Notes under the pieces: generated by a model
Told to the model about the DNA's origin: nothing
Databases searched by the model: none
Seen by the model: the letters and a program-made list of their open reading frames with translations, nothing else
From: an uncultured Erysipelotrichaceae bacterium
Lineage (GTDB): Bacteria > Bacillota_I > Bacilli_A > RFN20 > CAG-826
Assembly (NCBI GenBank): GCA_902773005.1
Contig: CACYCS010000128.1
Location: 1,252-65,251, forward strand
Direction: 5' to 3'
DNA: 64,000 bases
Part shown: positions 1-64,000 of the stretch, piece after piece
How positions within the stretch are numbered: the first letter of the stretch is position 1
Layout of the letters: each line of letters opens with the position of its first letter
Position numbers and translations under genes: made by a program

Positions 1-625
1 CATAAGGGCAATCCAAATCGATGTTCGCGGTGGGAAAGCCGATCTTCGTGCCGTTTTGGAAGCCCTTTACGACCTTTCCGTGGATTTCATAGGCTCGCCC
101 TAGCATCGAATTGGCCTTGGCGATGTCGCCTCTAGCAATCGCTTCCTTGATCGCGCTGGAGCTGATTTTCTCTTCGCCTTCTTTAAGTAGCGGGATGACT
201 CTGGTTTTTAGTTTCGAGGAAAGCCAATTCGCATCCCCCTCCCCTCCGCGGCCGAAGCGATAATCCTCGCCGACGACGGCAAGCTCAACGCCCAAATTCG
301 ATAGCACGTCCTCAACGAATTGCTCTTTTGAGAGGGAAAAGAAGTCCTGATTCGCTTCGACCACATATGCGTAATCGACCCCCATCCGATTGAGGAATCT
401 GATCTTGTCGTCTAGCCCCATCAAAACGGATTGCTTTTTGCCTGAAAGCACTTCCGCGGGCGAAGCGGAGAATAGCAATGCGCCAGAGTGGGCTGGTGCG
501 TGGAAGCGGGCCTCAACAAGAAGCTTCTGATGGCCTTTGTGGAAGCCATCGAAGGTCCCTAAAGCTAGGGCAAGGCCCTCCTTTCTTTCTGGGAGATGCC
601 GAATGTCAAAGCGGATTACCTCCAC
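1..625 (-). CDS. ribF: Bifunctional riboflavin kinase / FMN adenylyltransferase (RibF), N-terminal ~208 aa; the 3' end lies beyond the window edge
   Basis: Not in the ORF track because it is partial. Minus-strand translation from GTG at 625 gives VEVIRFD..LALGTFDGFHKGHQKLL (GxFDGxHxGH nucleotidyltransferase motif) and later GKVVKGFQNGTKIGFPTANI (riboflavin kinase motif). The start overlaps the truB stop by 1 nt, matching the classic truB-ribF order. Confidence 0.75.
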   Translation of the reverse strand, partial: MEVIRFDIRHLPERKEGLALALGTFDGFHKGHQKLLVEARFHAPAHSGALLFSASPAEVLSGKKQSVLMGLDDKIRFLNRMGVDYAYVVEANQDFFSLSKEQFVEDVLSNLGVELAVVGEDYRFGRGGEGDANWLSSKLKTRVIPLLKEGEEKISSSAIKEAIARGDIAKANSMLGRAYEIHGKVVKGFQNGTKIGFPTANIDLDCPY

Positions 626-1467
626 TAGAATAGCCCCCTCTCGGAATGGTAAAGGCCATCCTCTTGTTTGCGATATACCGCGATGGCCTCGCCTTTATGG
701 GAAAGGCAAAGCTTCGCCTCGGCTGAATCTAGCTTCATCTTCACCCCGTTTTTGGCGAGAGCCAATTGGGCTTCGCTTAGCTCGAATTTCGGCAGGGCAA
801 TGAATTCCAGCGGGGACAGTAGGTCGCTTTCCTCCACTTCCTCTAAGGGCTTGGTCTTTGAGATGTCGAAGCTTCCGACATTGATGCGGCGGAGGTTTGC
901 TAGGTGCCCAACTGTGCCGAGCTTCTTGCAGAAATCCTCTGCCAATACGCGGATATAGGTGCCGCTAGAGACGCTCGCGATGAAGTCGACTTGCTTTCCT
1001 AAGCGGAACAAAAGCTTGATCGAATAGACTTCGATCGGGCGAGGTTTCCGCTCGATCTCCTGCCCCTTGTGGGCAAGCTTATAGAGGGCTTGGCCATCGA
1101 CTTTGATTGCGCTGGTCATGGGAGGAATCTGCATCGAGGGGCCTAGCATCGACTCGAGCGCTTCCTTGATCTCGATATCGGTTATCGCGCGGAGAGGCTG
1201 CTTTTCCACCACTTCGCCGTCTTTGTCTCCGGTCGAGGTCTTCTCGCCCAAGACGCAGCTAGCGATATAGGTCTTCGGGGAATCGGAAAGGTATGGGAGG
1301 CATTTGGCCCCTTTGTTCACCGCGACCACAAGTAGCCCGGTCGCGAATGGGTCTAGGGTCCCTAGATGTCCCACTTTCCTCGTATGGAAAATCTTTTGGA
1401 TTTTGTTATCTACCGCGCGGCTAGTCAAACCCGCCGGCTTATCGATCAATAGGATTCCGTCTTGCAT
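625..1467 (-). CDS. truB: tRNA pseudouridine(55) synthase TruB
   Basis: Track ORF 625..1545. The likely start is ATG 1467 (MQDGILLIDKPAGLTS). It carries the GHLGTLDPFATGLL catalytic-Asp motif and a C-terminal PUA-like region. Confidence 0.9.
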   Translation of the reverse strand: MQDGILLIDKPAGLTSRAVDNKIQKIFHTRKVGHLGTLDPFATGLLVVAVNKGAKCLPYLSDSPKTYIASCVLGEKTSTGDKDGEVVEKQPLRAITDIEIKEALESMLGPSMQIPPMTSAIKVDGQALYKLAHKGQEIERKPRPIEVYSIKLLFRLGKQVDFIASVSSGTYIRVLAEDFCKKLGTVGHLANLRRINVGSFDISKTKPLEEVEESDLLSPLEFIALPKFELSEAQLALAKNGVKMKLDSAEAKLCLSHKGEAIAVYRKQEDGLYHSERGLF

Positions 1468-1513
1468 AGCGTTGCAATTATACACGAAAGAGAATCGAGT
1501 CGCCTTGGAAACG

Positions 1514-2872
1514 CTACAAAAGGAAGGCCATATAGAAAGGCACATTGACCTTCGACTCGTCTTCTTGGAACGGCTTATTGCTCACGACGATCGGCTTGCG
1601 TGAAAAATCAGAGAAGCGCGCTTTGAATCTCGTCAGGGAATTCGCGCGCTTCGTCGATGACGATTTGCATTCGATCGGCTGGACTTTTCCGTATTTGGAG
1701 AACAGAAAGTCTATCTCGTAATAAGAAAGCACCGGCTTTTCCTTCGTTCCGCTGTTTTCCGACCAATAGCCATAATAAAGCGAATGGCCCGAGGCGCGTA
1801 GCATTTGGCAAAGCAGGTTCTCGTAGAGGTAGCCCTCGTTGCTTCGAAGCTCATCGGAAAGAAATTTCGAATAGAAGGAACGCGCATCCGCTACGGTCAG
1901 ACCATAATAATGGCTGAGCCCCAGGCCGATGTCATTCATATACACCTTGAAGGCAGAAGGATCGACGCCGGATTTCAATCCGACCTCGAAATTCGCGGTT
2001 CTAGGGACAAGCGAGAATATCTTGCTTTCGCTCGCTTTCTCCTTGGTTGAATGGAATAGGGATGTCCTAGGGTCGATGCCAAGCAGATTCAATGGCGTTT
2101 TCCCAGATTGGCGCGCCATCAAGGTAGGAAGCAAATCGTAAATGGCGCGCGTATTGGTTTTGTAGCTTCCATCGACTTTCGCCAAATCCTCTTCGTATAG
2201 GCCTAATATCTCGCGCTTCTTCCGCTCGACCATCGACATGTCGTTAGTCGATACGAACGCGCTTACGGCTTGAGGCATTCCCCCGATTGCCATATATAAG
2301 CGCAAATCGGCAAGTAGCGATGAGGAAGCCGGGGCATCCAAAAGGTAGCGGCGGCCGAGGTAAATTTCCCGCAGCAAATCAGATTTCGCCTTTTTTCCAA
2401 TCGCCCATAGGAATTCCTCGAAATCCATGGGGAAAAGCTCCATGCGCTCCTCTTCGCTTGGGATTTGGATTTGCTTTGAGTTCTCCTTGATTGAGATAAG
2501 GGACCCGGTTTCGATGTAATGGTACCTTCCGTCAAGGACCAGCAATTTGATCGCTTCGCGCGCTTTGACGCAGAACTGGACTTCGTCGAAGACCAGAAGC
2601 GACCCCTTTGGCAAAGGCGCGATGCCTAACGCTAGGAAAAGGCTCACGAAGAAGGCGTCCAAATCGCTGACATCGTCAAAGCATTTGGCAACATTAGCCG
2701 AGGCGTATTTGAAATCGATGATCTTGTAGTTCTTGCCATAATTGGCCTTGGCGAATTCGTCGCATAGCGTGCTTTTACCGACGCGTCTAGCGCCTTCAAT
2801 CAGCAAAGCGGAAGAACCGTTTGAGGCATTTTTCCAATCCTCAAGTTGCTTCATTGCCTTTCTTTCAAACAT
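1514..2872 (-). CDS. AAA+ ATPase of the AAA_14 + DUF4143 type (COG1373-like) with a C-terminal nuclease-like E..D..ExK block
   Basis: 452 aa. Walker A is GARRVGKST and Walker B is LLVFDEVQ. The C-terminus reads YENLL...YYEIDFLF...IECKSS. A GGGAGG RBS precedes ATG 2872. Confidence 0.75.
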   Translation of the reverse strand: MFERKAMKQLEDWKNASNGSSALLIEGARRVGKSTLCDEFAKANYGKNYKIIDFKYASANVAKCFDDVSDLDAFFVSLFLALGIAPLPKGSLLVFDEVQFCVKAREAIKLLVLDGRYHYIETGSLISIKENSKQIQIPSEEERMELFPMDFEEFLWAIGKKAKSDLLREIYLGRRYLLDAPASSSLLADLRLYMAIGGMPQAVSAFVSTNDMSMVERKKREILGLYEEDLAKVDGSYKTNTRAIYDLLPTLMARQSGKTPLNLLGIDPRTSLFHSTKEKASESKIFSLVPRTANFEVGLKSGVDPSAFKVYMNDIGLGLSHYYGLTVADARSFYSKFLSDELRSNEGYLYENLLCQMLRASGHSLYYGYWSENSGTKEKPVLSYYEIDFLFSKYGKVQPIECKSSSTKRANSLTRFKARFSDFSRKPIVVSNKPFQEDESKVNVPFYMAFLL

Positions 2873-2903
2873 TGTTCGCCTCCCATCGCATCTTTTTCAA
2901 GTC

Positions 2904-3019
2904 AAATGCAAATTTTGGTACAACAATTTTACACAAAAATGCAAATTTTGGTACATGTTTTTAGGTCGAAAATGCAAATTTTGGTACAACAATTTGGTTG
3001 AAAATGCAAATTTTGGTAC
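2904..3019 (+). repeat. Four direct 18-bp iterons AAATGCAAATTTTGGTAC at 33/33/32-bp phasing, in the promoter region of the DUF4143-type ATPase
   Basis: Exact copies at 2904-2921, 2937-2954, 2970-2987 and 3002-3019. Copies 1 and 3 extend to ...ACAACAATTT. Confidence 0.95.
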
Positions 3020-3025
3020 GAGAGT

Positions 3026-3427
3026 TTACATGAACAAAACCCATGGAGCGTCGTAAGAGGCGATTTTCTGGTCGTGCGTTAGAAATTTCATCCGCATGGC
3101 GGTCGACGCTCCAAGCAAAAGGCGGTCGAAAGGATCATGATGGTCCAAACCTTCTGGTTGGGCAATGCTCATGCTTGCTAAAAGCTGGTCTTGGGCAATG
3201 GGGAGCACCACTATGCCGGTTTCGTTGCAGCCTTCGATGAATTCCTCGGCGGTGAGGGTTATGGAGTCTGGCCTTTTCGCGTGCTTGATGCCGATTTCCC
3301 AAGCCGAAGCGAGGCTCACGAAGACATTGTTGCTTCGATCGGCAATCAATTCTTTGGCAAGCCTTGGCATCTTCTTTTCGCCAAGCAGATACCAATACGC
3401 CATATGCGTGTCGAGCAGGATGTCCAT
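3026..3427 (-). CDS. vapC: PIN-domain toxin, VapC family
   Basis: 133 aa. Motifs are MDILLDTH (N-terminal Asp), SLASAWEIGIK and HHDPFDRLLL. The start lies 2 nt after the antitoxin stop. Confidence 0.85.
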   Translation of the reverse strand: MDILLDTHMAYWYLLGEKKMPRLAKELIADRSNNVFVSLASAWEIGIKHAKRPDSITLTAEEFIEGCNETGIVVLPIAQDQLLASMSIAQPEGLDHHDPFDRLLLGASTAMRMKFLTHDQKIASYDAPWVLFM

Positions 3428-3429
3428 CG

Positions 3430-3675
3430 CTATTCCCCTTCGAACTCATTCGCGATTTCTTGATCTAACTCGAAGAAATCCGTTTTGGATCCTTTTGCGT
3501 TTTTGCCTTTTAGCACTCCAAAAGGGCGCGGCTCCTCGGGGGCAGGAGAAATAGGGACGCAGCGGGCGATTGGCTTGCCGCGGTTGCAGAAGATGATCTC
3601 CTTTTCCGCGCCGGACTCAAGCAGTTGCATGAGCTTCGACAAATTGGTCTTCGCCTCGTACACATTCACGGTCAT
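3430..3675 (-). CDS. Phd/YefM-type antitoxin
   Basis: The MTVNVYEAKTNLSKLMQLLE N-terminus is typical of Phd/YefM. AGGAGG sits 8 nt upstream of ATG 3675; the track start at 3681 is too close to the RBS. Confidence 0.8.
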   Translation of the reverse strand: MTVNVYEAKTNLSKLMQLLESGAEKEIIFCNRGKPIARCVPISPAPEEPRPFGVLKGKNAKGSKTDFFELDQEIANEFEGE

Positions 3676-3764
3676 ACGCATTCCTCCTGGTCAACTTGAC
3701 CAGCTTGATTATAATGTCTCACCCGGTCTACATCGATAGGAAAGCGTCTCGCTTAGAAACCTTT

Positions 3765-4700
3765 TTATATTTCGCTAGACCTTGCTAAAAGAAATTTGTC
3801 GCAAAGGTAATCCTCAGCCTCTTGGTCGCCGTATATTCTTTCAAGCACCACCGAATCGCGATGGGGATAGATCTCAGGGGCTGCATTGGCCTTGCGGAAT
3901 TCCTTGGGGGTGCAGCCATATCTCTTCTTGAATAGTCGCGTCATGTATTTGGGGTCGGAGAAGCCGGCCTCATAGGAGATGTCGATGATGCTTTTGGAGG
4001 AATTCCGCATCAGAAGCACCGCGGTTTCAAGCCGCTTCTCGGCAAGATAATCCTGGTATCTCACCCCTAGCCCTTCCGAGAATAGATGCGAAAGATGGGT
4101 TGGGGTGATGCCTTCGCTAGAGGCGATTTCATCTAGCGAAAGCGGACCTTGGTGATGGGCGTCGATATAGCTTACGATCCTTTCTAGCCTCTCCGCGTTC
4201 TTGCGCCTGCTATCGAGATCCCTCTGCTTCAGGTCTTCGTGAGGCACGCTAACGAAAACGAGGCTTAGAAGGCGAAGGCAGAAGTCGATTGATTTCGCAC
4301 GATAATCCCCTTCTTCTTTGAAATATGTTGAGGCGATTTGCAGCGCCTCGCGATAGGTTTCTTCATAACGTTCCCCTAGGTATTCCCTCAGGTTGCAGTT
4401 CCGATAGCTTTTGGAGTGCAATTCCGGAAGGTAGGAGGCGAGGAAGCGATTCGAGATCTGAAAGAATAGTCCAATCATTGAGCCTTCGATCGAATGGGCC
4501 GCGTTGCTATCCAAAAACGCGGCATCTCCTGCGCAAACCGTCAGATTTCCGCCTAGATAATGGAACGTCGCTTCCCCTTCGAGGACAAAGCAGATCTCAT
4601 AATCCCCGTGCAAGTGCTGGGTGCGGTATTTGACTTCATCGACGAAAACGCGGATATGCCTTACCTTCGGGTAGCGGACGATCTCATATTCCTGGCTCAT
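3765..4700 (-). CDS. AraC-family transcriptional regulator (cupin sensor + HTH_18)
   Basis: N-terminal cupin ([19 protein letters not shown]) and C-terminal AraC HTH ([21 protein letters not shown]...[24 protein letters not shown]). Divergent from the sugar operon. Likely start is MSQEYEIV at 4700. Confidence 0.85.
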
Positions 4701-4801
4701 GGATGAATTATGGGGCTGACAAAGCAAAATCGCAAGATTGTCATATTAATTTCATTCATTCGTCATTGTTTGAAACTTCGGATAGGCTACTATGTAGGCA
4801 T

Positions 4802-7072
4802 ATGAAGAAATACCTAGGAATCGAATTCGGTTCAACCCGCATCAAGGGCGTTTTGATCGACGAGAACCACAACATCATCGCAAGCGGATCCCATACTTGG
4901 GAAAACGTTTTGCGCAATGGCGTCTGGACCTATAGCCTAGATGACGCCAAGCAGGGACTGAAGAACTGCTACTCTGCGCTAAAGCGGGAATACGAAGTCA
5001 AATACGATGAGACGCTTTCCCATATCGATGCGATTGGCATCTCGGGGATGATGCATGGCTACCTCGTATTCGACAAATCGGGGAAGCAGCTTGCCGAATT
5101 CCGCACCTGGAGGAATACCATCACCGAGGAGGCGAGCAATCGGCTCACCAAGGAACTCGGATTCCACGTCCCGCAAAGATGGTCCGCCTGCCACGTTTAT
5201 CAAGCGATTCTAAATGGCGAGCCCGAGGCCAAAGAGATCGCCTTCATGACGACGCTTGCCGGATATTTCCATTATCTTCTCACAGGCCGCAAAGTGCTTG
5301 GCATCGGCGAAGCTAGCGGCGTGTTCCCAATCGATGAGAACGCGAAAGACTACAACCAGAGAATGGTTGAGAAATACGATGAGCTTGTGAAGAATGCGGT
5401 TCCTTGGACCTTCCGCGAAATCGCGCCTAAGGTATTGGTCGCTGGCGAAGATGCCGGATCCTTGACCGCGTTTGGACGCGACTTGCTAGACGCTAGTCAA
5501 GACCTTGAATGTGATATCCCCTTCTGCCCGCCCGAAGGCGATATGGGAACCGGCATGGTCGCGACCAATTCACTAGGCATCGGAACCGGCAACGCCTCCA
5601 TCGGCACAAGCTCCAACCTTACGATCGTCACTGGGCGCGACATCGGCATCTATCCTGAGATCGATGTCATCACTTCCCCTACTGGCATTAACGCCGCGCT
5701 TGTCCACGTCAATAACGGCACAAGCGAAATCAACGCATGGGAGAAGCTCTTCAAGGAAGTTGTCTCGAACTTCGATGAAGACGCATCCGATGGGGACGTG
5801 TATTCGTTAATGTTCAACAAAGCCCTAGAGGGTGATAAGAATGTCAAAGGCCTATACGGGGTCGATTACTTCTCAGGCGAACCCGTAACTCGGGTCAACG
5901 AAGGCAAATTGCTATTCATGCGCGAGCCCGACGCCAAGATGGATTTAGCCAATTTCATGCGTCTCCATATCGACGCCCTCCTTGCAACCATTCGGATTGG
6001 AGCAGACATCCTGAGAGTCAACGAAGGCGTCAAGCTCACAAAGGTCGTTGGGCATGGCGGGTTCTTCAAAACCCCGAGAGTCGGACAATTGCTCCTAAGC
6101 GCATCCTTGGATTGCCCGGTCGCGACCTTATCTAGCGCTAGCGAAGGCGGACCCTATGGAGAAGCGATCCTCGCGGCGTATCTTATCGAGAAGCAAGAAG
6201 GCGAGACGTTAGAGAACTACGTAGAAAAGAAAGTCTTCGCGAAGCAGGATTCCCTTGAAATCATGGCGGAGCCCGCCGATGTAGAGGGTTTTGAATCATT
6301 CCTGCTCGATTACAAGAAATCCCTTCATATAGAAAAAGAAGCGATACGTGCATTCAAAAAGAAACAGGATGACTCGCTTGAAGCGATGAAGCAGCGCGTC
6401 TATGAGCAGAATATGCGCCTCGTCAAGGAAGGGCTAGTGACCCTCACTTGGGGCAACGTATCCGAGATTGACCGCGGCAAAGGAATCGTGGTCATCAAGC
6501 CTTCTGGCGTCCCATATGAGAAAATGAGCAAAGACGATATGGTCGTCCTTGATCTAGATGGCAACGTGATCGAAGGAAGGCTCAATCCTTCTAGCGACAC
6601 CCCCACTCATCTTGAGTTGTACCGCAAGTTCCCTAATATCGGCGGCATCGTCCATACACACAGCACCCATGCCGTTGCATTCGCTCAGGCAAAGCAATCA
6701 ATCGTAAGCCTAGGCACCACCCACGCGGATACCTTCTATAAAGAGATTCCCTGCACGAGGGCCCTCACGAAGGAAGAGATCGAAAGCGACTACGAGCTCA
6801 ATACGGGCAAGGTCATCGTTGAGACCTTCGCTAGTCGCGACCCAATCGCCACCCCTGGCGTCATCGTCGCATCCCACGGTCCCTTCAGCTGGGGGAAATC
6901 CGCGAAGGAGGCAGTCGACCACGCGATTGTCCTAGAAGAGGTCGCCAAGATGGCGATCCTAACTCGAATAATCGATGCACGGGTCGCTCCAATTGATCCG
7001 AATCTAGAAGAAAAGCACTATCAAAGGAAACATGGCAAAAACGCCTATTATGGCCAAAAGGAGGAAAATTGA
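4802..7072 (+). CDS. Fusion protein: FGGY-family sugar kinase (ribulokinase-like) + L-ribulose-5-phosphate 4-epimerase (AraD, class II aldolase fold)
   Basis: The N-terminus [20 protein letters not shown] is an ASKHA/FGGY phosphate-1 motif. The C-terminal ~230 aa are near-collinear with E. coli AraD ([61 protein letters not shown]). It is one uninterrupted 789-aa ORF in the track. Confidence 0.8.
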
Positions 7073-7073
7073 C

Positions 7074-8555
7074 ATGAACAACATCCCACACGCGAAAGTC
7101 GGCATCGTCGCCGTAAGCAGAGACTGCTTCCCGCTTGAGCTTTCCATCAAGCGCAGGAAAGCCTTAGCCGAGGCGTATCGCCGCAAATACGACGAAAACG
7201 ACATCTATGAATGCCCGATCTGCATCTTCGAGAGCGAGATCGACATGGTGAATTCGCTCAAAGACATCAAGGAGCATGGCTGCAACGCGCTTTGCGTGTA
7301 TCTAGGCAACTTCGGACCCGAGATCAGCGAGACCCTCCTCGCCAAGCACTTCGACGGACCCGTGATGTTCTGCGCCGCCGAAGAAGAAAACGTCGGCGTC
7401 CTCTCTAGCGATAGAGGCGATGCCTATTGCGGCATGCTGAACGCCTCATATAACCTAAAGCTTCGCAACGTCAAGGCCTATATCCCCGAGTCGCCCGTAG
7501 GCGATGCCGAGGATTGCGCGGACATGATCCACGATTTCCTGCCGATCGCCCGCACCATCATCGGGCTTAGCAAACTCAAGATCATCTCCTTCGGGCCTCG
7601 CCCCCAGAACTTCCTCGCCTGCAACGCCCCGATCAAGCAGCTCTATAATATCGACGTCGAGATCGAGGAGAATAGCGAGCTCGACCTCTATGAAGCCTAT
7701 CTAAAGCATGAGGGCGATCCCCGCATCCCCGAGGTTGTCGAGGACATGAAGAAAGAGCTAGGCGAAGGGAACAAGATCCCCGCGGTCCTGCCAAAGCTCG
7801 CCCAATATGAGCTCGCGCTGCTAGATTGGATCGAAAAGCACAAAGGGTATCGCGAATACGTCGCGATCGCCGGCAAATGCTGGCCCGCATTCCAAACGAT
7901 GTTCGGCTTCGTCCCCTGCTACGTCAATAGCCGCCTTACCGGAAGGGGCATCCCGGTGTCCTGCGAAGTCGATATCTATGGGGCCCTAAGCGAGTTCATC
8001 GGGACCTGCGTCTCGGAAGAGCCCGTCACATTGCTAGACATCAATAACACCGTTCCGAAAGAGATGTACAAAGCCTCGATCGAAGGCAAATTCGACTATT
8101 CCCTCAGGGATACCTTCATGGGCTTCCATTGCGGCAACACCTGCTCGAAGCTCATCTGCCACCCGGAGATGAAATACCAGAAGATCATGGCGAGGTCTTT
8201 GCCTAGGGAAGTCACTAACGGCACCCTCGAAGGCGACATCAATCCAGGCGACATCACCTTCTACCGCCTGCAATCTACCGCCGACAACCATCTCTATGCC
8301 TATGTCGCAGAGGGCGAGATATTGCCAGTCGCCACCCACTCCTTTGGAAGCATCGCCGTCTTCGCGATCAAGGAGATGGGCCGATTCTACCGCCACGTCC
8401 TCATCGAAAACGGCTTCCCCCACCATGGCGCGGTCGCCTTTGGCCACTATGGGAAGGCGATGTTCGAGGTCTTCAAATACCTTGGCGCCGAGAAAATCGG
8501 CTACAACCAGCCCTCTGGCGTCCCTTATCCTAGCGAGAACCCCTACGCAAAATGA
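7074..8555 (+). CDS. L-fucose/L-arabinose isomerase-family sugar isomerase (COG2407-like, not canonical AraA)
   Basis: 493 aa from ATG 7074, with RBS AAAGGAGGA at 7057-7065. The length and the N-terminal KVGIVAVSRDCFP...GNFGPE layout resemble the FucI-like family. It sits in a sugar operon. Confidence 0.6.
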   Translation: MNNIPHAKVGIVAVSRDCFPLELSIKRRKALAEAYRRKYDENDIYECPICIFESEIDMVNSLKDIKEHGCNALCVYLGNFGPEISETLLAKHFDGPVMFCAAEEENVGVLSSDRGDAYCGMLNASYNLKLRNVKAYIPESPVGDAEDCADMIHDFLPIARTIIGLSKLKIISFGPRPQNFLACNAPIKQLYNIDVEIEENSELDLYEAYLKHEGDPRIPEVVEDMKKELGEGNKIPAVLPKLAQYELALLDWIEKHKGYREYVAIAGKCWPAFQTMFGFVPCYVNSRLTGRGIPVSCEVDIYGALSEFIGTCVSEEPVTLLDINNTVPKEMYKASIEGKFDYSLRDTFMGFHCGNTCSKLICHPEMKYQKIMARSLPREVTNGTLEGDINPGDITFYRLQSTADNHLYAYVAEGEILPVATHSFGSIAVFAIKEMGRFYRHVLIENGFPHHGAVAFGHYGKAMFEVFKYLGAEKIGYNQPSGVPYPSENPYAK

Positions 8556-9157
8556 AGATCTATAGTGTTTATGATCCCGAATTCGCTAGATTCGGGCGGA
8601 TTCTAGAAGGCGACCATTCTCGGATTCTGAAACTGCTGGAAGACACTCCCTTGCCAGAAAACGGAACGATCTATTGCCCTAGCGATCCAAAGCTTGAAGA
8701 GGAGGGGATCCTCGCCCACTTCGAAGATGACATCTATGGCGGGATGCCCGTGCAGATCGGCTATTGCAATGGCTTCAACCAAAAGCTCAATTGCCTCGAA
8801 TACCATAAGAGCAACGAAGTCAATATGGCCAACGAAGACTTCATCTTAATCCTAGGGAGCTACTTCGATATCGAAAATGAGAGATTCGACACCAAAAACG
8901 CCATGGCGTTCAAGGTGCCCGCCAAAGTCGCGGTGGAAATCTATTCGACCACCCTCCACTACGCTCCCTGCGGGATAAATGGGTCATCATTCAAGGTCCT
9001 CGTCGTCCTCCCGAAAGGGACGAACGTCGAAAGCAAGAGGAACGAAAAGGACAGAACGTTATGGGCGACCAACAAATGGCTCTTCGCCCACAAGGAATCC
9101 AAAGAAGCCTCCGAAGGAGCCTATATCGGCTTGCTTGGCGAGAACCTCGAAGTGTAG
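8552..9157 (+). CDS. DUF4867-like small protein commonly linked to sugar isomerase operons
   Basis: 201 aa starting MKIYSVYDPEFARFGRILEG. The start overlaps the isomerase stop by 4 nt. The family call is from memory only. Confidence 0.45.
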   Translation: MKIYSVYDPEFARFGRILEGDHSRILKLLEDTPLPENGTIYCPSDPKLEEEGILAHFEDDIYGGMPVQIGYCNGFNQKLNCLEYHKSNEVNMANEDFILILGSYFDIENERFDTKNAMAFKVPAKVAVEIYSTTLHYAPCGINGSSFKVLVVLPKGTNVESKRNEKDRTLWATNKWLFAHKESKEASEGAYIGLLGENLEV

Positions 9158-9166
9158 CAAATGGAA

Positions 9167-9198
9167 CACGCGCCGCGACAAATGCGGCGCGTTTTCTT
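9167..9198 (+). terminator. Rho-independent terminator of the sugar operon
   Basis: Stem CGCGCCGC (9169-9176), loop GACAAAT, stem GCGGCGCG (9184-9191), then TTTTCTT. Confidence 0.8.
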
Positions 9199-9586
9199 GC
9201 ACATTAATCAGTATGACGTGAGCCTTTCTGGGTTCATGGGCTTCTTTTGAACCTCAAGAACTAACTCACGCGCCTTTGAATCCGCCATTCCTTTTCTTGG
9301 CGCTCTTTCAAGCGTGTCACCTCAGTAGATGAGATTGGGGGGTGAGCAAATACCAATGTCTCCCAACAAGCAGCGCATTATCCAATAGGCAGGCCACGGT
9401 GGGGTAAGCCTATTCTAGCGATACGCTCATTAGTCTAGCCAACTTGCGCTAAGCGAAGGGGAACAATCGCTCAATTCCTTCTGGCACATTGGAAATATCC
9501 GGCGATCGAGTTTGATTTGGGATGCAACTTCTTTGGAACTTAAGTTATCATTATTTAGGATTCGAAATGCAGAAAGGAGGCTTCCT

Positions 9587-10975
9587 ATGACGGAAGAAAA
9601 AATCAGAGAACTTCTAGACCGCGGCGAAGATTTCACCATCGAGTACAAAGAATGCACAGACGCTTTGAGCCATTCGGTCTTCGAGACTGTTTCCTCCTTT
9701 TCCAACAGATATGGAGGGTACTTGCTCCTAGGTGTGGAGGAAGTCGATCATAGAGGCGTCGTCAAAGGTGTCAACCGCAACGCGGCGCCTTCGATCAAGA
9801 AGAACTTCATCAACGTGCTCAATAACCCAGAGAAGATCTCGCCATCGCTATATCTGACCTTGGAGGAATTTGAGATCGATGGGAAATTGATTCTATGGGT
9901 CTATATCCCGGTCAGCTCACAGGTTATTTTCTGCGGCGGCAGAATCTATGACCGCAATGGCGATGCCGACCAAGACATCACGGATTCGACCGATTTGGTC
10001 GCGCACCTCTATGGCAGGAAGTCTCAAACATACCACGAAAGGAAGGTGTTCCCGTTTGCGACGACCGAACATCTCCGAATGGACTTGCTCCCGAAAATCC
10101 GCCAGATGGCGCTATCGAGAAGACCCGACCATCCTTGGAAGGATATGGACGATATGCAGCTTTTCAGAAACGCGGGCCTTTACGAAGATAACATACTGAC
10201 CGGCGAGAAGGGATTCAACTTGGCCGCAATCCTCCTTTTGGGAAAAGACGAGGTCATCCAATCCGCCTGCCCCGGATACCGCACCGATGCCATTTACCGC
10301 AACGAGAACCAAGATCGCTACGACGACCGCCTGATCGTTGAGACGAATCTCGTCGAGAGCTATCAGTTGCTCAAGGACTTTATCGCCAAGCATACGGACG
10401 ATAAGTTCTTCCTTGTGGATAATGTATCCACGAGCGTGCGGGATATTATCGCAAGGGAGATTGTGAGCAATGTCCTCGTCCATCGGGAATTCAGCAGCGC
10501 TTTTCCCGCGAAAATCATCATCGATCCGGAACGCATCGTAACGGAGAATTGGAACCGCCCCCAATTTCCCGGGAGAATCGATCCAAGCGCCTTCACTCCT
10601 TACCCGAAGAACCCGACGATCGCGAAGTTCTTCGTGAACATCGGGCTCGCCGATACTCTCGGCTCCGGTGTTCGCAATCTCTATAAGTATTCCAAGATAT
10701 ACTGCGGTGGTGAGCCCGAATTAGAGGAAGGGGACGTTTTCAAAATCTTCGTTCCTTTGAAGGCTAAGGCAAACGGCGAGACAAACCGCTACGGGCTGAC
10801 CGAGCGCCAACAGGGTATTCTGTCCTTGATTAGGGCCAACCCCACCATTAAAAGATCCGAACTGGCTGAAAAACTCGAGACGTCCGATAGAACGATTGAC
10901 CGAGAGATTTCGGAAATGAGAAAGAGGGCGTTGATTACTTTTGACAAGAAAACTCAAAAATGGATCTTCATATAA
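9587..10975 (+). CDS. AlbA_2 (Schlafen-like) DNA-binding domain protein with HATPase_c_4-like region and C-terminal wHTH (RecG-C-terminal-like putative regulator)
   Basis: EDFTIEYKEC...FSNRYGGYLLLGVEE is the AlbA_2 signature. ...REIVSNVLVHREF is HATPase_c_4-like. The C-terminus LTERQQGILSLIRANPTIKRSELAEKLETSDRTIDREI is an HTH. RBS AAAGGAGG precedes ATG 9587. Confidence 0.75.
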   Translation: MTEEKIRELLDRGEDFTIEYKECTDALSHSVFETVSSFSNRYGGYLLLGVEEVDHRGVVKGVNRNAAPSIKKNFINVLNNPEKISPSLYLTLEEFEIDGKLILWVYIPVSSQVIFCGGRIYDRNGDADQDITDSTDLVAHLYGRKSQTYHERKVFPFATTEHLRMDLLPKIRQMALSRRPDHPWKDMDDMQLFRNAGLYEDNILTGEKGFNLAAILLLGKDEVIQSACPGYRTDAIYRNENQDRYDDRLIVETNLVESYQLLKDFIAKHTDDKFFLVDNVSTSVRDIIAREIVSNVLVHREFSSAFPAKIIIDPERIVTENWNRPQFPGRIDPSAFTPYPKNPTIAKFFVNIGLADTLGSGVRNLYKYSKIYCGGEPELEEGDVFKIFVPLKAKANGETNRYGLTERQQGILSLIRANPTIKRSELAEKLETSDRTIDREISEMRKRALITFDKKTQKWIFI

Positions 10976-11007
10976 TGAACCGACTAGGATAAACCGTGGG
11001 GCCGCAG

Positions 11008-11300
11008 CAAAAAATCGTCGATCACACCGTCGGTCTCATAGGAGTCGCCAAGGAGTCGCCAAGGAGTCGCCAAGGAGTCGCCAAAAAAGCGTTAGTTCCA
11101 ATGGAAATCCGCATAGGAGTCGCCACGGAAAACCATCGATCACATCGCTGTTTTCATAGGAGTCGCCAAGGAGTCGCCAAGGAGTCGCCAAAAAAGCGTT
11201 AGTTCCAATGGCAATCCGCATAGGAGTCGCCACGGAAAACCCTCGATCACGCCGCTATTTCGTATGAATCGCCAAGGAGTCGTCATGGAGTCGCCAAGGA
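11008..11300 (+). repeat. Compound repeat array: about 2.5 units of ~118/108 bp, each containing tandem 11-mers GGAGTCGCCAA (about 12 GGAGTCGCC-like copies in total)
   Basis: GGAGTCGCC occurs at 11041, 11052, 11063, 11074, 11116, 11159, 11170, 11181, 11223 and 11287. Degenerate copies are at 11265 and 11276. Unit boundaries are marked by TCGATCAC(A/G)(C/T)CG at about 11016, 11135 and 11243. Confidence 0.95.
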
Positions 11301-11671
11301 TTGCGTTTCCATATGACATCTTTTATTAAGGAAAGCGACTCATATAGACAAGAGCCGCCTTATGGAAAGGGAGTGCCATCACCATTGGTTATGCCTTTTT
11401 TTAGACATAGAGATCCTTGATGGCGTTCCCCAAGAAATCAACGAGATGCCGCAATTGAACGCAAAATAGCTTAGGCGGTTATAACTTTTCAATTAGCTTT
11501 TGAAGCTTGCGGAATTCCCGCGGCGTCCTAACTTTCTTTGCGTCCTTGCCCCGCTTCGACTATGAAAACGCGGAAGCGCTGGCAAAGAAATCAGTTCGCT
11601 GCATAGGGCTTAACGAAATCAGTGTAGTGTCCTGATTTGCTGAAAAAGCGACACAATTTGGGACTTTGCCA

Positions 11672-12696
11672 TCACAAAAGGCGATCGATGGCCTGATATA
11701 TTGACATCGCGGCGTCTTTGGCGCGGCCGACGTCGAATTCAGGCTGATGGTTGGTAAGGCGGAGGACCAATAAGGCGACGACAGGAAGCGCGACGATGAT
11801 GGCGTTGATGGTCATCCGAATTCGGGTCTTTCTCCATTGCTTCACCGTTAGGCCAGCAGACTTTGGCACCTGAAGCAACGCAAGCACCACAACCGAGGTC
11901 ATGAGAATGAAGTAGGCATTGATCGCGAATAGATACCCCGCGGCCGCCATCGCGATCCATTGCCCATTCGCAAGGGCATATCCAACGGTGCAAAGAGGCG
12001 GCATAAGCGCGGTCGCGATGGCAACCCCTGGAATGACGTTCGAATATTGGCTTTGCCTAGTCGAGCGAGGATGCCCGCGATTCCGCCCGCGGTCGCGATG
12101 ATCACATCGAACACCGTGGGACTTGTCCTCGCTTTGAGTTGAGCGGTGAATTGGGTTACCCCGCAAGCGCGGCAGATCAAGAAGAAGATGGTCGCGATGG
12201 CTAAAGACGAGGCCACTTGGATGGCAAATCCCGCAAGGTGGCGGAAGAATAGATGCCTCTTTCCGGTGCAGATATCATAGGCAAGAGCCAGCAAAGTCCC
12301 CATTAAGGGCGAGATGAGCATCGCCCCGATGATGACGGCGATCGAATCGGTGATGAGGCCCACGCAGGCGATGAGTATCGCGCAAAGAAGGATCGTGGTG
12401 TTGATCCCCGTGATTCGGCCATTGCTCAATAGCCTTTCTCCAATCTCTTCGTGGGCCAAGGCATCATCGCGGATCGAGAAGGTCTTGCGAAGGAGGTATT
12501 TGAAATGGCGCCAGCTCGATTTCTTCGCGGCCCTATCGCGCATCGTGAGGATCTTGTCGGCTTCCTCGATGTCGGTGTCGTCCGTAACGTCGCGGTGAGA
12601 TATCTCCTCCACCGCTTCCGCGCTTATCTCCTCGTCCGAGACGAATTGGTCCAAGACATGCTTTTCGTGTTTCTCTTGCTTATCGTCTTCTTGCAT
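11672..12696 (-). pseudogene. DUF389-family membrane protein split by a frameshift near 12030-12075
   Basis: ORF 11899..12696 (...ISPLMGTLLALAY...VIIATAGGIAGILA) and ORF 11672..12166 (...NVIPGVAIATALMPPLCTVGYALANG...) are consecutive parts of one DUF389-like protein in two frames. Confidence 0.6.
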
Positions 12697-12810
12697 TCGT
12701 TTACCTCAAAAAACAACGGAATAAGTTAAACGCAGCGTTGCAAAATTGGGAGTGCTTTTTATGCATTTCAAAAAATTGGTTGAGGACGTGCATGCGTTTT
12801 CGCCTTTAAG

Positions 12811-13701
12811 CTATGCATCTGGGATATCGAAATGCTTCGGGGTCTCGCTTAGGGCGGGCTTCAGGCGATGGACCGCTTGCTCAAGCTTTTCGAATAGCCC
12901 CTCTTCCTTCAATATCTTCTCCATCTCATTCGTTAGGAATGCCGATGCATCGAAATCGCCATAGGCATCGATGTAGCTTAACGCGGCCTCGGGCTCATAA
13001 TAAGTCGCGAGCAGGACAAGGAACGCTTCGTAGATCGTCCGTCTGTCCTTCTCCGCCTTGCGCTTCTCCTCATCGACTTTGACGTCGACCCCAAGCTCTT
13101 TCGCGACCTGCTTCTCGTGTTTGAAGTAATTCTTCATCTCGCGGGTCATATAATCGATTTCATTTTCACGTTCGATGTCCAAAGGCTTATCGAAATCGCC
13201 GAACTTCTCAATGTGGACGTTCCAAGGGAAATAGATGCCTTCGTCCTCGTCTTCCTCATCGAGATTAGGATCGATTTCGCCATCCAATAGCGCATATAGG
13301 CTCCCGATATTGTCTTCCCATATCCCTTGGCCTGCGCCTTCTAAGACGATGAGGGGCGCTTTGGAGTCGCGCTCAACGCGCTTCTTGTAGGCTTTGAAAT
13401 GGAAATCCCATCCGTCTCCCATGTCATAGGTGAAGTCGAATTTATCGCCGAGCTCCTCTAGCTTGTAGCAACCCATCCAGCGGTCCTCGAATCCCGGCAT
13501 GGCGTCTTTCATGAAATCGGCAGGCTGGAAGTAAAACTTCCCTTTGCTAAATTGGAACAGATGCTCCATCTCGCCGTGCACCGCGCAGACGAACCTCCAA
13601 CCGAATTCCAATAAGTCGATGTCTTCCTTCACTAGGATTACGCGGTAAAATCGCCCTTTCTCGGCATGTTCGAAGTCGGCGCGAAGCTTGATGTATTTCA
13701 T
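12811..13701 (-). CDS. pRiA4b ORF-3-like (PF07929-type) protein
   Basis: 296 aa. YRVILVKEDIDLLEF...FTYDMGDGWDFHF resembles the YDFGDxWxH signature of this family. The call is from memory only. Confidence 0.45.
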   Translation of the reverse strand: MKYIKLRADFEHAEKGRFYRVILVKEDIDLLEFGWRFVCAVHGEMEHLFQFSKGKFYFQPADFMKDAMPGFEDRWMGCYKLEELGDKFDFTYDMGDGWDFHFKAYKKRVERDSKAPLIVLEGAGQGIWEDNIGSLYALLDGEIDPNLDEEDEDEGIYFPWNVHIEKFGDFDKPLDIERENEIDYMTREMKNYFKHEKQVAKELGVDVKVDEEKRKAEKDRRTIYEAFLVLLATYYEPEAALSYIDAYGDFDASAFLTNEMEKILKEEGLFEKLEQAVHRLKPALSETPKHFDIPDA

Positions 13702-13843
13702 GAGGTTTCTCCTTGTTCTTCTAATTATCCCACCGAAACCTCCATTCGTTTAGTCCCAATTTCTATTTCCCTTTCGAAGCCAATTCCGCTTCGCTTTATG
13801 GTAAGATAGCCCTAGTTCTCAAAGGAAACCAGGAGACCAGCAT

Positions 13844-14254
13844 ATGAAGAAAATTAGAGCCGCCGCATTGCTATTAGGGATCGTGCCCCTTTGCGCCTGC
13901 ACTGCCATTAGCCCCGACAAAGCCAAGGAAAAGCTAGAAGGCGAAGGATATAGCGTCAAGATCATGGACGAAAGCGAATACGAGAAATCATCCTTTGCTG
14001 ACACCGCCCTCTATTGGAGCCCGAGCATGGATTACTTCCTATCGGCTGAAGATGGGGAAAAGACCAACTACCTTTTCGCTTGGTATTTCATGAGCAACAA
14101 CGCCGCTTCCAACTGGAACGACCTCAATAGCCCTTGGTTCAATGACATCAAGGTCGAAGGCAACGTTAGCCTTACTAGCGGAATGAAGAACAATGTCGTC
14201 TGGGTCGGCACCAATGCCGCCGCCGGAGTCGTCGGATTCAATTCGCTGTTCTGA
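13844..14254 (+). CDS. Small putative lipoprotein
   Basis: The signal peptide MKKIRAAALLLGIVPLCAC has a lipobox-like Cys. Confidence 0.5.
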   Translation: MKKIRAAALLLGIVPLCACTAISPDKAKEKLEGEGYSVKIMDESEYEKSSFADTALYWSPSMDYFLSAEDGEKTNYLFAWYFMSNNAASNWNDLNSPWFNDIKVEGNVSLTSGMKNNVVWVGTNAAAGVVGFNSLF

Positions 14255-14626
14255 TTCTTCGGCTGTGGGCGAAATATCGATACACGTCCCTATCGGATTG
14301 CTTTCATTCGACAAATTTAGGCGTAGATAGCAAGTCGGCTTGTTCATTAAAACAGGCCGATTTCTTTTTGCGGAGCAAGAAGAAGTTAAGGCTGAGCACC
14401 ATATTCACATGCGCGAATGCTTCGGCAAGCCCCCGCGTTTGGCGTGCCTAAACCAAGGCAAATCGCGCCCAGTGCGTTTGTCATGCATCGCTTTCAATAA
14501 CGGAGAGGAAAAGGACGATGTGGGGAGTGCGAATCCTCCTATTTTCGGTCTTGGTCATGTCTCCCACTTGGTGAGTATTTGAGCCGACGGGGTTAGGATT
14601 GCTGCGTGGCAGAAGATAGTAAGTAT

Positions 14627-14697
14627 TATTGAAGTTACTTCAACAACATATTGAAGTGTTATTGAAGTTGTTATTGAAGTGTAATTGAAGTAAAATC
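14627..14697 (+). repeat. Left copy of a 70-bp direct repeat flanking the second AlbA_2 gene; built from six TTGAAGT half-sites
   Basis: TATTGAAGTTACTTCAACAACATATTGAAGTGTTATTGAAGTTGTTATTGAAGTGTAATTGAAGTAAAATC. The first two half-sites form the palindrome TTGAAGTtACTTCAA. Confidence 0.95.
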
Positions 14698-14716
14698 TTT
14701 TGCGGAGGAAAACCGC

Positions 14717-16159
14717 ATGATCCTTACTGAATTATTTCCGTCCTACACATTAGAGGATGGCAATTTTGAAGCGAAACTTATTTTGGAAAGAGACAAGCCA
14801 TTAAGCTGGTTAAAGACAGTTGACGGCTTCGCGAATGCCAAAGGCGGCACTCTTGTTTTAGGCGTGGAAGATGACGGGAAGACCGTCATTGGCTTTGACT
14901 TAGAAAAGTTAGCCAGCGAAAAGGATTTTTTCCTCAAGACCGTCCGGGAGCACTTCAAAGTTGCTCCGGTGGTCGATATTAAGCCCGTTCCTTATGAGAT
15001 ACACGGCAAGACGAGGTATCTTCTGACGATTTTCATTCCTTCGTCAAAAAGCAAACCCGTGATTCTTTCCTACGAGGGCTTGGGTTTGATCTTCATGCGC
15101 AGAGACGGATTCACGAGTCCTGCCACGGCCGAGGAAATCCGCCAAATGGCCGTCTCCACCCCTGCCGTAGCTTTCGACAGGCAAATCACAAATGTGAACT
15201 ATAATCCGGAAGATTTCCGAGGCTTCTATGCCTTTTTCCAAGAAAGAAACGAAGGGAAAATACCAAGCGAGAAAGGGTTGAAGTCTCTCCCGTTTTTCTC
15301 CGATGATGGCAAACTCTTTATGGGCGCTTATTTGTTCTCGGATTCTTTTTCCGGAGGAGAAACCAAAGTCGTATGTACCCAATACCCAGGGAAGAACCGC
15401 GGTTCGAGGGAGGTCATCGCGACACAAGAATACGAGGGTGGCCTTATTGGTGCTTATCACTTCATCGACGATTTCGTACGCTCAAGAGAAAATCACGGCT
15501 ACATCAAATATGCCACGGGCCGCAAGGACGTGGATAGCTATCCTAACCGCGCCCTTTTCGAGGCGATCATCAACGCCCTGGCCCACCGCGACTATCTTCT
15601 TTCTGGAGAGCAGATAAGCGTGGATATGTTCGTCGATCGGCTTGTGATTTCCACGCCCGGTAATTTCTACGAAGTGGGGAACCTCCCTGTGACCTATGAA
15701 ATCAAGGACCTCCTATCTAGGAAAAGGAACGAACTTGTTTGCAGTATCTTCGTCTACGCCCATGCGATGGAAGCAAGAGGGAGCGGTTTTGAGTTGATTC
15801 AGGAAGAATATGCCGAGCAAGACCGTGCACACCGTCCATGCGTTTACTCCCATTCAAATCAATTCACGATCATCCTTCCAGACATCACTTATGCACCCGG
15901 TGTGGACATCGCCAATGAAAGCATCGAGGTTCTCGGTGAAATCCAAAATGAAACAGAACGCGACACCGCGATCTTGGCTTTTTGTTTTGATCAGCCCAAA
16001 TCCAGTCGCGAGATTGCCACCTACTTAAAGATCAGTGACTCCTCCTTCCTTAGAAAACAGTTGCTTGCAAGACTCGAAGAACAAGGGTATCTCATCAAAA
16101 AGAGCCAAGGAAGAACAACGCTGTATCAATCAAACCCCGCCAGAATAAAGCTTCGTTAA
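14717..16159 (+). CDS. AlbA_2 (Schlafen-like) domain protein with HATPase_c_4-like region and C-terminal wHTH
   Basis: FEAKLILE...VDGFANAKGGTLVLGVEDDG is the AlbA_2 signature. ALFEAIINALAHRDY is HATPase_c_4-like. The C-terminus is SSREIATYLKISDSSFLRKQLLARLEEQGYL. Confidence 0.75.
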   Translation: MILTELFPSYTLEDGNFEAKLILERDKPLSWLKTVDGFANAKGGTLVLGVEDDGKTVIGFDLEKLASEKDFFLKTVREHFKVAPVVDIKPVPYEIHGKTRYLLTIFIPSSKSKPVILSYEGLGLIFMRRDGFTSPATAEEIRQMAVSTPAVAFDRQITNVNYNPEDFRGFYAFFQERNEGKIPSEKGLKSLPFFSDDGKLFMGAYLFSDSFSGGETKVVCTQYPGKNRGSREVIATQEYEGGLIGAYHFIDDFVRSRENHGYIKYATGRKDVDSYPNRALFEAIINALAHRDYLLSGEQISVDMFVDRLVISTPGNFYEVGNLPVTYEIKDLLSRKRNELVCSIFVYAHAMEARGSGFELIQEEYAEQDRAHRPCVYSHSNQFTIILPDITYAPGVDIANESIEVLGEIQNETERDTAILAFCFDQPKSSREIATYLKISDSSFLRKQLLARLEEQGYLIKKSQGRTTLYQSNPARIKLR

Positions 16160-16165
16160 GAGGCT

Positions 16166-16235
16166 TATTGAAGTTACTTCAACAACTTATTGAAGTGTTA
16201 TTGAAGTTGTTATTGAAGTGTAATTGAAGTAAATC
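16166..16235 (+). repeat. Right copy of the 70-bp direct repeat flanking the second AlbA_2 gene
   Basis: Identical to 14627-14697 except for one A/T substitution and one A indel. It starts 7 nt after the stop codon. Confidence 0.95.
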
Positions 16236-16548
16236 TATCATTTGGATTTCAAACCATTTTCGCACCAAGGATCCTGCGGGTTTCCATTGCCCCACAATCA
16301 TATAAAGGATAGTCATGGTTTCCTAAATTCATGCTGAGGAAAAAGTCCATGATGATGAGCTATTGGCCGCAATCGAGAAGACTAGCGAATCTGCAAAGGC
16401 GCCCTTAAATTCCGCCACAAGAGAAAGCAGGGCAAGAATCCATTAAGGCTGTGCACCATATTCGCGATTTTGATTCGCATCGAGCAATAGAATCTCGCAT
16501 CAATTTTCTAGGTCCGCCACAAAACAAGTTTGGCTTGCTACTATCGGG

Positions 16549-16583
16549 TCGAAATAGAAAAGCCCGCCGATAGTTAGGCGGGC
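16549..16583 (-). terminator. Rho-independent terminator of the MIP channel gene
   Basis: Stem GCCCGCC (16562-16568) pairs with GGCGGGC (16577-16583). On the minus strand it is followed by TTTTCTATTT. Confidence 0.75.
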
Positions 16584-16605
16584 AGATAGGCGATACGTGT
16601 ATCGA

Positions 16606-17313
16606 TTATTCAGCTTTTTCAGCGTGGAGAACTTTGTAGAGCAAAGCGGCCAAAGCACCGCCCACAAGAGGTCCAACGATGAACATCCAAACCTGGGCAA
16701 GGGCAGTCGCATCGCCGTTATAGATAAGGGCACTGAAGGCTGTCGCGATGCTACGGGCAGGGTTGACCGAGGTGCCGGTCAAAGTGATGCCGATGAGGTG
16801 GACGAGGGTGAGGGTGAGTCCGATCACGATTCCCGCGATCTTGCCGTGTCCTGCCTTTTCGTCGGTGACGTTAAGGATGACGTAGACGAAGATGAGGGTC
16901 AAGACGATTTCGGCGATCAACGCCCCGAAGATGCCGCCGGCAGTCAGCCCATTCGCAGCATAGCCGACCGCGTAGTTGCAGGCATCGCCAACGGGAGTGA
17001 CGCCAGCCATCTTGAAGATTCCAAATACCAAGATCGCACCGAGGAATCCGCCGACGATCTGCGCGCAAACGTAGACGAGGAATTCCTTGAGGGTCATGCG
17101 CTTGGCGAGCAAGCAGCCAAGGGAGACCGCGGGGTTGATGTGGCAGCCGCTGATGCGACCGATCGAATAGGCCATCGCAACGATGGTAAGGCCAAAGGCC
17201 AAGGACGTGGCGACTAATTCACCGCCGGTCCAGCCTGCGACGCCGCAGGCAGCGAAGACGAGCACGAATGTTCCAATGCATTCCGCGATTGCCTTCTTGA
17301 GCAAATCATTCAT
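16606..17313 (-). CDS. MIP-family channel (aquaporin / glycerol facilitator)
   Basis: 235 aa with two NPA boxes (GCHINPAVS and GTSVNPARS) and a six-TM profile. Confidence 0.9.
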   Translation of the reverse strand: MNDLLKKAIAECIGTFVLVFAACGVAGWTGGELVATSLAFGLTIVAMAYSIGRISGCHINPAVSLGCLLAKRMTLKEFLVYVCAQIVGGFLGAILVFGIFKMAGVTPVGDACNYAVGYAANGLTAGGIFGALIAEIVLTLIFVYVILNVTDEKAGHGKIAGIVIGLTLTLVHLIGITLTGTSVNPARSIATAFSALIYNGDATALAQVWMFIVGPLVGGALAALLYKVLHAEKAE

Positions 17314-17473
17314 TCAATTTACCTCCAGAATGGTTCAAACGGGAGATATTATAGTCACCTTTTGGACGGTTGATTAAAAATTTTTATGTTGCGCGCGCGA
17401 AAAAATGCGTTCGAGAGAAATATGTAGAGCCCACTCGGCTGTGTTGAAGGGAATGCCCCGTTTTCGGCAAGTC

Positions 17474-18505
17474 TTATTGCCGGTTCACGCCTTCTGGCGG
17501 AGTGATGGTCACCCCACCGAAATTAGAGAAGACGATCGAGGTTTCGAATCTCGCGTATTTCGAGATATTGAAGTCCACTTTCCCAGAATTGCCATATTCG
17601 CCCCACACCGCTTTCGCGTTGTAGGTGATGGTCAATGTGACGATCTCGCCTTGTTCTATGTCTGGGACGATCTTGAAGTCATCAAGCTCCCAATCAGGAT
17701 AGGATTCCTTCGCAAAATAAGAGAAGCTGGTCCAATCGGATTTCCTCGCGTATTCCGCCGCGAACTCAAGGTCAAAGGGTATTTTAACAGAGTCCGAAAC
17801 AAACGCGTCCTGTCCTTCGTCAGAAATCGCTTCAAACGAATCCTCGAATTCGCTTAGAAGCGAGGACAGCGTCTTTGTCATGAATCCATAATTGTAGCCC
17901 GAGATAAAGAAGGCCGTATTGAATTTGGGATAGGCCCAATATTCCTTATGGTCGTTAAATCCCGCGCCATAGCTAAGTTCATAGTAACGGTGATTGGTCC
18001 CATCTTCATCAAGAACCATATAGACGGGATAATTTGGATCATCGTATCCAAGGTATTCGTTACCGTTAGCAAATCCCGTCTCGTGGCTGGTTTCCGTGGA
18101 TCCACCGCCATAATCCGTGATGCGATTGAATTCGATCTCGAAATTGGCGTTCTGGTCCAAAGTGTTCGCAACCTCGATAACATTCGCAAGCGCGATGCCT
18201 TGATCCGTCGCGACCTCAGAGGATGCAGGTTCGGAAACGATTTCGATGGGCGACTCGCTAGAAGCGATTTCCATTTGCCCATGCGAAACTTCTGTGGTCT
18301 CAGGCTCGGATTCGATTTCTTCCTCGCCTCTAGAAAGGTCAATAGACTCGATTTCCGGGGATCCGCTGGAGACGGCTTCTGGCTGAACGCTTGAAGCTGA
18401 TTCATTTGAGTGAGACAAGTTGTCTTGGCTCGATTGCGTAGAATCGCCGCAAGAGGCTAATAGCGTAACGGAAAGTGCGCTAATAAGAACTAGGGACTTC
18501 TTCAT
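17474..18505 (-). CDS. Lipoprotein of unknown function
   Basis: MKKSLVLISALSVTLLASCGDS is a signal peptide with lipobox. It is followed by an S/E-rich linker. Confidence 0.7.
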   Translation of the reverse strand: MKKSLVLISALSVTLLASCGDSTQSSQDNLSHSNESASSVQPEAVSSGSPEIESIDLSRGEEEIESEPETTEVSHGQMEIASSESPIEIVSEPASSEVATDQGIALANVIEVANTLDQNANFEIEFNRITDYGGGSTETSHETGFANGNEYLGYDDPNYPVYMVLDEDGTNHRYYELSYGAGFNDHKEYWAYPKFNTAFFISGYNYGFMTKTLSSLLSEFEDSFEAISDEGQDAFVSDSVKIPFDLEFAAEYARKSDWTSFSYFAKESYPDWELDDFKIVPDIEQGEIVTLTITYNAKAVWGEYGNSGKVDFNISKYARFETSIVFSNFGGVTITPPEGVNRQ

Positions 18506-18614
18506 AATGGATATTCCCTCCTAACTACATATAAGGATAAACCCTTATCGGCATCACATTAAGAGAAAATAGGGTCCTAAGATGAACGAAAAGCGCCCGC
18601 AGAGAAAACAGCCG

Positions 18615-18720
18615 AACCGCTGGGTATAACGTCATTTTGAAGGGATAGCCAGCGGTTTTATTCAAATTTTAGGCAAAAACCGCTGGGTATAACGCATTTT
18701 CGGTGGGATAACCAGCGGTT
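18615..18720 (+). repeat. Two 43-bp imperfect palindromes (AACCGCTGGGTATAACG..N..GGGATA(G/A)CCAGCGGTT) directly upstream of the ATPase promoter
   Basis: Copies at 18615-18657 and 18678-18720. The 9-bp arms AACCGCTGG/CCAGCGGTT are perfect. A TATAAT -10 box lies at 18749-18754. Confidence 0.95.
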
Positions 18721-18773
18721 AGCACTTTTATGTTTTTAGGTATAGGGCTATAATTTTTCCGGAGGTTTACGCA

Positions 18774-20201
18774 ATGATTTTAGTCGGAAGAGAAAACGAA
18801 AGGTCCATGCTGTTGAACGCTTATAGCAGTTTCAAACCGGAATTTGCCGTCATATATGGCAGGAGAAGGGTCGGCAAAACTTATCTTGTGGATGCGACTT
18901 TCGATGGCAAATACGCTTTTCGACACAGCGCCCTACCGCCTGCTACCGATGTCGGGCAAAGTGAGATGAGCCCGCTTCAAAGGCAACTCACGCATTTCTA
19001 TTACTCATTGCTTTCCTTCGGTCTGAAGCCTACGAAAAAACCAAAGAACTGGGCCGAGGCGTTCTATTTGCTGGAAACAATGCTTTCTAAGAAAGAAAAC
19101 GAACGACTCGTCATCTTTTTAGACGAACTGCCTTGGTTCGACACGCCGAAGTCTGATTTCGTTTCCTATTTCGTCGGGTTCTGGAACAATTGGGCTTGTT
19201 TCCATAACGTCTTACTGATCGTTTCGGGTAGTTCAATTAGCTGGATAACCAACAAAATGTTCCTTGATCATGGCGGATTGTATGGCAGGCCTACGCTTCG
19301 CATTGGTCTATTGCCCTTCACCCTCAAGGAAACTGAACGGTTTCTCATTCAAAAGGGCGTCGTTCTTTCGCGTTACGACATCGCGCTTGCCTACATCTAT
19401 TTCGGAGGTATCCCTTATTACCTCGACATAATCCAGCCTGGGTTATCGCTCCCTCAAAGCATAGACCAAGCGTTCTTCGCTGAAAACGCACCGCTTCGAA
19501 ACGAGCTCGACAATCTCTTCAAGGCAAGTTTTGGACGTCCCGAAGCAATTCGAGACATTGTCTTGGCACTGAACACTAGGCGCGATGGCTTAACACGCGA
19601 CGAGATCCTGAAACAAATCGGCAAAGAAGACGGAGGCACGTTCTCAGAGAATATCAAATCCTTGGAACAAGCCAATTTTGTTTCGTCATATAAGCGCCTT
19701 GGCGAAGCGGACAAAAGATACCGTCTAATCGATGCGTTTTCAAAATTCGCGCTCCTATTCCAAGAAGGATTGGAAACCCATGACGAGCACTACTTCAGTA
19801 ACAATTCCAGCTCAGGCTCACTAAACGCGCTGAAAGGCTATGGCTTCGAAAATCTTTGTTTCAGCCATGTGCCGCAAATCAAATTTGCTTTAGGAATCAG
19901 CGGCGTAGCGTGTTCGGCCTACTCCTACTCGCTTAAAAAGGATGGTGCCCAAATCGACATGGTCTTGCAAAGGAAAGACAACATAGTGAATCTCTGCGAA
20001 ATGAAGTTCACCACCGAGCCTTATCGCCTCTCCAAGGAAGACGAAGAATCGACGCATCAAAAAGTAAGCGCGATAGAAAAGCTGATTCCTGATTCAAGCG
20101 CAGTCCATCCTGTATTGGTCACTACCTATCCAGTTGGCTCAAGCAGATACCAATCGTTATTCGCGAAAACAATCACTCTCGATGATCTATTCGCCATCTA
20201 A
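18774..20201 (+). CDS. AAA+ ATPase (archaeal-ATPase/PF01637-like) with C-terminal DUF234-like E..D..ExK block; paralogue 1 of 5
   Basis: Walker A is YGRRRVGKTYL and Walker B is VIFLDELPWFDT. Further blocks are IVSGSSISW, GGLYGR and GGIPYYL. The C-terminus reads GFENLCFSH...AQIDMVLQRKDNIVNLCEMKF. A GGAGG RBS is present. Confidence 0.8.
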   Translation: MILVGRENERSMLLNAYSSFKPEFAVIYGRRRVGKTYLVDATFDGKYAFRHSALPPATDVGQSEMSPLQRQLTHFYYSLLSFGLKPTKKPKNWAEAFYLLETMLSKKENERLVIFLDELPWFDTPKSDFVSYFVGFWNNWACFHNVLLIVSGSSISWITNKMFLDHGGLYGRPTLRIGLLPFTLKETERFLIQKGVVLSRYDIALAYIYFGGIPYYLDIIQPGLSLPQSIDQAFFAENAPLRNELDNLFKASFGRPEAIRDIVLALNTRRDGLTRDEILKQIGKEDGGTFSENIKSLEQANFVSSYKRLGEADKRYRLIDAFSKFALLFQEGLETHDEHYFSNNSSSGSLNALKGYGFENLCFSHVPQIKFALGISGVACSAYSYSLKKDGAQIDMVLQRKDNIVNLCEMKFTTEPYRLSKEDEESTHQKVSAIEKLIPDSSAVHPVLVTTYPVGSSRYQSLFAKTITLDDLFAI

Positions 20202-20315
20202 ATATAATCTTCAAAGATTGAAATACGCCCCGAGTTCCATGACGTTGGAATTCGGGGTATTTTTCATGCGATATTTGTCAAAATTAATAAATAGTAACAG
20301 CAAAAAATGGAAATG

Positions 20316-20370
20316 AAAAAATGCAATTACCTGTTTTTCCATAAGTTACTTCAAAGTAATTGCATTTTTT
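20316..20370. terminator. Bidirectional terminator hairpin between convergent genes
   Basis: Perfect 15-bp arms AAAAAATGCAATTAC (20316-20330) and GTAATTGCATTTTTT (20356-20370), with A/T runs on both sides. Confidence 0.6.
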
Positions 20371-20406
20371 ACGTGAATATTTAACAGGAAAACTGATTAA
20401 TTTGAA

Positions 20407-21594
20407 TCAGAAATACTTGAGCGTGACGACCTTGCCCATCTTCTTTAAAGCGGATGCAAGTTCGTCGACAATCTTCATTTTTCTCTTGAAGCCAAACCCG
20501 AATTCCTCATCTTGATGAGCAGGATTGACCGCGTAGCCGACGTAGAAGACAATGTCCGTCGCGTTGTCGAAGAGGATTTTGGCGATAAGCGAGGCCCCAT
20601 CGTCTTTGAGGTTCCAAGAAGCATATTCGTGAGCGCTTCCAATGTAATCGTTTGCATACGCCAATACTTTGCTCAAAGTTACGATTCCCTCTGTCGCAAG
20701 GTCAACGCCTTTGATATCTGAAATCGGCGGAATGTCGGGATCTCCTGACTCATAGCCACCTTTGATTTCTGAATGGAGATGATTCGCAACGACTTGGCAA
20801 GTCGTCCCGCCAGAAACAATATGGAATCCCGGAAGCTCCAAAAATCCGCCTATAACGGCTTCATCATCTTCTTTCTTTGTCGGTGGGCCAAATAGGATAT
20901 TTGCCTGATATGGTTCTCTTCTTTTGACGGTGAGGCAAGTTGTATCATCGCCTGGCTTTCCGTCATAAAGCGACGCGCAATGATCGATTAGGATCGTCGC
21001 AACGCTTTTCGCGGAGATCCACTTGCTGTAATTGGCTTTGAGGTAAGCCGCAATCGCATCGCGGTCCCACAAGAAGTTCAGCGTCTTCTCGTTCCCGGCG
21101 TAAACCGCGCCGTCAGAGAACATCGAAAGCTGGTCGCCAACTTCCAAATAAGTTACGGCCTTGTGTATCCTTTTGCCAGAAAGTTCCATCTCTTTGTAAT
21201 GGAGATCCATAATCTGGCCGTTCTTGATAAATACAGGGTCAGGATTATCGAAATTGTAGATGGTCGTTAGATAATCCCGGTCGATCTTGCAGATCGTGAA
21301 GGTACAATAGGCCACATTGCCCCTATCGCGGGCAAGAGGCAAAGTCTCAATGAGCGAGCTCACGCATTCTTCAAGCGGAATCCCACCCTGAACCATGCGC
21401 GAAAGCATCGCCGAAGTAAGAGTAGACAAAATGGAGGCTACAACACCTGACCCGATGCCGTCCGCCAAAACTAGGGTTAGGCTACCATCATCGCCACGAG
21501 CGACTTGGACATGATCCCCGCAAAGCTCCTCGCCTGCGTGATTAATGGAAAGGTAGCCGTAATCGATTCTCCCTTCCTCATTCATCGTCTTCAT
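20407..21594 (-). CDS. PP2C/SpoIIE-family protein phosphatase with an extra C-terminal domain
   Basis: GEELCGDHV...LVLADGIGSGVVASILS...MFSDGAVYAG...DDTTCLTV are SpoIIE-type metal-binding Asp motifs. The start overlaps the hydS-like stop by 17 nt. Confidence 0.8.
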   Translation of the reverse strand: MKTMNEEGRIDYGYLSINHAGEELCGDHVQVARGDDGSLTLVLADGIGSGVVASILSTLTSAMLSRMVQGGIPLEECVSSLIETLPLARDRGNVAYCTFTICKIDRDYLTTIYNFDNPDPVFIKNGQIMDLHYKEMELSGKRIHKAVTYLEVGDQLSMFSDGAVYAGNEKTLNFLWDRDAIAAYLKANYSKWISAKSVATILIDHCASLYDGKPGDDTTCLTVKRREPYQANILFGPPTKKEDDEAVIGGFLELPGFHIVSGGTTCQVVANHLHSEIKGGYESGDPDIPPISDIKGVDLATEGIVTLSKVLAYANDYIGSAHEYASWNLKDDGASLIAKILFDNATDIVFYVGYAVNPAHQDEEFGFGFKRKMKIVDELASALKKMGKVVTLKYF

Positions 21595-23266
21595 CCTCCT
21601 GAAGCGATTTCTCGAGGTTTACCAAAGCGATTTTCGTCTCAGCCGCAGACTCGCCAAGCAGCTGCGCTATCTCTTGTACGGCGCGCATATTCTTGCTGAT
21701 GATTGACGTTGTGATCTCCGCCGTTTTTTCAATTCTTTCCGCCTTTGCTTTCTTCGCTTTTTCTTCGTTTGTAACGTCGCGGAACATCGCGATTAGAATG
21801 TGATATCTAGTTTGGAACGAAAGCGTGATTTCAAAAATCTTATCACTGCCTAAAAGTTCAAGTTTCATCGGAGGAATATTCTTTCCGTCAAACGCATCCG
21901 CGAATGGAGCGACGTCAAAATATTCAAACACTGGCGTTGAAAGCAACTCATCCTGTTTTTTGCCCATCATTTTAGCAAGGGAAGGATTGACTAAAGTGAA
22001 CTCAAAAGTCTCATTGATGACCGCCATCCCGTTCTTACTTCCCTCCACGACGGTTGAAGCGAAGGAACGCTCCTTTTCCATGAGATAAGGCAGACACATC
22101 TCTAGGCTCGCTTTGCCTTGCAAAACCGCGATCGCCTTCTCTCTGCAGGAAGCGTAACCGCAAGAAGAGCAATTGAGTTCATCCTTCTTGCTGGTCTTTC
22201 CGATCTTGCGAAGGATCTTCGCGATATCTTCTTCCTTGGGCGTCGCAACGTAGAAAGCCTGATTATGGAACGACTTGGCTAAATCATTCTCTTCGTAGTC
22301 GGCTGTCCTAAAGTCTTTCTTGCCCGCGGAACGTTTGACTTCGATCAAAGCCGCCGCAAAGCTTCTGGCTGCGGGCCTTATCGCTGGGCCGTTGATGCAA
22401 GAGCCGGGGCAAGAAGACATCTCGATGAAGGCGCGATGCACCTTTCCTTCGATCACGTCTTTGAGCGTGGTCAAACAGTTCTCCATCCCCGATACGGCGA
22501 TATATTCGTAATCGGGGTTGTCCTTGACCATCGTCTCAAGGATCCCTCCTTCGATCGGGAATAGCCTCGCTAAGCTTTCTTCGACTTTCTTAGGATCTTC
22601 GTCCTTCCTGACCTTAATCCCTTTCTCTTCGAGCAATTCGTCTAGCTCAAGATAAGTGAGCACGCAATCGTCATAGCCATCATATCGATCGAGTTCGTTC
22701 TTCTTCGAGATGCAGGGCCCAAGGAATATGACGCTGCAGCCGGGGTGACGGGCTTTGATATCCTTCGCATGCGCCTGCATTGGCGAGAGGATATGGGCCA
22801 AATACTTCTCCGCGGCGGGGAAATGCTTCTCCACCAATAGGTTGACCGAGTGGCAGCAGGTCGAGATGATCACGTCTTGCTTCGCGGAATCCACGAGCTT
22901 GTCATACTCTTTCTTGACGATCGTCGCCCCAATCGCGGTCTCCTCGGCATCCATAAATCCTAGCTTCAGAAGCGCTTCCTTCATCGTAACGAAAGAGGCG
23001 CCTGGATAAGAAGCCAAAAAGCTAGGCGCGATCGAAGCGATGCAATTGCCTTTTGCAAGCAGCGACTTCGCTTCCGCCTTATCGTCCCTTATCTTCTTGC
23101 ATTGCTGGGGGCAGGCTAAGTAGCATCTCCCGCAATAGACGCATTCATCGGGAATGATCGATGCTTGCCCATTCTGAAACGATATCGACTTCGTCGGACA
23201 GGAACGGATGCATTTATAGCAACTCCTGCAATCGTTCTCTAGGCTAGTGAGTGCGAGGCTTCTCAT
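21578..23266 (-). CDS. hydS: Sensory [FeFe]-hydrogenase-like protein (HydS / group C type): 2x[4Fe-4S] ferredoxin + H-domain + Cx2Cx4Cx16C + PAS
   Basis: Ferredoxin motifs are CRSCYKCIRSCP and CVYCGRCYLACP. H-cluster motifs are STCCHS, GPCISKKNE and EMSSCPGSCINGP. The extra cluster motif is CSSCGYASC-x16-C. A C-terminal PAS-like region follows. RBS GGAGAAACC precedes ATG 23266. Confidence 0.8.
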   Translation of the reverse strand: MRSLALTSLENDCRSCYKCIRSCPTKSISFQNGQASIIPDECVYCGRCYLACPQQCKKIRDDKAEAKSLLAKGNCIASIAPSFLASYPGASFVTMKEALLKLGFMDAEETAIGATIVKKEYDKLVDSAKQDVIISTCCHSVNLLVEKHFPAAEKYLAHILSPMQAHAKDIKARHPGCSVIFLGPCISKKNELDRYDGYDDCVLTYLELDELLEEKGIKVRKDEDPKKVEESLARLFPIEGGILETMVKDNPDYEYIAVSGMENCLTTLKDVIEGKVHRAFIEMSSCPGSCINGPAIRPAARSFAAALIEVKRSAGKKDFRTADYEENDLAKSFHNQAFYVATPKEEDIAKILRKIGKTSKKDELNCSSCGYASCREKAIAVLQGKASLEMCLPYLMEKERSFASTVVEGSKNGMAVINETFEFTLVNPSLAKMMGKKQDELLSTPVFEYFDVAPFADAFDGKNIPPMKLELLGSDKIFEITLSFQTRYHILIAMFRDVTNEEKAKKAKAERIEKTAEITTSIISKNMRAVQEIAQLLGESAAETKIALVNLEKSLQEDEDDE

Positions 23267-23447
23267 ATGGTTTCTCCTTCTAGGGCTTGGACCCAAACTT
23301 AAAACGCACTCGCATGTTACTCCGCGCGTGCGTGTGATTCAATTATCGGATAAACAAATTCTAGCGGCGAACAGCCTGCCATTAAGCGCAAGCCAATTAC
23401 CGATAAGGGATTCTCGGCGTCTATCGAAGCTAGGCCAAAACACGGCT

Positions 23448-24092
23448 CTAATCAAGGCCTAATCCTTCCATATTCGCCTCGCAAAACTCGATTACGCGCC
23501 TCATTTGTTGCTCCTGTTCTTCCAGTGCCTGCAGATTGCCTTTCAAAAGAGCGAGTCGCTGCATGGCAACCTCTGATCGGATTTTTCCCGCATCAAATTC
23601 ACGTTGAATCGCTTTTGCGCCCGAACGGATTCGATCCTTCTGTTGCTCCATCAATCGTAGCTTAACCCTGTTTGAAAGGATATCAGCCGCTACACTTGCG
23701 ACTTTCGGTGATTCGAATAGCATTTGGTAACGTGTCTCACTCAGCCGATCCATCTGATTCATAAGGAAGCCAAGTTTTTCATCAAGCACGCAAGGATCAT
23801 CGTGGAGAGATAAAGATTGAGCGATGGAATTAAGGGTCTCCATTAGGAATCCCTCGATTCCTTTTAGCGCTTCCTCAGTGCAGGAGAACTTCAAGTCGCT
23901 GAATGTAGCGTTAGCAGCCTGCAGACGCTCCGCCGCCTCAAGCGAATCCGCGCTACTCGCAATGCCTTTCAGGCGAATGATCTCGTCCGTCACTTTCTTT
24001 CGGACTTCATTTTCCGCGGATTCATCCGCGATTATCGCATAATCGATATGCTCGACAGATTTGTTCCGGTCGCGCTTTCTAAAGAAACTCAT
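23448..24092 (-). CDS. Hypothetical coiled-coil protein
   Basis: Likely start is MSFFRKRD at 24092, with AAGGGGA upstream. It is helical and coiled-coil rich with no TM segment. Confidence 0.5.
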   Translation of the reverse strand: MSFFRKRDRNKSVEHIDYAIIADESAENEVRKKVTDEIIRLKGIASSADSLEAAERLQAANATFSDLKFSCTEEALKGIEGFLMETLNSIAQSLSLHDDPCVLDEKLGFLMNQMDRLSETRYQMLFESPKVASVAADILSNRVKLRLMEQQKDRIRSGAKAIQREFDAGKIRSEVAMQRLALLKGNLQALEEQEQQMRRVIEFCEANMEGLGLD

Positions 24093-24190
24093 ATTCGTCC
24101 CCTTTTTGTGTATTGTAACGCTTAAGAAGTTATCCGTTAACACGTTGAAACTATATCGCTACAGCGATACAATTTAATTGGAGAAAAACG

Positions 24191-24865
24191 ATGAGAATCT
24201 ATCATGGATCAAATCACATCATTGAGACCCCAATCTGGAACGGTAGCAAGCCAAGGAACGATTATGGGCCTGGCTTTTACGCGACCGAAAGCATTGAACT
24301 CGCCAAGGAATGGGCTTGCGGAAGAGGGAACGATGGATTTGCGAACGCCTATGATTTCGATATGGATGGGCTGAATGTCTTGCGCCTGAACGAAGGGGAC
24401 TACAATATCCTGAATTGGCTTGCGGTTCTCGCCAAACACCGCACCTATTGGCAAAACGGGAGCATCGCTGAAGAGGCGAAAGACTATCTAGAGGCCCATT
24501 TCGGCATCGATCTATCGCCTTATGACGTCATCATCGGCTATCGGGCGGATGACTCCTATTTCTCGTTTGCCCAGGATTTTGTTTCCAACGTGATATCCCT
24601 TAGAAAGCTATCCGAGGCGATGCGCCTAGGGAAGCTAGGGGAGCAAGTCGTGCTCAAAAGCAAAGCCGCGTTCGAAAGAATCCGCTTCGTTTCATCGGAA
24701 ATCGCCCCTGCGGACATCTATTACCAAAGGAAGGTGCAACGAGATCTAGAGGCCAGAAGGCAATACCGGTTCGATGTGAAGGCGAAGAAAGACACCATCC
24801 GCGATCTATTCATGATCGACATCATGAGGGAGGGCATTGAAAATGGCGATCCGCGCTTACGATGA
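24191..24865 (+). CDS. DUF3990-family protein (copy 1)
   Basis: MRIYHGSNHIIETP...NDYGPGFYATESIELAKEWA...IIGYRADDSYF are the characteristic YHGS, GFY and GYRADDSYF blocks. Confidence 0.75.
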   Translation: MRIYHGSNHIIETPIWNGSKPRNDYGPGFYATESIELAKEWACGRGNDGFANAYDFDMDGLNVLRLNEGDYNILNWLAVLAKHRTYWQNGSIAEEAKDYLEAHFGIDLSPYDVIIGYRADDSYFSFAQDFVSNVISLRKLSEAMRLGKLGEQVVLKSKAAFERIRFVSSEIAPADIYYQRKVQRDLEARRQYRFDVKAKKDTIRDLFMIDIMREGIENGDPRLR

Positions 24866-25508
24866 AGTCTATTTGGGTTCCGCCCAAAAGATATTGGGCG
24901 AGGCGTTTGATTTCGCGATCGTCGCTTTAGGGATTGAGCCAGGCGTTTTCGCCCAAGCGTTCTGCGCTTCCGCCGCCTCCAAGCAATTTGCTCGTGGCAA
25001 TCCGCGCTACATCGCCGGCAGTAACGGATGCGAATTCGCTAGGGAAGTGCTATTGGGCGCAGGGATTTCTTTTTCCGATGCCGATGACGATATCCCACTA
25101 GACAAAAGCCCGGAATATTGGGCTGGGTGGGCGCTATGCTACTACCAGTGGCTAAGGGCTTTTAGCTTTGAAGAAATCTTCGAAGCGGTCGATCTCGTTT
25201 GGGTTATCAGCCTTTACCCCGCCTATCATGAGATGGACGTTTCGCAGTTCGTTGATCTATTGGATTCGATGCTGGAGAAGGCGCGTCTCAAGACGCGACT
25301 TGCCAAGGCGCGGCAAAACTGTGGGATGTCGCAAAGCGCGTTGTCGCGCGAAAGCGGGGTTCCGATCCGTCAGATCCAGCTTTTCGAGCAGCGGCAAAGA
25401 GACATCAGCAAAACCTCGGGAGCCACCCTTCTTCGGATGGCGAAAGCCCTCCATTGCGATATCGAGGATCTATTGGAACGTAGCGAAATTCACCCTATAG
25501 GAACATGA
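24837..25508 (+). CDS. DUF3990-partner protein: DUF3791-like N-terminal region + C-terminal XRE-type HTH (copy 1)
   Basis: EYWAGWALCYY...LYPAYHEMDVSQF is followed by ARQNCGMSQSALSRESGVPIRQIQLFEQRQRDI. It overlaps the upstream gene by 29 nt. Confidence 0.65.
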   Translation: MKMAIRAYDEVYLGSAQKILGEAFDFAIVALGIEPGVFAQAFCASAASKQFARGNPRYIAGSNGCEFAREVLLGAGISFSDADDDIPLDKSPEYWAGWALCYYQWLRAFSFEEIFEAVDLVWVISLYPAYHEMDVSQFVDLLDSMLEKARLKTRLAKARQNCGMSQSALSRESGVPIRQIQLFEQRQRDISKTSGATLLRMAKALHCDIEDLLERSEIHPIGT

Positions 25509-25879
25509 TCGCGTAGATGGTTATCCTCTTTCTTTTGGTGCTCAGCCTAAATCAAAAGGCGGACACGCCCCTTAAGGTGTAACAATCATTCTGCAGGCAT
25601 CCGAATGGATTAGCTCTTCTTCGGGCGGCGCAGGCCAAGGCGGCCTTCGGGGCCATGGGCTACGAGATCCCGAGCGAGGTCAGGCTCGCGGATTTCGCCG
25701 CGATGGTGCTCGAGGGGAAACGCGAGGAGAAGCCCGAGAAGGCGAAGAGGGGGAGGAAGAAAAAAGCCCCTCGCCTCAGCTGAGGGCATGTAGTGTTGTG
25801 TTCGTCGCTCACGCTAGGCTCATTGTGCAAATAATGTCGGGACGCAACTCATAGAGCCCAAAAAAGCGGTATCGGCTTC

Positions 25880-26761
25880 CTAGAAGAGCAAGCCGTTAGA
25901 GAGAATATCGAATGTCTTCGCGGTTTTATACACCGCAAACCGCAGCAATAATTTCAGTTCATGGTCTTCGATGACCTTAACTTTGCTTTGATATACCAAT
26001 CGATTCGGAATGCCTAGCACCAAGCAAAATTCCCCGTCTTTCTCGTAGGACACCTTGAGATGTTCTTTTGTCTCAATCGAGAAATAGTCGCAGACGATAT
26101 CGCCTAAAACCTCAAGGAATAGTCCATCCTCGATAAGGGCATAGGTCAATAGGACAAAGGAGGTGTTCCTATGGAAATACACCTCATCCGCCCCAAGGGC
26201 TTCCTTGATTTTCGTAATCGAATCATAAGAAGCGGAGAATAGATGCTCATTGTCTTTCGCGTAATAACGTAGTGTCGTCTCGGCAATTCCAGTGAGCGCG
26301 CTCAAGGAAGAGACGCTCAAGTTATTTTTCCTTAGAAGCAACCTCAAGACAGGATTATCTTCCTCAATCTCAAGATAACGTTCTAGAAGACGAGACTCCC
26401 CCATCTCATGGTAGGGTTCATATAAGTCGACCATCGTGGATAATGGGCAACAGAGGAACGCTCTTTTTAGGGGTATGCCAAGATTCAAGAAGATGTTCAT
26501 GTATTGAATCCCTGCCCAATAAAGCGGCCCCATATCCTCTTTTTCTTCGTCTAGATACCTGCAGCCAAAGATCTTGAACACGATATCCTCAAGATTGCTG
26601 TTCATGAATTCTTCAGTCGACCCACCCTCAAAGAAATCGAAGTTGCTTAGAAGCAATTTCGCATTCATCGCTTCTAACGAAATATGGCAAAGGTGATAGG
26701 CATTAGAAAGAAGCTTTCCGAACCTGCGCTTCAGTTTATGCGCATCGATCATCTCAATCAT
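25880..26761 (-). CDS. DUF3990-partner protein with internal HTH (copy 2)
   Basis: LYWAGIQYMN...LYEPYHEMGESRL is followed by NNLSVSSLSALTGIAETTLRYYAKDNE, plus an extra ~110-aa C-terminal domain. It overlaps DUF3990 copy 2 by 4 nt. Confidence 0.6.
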   Translation of the reverse strand: MIEMIDAHKLKRRFGKLLSNAYHLCHISLEAMNAKLLLSNFDFFEGGSTEEFMNSNLEDIVFKIFGCRYLDEEKEDMGPLYWAGIQYMNIFLNLGIPLKRAFLCCPLSTMVDLYEPYHEMGESRLLERYLEIEEDNPVLRLLLRKNNLSVSSLSALTGIAETTLRYYAKDNEHLFSASYDSITKIKEALGADEVYFHRNTSFVLLTYALIEDGLFLEVLGDIVCDYFSIETKEHLKVSYEKDGEFCLVLGIPNRLVYQSKVKVIEDHELKLLLRFAVYKTAKTFDILSNGLLF

Positions 26762-27402
26762 CGCTTGCTCTCCCTTCTAATTAAGTCGCGGAGAAAGGTA
26801 TTATCCTCCGAATCAGCAACCCGTAGCTTTCTATATTCCGCGCGGGCTTTCGCGCGGAATAAGCGATACTCATCGCTAGGTTTTACTTCCTCGTGATTTA
26901 TATAACGGATGCGAGAAAAAACGCGCTCGCTGATAAGAACCGTCTGCATCCCTAACTTCCCTAGATGCATCGCTTCCTCGAGGGATTCTAAGGAGAGGTC
27001 ATCCGCCATAAAATCAATGGAATAGTCGAAATAGCTATCGTCCGCCCTGTAGCCAACGATCACATCATATTCGGATGTGTCGATCGGGAAACGCTCCTTC
27101 AGCCAATCGATTCTCTTTTTATAAGTCGCCCGTAGTTCCTTCGAGAAGCGATGCTCCACAAGTATTGCGATCCAAGACAAGACATCCTTCTCCGTAAGGG
27201 TATTGAGATAAAGCACCTTCAGTCCATTTATGTCCACATCGTATTCCATGAGGTAACCGGTGTGGCTTGACTTCGATGCCCATAATCTTGCAGCTTCCTT
27301 GTCCTTAGTTAGATAAAAGCCCACCCCATAGTCATTCGTGGGGTTGCCCACCCCGAATACAGGCTTTAGTAGCAAACTTTCCGATCCGTAATAGAATTTC
27401 AT
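26758..27402 (-). CDS. DUF3990-family protein (copy 2)
   Basis: MKFYYGSESLLLKP...NDYGVGFYLTKDKEAARLWA...IVGYRADDSYF. Confidence 0.75.
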   Translation of the reverse strand: MKFYYGSESLLLKPVFGVGNPTNDYGVGFYLTKDKEAARLWASKSSHTGYLMEYDVDINGLKVLYLNTLTEKDVLSWIAILVEHRFSKELRATYKKRIDWLKERFPIDTSEYDVIVGYRADDSYFDYSIDFMADDLSLESLEEAMHLGKLGMQTVLISERVFSRIRYINHEEVKPSDEYRLFRAKARAEYRKLRVADSEDNTFLRDLIRRESKR

Positions 27403-27495
27403 GGGATTATTCTAAATCTTTGATAGTGTGCTATCAAGATTTCTAGAGATTCAATTGTTCTATTATGCAATCGTGATACTAGGCTATTAGACGCA

Positions 27496-27525
27496 ACCAA
27501 AAACAAAAGGCGGACACGCCGCCTT
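27496..27525 (-). terminator. Rho-independent terminator of the XRE-lipoprotein operon
   Basis: Stem AAGGCGG (27507-27513) pairs with CCGCCTT (27519-27525). On the minus strand it is followed by TTTTGTTTTT. Confidence 0.7.
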
Positions 27526-27543
27526 AAGTTATGGTGATTGCCT

Positions 27544-27921
27544 TTAGAGAAGCTCAGCAGCTTCATTTACGACCGCATCCATTTGCAATTGTAGTCTGTT
27601 GTTATGGGAGTCGATCTTCTCTTTCTGCGAGTTCTTGGCCAGCAGATAGATGACGAGGGGAAAGACGAAAAGGAAGAACAGGGCGATGCCGATCAAGGGA
27701 TCTGCAGGTTCATAGGTCTTCTTCTGCGCCTTGAGCGAGAAGTATTTGGCTTCTAACGCCGCAAGGAGGCGATAGTTCTCGCGGTCCATGTCGCGCGCAA
27801 CGACGTATTCGGTGTGACTCGACCTGCCGCGATGCACTCTCCTGGTTTCGCTTTGCTGCCATCCGAATTTCTCGTATTCGGCAACCGTGTTTTGCCCAAT
27901 GGTTTTCGTTTCGATTCTCAC
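27544..27921 (-). CDS. Small single-pass membrane protein
   Basis: 125 aa with a TM segment LIGIALFFLFVFPLVIYLL. The start lies 1 nt after the lipoprotein stop. Confidence 0.55.
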   Translation of the reverse strand: MRIETKTIGQNTVAEYEKFGWQQSETRRVHRGRSSHTEYVVARDMDRENYRLLAALEAKYFSLKAQKKTYEPADPLIGIALFFLFVFPLVIYLLAKNSQKEKIDSHNNRLQLQMDAVVNEAAELL

Positions 27922-27922
27922 C

Positions 27923-29716
27923 TTATTTCACCTTATCCACGGATGCGGCCGGCTCATAGGAGGCGCCTGCGGTCGTGACTTTCAAGGTGTATTCCAGCTT
28001 GAAGGATGCGTTTTGGACGCCATTAAAATCCCTAGAGCCGGGGAAGGATGCTTCGAATCCTCCGTTCATCTTTAGCGAGATCTCGGAGAAGGAACCGTTG
28101 AGGATGGTGATCTGGAACTTGAAGTCCTTGATCGCAACGGAGCTCACGTTGAACGACCCAAACGCCTTAACGTCTGCGCTCGATTCGCCAAGCCCGTTCA
28201 GGCGAAGCGCATCGTTGAAGCCCTGCAAGACGGAAACCGCGCCTTCGTCGGTCGAGCCTAGGCCATAGGCGATCGTGCCCTTCCCGGAATCGGTGGTTTT
28301 CTGGATGAAGGTGATGTTGCTGAACATGTCTATCACGTCGAGCAGATAGTAATCGTCGATCGAGCCCTTGACGTAATCGGTGACCGTCTTGACGTCGCTA
28401 TATCCGCCAAGCACTTTCTTCTTGAGGTCATGGACTTCGCCACTAGAGAGTTTGGCCCTGCCGCCATGGTAATCGCCTAATCCGGTTGCTTTATATAGAT
28501 CGGCGTTCTTGTGGTCGGTATCCACTTCGTAGTCATTGAGGAAATAGACTTCATCCCCGCTCACCTTGCGCTTGGTGAATCCGTCGATCGTGGCATTGAT
28601 CGCGTTCTTGTTTGGGAAATCGACCGCGGTTTTGACCTTGTAGTCATAAGAGGAATGCTCCATGGCTTTAAAGGCATTCAGATACCCGTCGATTTCGCCT
28701 TTCTTCGCGGTGACGTCCGCGCTGGAAACATAGGTGTCGCCGAAGACCCTTGGGGTAATCGTCGGAGCTTTGCCTTGGTTTTTGAAGTCAAGCGAATAGG
28801 TCAGATCGAACTTGACCCCGGTCACATCGATCTTCATCGTGTAGCGGTAGGTATTGAGCTTATCGCCAGCGAAGGTCACATACATCCCAGTCGCGACGCT
28901 AGTGGAAGGCAATTCGCCGATCATCTTTTCGACGATTGGGTGATTGACGTATTTGCCAACGAGGGCGATGGCGGCCGAGGGGTTGAAGGAGACGTCGAGC
29001 TGGTATTCGTTCGCGACGCTCGTCGGCTTGATCGATTTCAATTTGTCCTCAGAATACTCGAAGACCGCTTTGGCGAAGGAGGAAGAATCGAATTTGTAAT
29101 CCTCTCCCACTTCCTGGATTTTGTATTTCTTGATCTTGTCGTTCTCATCCAGGGAGATCTCATGTAGTTCGCGGCCCTTCTTGATCTGGTACTTGCTGCC
29201 GTCATAGAACAAGGCGCCGGAATTCGTGTGCGCGTCGTAGAAGGAGACGTCAGCTGCGTTAGCGACATACTTGGAATTGCCATCGGTATGGCCAGTAAGA
29301 GTTGCGGCCATGTAGCCCACGGAAACGTCGAGGGTGTAATCGTATTCGTATCCGGGAACGGATTCGCCGATGGTATTCTTTCTCGCCTTTTGGAAGGCTT
29401 CTTGATGCGAATAGAAATTCGCGTAGATCGTGGTGTTGGCGGTGATCGTAAGCGGGAAGGAAACTTCGGAAGTGAAGGCGGCGTCAAGGAACCATCCGAC
29501 GAAGACCGCGTTGGCTTTGGATGGATCGGCGGGCTTAGCGAGTTGCTTTCCAGCCTCGACTTGGACATCGGGCATAGAGGTGTTCGCGAAGGTCACCGTG
29601 TACTTGACGACCTGCTGAGAAGAGGTGCCCGCAGGAAGGGAGGACGGGGCGTTCGACCCTCCGCATGCAACGAGCAATAGAGAGGCGGCTAGGACTAGGA
29701 ATGCTTGCTTTTTCAT
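27923..29716 (-). CDS. Lipoprotein with an N-terminal Listeria-Bacteroides (InlB B-repeat-like) repeat
   Basis: MKKQAFLVLAASLLLVACGGS is a lipobox signal peptide. YTVTFANT...AVFVGWFLDAAFTSEVSFPLTITANTTIYANF is the repeat signature. Confidence 0.7.
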   Translation of the reverse strand: MKKQAFLVLAASLLLVACGGSNAPSSLPAGTSSQQVVKYTVTFANTSMPDVQVEAGKQLAKPADPSKANAVFVGWFLDAAFTSEVSFPLTITANTTIYANFYSHQEAFQKARKNTIGESVPGYEYDYTLDVSVGYMAATLTGHTDGNSKYVANAADVSFYDAHTNSGALFYDGSKYQIKKGRELHEISLDENDKIKKYKIQEVGEDYKFDSSSFAKAVFEYSEDKLKSIKPTSVANEYQLDVSFNPSAAIALVGKYVNHPIVEKMIGELPSTSVATGMYVTFAGDKLNTYRYTMKIDVTGVKFDLTYSLDFKNQGKAPTITPRVFGDTYVSSADVTAKKGEIDGYLNAFKAMEHSSYDYKVKTAVDFPNKNAINATIDGFTKRKVSGDEVYFLNDYEVDTDHKNADLYKATGLGDYHGGRAKLSSGEVHDLKKKVLGGYSDVKTVTDYVKGSIDDYYLLDVIDMFSNITFIQKTTDSGKGTIAYGLGSTDEGAVSVLQGFNDALRLNGLGESSADVKAFGSFNVSSVAIKDFKFQITILNGSFSEISLKMNGGFEASFPGSRDFNGVQNASFKLEYTLKVTTAGASYEPAASVDKVK

Positions 29717-29727
29717 TTTGTTTCTCC

Positions 29728-30780
29728 TTATTCATAATGGGTTTTGTTATAGATAAGCAAAGGCACGAAACTAAATATGGATAGGAACGCGGATATGCTT
29801 AGCGCCAACAGGAATACCGAGACGCTAATCAAGATTCCGAGAACGAAGAAGAGGATCTTCATGGCGATAAGCCACATAAATCCATCGAGGTCCCACGTAA
29901 AGATGAGCCCAGGGAAACGAACCGACCAACTCGCGACGCTCATGAAGACGTCGGAGATATAACTCAAAGTGAAGATGCAATAGATCGTGGCCATGACAGC
30001 ATATCCACCTAGAATCGGGCCTCCGATCGTCCAGCCAATTCCGACGGTTTCGAAATTGACGATGCAGACGATCAATATGATGGCTAAGCTGGCGATGCCT
30101 GCGACGATCGACCAAATCAGGGGCACCTTGTCGTTGCGGCTAGTGATCTTATGGAAGATGCCGGGCTTCTTCGTATCATCCTTCTTCGGCTGTAGGGATT
30201 CCTCGATTTCCTTTGCGCGCGCTTCCATTTCAGCTTCGTGCTTCTGGAAGCATTCATCGCATACGGAAACGGTTTCCTTTGTTCCATTAGGGCTTTTGCG
30301 AAGAACGTTATGGACAACGTCATTGCCATGCAGCGTCTTTCCGCAATCGCGGCAGACGCCGATAGCCCTTCCCCCTGCGGAATCGAAGCAATTATCGCAA
30401 ACGTGAACACTCGTCTTAATTCCATTCGGGCCATCCCTTTCCACATTATGGAACGCGTCTCCTTCGTGAAGGACTTTATGGCATTCGACGCAGAATCCGA
30501 TGATTTTAGGCTCCGGCGCAGGGGCAGGCTCCTCAGATTCTTCTAGTTGCGGGGCATCATCTGACTCTTTCGCTTCTGCCTCCTCGTCATCGCTGATCAG
30601 GTATTCGATCTTGCACCCAAGCAGCTTTGCGAGTGCCCTCAAAGTAGATAGATCTGGTTCAGTGGTGTCGTTCTCCCATTTGCTTACGGTTTGAAATGTT
30701 ACGTTCAATTCATCCGCCAACGTTTTCTGGGTCAAATTGGCGTCGGTCCGTGCTTTTTTGATTCTTTGTCCAAGTGTCAT
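29728..30780 (-). CDS. Membrane-anchored XRE-family regulator: HTH + two CxxC...CxxC zinc ribbons + ~4 TM helices
   Basis: The HTH is LGQRIKKARTDANLTQKTLADELNVTFQTVSKWEN. The duplicated zinc ribbon is CVECHKVLH..VCDNCF and CRDCGKTLH..VCDECF. The C-terminal third is hydrophobic. Confidence 0.75.
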   Translation of the reverse strand: MTLGQRIKKARTDANLTQKTLADELNVTFQTVSKWENDTTEPDLSTLRALAKLLGCKIEYLISDDEEAEAKESDDAPQLEESEEPAPAPEPKIIGFCVECHKVLHEGDAFHNVERDGPNGIKTSVHVCDNCFDSAGGRAIGVCRDCGKTLHGNDVVHNVLRKSPNGTKETVSVCDECFQKHEAEMEARAKEIEESLQPKKDDTKKPGIFHKITSRNDKVPLIWSIVAGIASLAIILIVCIVNFETVGIGWTIGGPILGGYAVMATIYCIFTLSYISDVFMSVASWSVRFPGLIFTWDLDGFMWLIAMKILFFVLGILISVSVFLLALSISAFLSIFSFVPLLIYNKTHYE

Positions 30781-30813
30781 TTCACGGCCCTCCTTTCGTT
30801 AACGCCAATATGT

Positions 30814-30873
30814 TCGCTTTTTAGGCGAGTGAGGTAAATAACTCAATAAGCGAGTGGCTCGCTTTTTAGGCGA
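30814..30873. promoter_or_regulatory. Two copies of TCGCTTTTTAGGCGA (candidate operator) upstream of the XRE-membrane regulator
   Basis: Exact 15-mers at 30814-30828 and 30859-30873, with inverted TCGC/GCGA ends. They lie 34-93 bp upstream of ATG 30780. Confidence 0.4.
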
Positions 30874-31188
30874 ACGCTCGATTCCGCCGAAAGTTTTTTG
30901 AAAAACGTAATGCTTAAAAAATTTCAAAAAGAATGATAGCCCCCCCCCAATCGAATTTCAATAAGCTAAGTCGAAACGGCGAGCTTGCGTAGCCTCCCGA
31001 ATGTATTTTTCGCCTTCTGCTTTTTTGAATGCCGCAAAACGGAGAATCGGATACACGCCTCCCCTACTTCGATATTCAACCTATTGCTTGTACTTCAATC
31101 GATACCCTTCGCAGGTCGCATTTGGGTTATTGCTTCTAATGCAACCATATATGGCCGCAGGTATTACGTGAACTTCAACCGCTGCGCC

Positions 31189-31536
31189 CTACGCAGAAGG
31201 CCATTCCTTGATGATGTTATTTGATGCGTACAATCCCAAAAACGAATACACGGGTCGCTTCTTTTTATTTATGGGCATTTGTTTAGCGCCTTTGTAGCGA
31301 AAGCGATAGCCCCTCGCTGCATATCCCAGCAAAAGGGAATCCTCAATCGCGGATATCCCAATCGAAAGATTCTTTGACGCGGCGGTCAAACTGGGGTACG
31401 TCCTCGGCTCTTTTGCCTTCTCGTTAATTGCAACGATTGCTCTTTTCGAACCAGGGGTGCCTTTGTTTAGCTTTTCTAATGGCATCCCCTCATATCCCCA
31501 TCTATAGCCATGGGAGGCGAAGCCGGTCGCGGCCAC
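31189..31536 (-). CDS. Hypothetical protein; possible remnant of a homing-endonuclease-type DNA-binding module (NUMOD1-like)
   Basis: GYRWGYEG and ...YPSLTAASKNLSIGISAIEDSLL..ARGYRFRYKG resemble HTH...GY-F-RY modules of phage HNH/GIY-YIG endonucleases. No catalytic domain is seen. Confidence 0.3.
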   Translation of the reverse strand: MAATGFASHGYRWGYEGMPLEKLNKGTPGSKRAIVAINEKAKEPRTYPSLTAASKNLSIGISAIEDSLLLGYAARGYRFRYKGAKQMPINKKKRPVYSFLGLYASNNIIKEWPSA

Positions 31537-31571
31537 AATAGAAGCGCTTGATATTCATTTATCAAAATTTG

Positions 31572-31690
31572 ATTCCGCTTCATTTGGTAGCAAAAACATA
31601 CAATAATCAGCGGAATACACCCGTTTTTGCATGGCATTCCGCTGAATTTGGTATAGAAAACCTACAATAATCAGCGGAATTGAATTTTAT
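31572..31690 (+). repeat. Two 45-bp elements with inverted termini ATTCCGCT...AGCGGAAT at the 3' end of ATPase paralogue 2
   Basis: Copies at 31572-31616 and 31636-31680 (39/45 identical). Copy 2 plus TGAATTTTA overlaps the stop codon at 31687-31689. Confidence 0.9.
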
Positions 31691-33141
31691 ATGCCTGCTG
31701 GTGCGAATAGCGCGTCCAGGGTAACGGCCTTGCGGAAATCATCCGCGTATTCGCCTCTAGAAAGGCCAATGGTCGTGATCAATGTCGGGACGACCTGGAC
31801 GTCTGGCTTCGTTTCCTTGGCGAAGATCGCTTTTCTTTTCTCAAGCACGCAATGATAATCGTAGCTCACCGAGAAAATGCCAGAACGGTATTTCATCTCG
31901 CAGAGATTGATGATGCCGTCTTTCCTTTCGATCACCAAATCCACCTGCGTCTTCTTCGACTTCTCCTCGGCGATGAACCAGGAGAATTGCATTGTCTCGA
32001 TACCAGATATGCCTAGCGCGGCCTTGACCTGGTCGAGATGAACGAAGACGAGGTTTTCGAATGCACGCCCCTTCCATTCGTTCTCCTCACCCATGGAAAC
32101 TTCGTCTTCCCAGACGTTTCCGTTTAGGCTTACCCTGCCTTCGACCTCGCGAAGGTAAAATAAGCAATACGGGTCAATCAATTTGTAATAAGGGATGTTC
32201 TTCTTTTGCCCATACGGCGTGTAGCGCAAGACGAAACTGCCAAATTCTAGCGCGCGCAAGGCTTTCGAGAATCGATCTCCGTCTTTCAATGCAACGGCAA
32301 ACAAAAGCTCCTCTCTAGTCATCCCCTGCTCGGATGTCGATAGGACCCTCACGATGGATTCACATAGGGAAGACGCATCGAACATCGAGGAGAATAGGCT
32401 CGCGAATTCGCCTTCGAGTTTTGGCGATTTCCCGAAGAAAATCGCATCGATGTTCTCGGCGAAGCTCATATCGGCATCGAATTGCTTCAGGTAGAACGGA
32501 ATCCCGCCAAGGCACATGTAGGCCGCGGCGATCCTAAGGCGAGGCAAATTCCCCATCCCGCAGGATCGAAGAAGCGATTCGGCTTCGAAAAGCTGGAATG
32601 GCTGAAGGTGCAGTCTCAAAGTCGCCCGATCATAAAGCCCGCCGCTATCGGCGACGATGTTATCGATCATCCAGGATGTTGAGCTACCCGCCACAACGAT
32701 GAGGACGTTGGCATCGGACTCCATGATATTGTTGATGAACCAGCCAAACGACTCGAGGAAGAGGGACCTCGGGGTATCCATCCACGGTATTTCGTCGAAG
32801 AAGATTACCTTTCTTGTTTTCCCGCCGTCAGCGCGGATTTTTTCGATAAGAAGCGCAAACGCTTCAAGCCAGCTCGTCGGCGTTTTGATCGTTTGACCAA
32901 AATAAAGCCGGAACGACAATGCGAACGCCCTTAGCTGAACGTTGAGTTTCCTCCCTTTCGTCTCCAGCATCCGTTTTGGCGAGACGCCGAGGTGCCTGAA
33001 AAAGAATTCGCGGTCAAAGGCCTCTTCGATGAGGGTCGTTTTTCCAACACGAAGGCGGCCATCAACGACGATAAGTTCATTCTCCTTTGACCGGAATCGA
33101 TTTCTGAGCTTCGTCAATTCCTTCTTTCTTCCAACGAACAC
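31687..33141 (-). CDS. AAA+ ATPase with C-terminal E..D..ExK block; paralogue 2 of 5
   Basis: GTG start. Blocks are DGRLRVGKTTL, VIFFDEIPWMDT, VVAGSSTSW, GGLYDR and GGIPFYL. The C-terminus is AFENLVFVH...TQVDLVIERKDGIINLCEMKY. Confidence 0.8.
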   Translation of the reverse strand: MFVGRKKELTKLRNRFRSKENELIVVDGRLRVGKTTLIEEAFDREFFFRHLGVSPKRMLETKGRKLNVQLRAFALSFRLYFGQTIKTPTSWLEAFALLIEKIRADGGKTRKVIFFDEIPWMDTPRSLFLESFGWFINNIMESDANVLIVVAGSSTSWMIDNIVADSGGLYDRATLRLHLQPFQLFEAESLLRSCGMGNLPRLRIAAAYMCLGGIPFYLKQFDADMSFAENIDAIFFGKSPKLEGEFASLFSSMFDASSLCESIVRVLSTSEQGMTREELLFAVALKDGDRFSKALRALEFGSFVLRYTPYGQKKNIPYYKLIDPYCLFYLREVEGRVSLNGNVWEDEVSMGEENEWKGRAFENLVFVHLDQVKAALGISGIETMQFSWFIAEEKSKKTQVDLVIERKDGIINLCEMKYRSGIFSVSYDYHCVLEKRKAIFAKETKPDVQVVPTLITTIGLSRGEYADDFRKAVTLDALFAPAGI

Positions 33142-33200
33142 GAGTGGAGATCTCCTGATCTAGGTCTATTATCGCGCGGGACGAGGGCATATCAAATCCA

Positions 33201-33257
33201 ATTCCGATACGCTTGGCTGTCAAAACATGCAATGTTGGTGGCGGAATTGAATTTTAG
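33201..33257 (+). repeat. Third, more diverged copy of the ATTCCG...GCGGAAT element, at the 5' side of ATPase paralogue 2
   Basis: ATTCCGATACGCTTGGCTGTCAAAACATGCAATGTTGGTGGCGGAAT + TGAATTTTA. The 16-mer GCGGAATTGAATTTTA is identical at 31674-31689 and 33241-33256. Confidence 0.75.
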
Positions 33258-33537
33258 GTTGCGAACCAAAAGAGGCTCGCCTCAATGATTCGTCGAGGTT
33301 CAAAAAGAATCGCATACTTCCTCGCATTTAGTCTTTTCAAGCAAACGAATAACATTGAAAAGTGTCGATAAACAGGTATTTTCGACCTTTAACGAATCAT
33401 TTAACGCATCGCGCGCGTTAAAATTTTAAAATCTAACGCTCGCGATGCGTTAAAATTCAAATAAGCCTTTCATAGACCTGCCCACACAAACCTCAAAGCA
33501 AATCCTATAAGTATCAATTTTAAACGGAAAATGCCGT

Positions 33538-33609
33538 TATTTTTGACACGTATAAGGCAAATTTGGCTTATATCTATCAAAAATAAAGACAAAATGGCTC
33601 TAAAATTGA
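33538..33609 (+). repeat. Downstream copy of a 72-bp direct repeat flanking ATPase paralogue 3
   Basis: TATTTTTGACACGTATAAGGCAAATTTGGCTTATATCTATCAAAAATAAAGACAAAATGGCTCTAAAATTGA. It ends 15 nt before the gene's 3' end. Confidence 0.95.
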
Positions 33610-33624
33610 TAGATATAGGTTTAT

Positions 33625-35070
33625 TTAGCGGAATAGGTCTTCAAGGGTTATGACCTTGTCGAAATCCGAATGGTAACCGCTATAGGAGAGGCCGAAGCAA
33701 GTGATCAATATCGGCGAGACCTGACAGCGGGGATTCTTTTCCTTTACTCGTTTGATTTTGTTTTCTAGATTCAGGTGGTCAGCTTCGGATTGGCGGTAGA
33801 TGTCCTGGCGGAATTTGGCCTCGCATAGATCGATGACTTTGTCTTTCCGCTCGATAATCAGGTCGATCTGCGCGCCGGGCTTATCCCCTTCTCTTTCGAT
33901 TGAGTAAGAGAAGCGCATCCCACGGACGCCAGATACGCCTAGGGCTCTTTTCACGTTATCCAAATGCATGGCGATGAGGTTCTCAAACGCCCCTCCGACG
34001 AACTCGTTTTCCTTTTCTGAATCGAAATAATCCGTGTCGAGGGTCGTTTTGTTCTTCCCAAAGCGCATGTAGAATCGCACGAATGGATCGCTGAGCTTGT
34101 ACCTCGCTTGCTTCTTAGATTCGCCATAAGGGACGTAACGAACGATGAAATTCCCTTCCTCCAATGAGTCAAAAACCCGAGAAAACGCTGCACCATCGGC
34201 TTTTTTAAGTCCTTCGACGATTTGTTTCCTCGTGTATCCCTCGTTACGTTTCCCGATGTATTCCGCCACCGCTTTCGCAAGCTTATCGCTATCGAAGGAA
34301 GACCGGAATAGCCTGCCGTATTCCTTCGCTAGCTTCGCATCTCGGGCGAAAAGCATCCGGTTGACGAACTCGGGAAGCGATTCGCCGCGATGGAGGAAAT
34401 TCAAATAGAAGGGAATCCCGCCGAAGACCATGTATATCCTAGCGACGTCAAGGCGACTCATCTCCATCCCCTTGTTCCGGAAATAGGATTCGGTCTCCCT
34501 AAGCGAGAAAGGCGAGAGGTGGATCGGGTTGGTGACGCGGTCATAAAGCCCGCCGGTTGAATGGATCACCTCATCCAGCATCCATGAAGTCGATGAGCCA
34601 GCGACGATTACCAAAGTATTGGGAATGACAGATGATGCGGTGTTGATGAACCACGAGAAAGCTTCGATGAAGCGTGATTTTCTTGTGTCAAGCCAAGGAA
34701 GCTCGTCGATGAAGATCACCTTCTTCCCGTCGCCTTGTTTCCCTTTTAGAAACCCTAGAAGCGCGGTGAATGCCTCGACCCAGTTCGCGAAGGCCTTCTT
34801 CTGCGGATATCCCCATAAAAGCAAAGAGGCGCGGAATGCCTGAAGTTGCATCTCTAGTGGGCTTTTCTGCCCGTTTCTAGGCTCCTCATCCTCTTCGTCA
34901 GAGGTCGACAAAGCAACGTGATGGAAGCAAAGCCGTTCGCGGAATAGACTCGAGACCAGATACGTTTTCCCGACCCTTCTCCTTCCATAGATCGCCGCGA
35001 AGCGGAACCCGTCCCCGCGATAGGCGTCTTCCAGTTCAGCGATCTCTTTTTCTCTTCCGACGATTTCCAT
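33625..35070 (-). CDS. AAA+ ATPase with C-terminal E..D..ExK block; paralogue 3 of 5
   Basis: Blocks are YGRRRVGKTYL, VIFIDELPWLDT, IVAGSSTSW, GGLYDR and GGIPFYL. The C-terminus is AFENLIAMH...AQIDLIIERKDKVIDLCEAKF. Confidence 0.8.
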   Translation of the reverse strand: MEIVGREKEIAELEDAYRGDGFRFAAIYGRRRVGKTYLVSSLFRERLCFHHVALSTSDEEDEEPRNGQKSPLEMQLQAFRASLLLWGYPQKKAFANWVEAFTALLGFLKGKQGDGKKVIFIDELPWLDTRKSRFIEAFSWFINTASSVIPNTLVIVAGSSTSWMLDEVIHSTGGLYDRVTNPIHLSPFSLRETESYFRNKGMEMSRLDVARIYMVFGGIPFYLNFLHRGESLPEFVNRMLFARDAKLAKEYGRLFRSSFDSDKLAKAVAEYIGKRNEGYTRKQIVEGLKKADGAAFSRVFDSLEEGNFIVRYVPYGESKKQARYKLSDPFVRFYMRFGKNKTTLDTDYFDSEKENEFVGGAFENLIAMHLDNVKRALGVSGVRGMRFSYSIEREGDKPGAQIDLIIERKDKVIDLCEAKFRQDIYRQSEADHLNLENKIKRVKEKNPRCQVSPILITCFGLSYSGYHSDFDKVITLEDLFR

Positions 35071-35125
35071 GAGCTACCCCTCTTTCTAATTACTATATTA
35101 GTCAAAAATAAAAGGAATTTCGACT

Positions 35126-35197
35126 TATTTTTGACACTTATAAGGCAAATTTGGCTTATATCTATCAAAAATAAAGGCAAAATGGCTCGAAAATTGA
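35126..35197 (+). repeat. Upstream copy of the 72-bp direct repeat flanking ATPase paralogue 3
   Basis: 69/72 identical to 33538-33609. A partial third start (TTGACACTTATAAGG) follows at 35194-35208. Confidence 0.95.
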
Positions 35198-35647
35198 CAC
35201 TTATAAGGTATTCGAGTCGTATTACAACCGACATCCCGCGGTCAATTACCTATCGTTGCAATTGCGTTGCCGGATAACGTCAATCGAAATAGCAATGTTT
35301 CATGATGTCTCCTTTTGATTGGGCTCACCCCTGCTTCATTTTGGCGAATCGCCCGTCCGCAAAATGCGCGATGTCCCTTCTCGCGGTTTTCTTTCGCGCC
35401 GGGAAACGTCCCCCTCGGATTAAAAGCGCATAATGAGATAAAGCTTCGACCCATCCCTCGAAAAAGGGAAACGTCAAAGGGGCCCATAATGCCAAAAAAT
35501 CGCTAAGAAAACCGAAATTGCATATCCCAGTTTCCTATTGTAACCGCTTTCATTCCCTTGTTTTAAAAAACAAGAAATCTTTTTCTTTATTTTTTTCGTT
35601 TCGCATGTAACATACCGGCATTCCAAGTGCGTAACGCGCACGGAGGT

Positions 35648-38275
35648 ATGCATATGAAGGAATTCGAGCGTTTCAAGAAAAAACTCCTCAGGGAGCACAT
35701 CCTCAAGGCAGTGCTCGTAGGACTCGGCGTCGGCTTATTCGGTGCAGGGCTAGCGGTACTGTTATTCCGCCTCGTCGCTCCTAGCGCCGCTGTCGTTGCA
35801 GGGATCGTCGCGGGAGTCGTGTTCGCCGGACTCGCATTCGCCCTTTATTTCCGCGGGGCCCGTCCTAGCGACAAGGAAATCGCCCTCCGCCTCGACAAGG
35901 ATCTCGGCCTCCGCGAGAAGACCGCGACCATGGTCGAGTTCGAAGGCCAGGACAACCTGATCCTCGAGAAGCAGCGCGAAGACGCGAGAAGTAGCCTCGC
36001 GGCCAAGCCCACCGCCGCATTGAAGTTCAACGTCTCGGTCCTCGGCGTCATCGCACTCGTTATCGGAGGAGGCGGATTCGCAAGCTCGTTGCTTCTTCCC
36101 GTCCACCAGCTGAATCATGATGATCAGCCGGGCGAGAATTCCTCCAATAACTGGGATAGCATCGTCGATAGCATCGTCAAATCCGTCGATAACGACATCG
36201 AGAATAACGATAGCATCAACAAGAGCCTCGGCGACGAGATCCAATCCATCCTCGACGAGCTTCAGAATAGCCTCGAAGGCAATACCAACGTCGAAGAACG
36301 TTCTTCGCTCGTCGATGAAGCCAAATCGAAGATCGATGAGGCCGTCGATAACGCGAACACCAAAGAAGAGATCGGCGAAGCGCTGAAGCACCAAGAAGAC
36401 CAGGCCCTCCAAGACCTTGGCCAAGCCCTTATCGATGGCGATAACCAGGCGGTCAACGACGCCCTTCAAGAGCTCATGGACGAATTCAACGCGATCGATG
36501 ATCCCCAAGAGCTCGCCGAGAAGATGCATGACATCGCCGACCAGATTCGCGACGCGCTAGAAGAAGCCAAAGAGAACGGGGTCGATCCTAACGATGGCCT
36601 CTACAAATCCCTCGAAAACCTCGCGAACCGCCTCGACGGCCAAGCCGAGAAGCTAGAGAACTCGGAGCAAGAGCAGCAAGAGCAGCAGGTCATCTTGACC
36701 TACACCACTTCCTATGCTGGCGACGTCTATCTCCATGACGTGAGCTACACCTCTTACGACGGCAAGGATTGGTCCGCCCCGATCGCCTATAATACACCTG
36801 CAGGCGCGAGCAATCCGCTCTATTACACCGCCGATAAGCTCGAGAACGTCGGCATCACCACCTATTCGATGGATTTGGACTGGGATGCGGATTATCTCGC
36901 CGCGCTCGCTCAATATGGATATTCGCCGCGCAACCTCCTCCCGCTATACGCAACCACTGAGTTTGCCGCCGACGCAACCGATGCCTATCTGACCGAGACC
37001 TTCGCGGCCCATCAGGAATATCACTTCCACCCCTACGCCCTCACTGCCGCTACCGCCGCCCAGCTAGTGGCCGCGTCCTACTCGAAATCCGCGACCACCT
37101 CAGCCGAGGTAAACTACCGTAGCTTCGTAAGGAGCAACTACCTCACCGTCTCCGCGGATGAGAAGGCCTATTTCGATACGGTCATCGCTAGCGAAAACCT
37201 CACAAATTCGATCGACGGCATGCTTAGCGCGACAGACTACATCATGAACGCAGCCGAGTACGACATCGAATACGTCGAAGGCGGCTCGAAGACCTATGAT
37301 GGCGACGACCATATCCTCGACTTCCTGCAGGACAAGAAGGCTGGCGTCTGCGTCCAGTTCGCGGGCGCGCTAACCTTATTATTAAGAAGCTTAGGCGTCC
37401 CTGCCCGCTACACCGAGGGCTGGCAATCCGTCGCGAATGGCGACATCACCAAGCCCGTCGAAGTCACCGAAATCGGCCACGCTTGGACCGAGGCCTACAT
37501 CGATAACATCGGCTGGGTCGTCCTTGACGCCACCCCTGCCCAAAATGGGGAAGGCCAAGGCGAAGAGCAACCAGGCGAACAGCAGTCCGGCGAAGAGCAA
37601 TCCGGCGGACAGCAATCCGGTGGCGAGCAGCAATCGGGCGGACAGCAGCAATCCGGCCAGCAAGGCTCGCAGAACCAAGACGCGGAAGATGCAAAAGACG
37701 CCGCGCAAGAAGCGATCGATAGCGCCCAGCAGCAGATGAATTCCGAAGTCGACCAGCAGAACGCGAACTCGCAAGCTGGCGAGCAGGCAAAATCGGCGAT
37801 GGACGAAATGGTCCAGCCCTCCGATTCCGGCGAAGAATCTAGCGCAGGATCTGGCCAAGGGTCAGGACAAGGCTCCCCGACTTCAGGCGAAGGGTCCGGA
37901 CAAGGATCCGGCGAAGGCTCGGGACAAGGGTCCGGCGAAGGATCTGGTGAACAGCCTGGGTCTGGCGAAGGATCCGGTGAAGGCTCTGGCCAAGGGTCTG
38001 GAGAAGGTTCAGGCTCTGGCTCGGGATCCGGCTCTGGCGAAGGTCAGGGCGAAGGCGAAGGTGAAGGAGAGGGCGCTGGCTCCGGACAAGCTGGCGAACA
38101 CCACACCGACACCATCTACACCAAGGATGGCACCGCCGAATACGGCGACGTCATCAACGATTACCAAGGCGATGCCGCCAAGGACGCGGACGAGGCCGGA
38201 GACGATGACCTCACCGAGACCCAAGGCGATTACTTCAATAACCTATACGGCGAAGGCGGAGGAAAAGGAAACTGA
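35648..38275 (+). CDS. Membrane-anchored transglutaminase-like protein with long acidic coiled region and G/S/E/Q low-complexity tail
   Basis: Two N-terminal TM helices. The transglutaminase core is [13 protein letters not shown] (Cys), IGHAWTEAY (His) and VVLDATP (Asp). The start is ATG 35648 or 35654, after GGAGG. Confidence 0.75.
37847..38090 (+). repeat. Degenerate tandem 12/18-bp repeats encoding (GEGSGQGS)n inside the transglutaminase gene
   Basis: Reiterated GGCGAAGGNTCNGGNCAAGGNTCN units. A second Q/G/S/E tract ([11 protein letters not shown]) lies at about 37553-37680. Confidence 0.85.
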
Positions 38276-38325
38276 TCCGCTAACGAGCATCGCACCCAAA
38301 ATCACAATCAGAAAGGCATTCAATA

Positions 38326-39342
38326 ATGGAAGAAAACAACATCAAAAACCAGGCTTCCGGCAAAGAGCAGCTCATCAAGGAATTCGCTGACTCGGTCGCG
38401 AAGATCAAAGCGGAGCTCCACAAGGACATCATCGGCCAGGAAGAGGTCATCGACGACGTCGTCATCGCGATCATCGCCGGCGGAAACGTCCTTCTCGAAG
38501 GCGTCCCGGGCACCGGAAAGACGCGTCTAGTCCGCTCTCTTGGCCAGACACTCGCCCTCCCCTTCTCCCGCATTCAGTTCACCCCTGACCTCATGCCGAA
38601 TGACGTCACGGGCACCAACATCATCCGCAAGGACGATAACGGCAACCTCGTCACCCACTTCCAAAAGGGCCCGATCTTCGCCCAGATCATCCTCGCCGAC
38701 GAAATCAACCGCGCGACCCCGAAGACCCAATCGGCGCTTCTTGAGGTCATGCAAGAGCACCACGCCACGATCTCCGGCGTCACCTACAACATGGATGAGC
38801 CCTTCTTCGTCCTCGCGACCCAGAACCCGATCGAGCAAGACGGCACCTATCCGCTTCCTGAGGCCCAGATGGACCGCTTCATGTTCAAGGTCTCCATGGA
38901 ATTCCCCTCCATCGCTGAGCTTGGCGACATCGTGAACCTCACTCAGCACTCCCAAGCCGAGAACGCGACCAAAGTCGTCGATGGCCCGACCATCCTCAAG
39001 ATGCGTTCCCTCGCCCAGGACGTCCCCTGCATCAAGGAAGTCATCGATTACGCGATGCATCTCGTCCACGCAACCCACCCCGAGATGGAGAATCCAAGCG
39101 AAGTCGCGAAGAAATACATCCGCTACGGCGCTTCTCCCCGTGCGGGACAGGCGATCATCACCGGCGCGAAGATCCGCGCTTTGATCCATGGCTCCTATAA
39201 CGTGGCTTTCGAAGACATCGACGCCCTTGCTTACCCAGTCCTCCGCCACCGCATCAAGATCAATTACAACGCCATCAACGAAGGCCTTTCCATCGACAAG
39301 GTCATCGGGCTCCTCATCAAGGAAAACGCGAAATACCGCTAA
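38326..39342 (+). CDS. MoxR-family AAA+ ATPase
   Basis: 338 aa. Motifs are LLEGVPGTGKT (Walker A), IILADEINRA (Walker B), VLATQNPIEQDGTYPLPEAQMDRF and YGASPRAGQA. Confidence 0.9.
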   Translation: MEENNIKNQASGKEQLIKEFADSVAKIKAELHKDIIGQEEVIDDVVIAIIAGGNVLLEGVPGTGKTRLVRSLGQTLALPFSRIQFTPDLMPNDVTGTNIIRKDDNGNLVTHFQKGPIFAQIILADEINRATPKTQSALLEVMQEHHATISGVTYNMDEPFFVLATQNPIEQDGTYPLPEAQMDRFMFKVSMEFPSIAELGDIVNLTQHSQAENATKVVDGPTILKMRSLAQDVPCIKEVIDYAMHLVHATHPEMENPSEVAKKYIRYGASPRAGQAIITGAKIRALIHGSYNVAFEDIDALAYPVLRHRIKINYNAINEGLSIDKVIGLLIKENAKYR

Positions 39343-39348
39343 TCGATT

Positions 39349-40224
39349 ATGAGGGCAGTCATCGACGAACAATTCCTGGCCAATCTTGACCTGTTTTCGC
39401 TTGCGGTCAAAGACAACGTGGCCGGTCTTTTCGGTGGCAACCACAAATCCAAACGGTTCGGCTCCTCCTCCGAATTCGCGGATTACCGCGACTACATCGA
39501 AGGAGACGACATCACCAAGATCGACTGGAACATCTACGGACGCACCGAGAAGATGTTCCTGAAGCTCTACCTCGACGAGCGTCAGATGCAGACCCGCATC
39601 TACATCGACGCCTCCTCTTCGATGGGCTTCTACAAGAAAGACGAGATGGCGATCAAGCTCGCCGCCGCCTTCGCCTACCTTTCCATCAAGGAAATGGACC
39701 GCGTCTCGATATTCGCGATCCGGGGGCGCATCGTCGAGCCGATTCTGGAGAAAGTGGTCGGGAAGGATTCCTTCCTCAACGCCATCGGCGCGATCAATAA
39801 GATCAATTTCGATGGCGGTTCAAGGATCTCCGACGCCATCACCAATTCCACCGTCGGCTATGGAGACGGTCGCTCAATCATCATCAGCGACTTCCTGACC
39901 GACGACAATTTCCTCGACGCGATCGATCATCTTCGCGGCAAGAAGCGCGACGTGCTCTGCCTCCAGATCCTCGCAGACGAGGAGATGCATCCGCAAATCC
40001 GCGGCAAAACCATCATCCGCGACTCCGAGGATATGGGCCGCTTCTACAAGGACAACATCGGGCGCGACATCCTCGATGCCTATCGCAAAGCGCTCGATTA
40101 CATCACCAAGCGCATTGAGGACCACTGCATTTCGCGCGAGGCCGATTACCAATTGGTCTCGACCAAGGATGAGCTCAAGGACATCCTCCTGAACTCGCTC
40201 GCGAAGAAAGGAGTCATCAAATGA
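39349..40224 (+). CDS. DUF58-family protein (vWA-like, MoxR partner)
   Basis: GNHKSKRFGSSSEFADYRDYIEGDDITKIDWNIYGRTEKMFLKLY is the canonical DUF58 signature. Confidence 0.85.
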   Translation: MRAVIDEQFLANLDLFSLAVKDNVAGLFGGNHKSKRFGSSSEFADYRDYIEGDDITKIDWNIYGRTEKMFLKLYLDERQMQTRIYIDASSSMGFYKKDEMAIKLAAAFAYLSIKEMDRVSIFAIRGRIVEPILEKVVGKDSFLNAIGAINKINFDGGSRISDAITNSTVGYGDGRSIIISDFLTDDNFLDAIDHLRGKKRDVLCLQILADEEMHPQIRGKTIIRDSEDMGRFYKDNIGRDILDAYRKALDYITKRIEDHCISREADYQLVSTKDELKDILLNSLAKKGVIK

Positions 40225-42068
40225 CATTCCTTTATCCATTCGCATTGCTTGGCCTCATCGCCATCCCAATCCTCATCATCATCTACATCATCCGCAACAA
40301 GTACAAGGAAGCGACCGCCCCTACCACTTATATTTGGGAGCTCGCGGCCAAGTTCCTCAAGAAGAAGAACCCCTTCAGCAGGTTCGAGCACTTGCTTGCC
40401 TTGATCGTTCAGATCCTAGCGATCACGATTTTGTCGCTAGCCCTCGCTCACCCGGTCTTCACCTTGAAGGAAGGGGCCGACAACATCGTCTTCGTCCTCG
40501 ACGCTTCCGCCTCGATGGGCATGGAGCACGATGGCAAGACGCGCTTCGAAAGGGCCAAAGGCCTCATCGCCGAAAAGGCCGAAGCCGCCGCCTCGGGATC
40601 GACCTACACCTTGATCCTCGCCGAAAAAGAGCCGCGCATCGTCTGCCAGAAAGTGGATGACATCACCCGCTTCGAGATGTATCTGGATAGCGTCTCCGCA
40701 ACCGATGTCGCTAGCCCCCTCCTCGACGCGATCGCCTCGGCTCAGGTCCTCTTCTCTAGCGGCGAATGCAACCTCTGCTACCTCGCAACCGACCAATCTT
40801 GCGGCGAGATGGCCAATATCTCCTTCTTAGACGTTAGCGACGACGAGGAGAATTACGCGGTCACCTCACTTGAATTCGAGCTCTCCGCGAGAAGGCTCTA
40901 CTTCACCGGCACCCTCATGAGCTACGCCTCCGATGCCGAGATTGAAGCTGAGATCCTCGTCAATGGCGAGCATTACGCCGATCTCACTTACCCCGTCGTC
41001 AAAGGCGAGGCCTATGCCTTCACCACCACCCCGTCCAACTTTGCGGGCGAAGTGAATTCCGTCACCTTGAACGTCAAAAACATTGACGGCTTCATGAAGG
41101 ATAACACCTACACGGTCTACGCCAATGACACGACCGTCAAGACGAAGGTCCTCGTGGTAAGCAGCGCTTCGACTTACTTGCGCGCCATCTTCGACGCGAT
41201 GAAAGACGTCACCTACACCGTCATTAGCCCCGCTTCCTATCACGATAACGCGGGCTATGACCTCTACGTGTTCGATGGCTATTCCCCCGCGGTCTTGCCT
41301 AGCCAAGGCGCGGTCCTGATGCTTGGGCTCACCCATACCGTCGCCGGAAGCGGCTTCCTCTCTTCTAGCACCGCTACCCCGACGGGCGAAGGCGTGCTCC
41401 AGTTCGCCGAGAACGACTCCCTGCTCTATGGCCAGCTCACCGCTGGAGTCCTCGGCAAAAGGGACATCGTGATCTCCAAGTATCAGCGCTACTCGCTCTA
41501 TAAGGACTTCACGACGGTCCTAACCTGCGACAACATCCCCGTCCTCTTCGCCGGGCGAAACGAGAACGGCCAGCGTCAGGTGGTCTTCGCATTCGACCTC
41601 CATGACTCGAACTTGCCGCTACTATTCGATTACGTCGCCTTCATGCGCAATTTCGTCGATTACGCGAACCCGCGCCTAATGAATCTCTTCGACTACGAGA
41701 TTGGCGATCAGGCGATCTTCACGATCCCTGACGAAGTCACCACGTTGTCGATCGAGATGCCTGACGGCACGGTTGAGCCGATCCGCTATGGCGGGGCAGA
41801 GACCTTCGCCTATGCCTTAGACCAGATCGGAAGCTATGCGCTCACGGCAAATTATGATGGCGGCTCCTCCAAGGTCGTCCGCTTCTATAGCCATAACGAC
41901 TACCGCGAATCTGACCCTAAGCCAATGCCAGAAGGCACCTATGGCCTAACCGTCAGCGAAAAGACCGTGCGCCAGGATGGATTATGGGACAACATCCTGC
42001 CAATCGTCATCGCGGCCGCCCTATTCTTTGTGGGAGATTGGATCCTATACGCTCATGAACAATATTGA
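40221..42068 (+). CDS. BatA-like protein: N-terminal double-TM domain + vWA domain + C-terminal TM
   Basis: MTFLYPFALLGLIAIPILIIIYIIRNKY is Bat N-terminal double-TM type. The vWA MIDAS start is IVFVLDASASMG. Confidence 0.75.
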   Translation: MTFLYPFALLGLIAIPILIIIYIIRNKYKEATAPTTYIWELAAKFLKKKNPFSRFEHLLALIVQILAITILSLALAHPVFTLKEGADNIVFVLDASASMGMEHDGKTRFERAKGLIAEKAEAAASGSTYTLILAEKEPRIVCQKVDDITRFEMYLDSVSATDVASPLLDAIASAQVLFSSGECNLCYLATDQSCGEMANISFLDVSDDEENYAVTSLEFELSARRLYFTGTLMSYASDAEIEAEILVNGEHYADLTYPVVKGEAYAFTTTPSNFAGEVNSVTLNVKNIDGFMKDNTYTVYANDTTVKTKVLVVSSASTYLRAIFDAMKDVTYTVISPASYHDNAGYDLYVFDGYSPAVLPSQGAVLMLGLTHTVAGSGFLSSSTATPTGEGVLQFAENDSLLYGQLTAGVLGKRDIVISKYQRYSLYKDFTTVLTCDNIPVLFAGRNENGQRQVVFAFDLHDSNLPLLFDYVAFMRNFVDYANPRLMNLFDYEIGDQAIFTIPDEVTTLSIEMPDGTVEPIRYGGAETFAYALDQIGSYALTANYDGGSSKVVRFYSHNDYRESDPKPMPEGTYGLTVSEKTVRQDGLWDNILPIVIAAALFFVGDWILYAHEQY

Positions 42069-44715
42069 TATCAAAAATCCATGGCTTGGCCTCATCGCCA
42101 TCCCGATCATCATCCTCGTGATCGTGTTTTTCTTCCGCATCCCCAAGCAAAAACGGAAGTTCCTCAAGAACAAATTGTCCCTTGGCCTCCACATCCTTAT
42201 GGCGGTCACATTGTCCCTTGCCTTCATGGACATCCGCTTCCTCCACTCGGGCAAAGACACCGAGCTCTACATCCTCGCCGATTGCAGCGACTCCGAAAAA
42301 GTCTCTAGCGACCGCATCGATTCCCTCATCAAAGAGGTTTACGACAAACATCTCGTGAACACCAAGATCGGGGTCATCGCCTTTGCCAAAGACTATCGCG
42401 TCGTCACCCCGATCGGAACTAGCTACGAAGGCATCTCCAAGATCTTCGACGACGAAAGTTTCGATGGCTCCGCCACGAACCTCGAGTCGGCCCTCAATTA
42501 CGTCGAAACCCTCTATAGCGAGGAATCCGTCCACCGCATGCTCATCATAAGCGACGGCGTCGAAACCGACGGCAACGCGGTGGATTCGCTCGATAAGCTC
42601 CTCCATAACAACGTGAGCATCGATTGCGTCTACTTGACCGAGGAAGGCGAAGACGAGATCGCTGTCACCGACGTCTCTTACGTCGAGAAGGCATTCTATG
42701 GCCGCAAACAAGAGGCGAAAGTCTCGATCCGCAGCCGCAAAGAAGCCCAGATCTTGGCGCGGCTCACCCGCAATGGCGAGAGGGTCGCCGACTTGCCTAG
42801 CCAAGTCAATCGCGGTCTGACCGTCTTGACCTTCAGCCTTCCTAGCGACGAGGTCGGGACCTTCGAATACAAGATCGAGCTCCTGAATGAAGATGGCTCC
42901 CCGATTCCCGAGGAAAAAGACCTCTTCGCGGAGAATAACCGCAAATCCTTCACTCAGGAGATCCACGATGACTTCAAGGTGCTACTCATCGACTCCGGCG
43001 AAGCCGATCGCCGCGCGATCGACGCGCTGAAGCTCTTCACAAGCAATACCGACATCACCGAGTATCTCTATACCGCCACGAACATCCCCTACTCCCTCGA
43101 GCAGCTCATCCAATTCGACGAGATCATCCTCTCCGACGTCAATCTCTCGATCATGAGCCACTACGAGGAATTCGTCGAGAACCTCCGCCTCGCGGTCTCG
43201 GTATATGGCAAGACGCTCATGAATTACGGCGCCACCAATATCGGCGACGCCTCAAGCGACGCGATGTCGATGTTCGCCGACATGCTCCCCGTCCAATACC
43301 ATTCTGACGATAAGCAAGCGGTCATCCTGAACATTGACGTCTCGGGCTCGATGGATGGCGACCGCCTCGTCAAGGCCAAGCAAGGCGCGATCGCCTGCGT
43401 CGATATCCTCGACGAAGACGATTACATCGGAATCGTGAGCTTCTCTGACGAAGGCATCGTCGTGCAGCCGCTCACCTCGGTCAAAAACCGTGCCACAATC
43501 GTTGCGAACATCAACTCGATGGAGACGATCGGCGGCACCAACATGGCGCCGGGCTTCGACCGCTGCACCGAGCTTCTCCGCAACGCCGACTTCGAATATA
43601 AGCAAGTCATCACCCTCTCTGACGGCGACCCGTTCGACGATCCTTCCGCCCTTAGGACCCAGGTCACCCAGATGGCGCAGCAAAACATCATCTCCTCGTT
43701 CATCAACATTCAGAATAAGTCGGGCGAAGCGCTTCTCAAGAGCCTCGCTAGCGCAGGCAACGGACGCTACTACTACGCCGAATCCGCCGCATCCCTTGTC
43801 AAGGTCATGCTTAGCTCCGTGACCGATGACGTCGCTAACACCGCGATCCAAGGCCGCTCCCCCATCCAGATCAGGGAAACTGACGATCCATCCTTAGAGG
43901 GCATCGATTCTCTCCCGGACCTCATGGGCTACAACTATTGCCGCATCAAGCAAGACGCCACCACCGTCCTCACCACCCAATACACCGCCAAGGAGCAAGA
44001 TGGCGAGGCCGTAGGCGTAGCCGCCGTCCCGATCTATGCCTATTGGTCGTTCGGCCGGGGGAAGGTCAGTTCCTTCACTAGCGCCATCGGCTCCTCTTGG
44101 ACCGCCGGCATCCGCTCGATCGATAGCGGCAAACGCTTCTTCCAGAACGCGGCCAACGAGATGCTCCCTGAATCCGCCTCCAACGATCAGATCACCTTCG
44201 AATACGCGCTTAACGGCACCACCGTGCTAGCGAAGATCAACGCAAACGACGGCGATACTGCAGCCGAGGTCAAATTGACCCTTACCTCCCCAGAAGGCGT
44301 GGAAACCGAGTATACGCCATACTTCGATGGCTCCGCCTATAGCGTCCTCCTCGATACCCCAACCGTCGGGGACTACAAGGCCCACATCGTCTATTCCCAC
44401 CACGTCACCTGGAACAATGGTGAGGTCCACATGGAGAAGCTCGGCGAGATCGATTACCCCGTCCACTTCGATTACTCGAAGGAATATAACCTCTTCGAGC
44501 AGCATGATGGGGAGTTGCTCTATCGCCTCTCTAGGTCAACTGGCTCCACAAGCGTCAACGAGATCAACTACGAGACCCTCTCAAGCGAAATCGAGTTCAG
44601 GAGCTACCGCTCCACCATGATGTGGTTACTCTTCGCAAGCTTAGCGATCTTCTTGGTAGACATCTTCATCCGCAAGAGCGAATTCAAGAAGAAGAAGCCG
44701 CTAGAAACGGCCTAA
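42055..44715 (+). CDS. Large BatB-like protein with two vWA domains and terminal TM anchors
   Basis: Likely start is MNNIDIKNPWLGLIAIPIIILVIVFF at 42055. The vWA motifs are LYILADCSDS and ILNIDVSGSMDG..GGTNM. A C-terminal TM is present. It overlaps the upstream gene by 14 nt. Confidence 0.75.
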   Translation: MNNIDIKNPWLGLIAIPIIILVIVFFFRIPKQKRKFLKNKLSLGLHILMAVTLSLAFMDIRFLHSGKDTELYILADCSDSEKVSSDRIDSLIKEVYDKHLVNTKIGVIAFAKDYRVVTPIGTSYEGISKIFDDESFDGSATNLESALNYVETLYSEESVHRMLIISDGVETDGNAVDSLDKLLHNNVSIDCVYLTEEGEDEIAVTDVSYVEKAFYGRKQEAKVSIRSRKEAQILARLTRNGERVADLPSQVNRGLTVLTFSLPSDEVGTFEYKIELLNEDGSPIPEEKDLFAENNRKSFTQEIHDDFKVLLIDSGEADRRAIDALKLFTSNTDITEYLYTATNIPYSLEQLIQFDEIILSDVNLSIMSHYEEFVENLRLAVSVYGKTLMNYGATNIGDASSDAMSMFADMLPVQYHSDDKQAVILNIDVSGSMDGDRLVKAKQGAIACVDILDEDDYIGIVSFSDEGIVVQPLTSVKNRATIVANINSMETIGGTNMAPGFDRCTELLRNADFEYKQVITLSDGDPFDDPSALRTQVTQMAQQNIISSFINIQNKSGEALLKSLASAGNGRYYYAESAASLVKVMLSSVTDDVANTAIQGRSPIQIRETDDPSLEGIDSLPDLMGYNYCRIKQDATTVLTTQYTAKEQDGEAVGVAAVPIYAYWSFGRGKVSSFTSAIGSSWTAGIRSIDSGKRFFQNAANEMLPESASNDQITFEYALNGTTVLAKINANDGDTAAEVKLTLTSPEGVETEYTPYFDGSAYSVLLDTPTVGDYKAHIVYSHHVTWNNGEVHMEKLGEIDYPVHFDYSKEYNLFEQHDGELLYRLSRSTGSTSVNEINYETLSSEIEFRSYRSTMMWLLFASLAIFLVDIFIRKSEFKKKKPLETA

Positions 44716-44726
44716 TCATCCTACTT

Positions 44727-44759
44727 AGCCGTGGCAAAACCGCCACGGCTTTTCCTTTT
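44727..44759 (+). terminator. Rho-independent terminator of the MoxR/vWA operon
   Basis: Stem AGCCGTGGC (44727-44735) pairs with GCCACGGCT (44742-44750), followed by TTTTCCTTTT. Confidence 0.85.
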
Positions 44760-44953
44760 CCTAGATCCTTATTATTTATATAGGCGCTTAGCCAATTAGA
44801 TATGGGCCATAGCCTATCGATTCCATCCGCCTATACGCGAACGTATGTGAATTGATGTGGCTGTATGTGGTTTTCCCCACTTGCTTAGTAGCGAAACTCG
44901 GTCGCGCGGCGCCTTTCCTTTCACCCTGCGCCACACGGCATTGAATTTAGGTG

Positions 44954-46381
44954 TCAGGCCATTAGATCGGATAAAGTAATCACAAAGGGATAATCGCTGC
45001 TATAGGCGCCTTGGTTAAGCCCGAAGGACGTGATAAGCACGGGGTAAATGCCGCCTTTCTTTTTGATATATGGCGATAGAGAAGCGATTTTGCGCTCCAG
45101 ATCCAAATGACTTTTCTCGCTGCAGGAATACTCTTTCGAATAGAATTTCATCTCGCAGAGGTTAAGCCCCCCATCCTTCCTTTTGATGATCAAATCGATT
45201 TGCGCCCCAGGTTTGTCTTCATCCCCTGCCACGGTATAGAAAGTCGCTTCTGTTTCAATCCCTCCGATGGATAGTTTGCTCTCGATGCGATCAAGATGGT
45301 TGAAGCAGAGATTTTCGAAACTGAATCCGATGGGGGAATTCGGCGAGGTGGCGAAATGGTGCTTTTTCTCCTCGTTGCCCTTGACTCGCTTGAGATAGAA
45401 GAAGCAAAACGGATCGATGAGTTTGTAATGGACTTCCTTTTTGCTTTTCCCAAACGGCACATAACTTAAAAGGAAATCGCTCCTTTCAAGCGCTTTGAGC
45501 TTCTGAAAGAAAGCTCCATTGGCATCAAGTTTCAATTTCGATGCGATCTCATTCGCCGTATACCCGAGGTTTCTATTGGAGAGCAATTCTATGATGGATT
45601 TCATCGTATCGGGATCGGAGAATTGCGAAGTGAAAAGATCCTCGAATTCGTCTTCTAGCTCGCGGTCAGGCCCAAATAGGAGGAAATCGATGTTCTGCTT
45701 TGCGGAGAAACCGGCCTGGAAATAGTCCAAATAATACGGGATGCCGCCTAAGGCCATATAGGACAAAGCAACTTCGTAAGGAGAATAATGGCAGTTCTTA
45801 TATTCCAGGAATTTGCCACATTCTCCTAGAGTAAATGGGCTTAGGCGTATTTTCCTAGTGATTCTCCGGTAGAGTCCTTTGTTTCCATGGATGAGCTTAT
45901 CGCTGATCCAAGAGCTGGCGCTTCCGCAAACGACGAGAATCATATTATCCAAATGGCAAAGATAGCCATTGTAAAAATCGGAAAAGGCGCTCAGGAATCC
46001 TGATTTCGGCGTGTCCATCCATGGCATTTCATCGATGAAGACGACATGATGCCTATTGGGGTCAGTATGGTTTAGAAGCTGCTCTAGTCGCGAGAAGGCT
46101 TCATTCCAACTCTTGAGGCGCCCTCTTTGCTTCTTAGCACCATATCGGAGCAAGCTCCTTTCGAAGGCGTTCAGCTGCCTTTGCTTCTTATTGACCGCTA
46201 AGGCGCTATCGTCTAACGGCTCTGAGCCAGTATGGCTGAAAGCGAAATGGCCCTTGTAAGTCTCGTCGATCAAAAACGTCTTGCCAACTCTTCTCCTGCC
46301 GTACACGGCGACGAATTCGCACTTCTCGCTGCTCAACAAGGAAGTCAGCAGCCTGACTTCTTTTTCTCTGCCGATAATCAT
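44954..46381 (-). CDS. AAA+ ATPase with C-terminal E..D..ExK block; paralogue 4 of 5
   Basis: Blocks are YGRRRVGKTFL, VVFIDEMPWMDT, VVCGSASSW, KGLYRR and GGIPYYL. The C-terminus is SFENLCFNH...AQIDLIIKRKDGGLNLCEMKF. Confidence 0.8.
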   Translation of the reverse strand: MIIGREKEVRLLTSLLSSEKCEFVAVYGRRRVGKTFLIDETYKGHFAFSHTGSEPLDDSALAVNKKQRQLNAFERSLLRYGAKKQRGRLKSWNEAFSRLEQLLNHTDPNRHHVVFIDEMPWMDTPKSGFLSAFSDFYNGYLCHLDNMILVVCGSASSWISDKLIHGNKGLYRRITRKIRLSPFTLGECGKFLEYKNCHYSPYEVALSYMALGGIPYYLDYFQAGFSAKQNIDFLLFGPDRELEDEFEDLFTSQFSDPDTMKSIIELLSNRNLGYTANEIASKLKLDANGAFFQKLKALERSDFLLSYVPFGKSKKEVHYKLIDPFCFFYLKRVKGNEEKKHHFATSPNSPIGFSFENLCFNHLDRIESKLSIGGIETEATFYTVAGDEDKPGAQIDLIIKRKDGGLNLCEMKFYSKEYSCSEKSHLDLERKIASLSPYIKKKGGIYPVLITSFGLNQGAYSSDYPFVITLSDLMA

Positions 46382-46433
46382 TGTTATGCTCCTTTTCCAC
46401 GCTTATTATGACATGTCATAAATTTATAATCCA

Positions 46434-46545
46434 CGATAATTAGCGTTATTCAAGCATTTTTGGTCGGATAACGCTGTTTATCCAGCGATTTCAGCCCGAT
46501 AATTAGCGTTATTCAAGCATTTTTGGTTGGATAACGCAGTTTATC
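46434..46545 (+). repeat. Two 49-bp direct repeats (63-bp period), each with inverted AGCGTTAT / ATAACGC arms, upstream of ATPase paralogue 4
   Basis: CGATAATTAGCGTTATTCAAGCATTTTTGGT(C/T)GGATAACGC(T/A)GTTTATC at 46434-46482 and 46497-46545. Confidence 0.95.
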
Positions 46546-46835
46546 TGCCATATTGAACATTGGCCGCAACAAACATGATGAAACCAAGGAACGCGCTATG
46601 CCTATGCACCGTTTTTTCGATACGCGCAAATGGGATTGCCTCGTTTGAATCGAATGGCTAGGCGTTGCTCCATAAATAGCGGAGAGCAAAATAAAATCGA
46701 GTAGGGGCTATTTATTAATTTGGTGCCCAGCCTGTACCTATCTAACGTCCTTGTTTTTATAGCGGACAAAACGCGTCCGCGCGCCTAGCCTAGGGGTTCC
46801 GCTATGCTAATGAATGATGAACAAGGAGATGCAAA

Positions 46836-48122
46836 ATGAACCTAGGAAAAGAGCCTGTGCCCATTGGAGTCAGGGATTTTAGATTGATGGCCAGTAGCCC
46901 TCATTACATCGACAAAACCGGATTTATCGCAGACGTTTGCAAGTGCCCAGGATGCGTAATCGCTTACCATAGGCCGGACGGATTCGGCAAAAGCTTGGCC
47001 CTATCGATGCTAGAATGCTTTTTCTCGATGGACGAAGATAGCCGGAGCTATTTCAAAGGCAAAGCCATTGCGAAGCTAAATGGAGGGGTCTGCATGGAGG
47101 AAATGAATGCCTATCCCACGATCCATTTGGACCTAAGCGCGCTGGATGCGCCCGATTACCCATCCATGATGGAATACGTCGCAAATATGATGGCTTCCGC
47201 TTACGAAAAGGCAAACGTCTCGTCCTTTAAAAGCATTTGGGAATACGATAGGAAAAGTATCAAAGCGATTCTAAGCAAAGCCGCTAATGAGGTCGAACTG
47301 GAATTTTCTTTGCAACGCCTCAGCATGTATTTGAAGGAAGAAACCGGCAAAAGGGCAGTGATCCTGATCGATGGCTATGACGCGCCTGTCATAGCGGGTG
47401 CGAAACACGGCTACGCCAAAGAGGCGGGCGGATTCTTCCAGGCGTTCTTCGGCGCGGCGCTAAAGGGGAACGAGGCTATGGAGCGCGGCGTATTGGTCGG
47501 AGTCGTTCCAATCATCTACGCCTCGGATTTCTCGGGCTTCAATAACCTTATCTATAGGTTTGGATACGATGACATAGGAGAAGAAAGATTCGCCTTCACG
47601 CGTAAAGAAACGATGGATTATCTTCGTTTATACGATAAGAATTTCGAAGAAAAAATGGTTCAAGAATGGTATGGGGGATACCGTTTGTCCAACCAAGAAA
47701 GTTTCTGCCCACGTTCGATTCTTGCCTTTGCCAATGGCGATTTTGAATTCAAATCATATAAGGAATCATCGAGTATTGACCCTCTTTTGCTAAGGAACGA
47801 AGACCCTGCCGAAGTCGTCCAATGCGTAGAGGGATTGATTTCAGGAAAACCGACAGTTTGCCTCACACCAACGACGATAGGGCCAGACTCTATAGCGGAA
47901 CAGCCAAAGTTCAGGGAGTTATCGCTATATTCTGGATACTTCACCGTCGACGATATTGATACGCGCGAGTATCATCTCTTCACGCGCATCAAAATACCCA
48001 ATATCGAATCAAGAAAAGCACTCGAAAAGAACGTTCTTGGCGCACTTATGATTACTCCCCAAACGGCATCGAAAGCTAAGCGCCAAAAACCATCTTCAAA
48101 AGCAACGAAAAAAGCTGCTTAG
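46836..48122 (+). CDS. Predicted AAA-ATPase (PF09820-like) lacking the usual C-terminal PD-(D/E)xK_9 domain
   Basis: PIGVRDFRLMASSPHYIDKTGFI...YHRPDGFGKSLALSMLECFFS is the family N-terminal signature. It ends in a K/A-rich tail with no ExK block. Confidence 0.7.
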   Translation: MNLGKEPVPIGVRDFRLMASSPHYIDKTGFIADVCKCPGCVIAYHRPDGFGKSLALSMLECFFSMDEDSRSYFKGKAIAKLNGGVCMEEMNAYPTIHLDLSALDAPDYPSMMEYVANMMASAYEKANVSSFKSIWEYDRKSIKAILSKAANEVELEFSLQRLSMYLKEETGKRAVILIDGYDAPVIAGAKHGYAKEAGGFFQAFFGAALKGNEAMERGVLVGVVPIIYASDFSGFNNLIYRFGYDDIGEERFAFTRKETMDYLRLYDKNFEEKMVQEWYGGYRLSNQESFCPRSILAFANGDFEFKSYKESSSIDPLLLRNEDPAEVVQCVEGLISGKPTVCLTPTTIGPDSIAEQPKFRELSLYSGYFTVDDIDTREYHLFTRIKIPNIESRKALEKNVLGALMITPQTASKAKRQKPSSKATKKAA

Positions 48123-48234
48123 AAATGCTTAAAAACGCCTCAGATTAAGGGCTCTTTTTCGTATAGAAATAACTCTTGTTTGGCAACCGAAAAATGAGTT
48201 GAGCAATATTCATTAATGCGTTTGTTGTGACTAT

Positions 48235-48264
48235 GAAAAAGCACCGACTACGCGGTGCTTTTTC
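48235..48264. terminator. Bidirectional terminator between convergent genes
   Basis: Stem GAAAAAGCACCG (48235-48246) pairs with CGGTGCTTTTTC (48253-48264). Confidence 0.8.
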
Positions 48265-48282
48265 ATATATTGCTTAATCGAC

Positions 48283-49311
48283 TTAGTTCGCAACGCAAGT
48301 GACGCGGAGGAACGGGGTCTTCGGAGTGCTTGAATAATACGAATCCGAAGTCGATCTGCCATAGAGGGCAGCCTTGACCGTATAGCCATCGCTGAAGGTC
48401 TTGGAGAAGACCGTGGCAGAATAGGAATTAGTGTAATACCCGCTTCCGCTAGTGATGGTCTCGCTCGTCTCGGTCCACTTCTTTGAGCGCGGGAATGCGC
48501 TTCTGGCAGCGGCCAAGATTTCATTTTGGTAGGTATCCCAGCCTTGTCCAACGCCTTGGATCTCGACGGCGTTGCCATTAGTTAGCGTGATAAGGGTCGC
48601 TTCTTCGGCCAAGGTGCCAAGGTAGACATAGGGAAGCATATGCGGAGATTCGACGCCAATTGAAGCGAGAACCTGAACGGTCGCGTTGCGCCACGCGCCA
48701 TCCGCGGGGATGATGAACGGCTCATTGTAATAGACGTCGACCTGTGGATTCGTCATCTTGTCGTTCTCATCGTAGATCCCATAGAAATCGACTTTGATGC
48801 CAAGATCGGGTTCTTCGGCGTGCAACTTGACTTTTTCGCGGTCGAACGCGACGTTCCAGCCCGCTTTTTGATAGGTGAGCTTCGCAGCGCCTGCGAGGGC
48901 GTTATCAAATCCGCCGGTCGAGATGATGCTAAGATGAGCTTCTTCGGTCACATAGCCGCCGTAATTGTAATCATAAGAGGAAGAAGCCTCGATCCAGGTT
49001 GCAAGGAGGCGACCAGGCAAATCGATGAAGGGGATCGCGTGGCCACCTAGATGAGGAACCATCACGTCGAGGATATCCTGCGTCCAGCCGATCGTGTAAT
49101 CGATCGAAACCTCAGGCTCCGAGGAAGATTCTGCCGGGGCGGGATTGCTTTCGATGGGCATCGAATCGCTTTTAGTGGGCTCAGAACTGACGCTCGTCGT
49201 AGAGGAATCTTGGGCGGGAGCGCTACTAGCGCTATTCTCGCCATTCCCTCCGCAAGCGGCCAAAAGCAATGCCGATGACAGCAACAATAATCCGTGAACG
49301 CTCTTTTTCAT
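48283..49311 (-). CDS. Lipoprotein of unknown function
   Basis: MKKSVHGLLLLSSALLLAACGGNG is a lipobox signal peptide. It is followed by an S/P/E-rich linker. Confidence 0.7.
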   Translation of the reverse strand: MKKSVHGLLLLSSALLLAACGGNGENSASSAPAQDSSTTSVSSEPTKSDSMPIESNPAPAESSSEPEVSIDYTIGWTQDILDVMVPHLGGHAIPFIDLPGRLLATWIEASSSYDYNYGGYVTEEAHLSIISTGGFDNALAGAAKLTYQKAGWNVAFDREKVKLHAEEPDLGIKVDFYGIYDENDKMTNPQVDVYYNEPFIIPADGAWRNATVQVLASIGVESPHMLPYVYLGTLAEEATLITLTNGNAVEIQGVGQGWDTYQNEILAAARSAFPRSKKWTETSETITSGSGYYTNSYSATVFSKTFSDGYTVKAALYGRSTSDSYYSSTPKTPFLRVTCVAN

Positions 49312-49722
49312 ATCAAAAGCCTCCTAAGCCACGCCCGTGGGCGGCATAGATAATATACGTGCGAGAAGAAAAAAGAAAAGAGATTTTGAACGGAGAAGGC
49401 TTGTTTCATGAAAATATTTTCAATGGAAACTGGATTAGAAAATATTAGTTTCCATTTTTCGTTTTACCATTGAAACGAGGCACGAAACCCCTAATCCATA
49501 TTCTCAATAGATTTCGGCAGAGCGAAGCAAGTTGAGAGAAGGAAACGGAAACTGCCTATAGCGATGCCTTATGTTGATTCTTGGAAACGAATGTAAACGC
49601 TTTCGTAAAATTGCGAAAACTTTGACGCTATTTTTCTGAAAAGTTTGCTCAGTATCGCGCAAATTTTACATTTTCAATCTTTTTAAGATGGGTCAATGAA
49701 AAAATGAGAGCAAAATTGGCAA

Positions 49723-49750
49723 TTGAAAATTAGTAACTCGCCCCTATAAT
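49723..49750 (+). promoter_or_regulatory. Sigma-70-like promoter of the giant lipoprotein gene
   Basis: TTGAAA (49723-49728), a 16-nt spacer, then TATAAT (49745-49750). The GGGAGG RBS is at 49764-49769. Confidence 0.45.
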
Positions 49751-49775
49751 ACGCGTATTTCAAGGGAGGTTTCAC

Positions 49776-52700
49776 ATGAAAGAAAAGAAAACCAAAATCC
49801 TACTCTTGAGCGCGTTGGCCGCGATGACCCTTGCTTCCTGCGGCGGCACTCCTCAAGTTTCATCCAATCCGTCTAATTCCTCTGCAGATCCTGCAAGTGC
49901 ACCCGCTTCGTCTGAACCTGTGCAAGAGAGCAAATCCAGCCAGGCTCCAGTCGATGATTCTAAGCCCGCCGAGCAATCCGAAGATTCAGTTGTGATCTCT
50001 GATGATCAGCCTGCGCAATCCATCCCCGAGCAGCCCTCTTCCGAGGAGCAGGAACTCCAGGATTGGGTCGGTCAGGCCTTCGTCGGCCAATACCAAGGCG
50101 GATTCACCGGCCTCATCATCAATGAGGACAAATCCACCAGTTGGGACACCGACAAGACCCACTATCCCGCCATCCTCGAAGTCCTCGATAATGGCATCTA
50201 TCACATCTATTCCGCCGACACCGTTCCTAGCGACGAGAAAGTCGACGTCTACACCGACGGCACCATGGCCTATTTGACCCATGACGCGGTTGAGAAAGAC
50301 GCATTCATCGTCGATAAGGGCGCTGAATACGAAGCTGCCAACGCCATGGCTAAAAAGGCCGATGGCTCCTTGATTTTCGGCAGCATCATGGCCGGCAACA
50401 AACTCAAATTCTTCCGCGCTGCCAATGGCGTCTTCGACTTCGACATCAAAGTCGATGTGAACTACGGCGCCTCGATCGAGGCCCTCGGCGCGATCTTCGA
50501 CGTCACCGTCGGAGATGTGACCGCCACCTACCGCACCACCGTCGCTGGCAACGCGGCGGCTGGCCAATACGCGATCATCGAAGACTATCAGATCGTCATC
50601 ACCGCCTATGGCGGCATGGAAGGCGACCTCGTCGTCGCAAGGAACCAGGGCGAGATCGTCTACGTCACCCTCGATGGCGTGGCAGTCGATCCTGAGCTCA
50701 TCTCCGAAGAGGATGGCGCGATCACCATCAAAGGTGCTGAGCGTGTCCTCGATCAGACCGACGTGAGCCACATGCAGTGGGTCTACTCCGCCACGAAGTA
50801 CATCCTCGACGAGGCGAGCCACACCTACGAAAGCGAAGATGCGACTAGCCGCGAAGACGTCTTCCACGTTCTCGACATGAACGAGACTCAATTCACCGCG
50901 GAAGTCGGCGCAGACGGCAACCTCTGGGCGACCTTCACCCCGAGCGTCAGCGGTTTCTTCAACGTCAACATCATCACCGGCACCGGCGACAATGACTACT
51001 ACGGCAGCTACGACTACATCGCGATTTATCGCGCGGATGCGGATTCCTATGGTTCTCCGTATACCTACGCGGAAGACTATGCGTATTACTATGAAGATTA
51101 CTATGGCTATGACACCGAAGAGGCGGCCATCGAAAACTTCTTGGTCACCGCGGGCGTAACCTACGTCATCAAGGCGTCCAATAACGACGACATCTATAAC
51201 GTCCTAGGTGATGACGATTCCGAGCACGAAGGCGAATCCATCACCATCGGCTACAGCTACACCGCCTTCGATATCGTCACCTATAACGGCGATAACGGCG
51301 CCCTCGTCATCGAGTCCTATAACGGCACCTTCCGCAGCGCGATCTTGAACGGCCAGCCTCTCGACAAGGCGACCTTCGTCAATAACGTCTTGACCGCGAA
51401 GGCCACCGTCATGGACTTCTCGAACCCCGCCAATCCGCAAAGGACCATCACCACGATCACGATCACCGTCGATCCGGCCACCAGCACCTACGTCTACGAA
51501 TCCGCTTCGGAGACCGACAGCGTCTTCCATGTCCTGACAGAGGAAGATTCCGGTAACATCTATCAAACCATCGTTGGCGAAGACGGCAACCTCTGGGCCA
51601 TCTTCACTCCGACCAGCGGCGGATTCGTCACCGTCGAAGAAACAGTCACTGCCTCCACCGGCGGCTACTACAGCAACGACGGCTACATCGCGATCTATGA
51701 TGCCACCGCCGCAAGCTACGTCACCGCGAACGCTTTGGCGAAGGCCGACGGCGGCTCAACTGTCGCGAACAGCATGGGCAGGATCGAGAACTTCGTCGTC
51801 GAGGCCGGAAAGTCCTACATCATCAAGGCCGGCGCCTACGCCGATAGGGACAAAGACCTAGGCGCGACCGGATCAACCTACGCCGGCAACGCCGAAGCCA
51901 TCAGCTTCACCTTCTCCTCCGTCCTCACCAGGACCTTCGCAGGCGACAACGGCAACCTCGTCCTATCGACCGACGAGGGCGAATTCGTTAGCGCCAGCAT
52001 CGGCGGAAGCACGATCTCGAACGTCAACTTCGTCGAAAACGATGATGGAACCTTGACTTTGTCCGTCATCGGGGCAGGCACGATCGACAACACCGATCCT
52101 CTCGACCCGATTCGCAACTCCACCGACACTGTCTACACCCTCGACCCCGATCAGTTGACCTATGAAGTCGCTCAGACCGCTTCTTCCGTCCATATCTTCC
52201 AGGAAGTCACCTCCAACTCGGCCGTGATCACCGCCACCGTCGGCGAAGACGGCAACCTCTGGGCGAAGTTCACCGCTCCTAGCGATGGCTTCCTAAGCGT
52301 CAGCGAGCTCGTCGCGGTCGCCGATGATCGCCTTTCCATCTTCCCGACCTCCGCTGCGCCGTTCACGAGCTACTCGAGCGCCATTGCCACGGCCGACAAA
52401 GCATATTCGGGCGGTCTCGAGTCCCTCGAAGCAGTCGCTGTAACCGCTGGAACGACCTACATCATCAAAGCCGGCTATTACTCCGATGCCTCCAAGGCAG
52501 TGACCGACACAGGCTCCGCCCACAAAGGCAAAACCGCGAGCATCAAGGTCGAATTCAACACGCTAGTCACCGCAACCTATACCGGCGATAACGGCGATCT
52601 TGTTGTCTCAAGTCTCGGTCAAACCATCACCTCCGCTACCCTGAACGGCACTGCCATCACGGGAGCGAAGTTCGACGAGGACGGCAACATCCTGGTCGAA

Positions 52701-53888
52701 GGCGCCGCGACGATCGATAACGCTGATCCTCTCAACCCGACCAGCACCTCGACCAACACCACCTATGTTCTCGACGAAGCTAGCGGGAGCTACACCGTGA
52801 GCGTTGATACCCACACCGCCAACATCTTCCACGAAGTCACTGGAAGCGAAGTCGTTACCGACGTCGTTGGCAAGGACGGCAACCTCTGGATCAAGTTCAC
52901 CGCGCCTAGCGAAGGCGAGATCACCGTCGATGAGCTCGTCGCCTGTCACACCGACAACTACATCCAGATCTATGCTTCCACCGCGAATTCCTTCACTAGC
53001 AGCAACGCCGCGGCAACGGCCGATAATGGCGGAACTGCCGCTGGCAGCGGAAAGATCTCCAACTTCGTCGTCCACCAAGGCGAGACCTACATCATCAAAG
53101 CCGGCGCCTGGGCCGATAGGGACAAACTCGTCACCGCGACGAATTCGAGCTACGCTGGCAAGACCGAAAGCGTGAGCTTCACCTTCGACGCTTATGACGA
53201 AAAGGTCTATACCGCGGAAGGGCAGCCTGATCTCAAAGTTGTCCTGAAAGGCGATGCGCTGCAGAGCGTTACCCTCGGTGGCGAAGCCATCGAAGGAGCC
53301 GCCCTCAAAGATGGCAACATCGTCGTTGAAGGCGAAATCGAAGTGATCGAAGGCGCTTGCTACCAGCCCGTCCTCACCTACGTCCTCGATGATGAAAACG
53401 GAACCTATGCCATCCAGAAGGACTCCATCCCCTACGTCGAAAGCGACGCTTACTCCATCGAGCAGGGAAGTCCTTACGGCTTTACCCATGACGAGGAGAA
53501 CGGAACCTATACCTCCAGCAACGCCGGCGTGAATAGTTCCAACGCGACCATGACCATCACCTTCGACGAAGACGGCTACTTCTTCTTCGACTACGATGTC
53601 GTTAGCGAAGGTACGACCACTCCTTGGGATTACCTGACAGTTACCCTCAACGGCGTAACCGTCGACGGATTCACCAAAGTTGGCGGCGAGAGCGGAAAAA
53701 CCGGTCGTGCCATGATTACCGTGAAAGCGGGCGATATCCTCGTGATCAAGTACGTAAAGGATTTCGGCGGCGAGAGCGGACGCGACTCCGCGATCATCTC
53801 CGGACTCTCCTTCCTCGTCCAGCCTTCTGAAGAAGAGGAAGTGCCTGAGGAGAACCCCATCGAAAATCCGGATCCATCCAACGAGTGA
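49776..53888 (+). CDS. 1370-aa surface lipoprotein with four ~210-aa internal repeats and a distinct C-terminal beta-rich domain
   Basis: MKEKKTKILLLSALAAMTLASCGG is a lipobox signal peptide. The recurring block is (F)H(V/I)(L/F)..V(G)(E/K)DGNLW(A/I).FT(A)PS.GF..V.E ... (Y)I.IY ... F.V.AG..YIIKAG. It occurs four times between about 50860 and 53150. Confidence 0.8.
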   Translation: MKEKKTKILLLSALAAMTLASCGGTPQVSSNPSNSSADPASAPASSEPVQESKSSQAPVDDSKPAEQSEDSVVISDDQPAQSIPEQPSSEEQELQDWVGQAFVGQYQGGFTGLIINEDKSTSWDTDKTHYPAILEVLDNGIYHIYSADTVPSDEKVDVYTDGTMAYLTHDAVEKDAFIVDKGAEYEAANAMAKKADGSLIFGSIMAGNKLKFFRAANGVFDFDIKVDVNYGASIEALGAIFDVTVGDVTATYRTTVAGNAAAGQYAIIEDYQIVITAYGGMEGDLVVARNQGEIVYVTLDGVAVDPELISEEDGAITIKGAERVLDQTDVSHMQWVYSATKYILDEASHTYESEDATSREDVFHVLDMNETQFTAEVGADGNLWATFTPSVSGFFNVNIITGTGDNDYYGSYDYIAIYRADADSYGSPYTYAEDYAYYYEDYYGYDTEEAAIENFLVTAGVTYVIKASNNDDIYNVLGDDDSEHEGESITIGYSYTAFDIVTYNGDNGALVIESYNGTFRSAILNGQPLDKATFVNNVLTAKATVMDFSNPANPQRTITTITITVDPATSTYVYESASETDSVFHVLTEEDSGNIYQTIVGEDGNLWAIFTPTSGGFVTVEETVTASTGGYYSNDGYIAIYDATAASYVTANALAKADGGSTVANSMGRIENFVVEAGKSYIIKAGAYADRDKDLGATGSTYAGNAEAISFTFSSVLTRTFAGDNGNLVLSTDEGEFVSASIGGSTISNVNFVENDDGTLTLSVIGAGTIDNTDPLDPIRNSTDTVYTLDPDQLTYEVAQTASSVHIFQEVTSNSAVITATVGEDGNLWAKFTAPSDGFLSVSELVAVADDRLSIFPTSAAPFTSYSSAIATADKAYSGGLESLEAVAVTAGTTYIIKAGYYSDASKAVTDTGSAHKGKTASIKVEFNTLVTATYTGDNGDLVVSSLGQTITSATLNGTAITGAKFDEDGNILVEGAATIDNADPLNPTSTSTNTTYVLDEASGSYTVSVDTHTANIFHEVTGSEVVTDVVGKDGNLWIKFTAPSEGEITVDELVACHTDNYIQIYASTANSFTSSNAAATADNGGTAAGSGKISNFVVHQGETYIIKAGAWADRDKLVTATNSSYAGKTESVSFTFDAYDEKVYTAEGQPDLKVVLKGDALQSVTLGGEAIEGAALKDGNIVVEGEIEVIEGACYQPVLTYVLDDENGTYAIQKDSIPYVESDAYSIEQGSPYGFTHDEENGTYTSSNAGVNSSNATMTITFDEDGYFFFDYDVVSEGTTTPWDYLTVTLNGVTVDGFTKVGGESGKTGRAMITVKAGDILVIKYVKDFGGESGRDSAIISGLSFLVQPSEEEEVPEENPIENPDPSNE

Positions 53889-53925
53889 TCCGTCAATAGC
53901 TTGGCGCTAAAACCGTCAGGCAGTT

Positions 53926-53956
53926 AGCCCCCGGGAGACCGGGGGCTTTCTCGTTT
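53926..53956 (+). terminator. Rho-independent terminator
   Basis: Stem AGCCCCCGG (53926-53934), loop GAGA, stem CCGGGGGCT (53939-53947), then TTCTCGTTT. Confidence 0.8.
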
Positions 53957-54123
53957 GGGTGGGGATTCGTCTAATAGGTTGCGCACCAAAAAAGAAACAC
54001 CCTTACTCGATGAAAGTCTGGATTTGGGGACCATGACCGCCAAGATCTCCGCAGCCCCATGTTGCAACTCTGTTGCAATCATCTTACTATCATTTGATCA
54101 CCTCAAAGAGTAAGGAGGGGTTT

Positions 54124-55149
54124 ATGCCCATCAAAGACTATCCTATCTACCATAACGTCAGCATCGCCGAGCTCAAGGAAGGGATGAATTCGCTCGAAAG
54201 GCTCGATGATAAATTCGATTTCATGTCCATGTATCTCCTAAGCCACCAAATGGACGAAGAATCGCCAAGCTGCACCTTCGAGGAATTGCTCCACGCCGCG
54301 AAGGAGGAATTCACAAAGGCCTCCGTCGCCTTGCGCAAAGAATACCTTTCGAATCATCCTTCGGCCAACAATGACCCGACCATGCTTAACCCCTATGGGG
54401 CAACCGCGGAGACAGAGGCCATGATGACCGCTTTCCTCGCCGATCCCACCCGCTACATGAAGGAAATGGCAAGAAGCGTCGCCAAATCTAGCCTCAACGA
54501 CCCTAGCCTCAATCTGGAGGAGCAGGCGACCGTCAAGAAATGGAAGGACAACTGCGCAAGGTTAAGTGAGGACATCGTCGCGGACAAGAAGCTCTTCGCT
54601 GCCTACGAAGAGGAGATCGACGGGAAGAACATCCTGCAGAACGTCGCCAAAAAGGTCTACGATAACCCCGATCTCACGACCGCGGACATCATCGACCGCA
54701 ACAAAGGCGGCTTCTTCGAGAGGATGCGCGGGTCGACCTCGCGGCAATATAGGGACTTCGCCGCCGCCTTAAGCGGATTCGAATCCCCCGATGATCCGTC
54801 TTTCAATAACAAAGAGCATCTCCGCGGTGCGGCCATGGATTACATCCGCCACAAGTTCCCTAAACTCAAACCGGGAGAGCTTCCGACGAAAGAGCAGATC
54901 GACGCCATCAAAAACCCCACCGCGAAAGGCCGCATCCTATTGACCGTGGCGGTCGTTCAGGAAGTCGACCCAAAGCTAGAGGAAGAGGCCTTCACCGCCC
55001 CCTTCGAGGCCATCGACCTTGACGCAGCCAACGTAGAGCAGCAAGAATTCCAGCAATCCCTCGCCGAGGACCTTAACGAAAAAGCGGACCTCGACTCTCA
55101 AGAGATCGAAGAGAATTCCATCGCCATGGAAAACAAGATGGAGATGTAA
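54124..55149 (+). CDS. Hypothetical cytoplasmic protein
   Basis: RBS AAGGAGGGG at 54112-54120 precedes ATG 54124. About 341 aa, helical with an acidic tail. No recognisable motif. Confidence 0.55.
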   Translation: MPIKDYPIYHNVSIAELKEGMNSLERLDDKFDFMSMYLLSHQMDEESPSCTFEELLHAAKEEFTKASVALRKEYLSNHPSANNDPTMLNPYGATAETEAMMTAFLADPTRYMKEMARSVAKSSLNDPSLNLEEQATVKKWKDNCARLSEDIVADKKLFAAYEEEIDGKNILQNVAKKVYDNPDLTTADIIDRNKGGFFERMRGSTSRQYRDFAAALSGFESPDDPSFNNKEHLRGAAMDYIRHKFPKLKPGELPTKEQIDAIKNPTAKGRILLTVAVVQEVDPKLEEEAFTAPFEAIDLDAANVEQQEFQQSLAEDLNEKADLDSQEIEENSIAMENKMEM

Positions 55150-55263
55150 ACCTGGATCGACCGCTATAAAGCAAAACGCGGATTTCGCGCGCTATTCCTG
55201 ATTTAGGGCGATTCCGCTATCATTATGGGGACAGCAAGAGATTCATCGAGAGGAGGTCTCATC

Positions 55264-55734
55264 ATGAAAGCAATGCAAGAGAAAACCGATAACCGCGTCT
55301 ATTTCGCCTGTCCGATGTTCTCCGCGATGGAAAAGGAATATAGCCTGCGGATCGTCGATGTCTTAACTAAGCACGAGTATGACGTATTCGTGCCATTTCG
55401 CGATGGCTACGAGGCGGCCCAGCTAGAAGGCAAAAGCGAGGATGAGCTCGTCGAGATGATCTTCAAAAAGGACCTCGAGGAGGTCAAAAAAGCCGACATC
55501 CTCTTCTTCCTTCTCGATGGGCGCGCGCCCGATGAAGGGGCCTCGGTAGAACTTGGGATGGCCTACGCCTATGGCAAAAGGTGCTACGGCTTCAAAACCG
55601 ACACCAGAGCGGTAGAGAATGGGCTTGACCTAAATCCCATGATCGCGGGCGCCCTCATCAAGCTATTCAAGGACTTCGATGGGGACAAGGCGATCGCAAG
55701 CCTAGAGGAATATCTGGCTGATCACCGCTTATGA
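55264..55734 (+). CDS. Nucleoside 2-deoxyribosyltransferase-family protein
   Basis: VYFACPMFS...FVPFRDG...ADILFFLLDGRAPDEGASVELGMAYAYGKRCYGF is the Rossmann-like NDT signature with the catalytic Glu context. Confidence 0.6.
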   Translation: MKAMQEKTDNRVYFACPMFSAMEKEYSLRIVDVLTKHEYDVFVPFRDGYEAAQLEGKSEDELVEMIFKKDLEEVKKADILFFLLDGRAPDEGASVELGMAYAYGKRCYGFKTDTRAVENGLDLNPMIAGALIKLFKDFDGDKAIASLEEYLADHRL

Positions 55735-55779
55735 ATCATCCTTATTATATATAGGGGGATGCGAGATCTTATCCAAGCA

Positions 55780-55815
55780 AAAACGGCCGCGAATGAAATC
55801 TATTGCGACCGTTTT
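55780..55815. terminator. Imperfect bidirectional terminator hairpin
   Basis: AAAACGGCCGCGAAT pairs with ATTGCGACCGTTTT, with one mismatch and one bulge. It lies between convergent genes. Confidence 0.45.
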
Positions 55816-55826
55816 TGAGTATTGGC

Positions 55827-56723
55827 TCACTCCTTCAGGATGAAGTCCTTGATGTCGTTATAGGGCTTTTCCTTGCCGTCTTCGTTTAGGATCTCATGCC
55901 TCATGTGAGGATAGAGGATCATCGTGACGTCTTCGATGCCTTGGGCGCGATAGGTTTCTTCTAGCCACTTCACGCCTTTGCCGTTTCTTCCGACCGGATC
56001 ATCTTCCCCAGCGATCAATAGAATCTTCTGCTTCTTGGAGATCTTGGCGATGTTCTCCTTCTTCCAGATGGTCTTCATGCCGGCGGTGAACTCGACCCAG
56101 AATCCACCTGTGTTAGCGTGGCCGCAGTAAGGGTCATCGATGTATTTCTTGACGTTTTCCTCGTTATAGGAGAGCCAATCGAAATCGGTCTTCCTGTCTT
56201 TGACGGCCTTGGTGTATCCGCCTAGTCCTAGGTTATCCATCGTCTTGTTCGGGAGGTCGCGGTTTTTCTCGTTCACGATCGATTTGGCGATGGTATTGGC
56301 CATCCTCATGAGGCCAAGCTGGCCTCCGTTGGAGCCGCAGAGGATGACTTTGTCGACAAGCCCTGGATGCCTTTCGATGAGGCACTGGGTCATGAAGCTT
56401 CCCATCGAGTGGCCCATGTGGGTGGTCGGAAGCCCATTGGATTTCGCGAGCTTGATCATGTTGGCGATGCCTTCGACGTTCGCGAAGAATGCGCCTACGG
56501 GCCAAATCTCTTGCTTTTCGGGGTCATCGACGTTAAGCCCCTGCCCGAAGGCATCGAGGCACCAGACGTTCACGCCATGGGCATTGAGGAATTCCGCAAG
56601 CGGGGCATAACGCTCCGAATGCTCATCCATGCCCGTGATGATGGTGAGGTTCGCGACTGGCTTTTCGGATGGCCAAAAACGACCTTTCAGAAATTCTCCC
56701 GTGGGGACGCTGAATTGTTCCAT
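55827..56723 (-). CDS. Alpha/beta hydrolase (lysophospholipase / monoacylglycerol lipase-like)
   Basis: GHSMGS nucleophile elbow. The C-terminal HEILNE supplies the catalytic-His context. Likely start is MEQFSVP at 56723. Confidence 0.75.
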   Translation of the reverse strand: MEQFSVPTGEFLKGRFWPSEKPVANLTIITGMDEHSERYAPLAEFLNAHGVNVWCLDAFGQGLNVDDPEKQEIWPVGAFFANVEGIANMIKLAKSNGLPTTHMGHSMGSFMTQCLIERHPGLVDKVILCGSNGGQLGLMRMANTIAKSIVNEKNRDLPNKTMDNLGLGGYTKAVKDRKTDFDWLSYNEENVKKYIDDPYCGHANTGGFWVEFTAGMKTIWKKENIAKISKKQKILLIAGEDDPVGRNGKGVKWLEETYRAQGIEDVTMILYPHMRHEILNEDGKEKPYNDIKDFILKE

Positions 56724-56807
56724 ATAAAATCTCCTAGCAACCAAATATTGGGTTCGTTATATGGGATTATAGCAAAGCGCGGGCGAAAATAAAGCGCCTT
56801 AGGCAAC

Positions 56808-57374
56808 CTACTTGCTCGCGTTGACGCGATAAACGACGCCCAAGGTGAACGACATGATGGTCGGAACGAAGATCGAAAGGTACATCGAAACGTAGGTAAA
56901 CCACTGCTCCGAGACGGGGCCAAGGAACTGGGTATTGGCGGTTATGGCGGAATAGATTGAGAAGGCAAGCGAGGCAACCATCATGCCAAGCAATAAAGCG
57001 TAGTCGAGCTTTTTGGCGTCATGGCTTGCCATAAGGGCGAAGGTGAAGGCGAACAGGATCGCTAGCGTCCCGACTTGGAATGCGCTGCGGTTAGGAAGCA
57101 GGATATTCACGAATATCGCGGCGAGGAAAGGCAGGATGATCGCCTTGAAGCCCAAATTCCCTTCCTTGTAGCCGATCGCCCCATAGGCGACGATCGAGAG
57201 GGCGGATAAGGTGATGCAGATATAGGAGGCGATCATCCATCCGCCTAAGGAATTGGCGCTTACGAATATCAATAGATACATGGCAGCCACCAATATGATC
57301 AAGGTGAGCAGCATCTGAATGAAGAGCAGGACCGCATGTCCTTTGCGCAGTCCGAATCGTTTTTCCGTGTCCAT
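56808..57374 (-). CDS. Polytopic membrane protein of unknown function
   Basis: Six predicted TM helices. The start is ambiguous, at 57374 or 57410. Confidence 0.55.
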   Translation of the reverse strand: MDTEKRFGLRKGHAVLLFIQMLLTLIILVAAMYLLIFVSANSLGGWMIASYICITLSALSIVAYGAIGYKEGNLGFKAIILPFLAAIFVNILLPNRSAFQVGTLAILFAFTFALMASHDAKKLDYALLLGMMVASLAFSIYSAITANTQFLGPVSEQWFTYVSMYLSIFVPTIMSFTLGVVYRVNASK

Positions 57375-57731
57375 GTGCGTAATTATAAACCAGCGGGAAT
57401 ATTTTGGCATGAAGTTCCGCGAAATGGGGAAAATCTCGATTTTCTATATCTAAACGCCCGGAAAAATCTCGATTTTTATGCGCGAATAATCGATTGTTTT
57501 TCGATTTCTATCCGTAATTTCGAATAGAAAAAATTTCTATCCGTAATTGCGAATAGACTTTGCGGATAGAATTCGGATTGGCCTAATGGGGACTTATGTA
57601 GACCCTGGCGAATGGAATCAACTGCTGATACACCGCTATCCAAAGCTGGAAATAAAAACAATTTAAGTATTACTTACTTAATCAGTATCGCGAGCTATCG
57701 CCTTTGTGGTAATCTATTGTGGGTAAAAACG

Positions 57732-59681
57732 ATGTACGCCATCAGCTTTGAGATATCTGCCTTCCTGCTGTCATTGCTTTGCTTTGTCTATTGCTTGACC
57801 GCGAAAAGGAAGCAATACGTCCCGCCGAAAGGGTTTTTGAATCGCCTGTTCCACCAGCATTTCCAGTTCCTGATGATGCTTTTGACCAACATGGTCTCCT
57901 CGATCGCTTCCGTCACCGGCGTCTATTTGACGCAAGTATCGGGGGACGGCATCGCCTTCTGGCAGTATTTCTTCCACGCGATGTACTTCGTCTTCCACAC
58001 GACCCTTTCCCTCGCCTTCGGCTTGTACGTGATGTCCGTCACCGGGACGAACCTCAAGAAGAACAAGGCCTTCTTCATCCTTTTCTTCATCCCTTACGTC
58101 GCAGCCGAGATCCTCATCCTCACCAACCAATGGACGCGGCTAGCCTTCTCTATGGATCCCGAAACCGGATACAACCGCGGCACCCTCATGCCTTTGCTAT
58201 ATGGGCTAGCCGCCTTCTACGTCGTGATGGGCGTCGTCTTCTTCATCAAGAACATGAAGCTCATCACCCGCGCCGATAGAATCGCGGTCATAACCTTCGT
58301 CATCATCGCTGCTGCCGGAATCGTCACCCAAGCCATCAAATCCGATTGGCTCGTGGAGCTATTCTGCGAATCTCTCGCATGTCTGTTCATCATGATGGTG
58401 CTTGAAGAGAAGGCTGGGCACATCGATCAGATGACGGGGCTGCTCAACCGATTCGCATTGTCCGATGCCGGAAGGCGCAAGATCGCGAACAAGGAACCCT
58501 TCGACCTCGTCCTCATCAGAGTGAGGGGCGTCGGAGGCTTAGCCAAGCGATTTGGGGAGCGTGCCGCGGATGAGGTTCTCGTCCAATTCGCCGCATACCT
58601 GTCGCAGATTTCGGGCCAAGGCACCCCTTATGCCTATAGGCGCGGCGAGTTCGTCACCTTGTTCCCGAGCGTAGATGGAGGCGAGCCCGCGAAGCAATTC
58701 GCAAACCAAGTATTAGAGAGGCTAGCGTCCAATTGGAAGCTAAGGAACTTCGAGACGACCCTAGACGGATTCCTCGCGATCGCGAATTGCCCTATCGACA
58801 TCCAAAACGAAAGCCAATTCGAAGACCTGATGGTCGCCTACGCGACTTATGAGCCGGTGGAGGAGACCCCTTGCCTCATCGCGAATTCGGAAGTCGGGAC
58901 CATGGTCCTCACCAGAAGCTACGAGGAAGAGCTCCGCCAGGCGATCGCGAACAAAGAGCTCGCCGTATACTACCAGCCGATCTACTCCTTGAAGAAGAAA
59001 GCGACTCTCTCAGCCGAGGCCCTACTACGTATTCCAAGCGGAAAATTCGCACACGTATCCCCTGAAATCTATATTCCGATCGCCGAGAAGACCGGGCTCA
59101 TCAAGGAAATCGGCCTATTCGTGTTCGAGGAGGTCTGCCGCTTCCTCTCCAGCCAGGAGGCGAAGGAAAGCAAGATCGAATACATCGAATTGAACCTCTC
59201 GGTCTACCAGTTCCTCGACCCCGACCTCGTCAAGAGCTTCGAGGACATCAGGAAGCGTTATGGGGTGCCTAGCTCCTCGATCAACCTCGAGATCACCGAA
59301 ACCGAAGGGGCGATCGATAAGGAAGAGGTCCTCAAAACGATCGAGGTATTCCGCGAATTGGGCTACACCCTCTCGCTCGATGACTTCGGGACCGGGTATT
59401 CCAATTTCGTGAGGATGGTGCGTTGCAAATTCGAGAACATCAAGATCGACAAATCGATCCTCTGGAGCCTACCTAGCGACGACAACGGGCTCATGATCAT
59501 CAAAAGCCTTACCTCCTTCATCAAGAACCAGGGTTCGAACATCATCCAGGAAGGCGTTGAGACCAAGGAGCAGCTGGATCTTGTGGAATCCTGCGGCTGC
59601 GATTACGTCCAGGGGTTCTACTTCAGCAAACCTCTGCCCGAAACCGAGTTCCATCAATATCTGGCAAGCGAAGCGCGATGA
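57732..59681 (+). CDS. Membrane sensor with degenerate GGDEF (RRGEF) and intact EAL domain; probable c-di-GMP phosphodiesterase
   Basis: About 7 N-terminal TM helices. The GGDEF-like domain carries YRRGEF at 58638-58652. EAL motifs are SAEALLRI, ELNLS, LEITE, LDDFGTGYSNF, IKIDKS and QEGVET. Confidence 0.8.
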   Translation: MYAISFEISAFLLSLLCFVYCLTAKRKQYVPPKGFLNRLFHQHFQFLMMLLTNMVSSIASVTGVYLTQVSGDGIAFWQYFFHAMYFVFHTTLSLAFGLYVMSVTGTNLKKNKAFFILFFIPYVAAEILILTNQWTRLAFSMDPETGYNRGTLMPLLYGLAAFYVVMGVVFFIKNMKLITRADRIAVITFVIIAAAGIVTQAIKSDWLVELFCESLACLFIMMVLEEKAGHIDQMTGLLNRFALSDAGRRKIANKEPFDLVLIRVRGVGGLAKRFGERAADEVLVQFAAYLSQISGQGTPYAYRRGEFVTLFPSVDGGEPAKQFANQVLERLASNWKLRNFETTLDGFLAIANCPIDIQNESQFEDLMVAYATYEPVEETPCLIANSEVGTMVLTRSYEEELRQAIANKELAVYYQPIYSLKKKATLSAEALLRIPSGKFAHVSPEIYIPIAEKTGLIKEIGLFVFEEVCRFLSSQEAKESKIEYIELNLSVYQFLDPDLVKSFEDIRKRYGVPSSSINLEITETEGAIDKEEVLKTIEVFRELGYTLSLDDFGTGYSNFVRMVRCKFENIKIDKSILWSLPSDDNGLMIIKSLTSFIKNQGSNIIQEGVETKEQLDLVESCGCDYVQGFYFSKPLPETEFHQYLASEAR

Positions 59682-59694
59682 TGAAGCGCTTCGC

Positions 59695-59964
59695 TTTTCA
59701 TATGCGCCTATCGATAAGCCCAATGCCTCCAATCATTCGGCGGGGCGAAATGCCCTTCTCCCGCTCAGGAAAGGAGAAAATCCGGCGCTCGTGATCGAGC
59801 TGAAGGTGAGCGATTCCGCGGATTCCGCGATCGAGCGGATCAAGGCCAAGGAGTATTACAAGCCACTAGAAAGCTATTGCGGCGAGGTCCTGCTCGTCGG
59901 GATTAGCTTCGACAAGGAAACTTTGAAGCACGCCTGCAGGATCGAACGCATCAAAATAGGATAA
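59695..59964 (+). pseudogene. Orphan C-terminal fragment of a PD-(D/E)xK_9 (DUF1703-type) nuclease domain
   Basis: ...SAGRNALLPLRKGENPALVIELKVSDSADSAIERIKAKEYYKPL...VLLVGISFDKE matches the C-terminal half of PF09820/PDDEXK_9 proteins. There is no ATPase part and no credible start. Confidence 0.55.
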
Positions 59965-59979
59965 AACACAAAACCGATT

Positions 59980-60017
59980 AGCCCGTCTTGGATTCGCTCC
60001 CAAGGCGGGCTTTCCTT
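59980..60017 (+). terminator. Rho-independent terminator
   Basis: Stem GCCCGTCTTGG (59981-59991) pairs with CCAAGGCGGGC (60000-60010) including one G-U pair, followed by TTTCCTT. Confidence 0.6.
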
Positions 60018-60027
60018 ATCCTCGCCA

Positions 60028-60081
60028 AATTATAATCCCCCAAAAGTCGATGTTTTGATTGAGTTTTGGGGGATTATAATT
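60028..60081. repeat. 54-bp palindromic element, copy 1 (18-bp perfect arms AATTATAATCCCCCAAAA / TTTTGGGGGATTATAATT)
   Basis: Arms at 60028-60045 and 60064-60081, with an 18-nt loop. Confidence 0.95.
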
Positions 60082-60195
60082 TCCGCGCTTATAGTGAATA
60101 GTGTCAGTTTAAAGCAGATTCCTAAGGTTTCATCATGTGTTTTTTTCTTTTTCTAGCCGCATTATTTTTACTTGTAGAAATATTGCTTGAAAAAC

Positions 60196-60245
60196 ATAAT
60201 CCCCCAAAAGTCGACTTTTACACCGACTTTTGGGGAGTTATAATT
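60196..60245. repeat. Palindromic element, copy 2, ending 29 nt before the ATPase paralogue 5 start codon
   Basis: ATAATCCCCCAAAAGTCGACTTTTACACCGACTTTTGGGGAGTTATAATT. Confidence 0.95.
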
Positions 60246-60273
60246 GATTGACCAAAGTCGTGGGAGGTGCCCA

Positions 60274-61755
60274 ATGAGCTATATATATGGTAGAAAACCG
60301 GAAATGGCGGAGCTAGAACGCCTCAGCCAATCCAAGAAAGCCGAATTCCTAGCGGTATATGGGAGGCGAAGAGTTGGCAAGACCTATCTGATTACGAGAT
60401 TCTTCGAGAATCAGTTCGCTTTCTTCCATACGGGTTTGCCCCCGTACAATGAAGGGGATGGCCTCGATTCAAGTGGCGATGGGAGGAAAGACCACCGCAA
60501 GATGCGCGAACAATTGAATCACTTCGCCGAATCGCTAGCGGAATATGGCTATGCATCCAAAGGGCCTTTGAACTCATGGCTTGATGCCTTCTCCGCGCTC
60601 AAAAGCCTTCTCAAACCCCTGCTTAACAAAGGAAAGAAAGTCGTTGTCTTTTTGGATGAACTCCCTTGGATGGATACGCCGAAAAGCGGATTCCTCCAAG
60701 AGTTTCAGGCTTTTTGCAATTCGTTTGCATGCCGATTTGACGACATCCTTCTCGTCGTCGCAGGAAGCAATATCACCTGGATCAGCAGCGAGCTCATCAA
60801 CGGCTATGGTGGGCTATATGACCGCCTGACCGCCGAGATGAAGCTTTCGCCCCTTTCCTTAGGGGAATGCGAGGATTATCTGCTGCGCGGAAAAGGGATA
60901 CGCTTCTCCCGTTACGATTTGGCTTTCGCTTACATGGTCTTTGGCGGCGTCCCCTACTACCTCGACAAATTCAAGACGGGATTGTCATTGCCTCAGATCA
61001 TCGATTCCTGCTTCTTCGGCAAAAACGCAACGCTCCGAAACGAATTCCATAGGCTTTTCCTCTCCTCTTTCCGAAACGGGGAGAAGATTCAGCAAATCGT
61101 TACGGCGTTATCGGAGCGTTCATTGGGGCTTACGCGCGAAGAGATTGCATCCTCTCTGGGGCTGACTTCAGGAGGAAACGTAAGCGAATACCTTTCCTCT
61201 TTGGAGAACGCGGACTTCATCGTCTCATATACTCCGCTAGGCGAAGCGAAGAACGCCGTCTACTATCGCTTGATCGACCCGTTCTGCCTGTTTTATCTCC
61301 GCTTCGTACTTGGCTCGACCAAATTCGACGAAAAGCTCTTCTCAGGGCTATCGGCGGGAGGAGCCATCAATTCATGGAGGGGCTTTGCGTTTGAAAACGT
61401 CTGCTTCAATCACATCGCCTCCATCAAAAAGGCGCTTGGCGTAAGCGGCGTTTTCAGCAAGCAATATGCTTTCATCGACACGAAGGACAAGAAGAAGCAA
61501 GCCCAGATAGATATGGTAATCGACAGGGCGGACAATATCGTGAACCTATGCGAGATGAAATTCACGAAGTCAAGCTATGAACACGACAAAACCGAGCATG
61601 ACCGCCTATTGAATCGCGAGAATCGTCTAGAGGCGCTTATTCCGAAGCGAAAAGTTATTCGGAAGGTCCTCATCACCTCAATCGGGCTCAAAAACGGCAT
61701 CCACTCGAGCGATTTCGACAAAGTCTTGGTGCTGGACGATCTCTTTGACGAATAA
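60274..61755 (+). CDS. AAA+ ATPase with C-terminal E..D..ExK block; paralogue 5 of 5
   Basis: RBS GGGAGG precedes ATG 60274. Blocks are YGRRRVGKTYL, VVFLDELPWMDT, VVAGSNITW, GGLYDR and GGVPYYL. The C-terminus is AFENVCFNH...AQIDMVIDRADNIVNLCEMKF. Confidence 0.8.
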   Translation: MSYIYGRKPEMAELERLSQSKKAEFLAVYGRRRVGKTYLITRFFENQFAFFHTGLPPYNEGDGLDSSGDGRKDHRKMREQLNHFAESLAEYGYASKGPLNSWLDAFSALKSLLKPLLNKGKKVVVFLDELPWMDTPKSGFLQEFQAFCNSFACRFDDILLVVAGSNITWISSELINGYGGLYDRLTAEMKLSPLSLGECEDYLLRGKGIRFSRYDLAFAYMVFGGVPYYLDKFKTGLSLPQIIDSCFFGKNATLRNEFHRLFLSSFRNGEKIQQIVTALSERSLGLTREEIASSLGLTSGGNVSEYLSSLENADFIVSYTPLGEAKNAVYYRLIDPFCLFYLRFVLGSTKFDEKLFSGLSAGGAINSWRGFAFENVCFNHIASIKKALGVSGVFSKQYAFIDTKDKKKQAQIDMVIDRADNIVNLCEMKFTKSSYEHDKTEHDRLLNRENRLEALIPKRKVIRKVLITSIGLKNGIHSSDFDKVLVLDDLFDE

Positions 61756-61756
61756 C

Positions 61757-61806
61757 ATAATCCCCCAAAACTCGACCAATACATCGACTTTTGGGGGATT
61801 ATAATT
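61757..61806. repeat. Palindromic element, copy 3, starting 2 nt after the ATPase paralogue 5 stop codon
   Basis: ATAATCCCCCAAAACTCGACCAATACATCGACTTTTGGGGGATTATAATT. Confidence 0.95.
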
Positions 61807-61901
61807 TCCATTCTTCCAATATATTGGATCGAGTTCGCGCACGTTTAAAAGAATCTGCTGAATGCAAAATCGACATATCCGAATCGAATGCAAATCGTTC
61901 C

Positions 61902-62219
61902 TTATACCAGCAATATGCGATCTATCACTTCTTTCACGGCATCGCTTGCCCGCTCATACGCCTCGATTACTTTCCTGTCGTGTGGGGACAATTCCCGATA
62001 AGAGGATTCCTGAATGCCAATCAGATAATAGAGCGACATGTCCAGTGTGTTGGCAATGATTTTCAGCTGAGCAAGAGAGGGAAACGGGGCTCCGCCTAGC
62101 ATTCTTGAAACGCTAGATTGGGTGATGCCCAAAGATTCCGCAAGATCATCCTGCGTGATGCCGCGGGCCCTCATTCCTTCGCGGATTTTGGATAGGGTGG
62201 TGATTTCGTTTTCGTCCAT
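61902..62219 (-). CDS. XRE-family HTH transcriptional regulator
   Basis: LSKIREGMRARGITQDDLAESLGITQSSVSRMLGG. Divergent from the downstream two-gene unit. Confidence 0.8.
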   Translation of the reverse strand: MDENEITTLSKIREGMRARGITQDDLAESLGITQSSVSRMLGGAPFPSLAQLKIIANTLDMSLYYLIGIQESSYRELSPHDRKVIEAYERASDAVKEVIDRILLV

Positions 62220-62328
62220 GGTCCAATTATATGCGGTATGCGCATATTCCTAAAGCAAAAGATTCTATTCTTGCATTGCATATTGTGTAATGCTAATATG
62301 CATTATACGCATTTTTGGAGTATTTGAT

Positions 62329-62862
62329 ATGCCACATCGTTATGTCATCGCGGACACGCATTTCCACCACGCCAACGTCATCGCCTACTGCGGCAGGCCT
62401 TTTCGCGACGTGAATCACATGAATGAAATCTTGATCAGGAACTGGAATAACACAGTCGGCAATCAGGATCTCGTCTATATGCTTGGGGACTTCTGCTTGT
62501 CCAGCAAATTCGAAGTGAACGAAGCCCTTTGCTCACGCCTAAACGGGAGGAAGGTCCTCGTTATGGGCAATCACGACCGGATGCAGCCGATCAAATATCT
62601 GCAAGCGGGTTTTCGCACGGCCACGCGAAAGCCAATCATGGTCGATCCCGGCGTCATCTTGATGCACGAGCCATTCGCGGACCCCGCCGCTTACGTCGAC
62701 CCGAAATCAATCTACATCTTTGGGCATGTCCACGATAAGCATTGCCCAATGGACGATTATCCGAATTGCTTTTGCGTCAGCGTGGAGCGAATTGGATACC
62801 GGCCGATTGATCTCGACAAATTGATCGCGGATATCCGCAAAGGGAGGAAAAATCATGACTGA
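62329..62862 (+). CDS. Calcineurin-like metallophosphoesterase (small, phage-type)
   Basis: Motifs are VIADTHFHH, MLGDF, VMGNHD and FGHVH. GGAG precedes ATG 62329. Confidence 0.75.
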   Translation: MPHRYVIADTHFHHANVIAYCGRPFRDVNHMNEILIRNWNNTVGNQDLVYMLGDFCLSSKFEVNEALCSRLNGRKVLVMGNHDRMQPIKYLQAGFRTATRKPIMVDPGVILMHEPFADPAAYVDPKSIYIFGHVHDKHCPMDDYPNCFCVSVERIGYRPIDLDKLIADIRKGRKNHD

Positions 62863-63913
62863 AGGGACTCTCGTCATCATCGAAAACGATAAAATCTACG
62901 AATACCCAACCCTTCGCGGGGACATGTACCCAAAAGGGAGAGGGCAGGCCATCATCCTTTCATATTTGGCGGGAAAACTCAAATCCGTTGAGGACGTGAC
63001 ATCGTTTTTCGAGTCAATTCTTTATGAAAGCGAGAAGGAGCTGCGCTTCAAGCCACGGGAACTACCGGCCGAAAAAGAAGTCGAGGTAGGCGATGGCGAA
63101 TGGGTTTACGTCATAAACAATACTATTGAAACTCGCTCGCTGCGCTATTTCGGCGATGCGATTGAAGCGAAGGGAAAATGCCTCTCGGGGTATAAAGAGG
63201 GGTCGTTGATGTTCTGTCTGGAACAAAATAGTCCCATCCAGTTGACTTTCCGCGGCGCAGAAATCCAAACCGCCATAGATGCGCTTGACCAGTATTGCCG
63301 AATGCACTTGGGCCAATTCACCCACGTGTTTTTCTACTACCGCTTCGGCTTGAGGCGTCCTAAAAAGGAGTATCTCGACTGCTATTGGAAAAACCTGCTT
63401 GCAGCAATACGCGACATCCTCTTCAAAGACGACGAATTGTCCTCCTATGGCGATCGTGGGAACTATGGGATAGGCCAAGACAAAGTGAGTCAAGAAGGGA
63501 AAATGGCCTACGAGATTCTAAAAACCATTGAAAGCGCACGCGCATATTTCTTGAAGCCAGAAGGCGGATATACCGTCGACTTTGACGGCCCGCTCAAATT
63601 GACTGGCATCCCCTTCCCAAAGGCAAGCGTACATTGGGATGGGGACGAAATCGTTGAGACCGTGATATTCCAAGGGGAGCATCTATTGGTTTTGCTTGAC
63701 GCCTTGAAAGCGAATCGCGCCTTCTGCGAATTCCGCTTTGACGAAATGTTCGCATCTTTGAAACCAGACGATGACGCGATCACGCTGCTTGAGCTGCTTT
63801 CTTGTTCCGCGAGTGATGAGCTTGAGGGCGAATCGGATGTTCCCGATCCGAAATGCGCGAAAGACCTAATTCAAGGAATCATCGACTCCGTCATCAAGAG
63901 CGAGTGGGAATAA
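62855..63913 (+). CDS. Hypothetical protein, translationally coupled to the metallophosphoesterase
   Basis: 352 aa. It overlaps the upstream stop by 8 nt. No motif recognised. Confidence 0.5.
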   Translation: MTEGTLVIIENDKIYEYPTLRGDMYPKGRGQAIILSYLAGKLKSVEDVTSFFESILYESEKELRFKPRELPAEKEVEVGDGEWVYVINNTIETRSLRYFGDAIEAKGKCLSGYKEGSLMFCLEQNSPIQLTFRGAEIQTAIDALDQYCRMHLGQFTHVFFYYRFGLRRPKKEYLDCYWKNLLAAIRDILFKDDELSSYGDRGNYGIGQDKVSQEGKMAYEILKTIESARAYFLKPEGGYTVDFDGPLKLTGIPFPKASVHWDGDEIVETVIFQGEHLLVLLDALKANRAFCEFRFDEMFASLKPDDDAITLLELLSCSASDELEGESDVPDPKCAKDLIQGIIDSVIKSEWE

Positions 63914-64000
63914 AGGTGGAGGGCGATTCCTTCGGTACGGATTGGCCTTCCTTATGGGGCATTTAAGCCCGAATTTCCTCATCAGGCGCCTGATTTTCTT

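Follow-up and report, generated by a model that had tools for sequence, protein, structure and literature searches.

Orphan ATPase-nuclease and AlbA_2 genes with private repeat sets as candidate autoregulated single-gene modules

Introduction

Proteins of the abundant PADLOC families PDC-S27 and PDC-S01 are already described as phage-defence candidates, and anti-phage activity has been demonstrated for neither family (PMC12988326). The PDC families were first recognised as genes nested within other systems (bioRxiv 10.1101/2024.01.29.577857). A protein of another kind, the AlbA_2/HATPase_c_4 protein TrlG, restricts Photorhabdus growth. We analysed eight orphan genes of these kinds, numbered g1 to g8 by position, in a 64-kb stretch of DNA (the window), each of which has its own repeat set; no published description of this cis-architecture was found. 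The repeat set of each gene is most likely the binding site for the protein's control of its own gene. On balance we favour the reading that each gene is a horizontally mobile single-gene module under its own control, its product being predicted to bind its own operators.

Results and discussion

Proteins encoded by the eight genes

Five of the genes, g4 (18774-20201, plus strand), g5 (31687-33141, minus strand), g6 (33625-35070, minus strand), g7 (44954-46381, minus strand) and g8 (60274-61755, plus strand), were assigned to ATPase_2 by Pfam, where all five pass the cut-off, and to PDC-S27 by full-length PADLOC matches. An earlier sequence-only reading had taken them for paralogues; the five can be aligned along their whole length (39-46% identity), and every block quoted in that reading is present (GRRRVGKT, DE.PW.DT, GS..SW, GGLY.R, GG.P.YL and FEN...Q.D...R.D...LCE.K). 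The PD-(D/E)xK catalytic residues are invariant. The other family assignments of the sequence-only reading were also recovered with Pfam: g1 (1514-2872, minus strand) is an AAA_14 and DUF4143 ATPase-nuclease (76 and 45.6 bits) which matches PDC-S01 over its full length (E = 1.6e-83), g2 (9587-10975, plus strand) carries SLFN_AlbA_2, a weak HATPase_c_4 and a C-terminal HTH, and g3 (14717-16159, plus strand) carries SLFN_AlbA_2, HATPase_c_4 and a C-terminal wHTH. Families PDC-S27 and PDC-S01 thus take in six of the eight genes, and this membership is the one support for the proposal that the genes form a family of defence ATPase-nucleases; it lends none to the putative self-marking sites of that proposal. 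A ninth orphan ATPase (PF09820, 46836-48122), overlooked in the original list, has no repeats.

The model of g8 contains an AAA+ domain, a lid, a winged helix (approximately residues 266-335) and a C-terminal PD-(D/E)xK domain, and it combines AAA+ with a winged helix as in Orc1/Cdc6. Its nearest structural matches in the PDB are 2qen, Orc1/Cdc6 and ORC subunits, MalT and STAND proteins, and a profile search weakly matched residues 254-315 to a MarR wHTH. Neither the Pfam scan nor the structure comparison revealed a recombinase or transposase fold. As had been claimed, a Pfam scan of 38 other window ORFs identified no transposase, integrase or cas gene; the surroundings of the eight genes are housekeeping genes and not a defence island.

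Repeat sets beside each gene

All eight genes have repeats no further than about 60 bp from one end of the ORF, which bears out the proximity first noted by eye. Direct repeats are found at g1, g2 and g3. Upstream of g1, four copies with a 33-nt period (2895-3024, minus strand; core GTACCAAAATTTGCATTT) end about 23 nt 5' of the start codon, and the core is kept while the spacers vary. The g3 upstream block (14626-14694, plus strand) consists of a palindrome, TTGAAGTTACTTCAA, followed by four copies of TATTGAAGT spaced 11-12 nt, and overlaps a 9/12 promoter-like consensus match at 14668-14696; a second copy of the block lies downstream (16165-16233, plus strand; 69 nt, 99% identical). The retention of the cores while the spacers diverge at g1 and g3 points to probable selection on the core and not to recent duplication. 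The g2 array (11036-11300, plus strand) lies downstream; its twelve copies of AGGAGTCGCCA are clustered and show a super-period of 107 nt.

The PDC-S27 genes carry palindromes or paired blocks. Upstream of g4 are two palindromes of about 43 nt, AACCGCTGG...CCAGCGGTT, located 63 nt apart (18615-18720, plus strand) and kept in the relative L176. Likewise, g7 has two upstream 49-nt units that are 96% identical and 63 nt apart (46434-46545, minus strand), each with an inverted repeat, AGCGTTAT..ATAACGCT. At both genes a promoter-like consensus match (9/12 at g4) lies directly 3' of the repeats. Two palindromes of about 45 nt, ATTCCGCT..AGCGGAAT, are found downstream of g5 (31572-31680, minus strand), and its upstream palindrome (33194-33254, minus strand) is degenerate, with AATTCCG arms, and overlaps a 10/12 promoter-like consensus match. 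The g6 gene lies between two 118-nt blocks that are 81% identical (upstream 35088-35205, downstream 33500-33617, both minus strand), of which the upstream one contains the repeated half-sites TTATAAGTGTCAA and TTATTTTTGA(C/T). Three palindromes accompany g8 on the plus strand: a distal upstream copy (60025-60081), a proximal one, ATAATCCCCCAAAAGTCGA..TCGACTTTTGGGGAGTTAT (60189-60245), enclosing an 11/12 consensus match to a sigma-70-type promoter (TTTACA-16-TATAAT, 60217-60244), and a downstream copy (61750-61806) overlapping the stop codon. Of the four genes thought to be bracketed on both sides, g3, g6 and g8 do have copies flanking the ORF, whereas the upstream copy of g5 is degenerate.

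The sequence-only reading held that each repeat is exclusive to its gene. A search of the 64 kb with 0-4 mismatches confirmed this, with three chance matches of 9-11-mers as the sole exceptions. Its further statement that other genes lack structured flanks holds as an enrichment: exact direct 10-mer repeats occur in 10/14 intergenic regions flanking the eight genes against 2/18 other intergenic regions. It is slightly too strong as worded, since two other intergenic regions hold three small repeat sets (57504-57557; 30814-30873 and 31082-31178). Motif privacy is a within-genome property; across genomes the g3 motif TTGAAGT recurs, being common to homologues of merely 40-50% identity. The repeats do resemble generic dispersed elements such as REP, MITE or BIME, or relics of neutral local duplication, in being palindromic, intergenic, 45-120 nt long and variable in copy number between strains. 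However, no copy was found away from its cognate gene in the 64 kb or in 1.43 Mb of related loci, the cores are kept while the spacers have diverged, a distinct architecture recurs in every protein family, the two arms show compensatory changes and no RAYT or transposase is present, so that this explanation is close to refuted.

A defence role of the repeats themselves, in place of gene control, was also considered. The array would be a home site (a 'self' address or decoy) which loads, stores or silences the ATPase-nuclease, and invading DNA would release or activate it. The arrays of 4-12 sites with 33- or 11-bp phasing exceed the needs of simple repression, some loci have sites downstream of the gene as well, the Orc/STAND-like fold is capable of oligomerising, and both the defence-candidate families and TrlG would suit such a role. 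However, the sites centre on the promoter, the families have no demonstrated anti-phage activity (PMC12988326) and the window genes sit amid housekeeping genes. We regard this role as unlikely as the main function, although with the present evidence it looks the same as autoregulation and the two can coexist.

Repeats in homologous loci

Repeat coverage among 78 PDC-S27 homologues in other genomes peaks at -150 to 0. Of these, 61 had an upstream intergenic region that could be scored, and it contained both kinds of 10-mer repeat, direct and inverted, at 39% of loci, against 4% of 217 control upstream regions (Fisher p = 2e-11), and no such enrichment was found downstream. An inverted-repeat score of at least 12 was reached by 46% of the homologues and by 0% of shuffles. 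Homologues of other phyla have upstream palindromes of about 50 bp which enclose the predicted promoter. The changes on the two arms are compensatory: 92.9% of cells in the arm cores pair compared with 75.6% in shuffles (0/500), both-side changes number 33 cells compared with 11 (0/500), and slid controls pair at 41-59%. In Bacteroidales the palindrome loop contains TAnnTTTG (exact in 8/13), which we take to be the Bacteroidetes -7 box. With this box in the loop, transcription would begin within the right arm or beyond it, which favours a DNA operator over an RNA hairpin.

These data bear on whether self-recognition is involved at all, since the repeats might be common elements of promoters or terminators, targets of a host regulator, or RNA structures (5'-UTR hairpin, attenuator, terminator) travelling with the gene. 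The palindromes could fold as RNA or cruciforms, the g8 downstream copy begins at the stop codon, the expected position of a terminator, a scan called a minus-strand terminator-like site inside the g8 proximal palindrome, and small operator-like repeats occur at other window genes too. However, with promoter boxes in the loop the transcript would include a single arm, the g1, g2 and g3 arrays of direct repeats are poorly suited to forming hairpins, and a comparison with Rfam gave no match. Furthermore, the motifs differ among paralogues of one genome and cross phyla with the gene, which makes a shared host factor unlikely. Together with the co-variation described below, this leaves the explanation quite improbable.

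Co-variation of gene and repeat had been proposed as a check, and it was found. Operator-core distances were compared with sliding 33-aa windows of the protein, with the remainder of the protein regressed out, at just 13 PDC-S27 loci that were picked for alignable operators and whose palindrome structure was derived from the same sequences. In this sample, the predicted winged helix is the only part of the protein whose divergence tracks that of the operator cores (residues 265-321, rho -0.28 to -0.46; family-wise permutation p = 0.005), and all other windows gave rho of at least -0.17.

The other two families have layouts of their own. For PDC-S01, the period of the best upstream direct repeat is 32-34 nt in 28 of 35 non-redundant homologue clusters; among controls this holds for 2.6-4% (p about 4e-33). 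Upstream tandem repeats of 11-12 or 23 nt were found in about half of 29 AlbA_2 cluster representatives.

A proposed model of autoregulation

Among the options raised by the sequence-only reading, Orc/Cdc6-ORB-like autoregulated modules are the best supported, by the g8 fold, by repeats that overlap or abut predicted promoters and by co-variation of the half-sites and of the winged helix. We infer physical binding, the sign of regulation and the role of the downstream copies, and propose the following. Each module would comprise a promoter, private operators and an ORF, self-contained and horizontally transferable. The product would be either an AAA+ ATPase that resembles Orc1/Cdc6 and carries a winged helix and a PD-(D/E)xK nuclease domain (PDC-S27, PDC-S01) or an AlbA_2/GHKL-type protein with a C-terminal wHTH, and its winged-helix domain would bind its own repeats and thereby control its own transcription. 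Such self-control may hold a nuclease that could do harm at a low level without reliance on the host, and the differing operator cores among paralogues may allow several copies per cell without cross-talk.

The layouts of the predicted sites differ by family: in PDC-S27, palindromes whose two half-sites co-vary and surround the predicted promoter; in PDC-S01, 3-4 direct sites every 33 bp, which would suit an oligomer; and in AlbA_2, 11-12-bp tandem sites. As 33 bp corresponds to three helical turns, the PDC-S01 sites would all lie on one DNA face. Upstream repeats lie within about 150 nt of the gene and overlap promoter-like sites at g3 and g5, and repression is the most likely sign. At g4 and g7 the palindromes are just 5' of the predicted -35, where activation would fit as well as repression. 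The downstream copies (g3, g5, g6 and g8, and 13/77 PDC-S27 loci) are unexplained by plain autoregulation; they may act as a second operator for looping, as a terminator or insulator, or as a recombination substrate. The downstream-only array of g2 and the repeat-free PF09820 ATPase are observations that count against the model.

Joint movement of genes and repeats

Genes and repeats were observed to travel jointly, in unrelated genomic contexts. In five of six PDC-S27 pairs (72-90% nucleotide identity) only the ORF and 105-158 nt upstream are in common and the flanks are unrelated. Such a module crosses phyla together with lineage-specific sites, and its own product is the only candidate binder that it encodes. 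Orthologues of g3 keep the block-gene-block arrangement between pheT and mraZ and in other contexts, and those at 81-83% identity have the block on both sides.

This mobility revives the suggestion of selfish single-gene cassettes, with the repeats chiefly as ends or recombination sites, any regulation as secondary, and excision, copying or insertion of the cassette carried out at these sites by the encoded nuclease-ATPase or AlbA_2 protein. Blocks flank g3, g6 and g8, and this block-gene-block arrangement is also found at 13/77 PDC-S27 loci against 2/77 controls and at four further AlbA_2 loci. For g3, orthologues in different contexts are homologous as far as the blocks, the two blocks of one genome resemble each other more than blocks of different orthologues do, and several contigs of 1.5-1.7 kb end inside such blocks. 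The invariant nuclease residues and the discovery of PDC families embedded in other systems (bioRxiv 10.1101/2024.01.29.577857) would also suit a cassette. However, most PDC-S27 homologues lack a downstream copy and their homology ends at the stop codon, the upstream-only 33-bp phased direct repeats of PDC-S01 are unlike element ends, and no recombinase or transposase fold was found. We observed neither target-site duplications nor solo blocks across the 1.43 Mb of loci, and neither a mobility mechanism nor an empty site retaining a solo repeat came to light. The cassette proposal is supported in part, by the movement of gene and repeats as a unit; that the repeats are chiefly cassette ends or recombination sites we consider improbable.

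Breakpoints at the repeats in relatives had been proposed as a check, and they were seen at g8 and not at g2. The g2 gene and its array lie in a strain-specific segment of 2468 nt (9197-11664, plus strand) where the syntenic relative L176 has only 88 nt; the breakpoints of the segment lie 390 nt 5' of the gene and 364 nt past the array, and its ends carry no terminal repeats. A g2 homologue at 46% identity has no array. The g2-array link is weak, location in one insertion being its sole tie. For g8, in contrast, the breakpoints do fall in the palindromes: in the relative L081 (97% identical) just one upstream copy is present and the 114-nt spacer is missing. The orthologue L082 (65% identical) keeps the g8 downstream palindrome, and its homology to the window runs no further than the palindrome ends. 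Where the ORF shows 64% identity, conservation of the g8 palindrome reaches about 85%.

Repeat sets of the eight genes

The sequence-only reading had described eight orphan genes, each with a private repeat set close to its ORF ends, and at all eight a repeat set was indeed found no more than about 60 nt away from one end of the ORF (checked by Tandem Repeats Finder, a repeat finder and direct reading). The AAA_14/DUF4143 gene g1 (1514-2872(-)) has an upstream array of four 33-nt units (2895-3024), and the AlbA_2-type gene g2 (9587-10975(+)) is followed by twelve copies of AGGAGTCGCCA (11036-11300). The second AlbA_2-type gene, g3 (14717-16159(+)), has a 69-nt block on both sides with copies that are 99% identical. 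Among the five ATPase paralogues, g4 (18774-20201(+)) has two palindromes upstream, g5 (31687-33141(-)) is followed by two palindromes and preceded by a degenerate one, g6 (33625-35070(-)) has a 118-nt block on both sides (copies 81% identical), g7 (44954-46381(-)) has two 49-nt repeats upstream and g8 (60274-61755(+)) has a single palindrome type, present twice upstream and once more over the stop codon.

Throughout the 64 kb, even with mismatches allowed, no motif was found away from the flanks of its own gene, so that the proposed exclusivity of the repeats holds within the window. Every window motif that occurs in the 1.43 Mb of fetched loci adjoins an orthologue of its own gene. REP, MITE and RAYT elements were rejected since neither the 64 kb nor the 1.43 Mb of loci contains a dispersed copy and there is no Y1 transposase. 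A reading of the repeats as REP-like or neutral sequence fits the data poorly and is highly improbable. A CRISPR-like array was rejected for the g2 11-mers, as the 11-nt units abut directly with no spacers and no cas genes, and no known RNA families or tRNA-linked islands were found.

Exact direct 10-mer repeats were observed in 10/14 intergenic regions touching the eight genes versus 2/18 others. The claim that other genes lack comparable flanks goes a little too far, as small repeat sets are present in two intergenic regions away from the eight genes. Two operator-like direct repeats of 25 nt (ATTTCTATCCGTAATTTCGAATAGA), which themselves contain inverted repeats, separate a divergent 200-aa gene of unknown function from a GGDEF-EAL gene (57504-57575), and a few other genes of the window thus have small repeats too. 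The count of eight orphan genes also missed a ninth, a 428-aa ATPase (46836-48122(+), PF09820 AAA-ATPase_like) divergent from g7. It has no PADLOC match, and the 230 nt upstream of it lack a repeat set, which makes it a handy negative comparator.

As had been stated from the sequence, no transposase, integrase or cas gene occurs in the 38 other ORFs scanned. Most of these ORFs are housekeeping genes, and the neighbours encode TruB, fucose isomerase, an aquaporin, FeFe hydrogenase, a MoxR-BatA operon and a GGDEF-EAL protein. By the aquaporin, the nearest named relatives are MAGs labelled Clostridia or Clostridiales, and exact matches to the g8, aquaporin and MoxR proteins were looked for and not found. 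The PIN-domain gene at 3026-3427(-) ends 2 nt from the g1 array, and no partner antitoxin ORF was identified for it. A near-perfect 55-nt palindrome (33400-33454; 27-nt arms, 89% complementary, based on TTAACGC..GCGTTAA) is located between the downstream block of g6 and the upstream region of g5 and is a member of neither gene's repeat family. A bidirectional terminator is one possible role, an operator left from a lost module another.

Protein families and predicted folds

The five ATPases g4-g8 align over their full length at 39-46% identity and contain all the common blocks from which their paralogy had been read. They match the PADLOC PDC-S27 HMM (PDLC04984) over approximately 473/474 profile positions (E = 4e-145 to 9e-165), and g1 matches the PDC-S01 HMM (PDLC04786) over residues 1-451 (E = 1.6e-83). 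Most of the domains anticipated from sequence were recovered by Pfam: g4-g8 pass ATPase_2 (PF01637; 43.6-59 bits, cut-off 33.2), g1 passes AAA_14 (76 bits, cut-off 27) and DUF4143 (45.6 bits, cut-off 28.1), and both AlbA_2-type proteins match SLFN_AlbA_2 (g2 57.5 bits, g3 49.4 bits). HATPase_c_4 was found in g3 (55.3 bits), which also has a C-terminal wHTH, and fell below the cut-off in g2 (19.1 bits), as did HTH_11 (24.9 bits). DUF234 (PF03008), which had also been expected, gave no match at E <= 0.01 in the Pfam scan, and NCBIfam returned no match for the ten proteins searched.

The AlphaFold model of g8 (pLDDT 88) has the Pyrococcus Walker ATPase 2qen as its top fold match, followed by Orc1/Cdc6, ORC subunits, MalT and STAND proteins. 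Foldseek matches of this model to ORC/Cdc6 chains, including 2qby, 1fnn and 1w5t, have E-values of 7e-9 to 1e-6. Because of these fold matches, the modelled g8 is assigned an AAA+ domain with a lid and, at about residues 266-335, a winged helix; residues 254-315 also match MarR weakly in a profile search. When modelled on its own (pLDDT 78), the C-terminal domain matches MspJI, AF1548, McrC, Cas4-like proteins, DdmD, LmuA and Can2/Card1 (E = 3e-4 to 1e-1), and all 50 sequences compared have the residues E374, D413, E427 and K429. Given these matches and invariant residues, the earlier assignment of the C-terminal E..D..ExK block to a PD-(D/E)xK core holds, and the PDC-S27 C-terminal domain is a predicted PD-(D/E)xK nuclease.

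PDCs ('phage defence candidates') were drawn from genes located inside other defence systems and are reported to associate with such systems only weakly (bioRxiv 10.1101/2024.01.29.577857, Payne et al.). Surveys describe PDC-S27 and PDC-S01 as single-gene ATPase plus PD-(D/E)xK proteins with validation pending, and place such loci, which abound in rumen and gut MAGs and archaea, among the most abundant in prokaryotes and the rumen. PDC-S01 is reported to be the fourth most common defence-type gene in prokaryotes and the top single locus in rumen genomes, and PDC-S27 is likewise abundant (PMC12988326, PMC13356809). The neighbour genes examined in the window place none of its PDC genes in or beside a known defence system. 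TrlG, a protein of the AlbA_2/HATPase_c_4 type, restricts Photorhabdus growth at high temperature.

Promoter palindromes in the PDC-S27 family

The repeats are a property of the families PDC-S27, PDC-S01 and AlbA_2. For PDC-S27, the sample comprised eighty homologues at 39-47% identity in MAGs of gut and rumen origin, from Bacteroidales, Lachnospiraceae, Treponema, Succinivibrionaceae and others. Over 78 of these loci, coverage by direct and inverted 10-mer repeats is highest at positions -150 to 0, with 12-20% versus 2-6% elsewhere. Both repeat kinds were present upstream in 39% of 61 scorable loci versus 4% of 217 control upstream regions from the same loci (p = 2e-11), and 46% of loci versus none of the shuffles reach an inverted-repeat score of 12 or more. 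Downstream regions of the homologues were not enriched in repeats.

The element is a palindrome of about 50 nt. In each arm an AT-rich box (TTTTATT or TTATAAT) is followed inwards by a variable, GC-rich core of some 6 nt, and a loop separates the two mirror-image arms; a second or third copy is often found 50-105 nt farther upstream. In Bacteroidales the loop carries TTTTTGTATCTTTG, which includes TAnnTTTG, a sequence that we take to be the Bacteroidetes -7 promoter box. The proximal palindrome of g8 encloses TTTACA-16-TATAAT, an 11/12 match to the promoter consensus, and promoter-like matches of 9-10/12 overlap or abut the repeats at g3, g4 and g5. Loops in the aligned Bacteroidales set are about 16-28 nt long. 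Invertible promoters (invertons) were rejected because such loops are too short and the window has no recombinase or invertase.

Phased arrays in the PDC-S01 and AlbA_2 families

A first hint that the phasing of PDC-S01 is general came from the locus of a 65%-identical g8 orthologue (L082), where the AAA_14-like gene beside that orthologue begins with a threefold repeat of AAAAACGTGCAACA.TTGTA.GAAATTGAATT that has a period of 32 nt (1975-2060). Four PDC-S01 homologues that chanced to lie in the fetched loci all have three direct repeats with a period of about 30-33 nt. An alignment-based scan of viral contigs (IMG/VR) gave 80 further loci (L184-L263) in 37 clusters, 35 of which were scorable upstream. 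In 28/35 clusters the best-scoring direct repeat of the upstream 220 nt recurs every 32-34 nt, versus 2.6-4% in shuffles and other segments of the same loci (p about 4e-33), and the four 33-nt units of g1 are therefore a signature of the PDC-S01 family. The motif sequences vary by lineage. In all, 83 stretches of IMG/VR viral contigs encode PDC-S01 relatives, and prophages or virus-classed contigs may be frequent carriers of these genes. With g1 and g3 as single queries, the viral contigs gave no match.

Tandem direct repeats of 11-12 or 23 nt were observed upstream in about half of 29 AlbA_2 cluster representatives from metagenomes; the alignment scan of IMG/VR viral contigs gave only 6 loci of this family. 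Homologues that are just 40-50% identical to g3 retain the TTGAAGT core and the TTGAAGTTACTTCAA palindrome, and four further AlbA_2 loci have the block on both sides. The array of g2 is tied to its gene solely by a common strain-specific insertion, and the sole closer homologue of g2 (46% identical) has no array. On the question of whether orthologues would lack the repeats, those of g3, g4 and g8 were seen to keep them and the g2 homologue was not.

Sequence tests of the proposed self-recognition

Thirteen homologous Bacteroidales operators, the presumed binding sites made of the repeats, were aligned and scored as a 14-pair 'helix'. The half-sites pair in 92.9% of cells versus 75.6% in shuffles (0/500), cells changed on both sides number 33 versus 11 in shuffles (0/500), and slid controls reach 41-59% pairing. 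The half-sites change together mainly at four core positions. Because the half-sites co-vary and a promoter box lies in the loop, the sequences point to a symmetric DNA site and not to an RNA stem. Reading the repeats as host-factor sites or RNA-level structures fits the data poorly, and we hold it to be improbable.

A common half-site register was also sought over 83 PDC-S27 loci and gave 25 usable sites with inconsistent registers, so the comparison of protein and operator was restricted to the 13 alignable operators. Operator-core distance was compared with protein identity in sliding 33-residue windows, with the rest of the protein regressed out. The divergence of the operator core tracks the windows spanning residues 265-321, the winged helix (rho -0.28 to -0.46), and all windows outside these residues have rho at or above -0.17. 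The family-wise p-value (locus labels permuted, minimum over all windows) is 0.005 for n = 13 loci, a small sample that was picked for alignable operators and whose structure was read from the same sequences. The co-variation of gene and repeat that had been suggested as a check was thus observed in these 13 PDC-S27 loci, with operator cores tracking the winged helix only (minimum rho -0.46). Among the tests made, this comparison alone bears directly on which protein binds the sites, and it points to the gene's own product. A second argument agrees with it: a module found across phyla with lineage-specific sites encodes one candidate binder only.

The eight genes are, in our judgement, probably autoregulated single-gene modules. 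The product would bind its private operators over or beside its own promoter, and this self-control would keep the level of a nuclease that might do harm constant, whatever host receives the module. Divergent operator cores would allow paralogues to coexist without mutual interference. The site layouts are compatible with oligomeric binding, which could use symmetric half-sites in PDC-S27, one site per three helical turns on a single DNA face in PDC-S01 and one site per turn in AlbA_2. Here the binding itself, the direction of its regulatory effect and the function of the downstream copies are inferred.

Co-transfer of gene and repeats

Among six PDC-S27 pairs at 72-90% nucleotide identity, five share only the ORF and 105-158 nt upstream, with nothing alike downstream and unrelated flanks; the remaining pair is syntenic. 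Of 51 pairs at 63-72% identity, none has homology in the flanking genes or beyond the downstream end of the ORF. The upstream region of g4 is about 96% identical to that of the syntenic relative locus L176, with 10 differences and none in the palindrome arms, and is too alike for a footprint comparison. Orthologues of g3 at 81-83%, located between pheT and mraZ or in other places, are all framed by the block. Within one genome its two copies are more alike than the copies of different orthologues, and several contigs with g3 orthologues (1.5-1.7 kb) terminate inside blocks.

At the L082 orthologue of g8 (65% protein identity), the palindrome is about 85% kept on both sides and homology with the window ends at the palindrome ends. 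A 97%-identical relative (locus L081) has a single upstream copy versus the two copies and 114-nt spacer of the window. L176 retains g3 and g4 with their repeats and lacks g2. Its 88 nt between two convergent genes are replaced in the window by 2468 nt (9197-11664) that hold g2, its array and about 750 nt more, and neither target duplication nor terminal repeats were found for this insertion. The suggestion that breakpoints between related genomes would fall at the repeats is accordingly borne out at g8 and not at g2. Homing endonucleases were rejected, the sites being intact on both sides and not split by the gene.

Downstream repeat copies were found in 13/77 PDC-S27 loci versus 2/77 controls, and g3, g5, g6 and g8 have them in the window. 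Simple autoregulation leaves these copies unexplained, which keeps two other readings alive. The repeats might be cassette ends or recombination sites, a view that the downstream copies favour and that we nevertheless regard as quite unlikely; they might also be loading, storage or decoy sites linked to an effector role, favoured by the same copies and rather unlikely in our estimate. A more speculative proposal, to which we give a low probability, is that PDC-S01, PDC-S27 and AlbA_2/wHTH proteins are sequence-specific, Orc-like 'addressed' ATPase-nucleases. The private DNA address of each lineage would be both the switch of the gene and the end mark of a gene-sized selfish cassette moved or copied with the protein's help, and such genes would make up a new class of minimal mobile element and not conventional immune genes. 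The question raised is whether such genes are immune, selfish cassettes or both.

The g2 insertion sits directly behind a terminator hairpin, with the DUF4867 and DUF389 genes converging on it, and its additional 750 nt or so have no ORF of at least 100 aa. The DUF389 gene (11672-12696(-)) appears to be frameshifted, with overlapping ORFs at 11672-12166 and 11899-12696, and is an intact 341-aa gene in L176. Downstream of g8, L081 (3464-6141) is rearranged relative to the window (62296-63929): parts of the metallophosphoesterase and 352-aa genes are missing and about 1.9 kb is extra, including an AbiEii-family gene. The region beside g8 is therefore strain-variable.

Comparison with known systems

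The genes g4-g8 and g1 match the PADLOC PDC-S27 and PDC-S01 HMMs end to end. PDC families are defined by protein HMMs and by embedding in other systems, whereas the window genes lie amid housekeeping genes. We found no mention of cognate repeats, promoter palindromes or 33-bp phasing in the literature on PDC families, and the repeat architectures were not found described in that on PDC, DUF4143/DUF234 and AlbA_2 proteins, where an earlier description elsewhere is possible. The remark that no described system with this organization came to mind agrees with the literature searched as to the repeat architecture and fails for the protein families, which are PADLOC candidates already. We rate the candidate proteins and the familiar regulatory logic as the known part, and the family-wide cis-architecture, not found described in the literature, as the new part.

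In archaea with several origins, each origin is paired with a neighbouring orc gene. Like archaeal Orc1/Cdc6 with ORB or mini-ORB elements, the PDC-S27 genes encode an AAA+ domain followed by a winged helix and adjoin inverted repeats that are presumed to be recognized. Unlike Orc1/Cdc6, the window proteins have no Pfam Cdc6/ORC match, the PDC-S27 proteins have an additional PD-(D/E)xK domain, and five copies with sites centred on the promoter occur in 64 kb of one bacterial contig. Cumulative GC skew in 2-kb windows, a coarse and weak test, showed no turn at the g4-g8 loci, and replication origins were rejected on this lack of a skew signal and on the presence of five loci in 64 kb. The analogy with Orc/Cdc6 and ORB boxes drawn from the sequence therefore extends to the fold and the gene beside inverted repeats and stops there: the window proteins resemble Orc1/Cdc6 in site recognition at most and are neither family members nor initiators.

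The likeness to restriction-modification controller (C) proteins with C-boxes and to toxin-antitoxin operons is one of logic only, namely a mobile, potentially toxic module whose regulator acts on paired palindromic operators over its own promoter and makes expression host-independent. Unlike in those systems, the regulator and effector would be one polypeptide here, the protein families are unrelated and the layouts differ (33-bp phased arrays, downstream copies). Iteron systems (plasmid Rep; ParR with 11-bp parC repeats) share clustered tandem 11-12-bp direct repeats beside the gene of the presumed binder with g2, g3 and AlbA_2 homologues, but here the setting is chromosomal, replication and partition genes are lacking and the protein families are others. 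Like REPtrons (RAYT with cognate REP palindromes) and integron cassettes, g8, g6 and g3 are framed by their own palindromic repeat class and form a cassette-sized unit that occurs in varied contexts. Unlike these, they have no Y1 transposase or integrase and their repeats are not dispersed, and, unlike integron cassettes, the modules carry their own promoter and are not arrayed.

A cognate, lineage-specific DNA site is a first concrete handle on PDC-S01 and PDC-S27 proteins. Such sites predict sequence-specific DNA binding through the Orc-like winged helix, exact candidate site sequences can now be named, and the operator-protein pairs would be natural and orthogonal. The repeat signatures (33-bp phasing, promoter palindromes) are usable by annotation pipelines for module boundaries and start codons.

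Other observations in the window

Two DUF3990 genes, at 24191-25508(+) and 25880-27402(-), each lie beside a partner, a 221-aa HTH_3 protein in one case and a 293-aa protein without a Pfam match in the other. The arrangement is kept in L176, and these may be toxin-antitoxin-like pairs. A transglutaminase-like protein at 37559-38085 has a long Gly/Ser/Glu-rich low-complexity stretch that arises from 12-30-nt tandem repeats, and a 1370-aa protein without a Pfam match (50600-53600) contains at least four internal repeats of about 650 nt.

Follow-up and report, generated by a model that had tools for sequence, protein, structure and literature searches.

Near-identical TTGAAGT arrays bracketing a Schlafen-like gene: putative ends of a small one-gene mobile cassette in gut bacteria

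A gene lying between two almost identical copies of a 70-bp sequence raises the question of what the copies are: the ends of a mobile unit, a substrate for deletion, regulatory sites, or the trace of a local accident. One such gene, encoding a protein with an AlbA_2 domain, is found in the window considered here, a stretch of 64,000 nucleotides (G+C 51%) from an uncultured Erysipelotrichaceae bacterium.

The repeats and the gene between them

A repeat finder and blastn align positions 14626-14694 with 16165-16233 at 68 of 69 nucleotides; when extended to 14626-14698 and 16165-16236 (73 and 72 nt, both on the forward strand), the copies differ by one substitution (14648/16187) and by a single base in an AAAA/AAA run. 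Each contains the palindrome TTGAAGTtACTTCAA and four TTGAAGT sites spaced 11, 12, and 11 nt apart. In the left copy the head-to-head palindrome (TTGAAGT-T-ACTTCAA, 14629-14643) is a putative dimer site and the direct sites begin at 14651, 14662, 14674, and 14685 (14651-14691, forward strand); in the right copy the palindrome occupies 16168-16182 and the sites begin at 16190, 16201, 16213, and 16224, again with 11/12/11 spacing. The window contains 14 occurrences of ATTGAAGT against 1.8 expected, ten of them inside the two repeats, and none of 100 shuffles reached this count. The gene (14717-16159, forward strand) is closely enclosed, with the left repeat ending 18-19 nt before the ATG and the right repeat beginning 6 nt past the stop codon. 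The original prediction, of near-identical direct repeats of about 70 bp, each with a palindromic pair and four direct repeats 11-12 bp apart and together tightly bracketing the AlbA_2 gene, is borne out in all these respects. A search of Rfam with the repeat gave no match and its fold as single-stranded DNA is not significant (z-scores of -0.7 and -1.9, with the palindrome confined to the first 15 nt), which together favor a site in duplex DNA.

The 480-amino acid product has an AlbA_2/Schlafen domain (residues 17-133; PF04326, E 8e-13, 49.4 bits against a gathering cut-off of 25.3), a HATPase_c_4 domain (297-387; PF13749, E 7e-15, 55.3 bits against 26), and a C-terminal winged helix (approximately 414-470), as assigned from the list of open reading frames, Pfam, an AF2 model, and Foldseek. 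HTH_27 scores 20.4 bits at the C-terminus, slightly under its cut-off of 22.2; the AF2 model has a pLDDT of 89.5 overall and about 90 at the winged helix, which matches HlyU, SmtB, CzrA, and ZitR, repressors of the ArsR/MarR type, with an rmsd of 1.5-2 A in Foldseek. The region of the C-terminal helix is conserved in the homologue alignment, where S442, L453, and L459 are invariant. The whole model retrieves 3lmm at E 5e-22 and also Schlafen/SAMD9 nuclease domains. E13 and E18, five residues apart, are at least 90% conserved among the homologues and the GVxD motif is also present; the match of these glutamates to E211 and E216 of SLFN14 is one of alignment register only, because the aligned stretch begins at profile position 33. 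The protein may have nuclease activity. Short metatranscriptome contigs map on the gene. NCBIfam gave no match for the protein, PADLOC gave only weak partial matches to Argonaute-associated proteins, and no defense-system neighborhood was found around the gene.

The upstream array across the protein subfamily

The subfamily to which the protein belongs (about 480 amino acids) is small, with 146 cluster representatives among 1.84 billion at E<=1e-30. The upstream flank could be read in 23 distinct homologues, which have 38-97% identity and come from Firmicutes, Treponema, and Succinimonas; every one of them has an array directly 5' of the ribosome-binding site and on the strand of the gene. Twenty of the 23 have 4-10 exactly spaced sites, while in L079 and L070 the array is displaced or degenerate; of 20 arrays scored by a spacing script, 19 had 4-10 sites spaced 11/12 nt, the script having mis-scored L011, in which four sites were counted by eye. 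A palindromic or near-palindromic pair stands at the equivalent position in the window, L002, L011, L165, and L034. The TTGAAGT core is unchanged across proteins of just 38-50% identity, and the repeats of the window and L002 are 96-97% identical where the genes are 76% identical in DNA; by this measure the left array is under stronger conservation than the gene. Many members of the subfamily do not have any downstream copy of the array. The upstream copy, as far as sequence can indicate, is a conserved operator-promoter array common to the whole subfamily, which is the main point absent from the original prediction. Arrays with an 11-nt period were also considered as a general trait of AlbA_2 proteins; the GGAGTCGCCAA array after AlbA_2 gene 1 of the window is absent beside a 74%-identical homologue, so this generalization was not adopted.

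A sigma-70-like promoter can be recognized by consensus match among the sites of the left repeat (14668-14696, forward strand), with TTGTTA at -35 (14668-14673), a 17-nt spacer, and TAAAAT at -10 (14691-14696). Of 20 homologues, 17 have the pattern TTGAnn-17-TAnnnT within the array; TTGAC or TTGAT comes from the 5-nt spacers and a hexamer resembling TATAAT from the last spacer, with a weak -10 in some family members. A Shine-Dalgarno sequence, GGAGGA, is read at 14704-14709 on the same strand, 7 nt 5' of the ATG, and in most homologues 8-12 nt separate the end of the array from this element. The promoter-like elements recur in the right repeat, where they face outward (16213-16241).

In operators of the OmpR/PhoB type, a core of 6-7 nt is repeated directly in tandem every 11 bp, and winged-helix domains bind the cores head to tail. 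The arrays resemble these in their 7-nt core and 4-5-nt spacer, their tandem placement on one helical face, their overlap with a promoter, and the winged-helix protein encoded alongside; a core at this period over a promoter is what the 11/12-nt spacing (19/20 arrays) and the internal -35/-10 elements (17/20) amount to. However, the protein here does not belong to the response regulators, an array can have up to 10 sites as well as an inverted site, and binding is predicted. The encoded Schlafen-like protein most likely binds the TTGAAGT array and controls its own promoter. In the explanation preferred here the left repeat would be the gene's own operator-promoter: several protomers would use the C-terminal winged helix to bind the 7-nt sites head to tail, and with a site every 11-12 bp they would line up along about one face of the DNA, as in OmpR/PhoB-type boxes; the palindrome would be bound by a dimer. 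The -35 and -10 elements fall within the spacers, so occupation of the sites would shut the promoter, and a potentially toxic Schlafen-type nuclease would be tightly autorepressed.

The array may instead sit in the 5' leader. Action at the level of RNA, with the array transcribed in the 5' leader and 3' UTR and bound by the AlbA_2/Schlafen domain for translational or stability control, would suit the few nucleotides between array and Shine-Dalgarno sequence, the binding and cleavage of RNA by Schlafen/AlbA_2 domains, and the finding that in bracketed members no intrinsic terminator separates the stop codon from the right copy. It is nevertheless improbable: a strict 11/12-nt spacing together with a 15-nt palindrome is characteristic of duplex-DNA sites, promoter hexamers at an exact 17-nt spacing in the array would put the start site past most of the array, the repeat has neither a significant fold nor an Rfam match, and the protein has a canonical winged helix.

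Cassette boundaries and the second copy of the array

The homologue L002 (81% protein identity) is located between pheT and mraZ in another organism, and its DNA similarity to the window (76%) extends from the outer edge of the left repeat to that of the right, L002 5907-7514 corresponding to window 14623-16229. The left repeat would be both operator-promoter array and left end of a cassette, and the right repeat, in which the similarity stops at 16229, both a terminal duplicate of the array and the right end. The layout of repeat, gene, and repeat recurs in seven more diverged homologues, all with unrelated contexts. Without exception among the eight bracketed elements, the right copy stands 0-25 nt past the stop codon, with 1527-1580 nt from repeat to repeat and left/right identities from 99% down to 80%; the eight lineages are deep branches (42-52% identity), all of them bracketed. 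The bracketed layout is a trait of the family and not a local accident. That there are just two copies in the window, in a region that the outer 37-nt repeat marks as prone to rearrangement, could speak for a chance tandem duplication of a promoter or for mis-assembly, but the layout recurs in independent assemblies and runs of the species and in the seven other diverged elements with their unrelated contexts, so that this explanation can be given almost no weight.

The outer repeat itself was part of the original prediction, as a further similarity beyond both copies, and it is real: 30 of 37 positions are identical between 14370-14406 and 16427-16463, around a 21-mer core (20/21) with just these two copies in the window. 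L002 does not have this similarity, and other strains of the window's species have part of the left copy replaced; on this comparison it lies outside the cassette proper. The proposed cassette boundary is well supported by the end of L002 similarity at the repeat edges together with the same layout in the seven further homologues. The hosts include Lachnospiraceae, Christensenellaceae, Solobacterium, Treponema, Succinimonas, and one Butyrivibrio megaplasmid, and the cultured carriers are Butyrivibrio proteoclasticus B316 (pCY360, WP_013282674.1), Treponema sp. HNW, and one Roseburia hominis assembly. The elements occur singly between housekeeping genes, without cassette arrays; the ends are direct and not inverted, the AlbA_2 protein is the sole open reading frame, and no target-site duplication is visible at five junction pairs. 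The repeats are, on these alignments, the ends of a small, one-gene, horizontally mobile cassette in many gut bacteria. Another group of the family, with 16 members, does not have the right repeat, and two of them (L033 and L096) are 96% identical over just 1621 nt in two unrelated contexts; duplication of the array is therefore not required for mobility. Phage or plasmid was considered as the vehicle, on the basis of one copy on the Butyrivibrio megaplasmid and one truncated virome contig, neither of which is informative on mechanism. Pfam, PADLOC, NCBIfam, and fold searches did not relate the protein to any tyrosine, serine, or DDE recombinase or to an HUH nuclease, and no recombinase or integrase was matched by Pfam among the scanned neighbors in the window or in the Pfam lists of L002, L007, L011, and L015. 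To our knowledge there is no known mechanism by which a transposase-free unit duplicates 70 bp of its own end upon insertion.

The locus is chromosomal and present in a single copy. Public runs that contain it come from bovine and sheep gut, and contigs continue unbroken into housekeeping genes; the gene unitig has 0.8-0.9x the depth of the flanks and the repeat unitig 2x in X2-X4, while in X6 the gene unitig is 1.3x deeper than the flanks. An integrated mini-replicon, with an iteron-type origin, an initiator protein, and bracketing due to integration of a plasmid of greater than unit length, is very improbable. A palindrome beside tandem direct repeats of 11-nt period, with a predicted DNA-binding protein encoded next to them, does recall the origins of iteron plasmids, the structure equals one unit plus one array, and some homologues are on plasmid or virome records. 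However, no Rep-family domain was found in the protein by Pfam, NCBIfam, or fold search, depth is that of the chromosomal flanks, no circular form was seen, and every insertion has the same repeat boundaries, unlike the random breakpoints of concatemers. Circular or tandem units were also sought in the longest contigs of homologues, of 1513-1600 nt; these contigs end exactly 30 nt from variants internal to the repeat, so the Logan contigs of 1.53-1.56 kb are fully accounted for by graph breaks at k=31 and are not circles.

Strains of the species differ in the repeats. Substitutions in the right repeat are found at 16176, 16185, 16187, and 16197, and of those in the X6 haplotype four lie in the right copy, one lies within the left copy (14648), and one marks the 3' boundary of the left copy (14698); from a strain of the L011 species, a 23-nt double site is gone. 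Right copies, on the evidence of these alignments, decay over time. At 14648/16187 the strains have the left and right alleles (A,T), (A,A), and (T,A), so that alleles appear swapped between the copies, which could reflect parallel mutations. Other genomes contain solo arrays of this architecture without the gene (L044, L053, L052, L081, L060, L055, L133, L131, and L144), and those of L060, L144, and L055 have the layout of palindrome and four sites; a scan of metagenomes for repeats of the window type gave five matches, of which four are coding sequence or due to chance and the fifth is a solo array from an AT-rich organism. Among assembled contigs from public runs, every strain of the species keeps the gene, no empty or solo allele was found at the window locus or at any orthologous locus, and no circle junction or tandem form was found in those searched. 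The exact neighbor proteins retrieved just L139, which is identical, and L140, which was rejected as an empty site: it diverges after 14427 into an unrelated gene, which indicates a variable region. The aquaporin neighbor of the gene had no record in the protein look-up. At the L011 locus, approached through NusG, same-species contigs are all occupied and the nearest species has a different synteny. The view of the repeats as a substrate for recombinational deletion, for which the original prediction advised a search for single-repeat alleles without the gene, thus has indirect support only: solo arrays in other genomes and the swapped alleles agree with it, but the orthologous loci yielded neither a solo nor an empty allele and the gene is in every strain.

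The same observations bear on a model of att- or res-type recombination sites, in which the encoded protein or a host enzyme excises a 1.54-kb circle of one array and the gene that re-integrates at solo arrays, these being both footprints and landing pads. The integrated form would be one circular unit and one array, in keeping with a right copy 0-25 nt past the stop in 8 of 8 elements; both copies are retained in all eight deep lineages, solo arrays with the full layout exist, swapped alleles are expected from a cycle of excision and reintegration, and the protein has a conserved Schlafen-type acidic triad whose catalytic role is putative. This model is unlikely, though not negligible: the occupied loci yielded neither a circle junction nor a solo allele or empty site, in X2-X4 the gene has about the depth of its flanks, the protein is unlike the recombinases and HUH nucleases named above, the other family group moves without a right repeat, and to reach new loci the cassette would need solo arrays already there, a circular requirement.

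The preferred explanation is an autoregulated, transposase-free mobile cassette with a right array derived from insertion, and it is put forward at about even probability. The 1.6-kb unit would comprise the TTGAAGT array with its promoter, the gene for the Schlafen-like, HATPase_c_4, and winged-helix protein, and a second array copy. The right repeat would be dispensable for regulation and would arise as a terminal duplication when the unit of array and gene inserts, the integrated form representing one unit of a circular or tandem permutation and one extra array. The right copy would then drift and serve as homology for exchange between the repeats, and loss of the gene between them would leave a solo array. 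Retention of the right copy by all eight deep lineages would be surprising for a mere decaying by-product and fits either a role in cis at both ends or very frequent re-insertion. A bolder proposal, and a decidedly doubtful one, is that the elements represent selfish DNA of a new, transposase-free class: the protein would assemble on its own TTGAAGT arrays and itself move the unit of array and gene, by cutting at or near arrays followed by copying or integration with terminal array duplication, or by homing into solo arrays, and the 70-bp repeats would be functional ends rather than a by-product.

Known systems and significance

The same three-domain architecture is found in COG2865-type proteins, for example DIP2311 of Corynebacterium diphtheriae (PDB 3lmm), which are annotated as [quoted passage not shown] "RecG-like," or "putative DNA-binding domain-containing"; here one subfamily is linked with a particular cis array and with cassette-like mobility. 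No functionally characterized member of the COG2865 type, and no description of such cassettes, was found in the searched literature. Schlafen nucleases are known from prokaryotes and animals and include SLFN11, SLFN13, SLFN14, SAMD9, and the CRISPR-associated Cash (PMC13462974). The N-terminal domain resembles theirs by profile and fold, with conservation of the FAN-GG-x-GVxD core and of a pair of glutamates five residues apart, but the protein here does not have a CARF-like or Csx15-type sensor or a helicase domain and has HATPase_c_4 and a winged helix fused instead.

Several mobile elements have partly similar structures. Integron cassettes (attC, such as the Vibrio VCR) also have a promoter-proximal open reading frame between direct repeats, of 60-130 nt, and a unit of one reading frame and one repeat; in contrast, the repeat here is not an imperfect hairpin, is upstream and promoter-bearing, and has no integrase among the scanned neighbors and no cassette array. 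LTR-type elements and solo LTRs share terminal direct repeats that range from near-identical to diverged, solo repeats elsewhere, and a promoter within the repeat, but the single reading frame here encodes no reverse transcriptase or integrase and the repeats are 70 nt. Unlike IS elements, MITEs, and DNA transposons, the cassette has no terminal inverted repeats, visible target-site duplication, or transposase. In a comparison with homing endonuclease genes, Pfam gave no LAGLIDADG, GIY-YIG, or HNH domain in the protein; solo arrays exist, and none was found at a position orthologous to an occupied locus.

Genes combining AlbA_2, HATPase_c_4, and HTH domains are among the commonest unexplained paralogues of gut bacteria. 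For one subfamily, this locus provides a predicted recognition sequence, TTGAAGT with an 11/12-bp period, and a predicted autoregulatory circuit, as well as clear evidence for passage of the gene between phyla in a self-contained unit of 1.5-1.6 kb with defined ends and without a transposase. If the Schlafen-type active site works, the unit would be a compact, mobile, tightly repressed nuclease module like those of immunity systems; should the protein move its own cassette as well, this would be a new mechanism of mobility.

Repeats in the window and the encoded protein

The original prediction of near-identical direct repeats on either side of an AlbA_2 gene is borne out by a repeat finder: positions 14626-14694 and 16165-16233 of the window are identical at 68 of 69 nucleotides, and with one gap allowed the match lengthens to 14626-14698 (left) and 16165-16236 (right). 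Both copies begin with the palindrome TTGAAGT-T-ACTTCAA and continue with four TTGAAGT sites at 11, 12, and 11 nt spacing, as had been described; ATTGAAGT occurs 14 times in the 64 kb against 1.8 expected, with 10 of the 14 inside the two repeats. A single ORF (14717-16159) is enclosed, its ATG 18 nt past the end of the left copy and its stop codon 6 nt before the start of the right copy. The reported outer similarity is genuine as well (14370-14406 and 16427-16463, 30/37), and is specific to some strains, not common to related cassettes.

The 480-aa product has an AlbA_2/Schlafen domain (17-133), HATPase_c_4 (297-387), and a winged helix at the C-terminus, and is a member of an uncharacterised COG2865-type family. 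An AlphaFold model from 42 homologues is confident (pLDDT 89.5). By Foldseek, the whole protein matches the uncharacterised 3lmm (E 5e-22), the N-terminal domain resembles Schlafen and SAMD9 nuclease domains, and the C-terminus resembles ArsR/SmtB/HlyU/MarR repressors; the family profile matches Schlafen chains and the CRISPR-associated Schlafen tRNase CbCash. The family conserves E13, E18 (five residues further on), and a GVxD motif, which we infer from alignment register to be counterparts of the Schlafen catalytic acids.

The cassette is flanked by an unrelated gene for a small lipoprotein-like protein, with a terminator, and by an aquaporin gene in convergent orientation. The intergenic DNA to its left is a strain-variable hotspot: the outer 37-nt repeat (within 14370-14541, and at 16427-16463) is haplotype-specific, strains in sequencing runs X3, X6, and X28 have 26 nt (AATCACGTCCAGGCTATCCATCGGTC) in place of 14379-14541, and L140, a contig sharing the window's neighbour proteins, diverges past 14427 into a minus-strand ORF that by eye is like a Nif11-type leader peptide. 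At 12811-13701 (minus strand), 1 kb upstream of the cassette and in a stretch with many lone, unrelated genes, is a gene for a PRiA4_ORF3-like (plasmid pRiA4b ORF-3-like) protein.

The array as a putative operator

About 68 full-length relatives (40-97% identity) came out of a protein search, and an exhaustive search gave 146 cluster representatives at E<=1e-30 out of 1.84 billion. A scan of 185,579 genomes for TTGAAGT in triplicate, with a spacing of 10-13 nt, picked up many unrelated repeats and also about 20 loci at which the array is followed, 25-90 nt further on and on the same strand, by the start of a homologue; among their hosts are Christensenellaceae, Lachnospiraceae, Roseburia, Solobacterium, Lachnoanaerobaculum, Treponema, and Succinimonas. 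The homologue on the Butyrivibrio proteoclasticus B316 megaplasmid has the array too. Every distinct element with a readable upstream flank (23/23) has an array, a degenerate one in L070. The array ends 8-12 nt from the Shine-Dalgarno sequence in most of the 23, with a longer gap in L079, L019, L045, and L134. Strict 11/12-nt spacing with 4-10 sites was found in 19 of the 20 elements scored by script, which mis-scored L011 (four sites by eye).

Interspersed among the sites in 17 of 20 homologues is a TTGAnn-17 nt-TAnnnT pair, the -35 coming from the 5-nt spacer (often TTGACT) and the -10 from the last spacer (TATAAT, TATTAT, or TAAAAT). Between the window and its homologue L002 the array is 96-97% identical and the gene 76%. 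Neither an Rfam match nor a significant single-strand fold was obtained for the array. Together, this conservation, the interleaved promoter pair, and the lack of an Rfam match or fold point to a putative duplex-DNA operator over the gene's own promoter, to be read by the encoded winged helix; that the arrays work at the RNA level is quite improbable. By analogy, such an array would work like OmpR/PhoB-type tandem boxes.

Other genes in the window have repeats of their own. Just 3' of a second AlbA_2 gene (9587-10975) is a distinct 11-nt-period array (11040-11296) of GGAGTCGCCAA, four times at 11040-11084, three times at 11158-11191, and in more copies to 11296, within a 107-nt higher-order repeat (x2.3); the gene has a 74%-identical homologue, on an ICE-like element, with no array of this type beside it. 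Four of five AAA-type paralogues (ATPase_2, AAA_14/DUF4143) are each preceded, no more than 200 nt from the start, by direct or palindromic repeats private to that gene (2900-3040, 18615-18720, 35100-35200, and 46420-46550), including four copies of GTACCAAAATTTGCATTT before the 2872 gene and two of a 43-nt palindromic unit before the 18774 gene; the fifth (31687-33141) has no obvious upstream repeats. This suggests that gene-specific autoregulatory operators are common among these scattered AAA-type paralogues. The ATPase_2 protein of 18774-20201 has a full-length match (E 9e-152) to PDC-S27, a candidate defence family in PADLOC.

Bracketing, mobility, and possible exchange between copies

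By clustering, 24 distinct proteins fall into two groups. The 16 members of group A (59-86% mutual identity) have the upstream array only, usually with an intrinsic terminator after the gene; one, L104, has a partial second array copy. Group B (the window, L001, L002, L007, L011, L165, L015, and L034; 42-52% mutual identity) is bracketed in all eight members, the right copy starting 0-25 nt past the stop and spanning the whole array, with a start-to-start spacing of 1527-1580 nt. That the repeats are a local accident or artefact is refuted. From this position and spacing, the integrated form reads as an array-plus-gene unit with one extra array, as though a circular or tandem form had been copied. 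The bracketing, universal in group B, favours att/res-like recombination sites, both required for excision and integration, a reading that we consider rather unlikely. While attC-flanked cassettes and LTRs are similarly bracketed, the defining features of each that were examined here are lacking.

The predicted cassette boundary is well supported, as DNA similarity between the window and L002 is confined to 14623-16229, from the left repeat's first base to the right repeat's last site, and homologues lie in differing contexts. L002 (81% identical) is between pheT and mraZ; others adjoin lacI-like/Band_7 genes, adenine glycosylase/nusG, or an acyl-CoA synthetase-like gene. In the other branch, L033 and L096 hold one element in unrelated contexts, with 96% identity limited to 1621 nt; its left end is 68 nt ahead of the inverted site and its right end about 12 nt past the stop, with no target duplication or right repeat seen. 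The unit is mobile and, in the comparison of the window with L002, ends at the edges of the repeats. Domain, defence-family, and NCBIfam searches found no transposase, integrase, or Rep domain in the cassette; an integrated iteron replicon is highly improbable. The 1.53-1.56-kb contigs of many homologues were considered as circles and rejected, as the de Bruijn graph breaks at repeats.

Left/right identity is 99% in L011 and 97% in the window, then 94%, 90%, and 80%. Within the window's species, in the X6/X10/X28 haplotype, with a 1.8% difference in the gene, the right copy has four substitutions (one in the palindrome), while the left has one (14648) and another at its 3' boundary (14698). 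In the L011 species, the right repeat of a 95%-identical strain has two direct sites rather than four (L152 893-935 versus L148 4625-4700) and has lost precisely one double unit of 23 nt, so the number of sites shifts by two at a time. These right-copy substitutions and the lost double site indicate a left copy that is constrained and a right copy that drifts.

The proposed substrate for recombinational deletion is supported only indirectly, by solo arrays elsewhere and by swapped alleles at 14648/16187, but the gene is kept in every strain seen. Gene-less arrays of the same architecture occur between genes in Hallerella, Lachnospiraceae, Blautia, a Bacilli MAG, and others. The window carries the alleles (A,T), X2 and X4 carry (A,A), and X6 carries (T,A), a pattern to be expected from inter-copy exchange, with parallel mutation as the alternative. 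Assembled contigs revealed no gene-less strain of the window's species, and unitig depth is twice that of the flank for the repeat and about once for the gene. Two solo-array loci, in Hallerella of the Fibrobacterota (L044 2560-2700) and Lachnospiraceae (L053 3770-3880), have a common 23-nt leader, ATTGAAAT(C/T)(A/C)GGTCATCATT(C/T)CA, before the array, and therefore the same gene-less array type in two phyla. In run X6 (14665-16227), the gene unitig has a depth of 55.5 against flanks of 42.9 and 41.1, with a 36-nt repeat unitig at 95; this 1.3x cassette excess, absent in X2-X4, may come from a co-occurring strain with a second insertion, from additional copies, or from noise in coverage.

As the most likely reading, we give about even odds to an autorepressed, horizontally mobile one-gene cassette, in which the left repeat would be the operator-promoter and the right a terminal duplication tied to the insertion process, which may decay later and could mediate exchange or gene loss. 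Nothing on such cassettes was found in the literature searched.

Follow-up and report, generated by a model that had tools for sequence, protein, structure and literature searches.

Phased palindromic arrays on both sides of a PDC-S27 ATPase gene and their possible role as cognate operators

Why does a single ATPase gene lie between two long and almost identical repeats, and what might those repeats be doing there? The initial annotation of the stretch of DNA analysed here (64 kb in all, referred to below as the window) described 72-bp direct repeats, 69/72 identical, around ATPase paralogue 3 (ATP3), and proposed that homologous recombination between them would excise the gene cleanly. Reading of the sequence and a repeat finder both bear out the repeats themselves. 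Judged by their sequence, the repeats look like regulatory protein-binding arrays in their anatomy rather than passive recombination substrates, and we put at roughly an even chance the reading that they are cognate operator arrays for the autoregulation of ATP3.

The ATPase gene and its flanking arrays

ATP3 (33625-35070, minus strand) is an open reading frame of 481 aa which matches the PDC-S27 HMM of PADLOC-DB v2 (PDLC04984; E 4.1e-145) over residues 2-480 of 481 and profile positions 3-473 of 474. Its Pfam matches are to ATPase_2 (E 8e-16), AAA_14 and AAA_16, and no Pfam model matched the C-terminal half, even at E 10. The Walker A motif (GRRRVGKT) and the Walker B motif (hhhhDE, here FIDELPW) are invariant in 60 sequences and, towards the C-terminus, D403 and E417-x-K419, on predicted strands 400-408 and 412-419, are invariant in 60 homologues. 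A winged helix is predicted at residues of about 262-326, and the AF2 model (pLDDT 91.6) gave Foldseek matches to 2qen, ORC/Cdc6, MalT, Avs and Card1. The protein is predicted to combine an ORC/STAND-like AAA+ ATPase, a winged helix and, at the C-terminus, a PD-(D/E)xK-like domain. Compared against two strains, the gene has a pN/pS of 0.09-0.10 at a pS of 0.08-0.13, and is under purifying selection; RNA contigs cover 34239-35069.

PDC-S27 has been described as a single-gene family in which an ATPase is fused to a PD-(D/E)XK domain, with the status of a defence candidate only and without experimental validation (PMC12988326), and a matching description of an ATPase with PD-(D/E)XK is given in the literature on DUF234/COG1672 (PMC3424549). 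Few predicted defence loci in rumen and archaeal genomes are as common as those of this family and of PDC-S01 (PMC13356809, PMC12988326). None of the papers found has any mention of private repeat arrays or of bracketing, and these features are additions to the known description of the family.

The two repeat copies lie at 33538-33609 (copy A), ending 15 nt past the ATP3 stop codon, and at 35126-35197 (copy B), starting 55 nt from the ATG, and their three differences leave blocks of identity of 12, 38, 11 and 8 nt. A pattern for the 46-nt core, allowing at most three mismatches, occurs at these two sites only within the 64 kb, with none expected from 100 shuffles. The 20-bp near-palindrome noted earlier in each copy is present, but it is not the whole of the symmetry, being part of a longer palindrome for which the repeat finder gives 25-nt arms, 84% complementarity and a spacer of 0; in copy B this 50-nt palindrome runs as TTATTTTTGA...TCAAAAATAA, given by its ends. 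Since the copies are palindromic, they are also inverted repeats of one another.

Beyond the repeats themselves a weaker homology continues, reaching about 33500-33634 and 35088-35222, and each copy is the intact central unit of a larger array. Array B (35088-35222, minus strand) has three units in a 63-nt register, which occupy the interval from 18 to 152 nt before the ATG. Its proximal unit is degenerate and retains the left arm (TCAAAAATAA at 35102), after which the RBS and ATG follow. Its distal half-unit is the partial third start previously reported at 35194-35208, which proves to be real: the word TTGACACTTATAAGG there lies exactly 63 nt from an identical word at 35131, and has three matches against 0.07 expected. 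Array A (33500-33634, minus strand) is a whole three-unit array paralogous to array B, in the same exact 63-nt register, and overlaps the final codons and stop of ATP3; between the two arrays the core is 96% identical and the flanks about 55%. A convincing sigma-70 promoter was sought between array B and the ATG and none was found, and no canonical promoter or terminator was detected within the arrays.

In the window, each gene of the ATPase_2 or AlbA_2 type is accompanied by an adjacent repeat set of its own, unrelated to the others and mostly no more than about 50 nt before the start; the repeat finder places such sets at 18615/18678, 46434/46497, 60025/60189/61750, 14626/16165 and 31572/31636, and the periods in the window are 63, 63, 63 and 64 nt. 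Bracketing was seen for 3 of the 40 window genes tested, all of them ATPase_2 or AlbA_2 genes. As the unrelated AlbA_2 family is bracketed in the same way, the phenomenon is not tied to an ATP3-type nuclease. The ATPase genes occur on both strands, scattered among housekeeping genes, and paralogues within one genome are only about 40% identical. For MoxR, encoded in the neighbourhood, the nearest named homologues (88%) belong to MAGs labelled 'Bacilli bacterium', and the source is placed as an uncultured rumen bacterium.

Related strains and the wider family

The proposal of clean excision found no support in related strains. ATP3 is kept in every related-strain sequence that reaches the locus, namely strains L081, L082 and L110 and contigs of runs X4, X5 and X8. 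Deletion junctions had been suggested as a check, and the Logan contigs of eight DNA runs contained none that joined one copy to the other; this is a weak absence, because contigs built at k=31 break inside the 72-mer and cannot cover it. One apparent joint (32521>34685) was rejected as a deletion, having only 26 nt on one side and lying at non-homologous positions of the two paralogues, and is treated here as a foreign contig that shares a motif. The search for solo copies, made with a 22-nt core, returned none in 185,579 species genomes, and the JGI metagenomes yielded a single contig that is the same locus from a 96% identical strain. In metagenomes the 72-mer unitig has 2-3.3 times the depth of ATP3. 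With two copies in 64 kb and none outside the locus in these species genomes and metagenomes, the 72-mer is not a dispersed repeat. Excision of ATP3 by recombination is possible but unsupported, and the longest perfect identity of 38 nt would make RecA-type excision inefficient.

Where strains do differ, the breakpoints (33460 and 35221/35222) fall outside the 72-mers. In strain L110, positions 9849-11610 match window positions 35222-33460 at 97%, with unrelated sequence beyond both ends, which defines an array-gene-array block (33460-35222, minus strand) inherited as a unit between different flanks. A contig of run X5 carries a 2,009-nt insertion at 35221/35222, and the end of array B coincides exactly with the 2.2-kb insertion point of strains L110 and X5. 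We considered whether copy A is the operator of the next paralogue, ATP2, and rejected this given that L110 replaces the sequence beyond 33460 and array A stays with ATP3. Recombination between 72-mers was also rejected as the origin of the LRR-gene indel, because the ends of this indel carry no repeat. Between strains the cores differ at 8/360 positions and other intergenic DNA at 52/1212, next to the pS of 0.08-0.13 within ATP3; relative to neighbouring intergenic DNA the constraint is about two-fold and not significant on its own. Half-sites at ATP3 could be compared between strains 96-97% identical, and of the 5 strain-specific changes that distinguish L081 from the window, 4 fall outside the symmetric arms.

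The ATP3 layout recurs in this family across gut bacteria, as judged from a homologue set of 80 loci that covers many phyla (among them Bacteroidales, Clostridia, Spirochaetes and Proteobacteria). Bracketing was found at 12/73 PDC-S27 loci compared with 1/165 neighbouring genes and is a non-random property of the family, in which 84% of members are without a bracket. Upstream tandem repeats (score of at least 18) occur at 16/71 loci and, among neighbouring genes that have a similar amount of intergenic space, at 7/122 (p 0.0009), and upstream palindromes at 16/71 and 11/122, respectively (p 0.016); by a crude ungapped method, arrays are detectable in about 37% of family members. The tandem periods cluster at 53-54 nt (seven loci) and 62 nt (two loci), and periods of 53-54 and 62-64 nt correspond to approximately 5 and 6 helical turns. 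In four Bacteroidales orthologues with 65-86% protein identity (group A5), the half-sites TTATTTTGCGCGAA and TTCGCGCAAAATA are invariant while the loops and all upstream sequence vary, and the proximal unit overlaps a TAnnTTTG promoter box. At locus L035 all three half-sites show a coordinated change. The bracket cores of other loci are 97-100% identical with sharp edges and flanks at background identity, and one clean unit shortly after the stop is seen repeatedly, in separate lineages as well as in the unrelated AlbA_2 family. PDC-S27 genes occur one at a time, flanked by housekeeping genes and in islets that vary between strains, and no common conserved neighbour was found around the homologous loci across phyla; the bracketed gene of L019, for instance, lies between an LD-carboxypeptidase gene and a hypB-like gene. 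Many homologues are on contigs that exceed the gene by about 150 nt, and L109 has an identical 24-nt word at its start and end; gene-specific arrays explain why PDC-S27 genes are frequently assembled as isolated contigs of about 1.6 kb.

Operator arrays and competing explanations

In the reading we favour, the palindromic sites of the arrays would be bound by the product of ATP3 itself, a protein suited to this by its Walker motifs, predicted winged helix and ORC/Cdc6-like fold matches. Occupation of the upstream array, the proximal unit of which runs into the promoter/RBS region, would then autoregulate ATP3, most simply by repressing a potentially toxic nuclease. Array A would belong to the same module and could serve as an auxiliary site, for example through looping between ATP-oligomerised protein at both ends. 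As in operator arrays, dyad-symmetric sites are repeated near the promoter at whole-turn spacing, and in group A5 the half-sites are conserved and the spacers free to change. Both arrays have also been co-inherited with ATP3 in L110 despite different neighbours on either side. The separate repeat set of each paralogue, the recurrence of upstream repeats at homologous loci, the low divergence of the cores between strains and the position of most L081 changes outside the symmetric arms count in favour as well. Against this reading weigh the lack of a convincing sigma-70 promoter between array B and the ATG, the detection of arrays in only about 37% of family members, the modest constraint on the cores and the bracketing of AlbA_2 genes. 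Regulation alone leaves unexplained how, when the strains split, the two cores could be identical although their flanks had already diverged by about 45%, and it equally fails to account for the sharp-edged cores of brackets elsewhere. Core identity amid diverged flanks needs gene conversion or a copying process.

One competing explanation, the strongest form of the excision idea in the initial annotation, is that the gene moves as a cassette with an att-like palindromic unit. Recombination, whether homologous or site-specific and possibly with help from the encoded nuclease-ATPase, would insert a circle of unit plus gene at a resident unit or excise it from one, leaving identical cores between unrelated flanks. 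Family-specific bracketing, the att-like sharpness of bracket cores elsewhere, the single genes in islets or between housekeeping genes, the contigs of little more than gene length with the shared word at the ends of L109, and the lack of shared A-versus-B differences at the strain split all speak for it. We nonetheless consider it unlikely, as the searches found the ATP3 cassette neither deleted nor in another genomic context, and no solo site, the strain breakpoints avoid the 72-mers, no integrase, transposase or recombinase domain was found in the 29 window ORFs scanned, and paralogues of only about 40% identity show no recent multiplication. The many family members without a bracket also weigh against it, as does the empty site of the ATP4 islet in the related species L106 and L107, at the edges of which att-like repeats were sought and not found, and an integration target with a matching 57-75-nt unit would need to pre-exist. 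Quite unlikely, in our estimation, is that the bracket is a by-product without function, left by a single duplication of the regulatory module; one route would be a tandem gene duplication in which the second gene has since disappeared or given way to another. Gene conversion would then maintain the likeness of the palindromic cores, and the copy downstream would be idle. Homology over the whole 135-nt array with diverged flanks is what an old duplication would leave, the core differences among seven sequenced copies are singletons only, and a tandem array at 31572-31680, followed by weak ATPase gene remnants at 30913-31068, indicates that arrays can outlast their genes. A chance remnant would not, however, recur as one clean unit past the stop in independent lineages and an unrelated family; array A was kept with ATP3 when its neighbour was replaced, and the rate of change in the cores is not above that of the surrounding intergenic DNA and may be half of it.

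The palindromes might act as nucleic-acid structures, whether hairpins or cruciforms, providing for instance an insulating terminator upstream, the gene's own terminator downstream or mRNA-stabilising stem-loops. Both strands fold better than shuffles (z -2.3 to -4.2), copy A follows closely on the stop codon, and the repeated element of the bracketed relatives L010, L022 and L060 resembles a GC-stem and T-run terminator. The stem at ATP3 is, by contrast, AU-rich, has no T-run after it and was not called terminator-like, and the RNA contigs, at low depth, end at 35069, short of the upstream palindrome. Several paralogues have complementary outer arms of only 9-14 nt around non-complementary centres of 16-27 nt, making poor hairpins and good paired half-sites; orthologues conserve half-site sequence beyond complementarity, helical phasing is meaningless for RNA, and an Rfam search gave no family match, only a sub-threshold rliD match at another palindrome. 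Taken together, we regard a purely structural role as highly improbable. Recognition by a different, trans-acting regulator, for example one of the nearby HTH proteins such as that at 29728-30780, would fit with published defence genes, which are often under separate HTH or WYL repressors, and an HTH_3 gene does lie 1 kb beyond ATP2. It is nevertheless very unlikely given that each paralogue of one genome has a different palindrome, that the elements move with the gene across phyla without a common conserved neighbour, and that half-sites co-vary within a locus. These three observations argue for a binder encoded in cis, and ATP3 is the sole gene in the conserved block.

Implications and likeness to known systems

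The conserved, phased, gene-specific palindrome array is a concrete candidate DNA ligand for PDC-S27 and suggests that these effectors recognise specific DNA sequences and are under their own control, and the recurrent second copy past the stop bears on the regulation or movement of single-gene islets. A bolder view, which we hold to be rather improbable, goes beyond autorepression and sees abundant single-gene ATPase defence candidates as hard-wired to private flanking DNA addresses, as a self-addressed guard or a self-mobilising cassette; PDC-S27 would be one case and, as the pattern is the same, AlbA_2-type and PDC-S01 genes may be others. As a guard, the AAA+/winged-helix/nuclease protein could sit at its own sites, with release or activation from them triggering the nuclease. 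As a mobile element, it could be a new self-mobilising single-gene cassette that acts through synapsis and cutting at palindromic ends. If true, this second version would account both for the scatter of these genes between housekeeping genes and for the bracket cores, sharp-edged and almost identical, of about 16% of loci.

Set against known systems, the repeats share with REP/BIME or MITE palindromes their nature as extragenic imperfect palindromes, but differ from them in being locus-specific, as their copy number in the window and their absence from the species genomes indicate. Integron attC and cis-mobilisable att elements offer a closer likeness, in that a single promoter-proximal gene is bounded by imperfect palindromes and, in some PDC-S27 relatives, identical cores are set in unrelated flanks. 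The attC core sites R'' (RYYYAAC) and R' (GTTRRRY) are, however, absent from the 72-mer, the palindrome ends of which are TTATTTTTGA and TCAAAAATAA; in contrast to an integron, the window ORFs scanned include no integrase, genes occur in both orientations, and tandem phased units stand upstream of the gene rather than a single site downstream. Archaeal Orc1/Cdc6 and its ORB sites resemble this locus in the AAA+/winged-helix fold and in the long, dyad-symmetric repeated sites beside the binder's gene. The 50-nt palindrome could accommodate two head-to-head Orc1-type monomers. An AT-rich unwinding element and a skew switch, as features of an origin, were not found at the ATP3 locus, and ATP3 differs from Orc1/Cdc6 in its nuclease-like C-terminus and in its numerous paralogues within a genome, every one of which has sites of its own. 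The operators of R-M C-proteins, AbiEi and YefM-YoeB (PMC1802561) are similar in their paired palindromic sites at or just upstream of the promoter, their helical phasing and cooperative arrays, and their control of a potentially toxic gene, whereas at ATP3 a single protein combines effector and presumed binder, the units, at 45-63 nt, far exceed theirs in length, and a second array lies beyond the stop. With PDC-S27 itself ATP3 shares a full-length HMM match, the domain description (PMC12988326) and abundance in the rumen (PMC13356809).

Repeat arrays around the third ATPase gene

The gene for ATPase paralogue 3 (ATP3; 33625..35070, minus strand, 481 aa) lies, as the initial annotation described, between two 72-nt direct repeats, copy A past its stop codon (33538-33609) and copy B upstream of its ATG (35126-35197). 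The copies differ by three mismatches, which leave identity blocks of 12, 38, 11 and 8 nt, and the 15-nt start of a third copy at 35194 is also confirmed. Searching the window for the 46-nt core with up to three mismatches recovered two sites only, both within the 72-mers, where chance would predict none. The 20-nt near-palindrome reported in each copy is present, but it is the centre of a longer, imperfect palindrome of 50 nt, TTATTTTTGA-CACT-TATAAGGCAAA / TTTGGCTTATA-TCTA-TCAAAAATAA (centre at the slash), and because this unit is palindromic the direct copies are also inverted repeats of one another.

With the sequence set in a 63-nt register, the same three-unit layout is seen on both sides of the gene: a degenerate promoter-proximal unit with one arm kept (TCAAAAATAA at 35102; TCAATTTTAA at 33514), an intact central unit holding the 72-mer core in both arrays, and a distal partial unit that begins TTGACAC at 35194 and TTGATAG at 33606. 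This makes the duplicated module around 135 nt long, with array B at 35088-35222 upstream and array A at 33500-33634 downstream, where it overlaps the ATP3 stop codon. The two arrays are 96% identical in the core and approximately 35-55% identical in the flanks (14/40 and 22/40 over the adjoining 40 nt).

ATP3 belongs to a known candidate family and is unremarkable within it, matching PDC-S27 in PADLOC-DB over its full length (E 4e-145). Published surveys describe PDC-S27 as a fusion of an ATPase and a PD-(D/E)XK domain, as yet unvalidated and, both in archaea and in the rumen, very common (PMC12988326, PMC13356809); the description under DUF234/COG1672 agrees (PMC3424549). Pfam places ATPase_2, AAA_14 and AAA_16 within residues 1-224 and has no model matching the C-terminal half, so the nuclease assignment rests on motif, predicted fold and literature. 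An alignment of 60 homologues shows no variation in the Walker motifs or at D403, E417 and K419. The AlphaFold model (pLDDT 91.6) comprises an AAA+ core and a C-terminal alpha/beta domain, with a winged helix at residues ~262-326 in the order helix-helix-helix-strand-strand. Among solved folds it lies closest to the archaeal Walker ATPase 2qen, MalT, Apaf-1, many ORC/Cdc6 subunits, Avs3/4 and Card1, and sequence-level structure matches are to 2fna and 2qen. Comparison with two strains gives pN/pS values of 0.10 and 0.09, so that ATP3 is functional by evolutionary criteria, and in one rumen metatranscriptome low-depth RNA contigs cover 34239-35069, ending at the start codon.

Related strains and the excision proposal

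The direct repeats had been taken to allow clean excision of the gene by homologous recombination, which is mechanistically possible given 38 nt of perfect identity and is unsupported by the available data. The DNA comes from an uncultured rumen bacterium, with sequencing runs from cattle and sheep, and the closest named MoxR homologues (88%) come from 'Bacilli bacterium' MAGs. Among related strains 96-97% identical to the window (L081, L082, L110 and runs X4, X5 and X8), all keep the gene between the repeats: the arrangement in L081 and L082 matches that of the window, L110 has ATP3 with both arrays, and in the three runs ATP3 sits on contigs reaching from within copy A to within copy B. No joint between copies A and B was found in contigs; since a 72-nt repeat is too long for contigs built with k=31 to span, this search would miss a deletion allele that is rare or even moderately frequent.

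The polymorphisms between strains sit just outside the array-gene-array module. L110 (L110:7610-9848) and X5 carry an insertion of 2.0-2.2 kb (2,009 extra nt in X5) at 35221/35222, the exact distal edge of array B; it carries a gene for a 668-aa LRR_5/LRR_8 protein, and no repeats were found at its ends. Beyond 33460, L110 is unrelated to the window and has its own direct-repeat pair (GACAGGTyrAAGTTCAGTA, ~34 nt apart, L110:11611-11696), while the window has a 55-nt palindrome (33400-33454) and ATPase paralogue 2; from the sequences, the neighbouring cassette appears to have been swapped. The block at 33460-35222 is thus inherited as a unit whose neighbours can change. Assignment of array A to paralogue 2 was rejected, as this array stays with ATP3 in L110 though the neighbour differs.

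In more distant relatives (L083, L106 and L107, ~75% nucleotide identity) the adjacent transglutaminase-MoxR-Bat operon is kept and these ATPase genes are absent. The transglutaminase-like gene (35627-38275) itself has long 12- and 15-nt coding repeats at 37559-38034, rich in Gly/Ser/Glu/Gln, and its product varies from 672 to 882 aa by strain (P0121, P0261 and the window). Terminators of convergent housekeeping genes flank a 3.6-kb islet at 44698-48300, in which an ATPase_2 gene on the minus strand (44954-46381) is accompanied by an AAA-ATPase_like gene (PF09820, 46836-48122); the islet is missing in L106 and L107, and L083 has instead a PIN/PhdYeFM pair and an AP-endonuclease-like gene. No repeats were found at the islet edges.

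Across 7 sequenced core copies every difference is a singleton, with no position consistently of A or B type, whereas the array flanks differ consistently between A and B. The cores were therefore identical when the strains split and the flanks already far apart. Differences between strains amount to 8/360 in the cores, 14/295 in the array flanks, 52/1212 in other intergenic DNA and 8-13% at synonymous sites. This pattern fits some constraint together with gene conversion, or a process that copies no more than the unit; it does not fit a simple duplication of the 135-nt module in the very recent past.

Private repeat sets in the window and the family

Every ATPase_2 and AlbA_2 gene in the window has a private, unrelated repeat set. 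The ATPase gene at 18774 is preceded by two 43-nt palindrome-ended units, 63 nt apart, the last ending 54 nt before the start, and that at 44954-46381 by two 49-nt units with the same 63-nt spacing, the last of which ends 53 nt short of the start. The ATPase gene at 60283-61755 has a 57-nt near-perfect palindrome (CATAATCCCCCAAAAGTCGA...TCGACTTTTGGGGGATTATAA) twice upstream (60025-60081, 60189-60245) and once on the stop codon (61750-61806), with TATAAT in the arm ends. An AlbA_2/HATPase_c_4 gene (14717-16159) is flanked by sharp-edged 69-nt blocks (14626-14694 and 16165-16233; 68/69 identical) built of ATTGAAGT iterons spaced by one helical turn (11-12 nt), together with a single inverted copy. 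Directly upstream of a PDC-S01 gene (1514-2872, minus strand; PADLOC, E 2e-84) are four tandem units of 32-33 nt with a TACCAAAATTTGCATTTT core (2895-3024). Bracketing by an upstream/downstream direct repeat was found for 3 of 40 window genes tested, all three of the ATPase_2/AlbA_2 families.

Other repeats were also observed. AlbA_2 gene 1 (9512-10975) is followed by three units of ~107-118 nt (10998-11311), each with 3-4 tandem copies of the 11-nt GGAGTCGCCAA. Just past the paralogue 2 stop, a tandem pair of 45-nt palindrome-ended units (31572-31680, minus strand, period 64) is possibly the operator array left by an ATPase paralogue that has decayed; weak ATPase remnants (residues ~171-231, tblastn E 0.3-1.1) lie beyond it at 30913-31068. 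The regions 24191-25508 and 25880-27402 contain two DUF3990 genes; an HTH_3 protein comes after one of them and an unannotated 293-aa ORF before the other, and they may be paired toxin-antitoxin-type modules.

To represent the family, 80 homologous loci with 34-42% identity were taken from species genomes in GTDB, covering Bacteroidales, Lachnospiraceae and other Clostridia, Treponema, Succinivibrionaceae, Bacilli and Eggerthellaceae. Direct-repeat bracketing (score at least 22) occurred at 12/73 loci, compared with 1/165 real neighbouring genes (p 3e-6) and 0/119 shifted pseudo-genes. Relative to 122 neighbouring genes whose intergenic space measured 150 nt or more, upstream tandem repeats (16/71 vs 7/122, p 0.0009) and upstream palindromes (16/71 vs 11/122, p 0.016) were also enriched. 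Tandem periods cluster at 53-54 nt (7 loci, unrelated sequences) and 62 nt, with 63-64 nt in the window, or roughly 5 and 6 B-DNA turns. A typical unit has conserved outer arms of 9-17 nt and a variable centre. Bracket units elsewhere are sharp-edged and 97-100% identical (L011 59/59, L019 56/57, L005 73/75), and the unit repeated is the distal full one, not the promoter-proximal one; those of L010, L022 and L060 resemble ordinary terminators, so the bracketed class is mixed. The same arrangement is found in P0004, a 46% homologue. The Logan contig L109 (1,632 nt), encoding the 53% homologue P0002, has the identical word TTGACGTTAAAATGCATTTTTCGC at both ends; this closest distinct relative is therefore also bracketed, by an unrelated repeat, or tandem or circular in the sample.

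Putative binding sites and known operators

Orthologues from four species (L023, L032, L035 and L051; protein identity 65-86%) share the invariant arms TTATTTTGCGCGAA and TTCGCGCAAAATA, while the loop and DNA further upstream are unalignable. A second unit 53 nt downstream keeps its left arm and runs into a TAnnTTTG box that closely precedes the start codon. In Segatella copri (L035), CGCG has become CTCG/CGAG in all three half-sites together, the other three species having CGCG, a candidate case of protein-operator co-evolution. Judged by sequence, this footprint is the signature of a putative sequence-specific dimeric or oligomeric binder. A requirement for a hairpin alone does not fit it, and one common host factor as the binder is a misfit because paralogues within one genome differ.

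The best-supported reading is that the encoded ORC/STAND-like winged-helix ATPase would bind the arrays as its putative cognate sites, one a phased operator array at the promoter and the other lying at the module's 3' end. The simplest function would be autorepression of a nuclease-bearing candidate defence protein, and the second array might plausibly permit looping between the two module ends. We give some weight to a reading of the bracketed units as cassette or att sites, given that the bracketing is family-specific with sharp-edged, near-identical cores, which regulation alone does not explain; no recombinase domain was found among the 29 window ORFs scanned.

Paired palindromic operators ahead of toxin and defence genes are well known (e.g. 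PMC1802561). What appears to be new, in the literature that was searchable, is that PDC-S27 has such arrays as a conserved feature, apparently shared in this genome by AlbA_2-type and PDC-S01 genes, that their long units are phased at 5 or 6 helical turns, and that a second copy lies just beyond the stop codon in a sixth of PDC-S27 members. The main value of these arrays is that they make an abundant, uncharacterised family directly testable.
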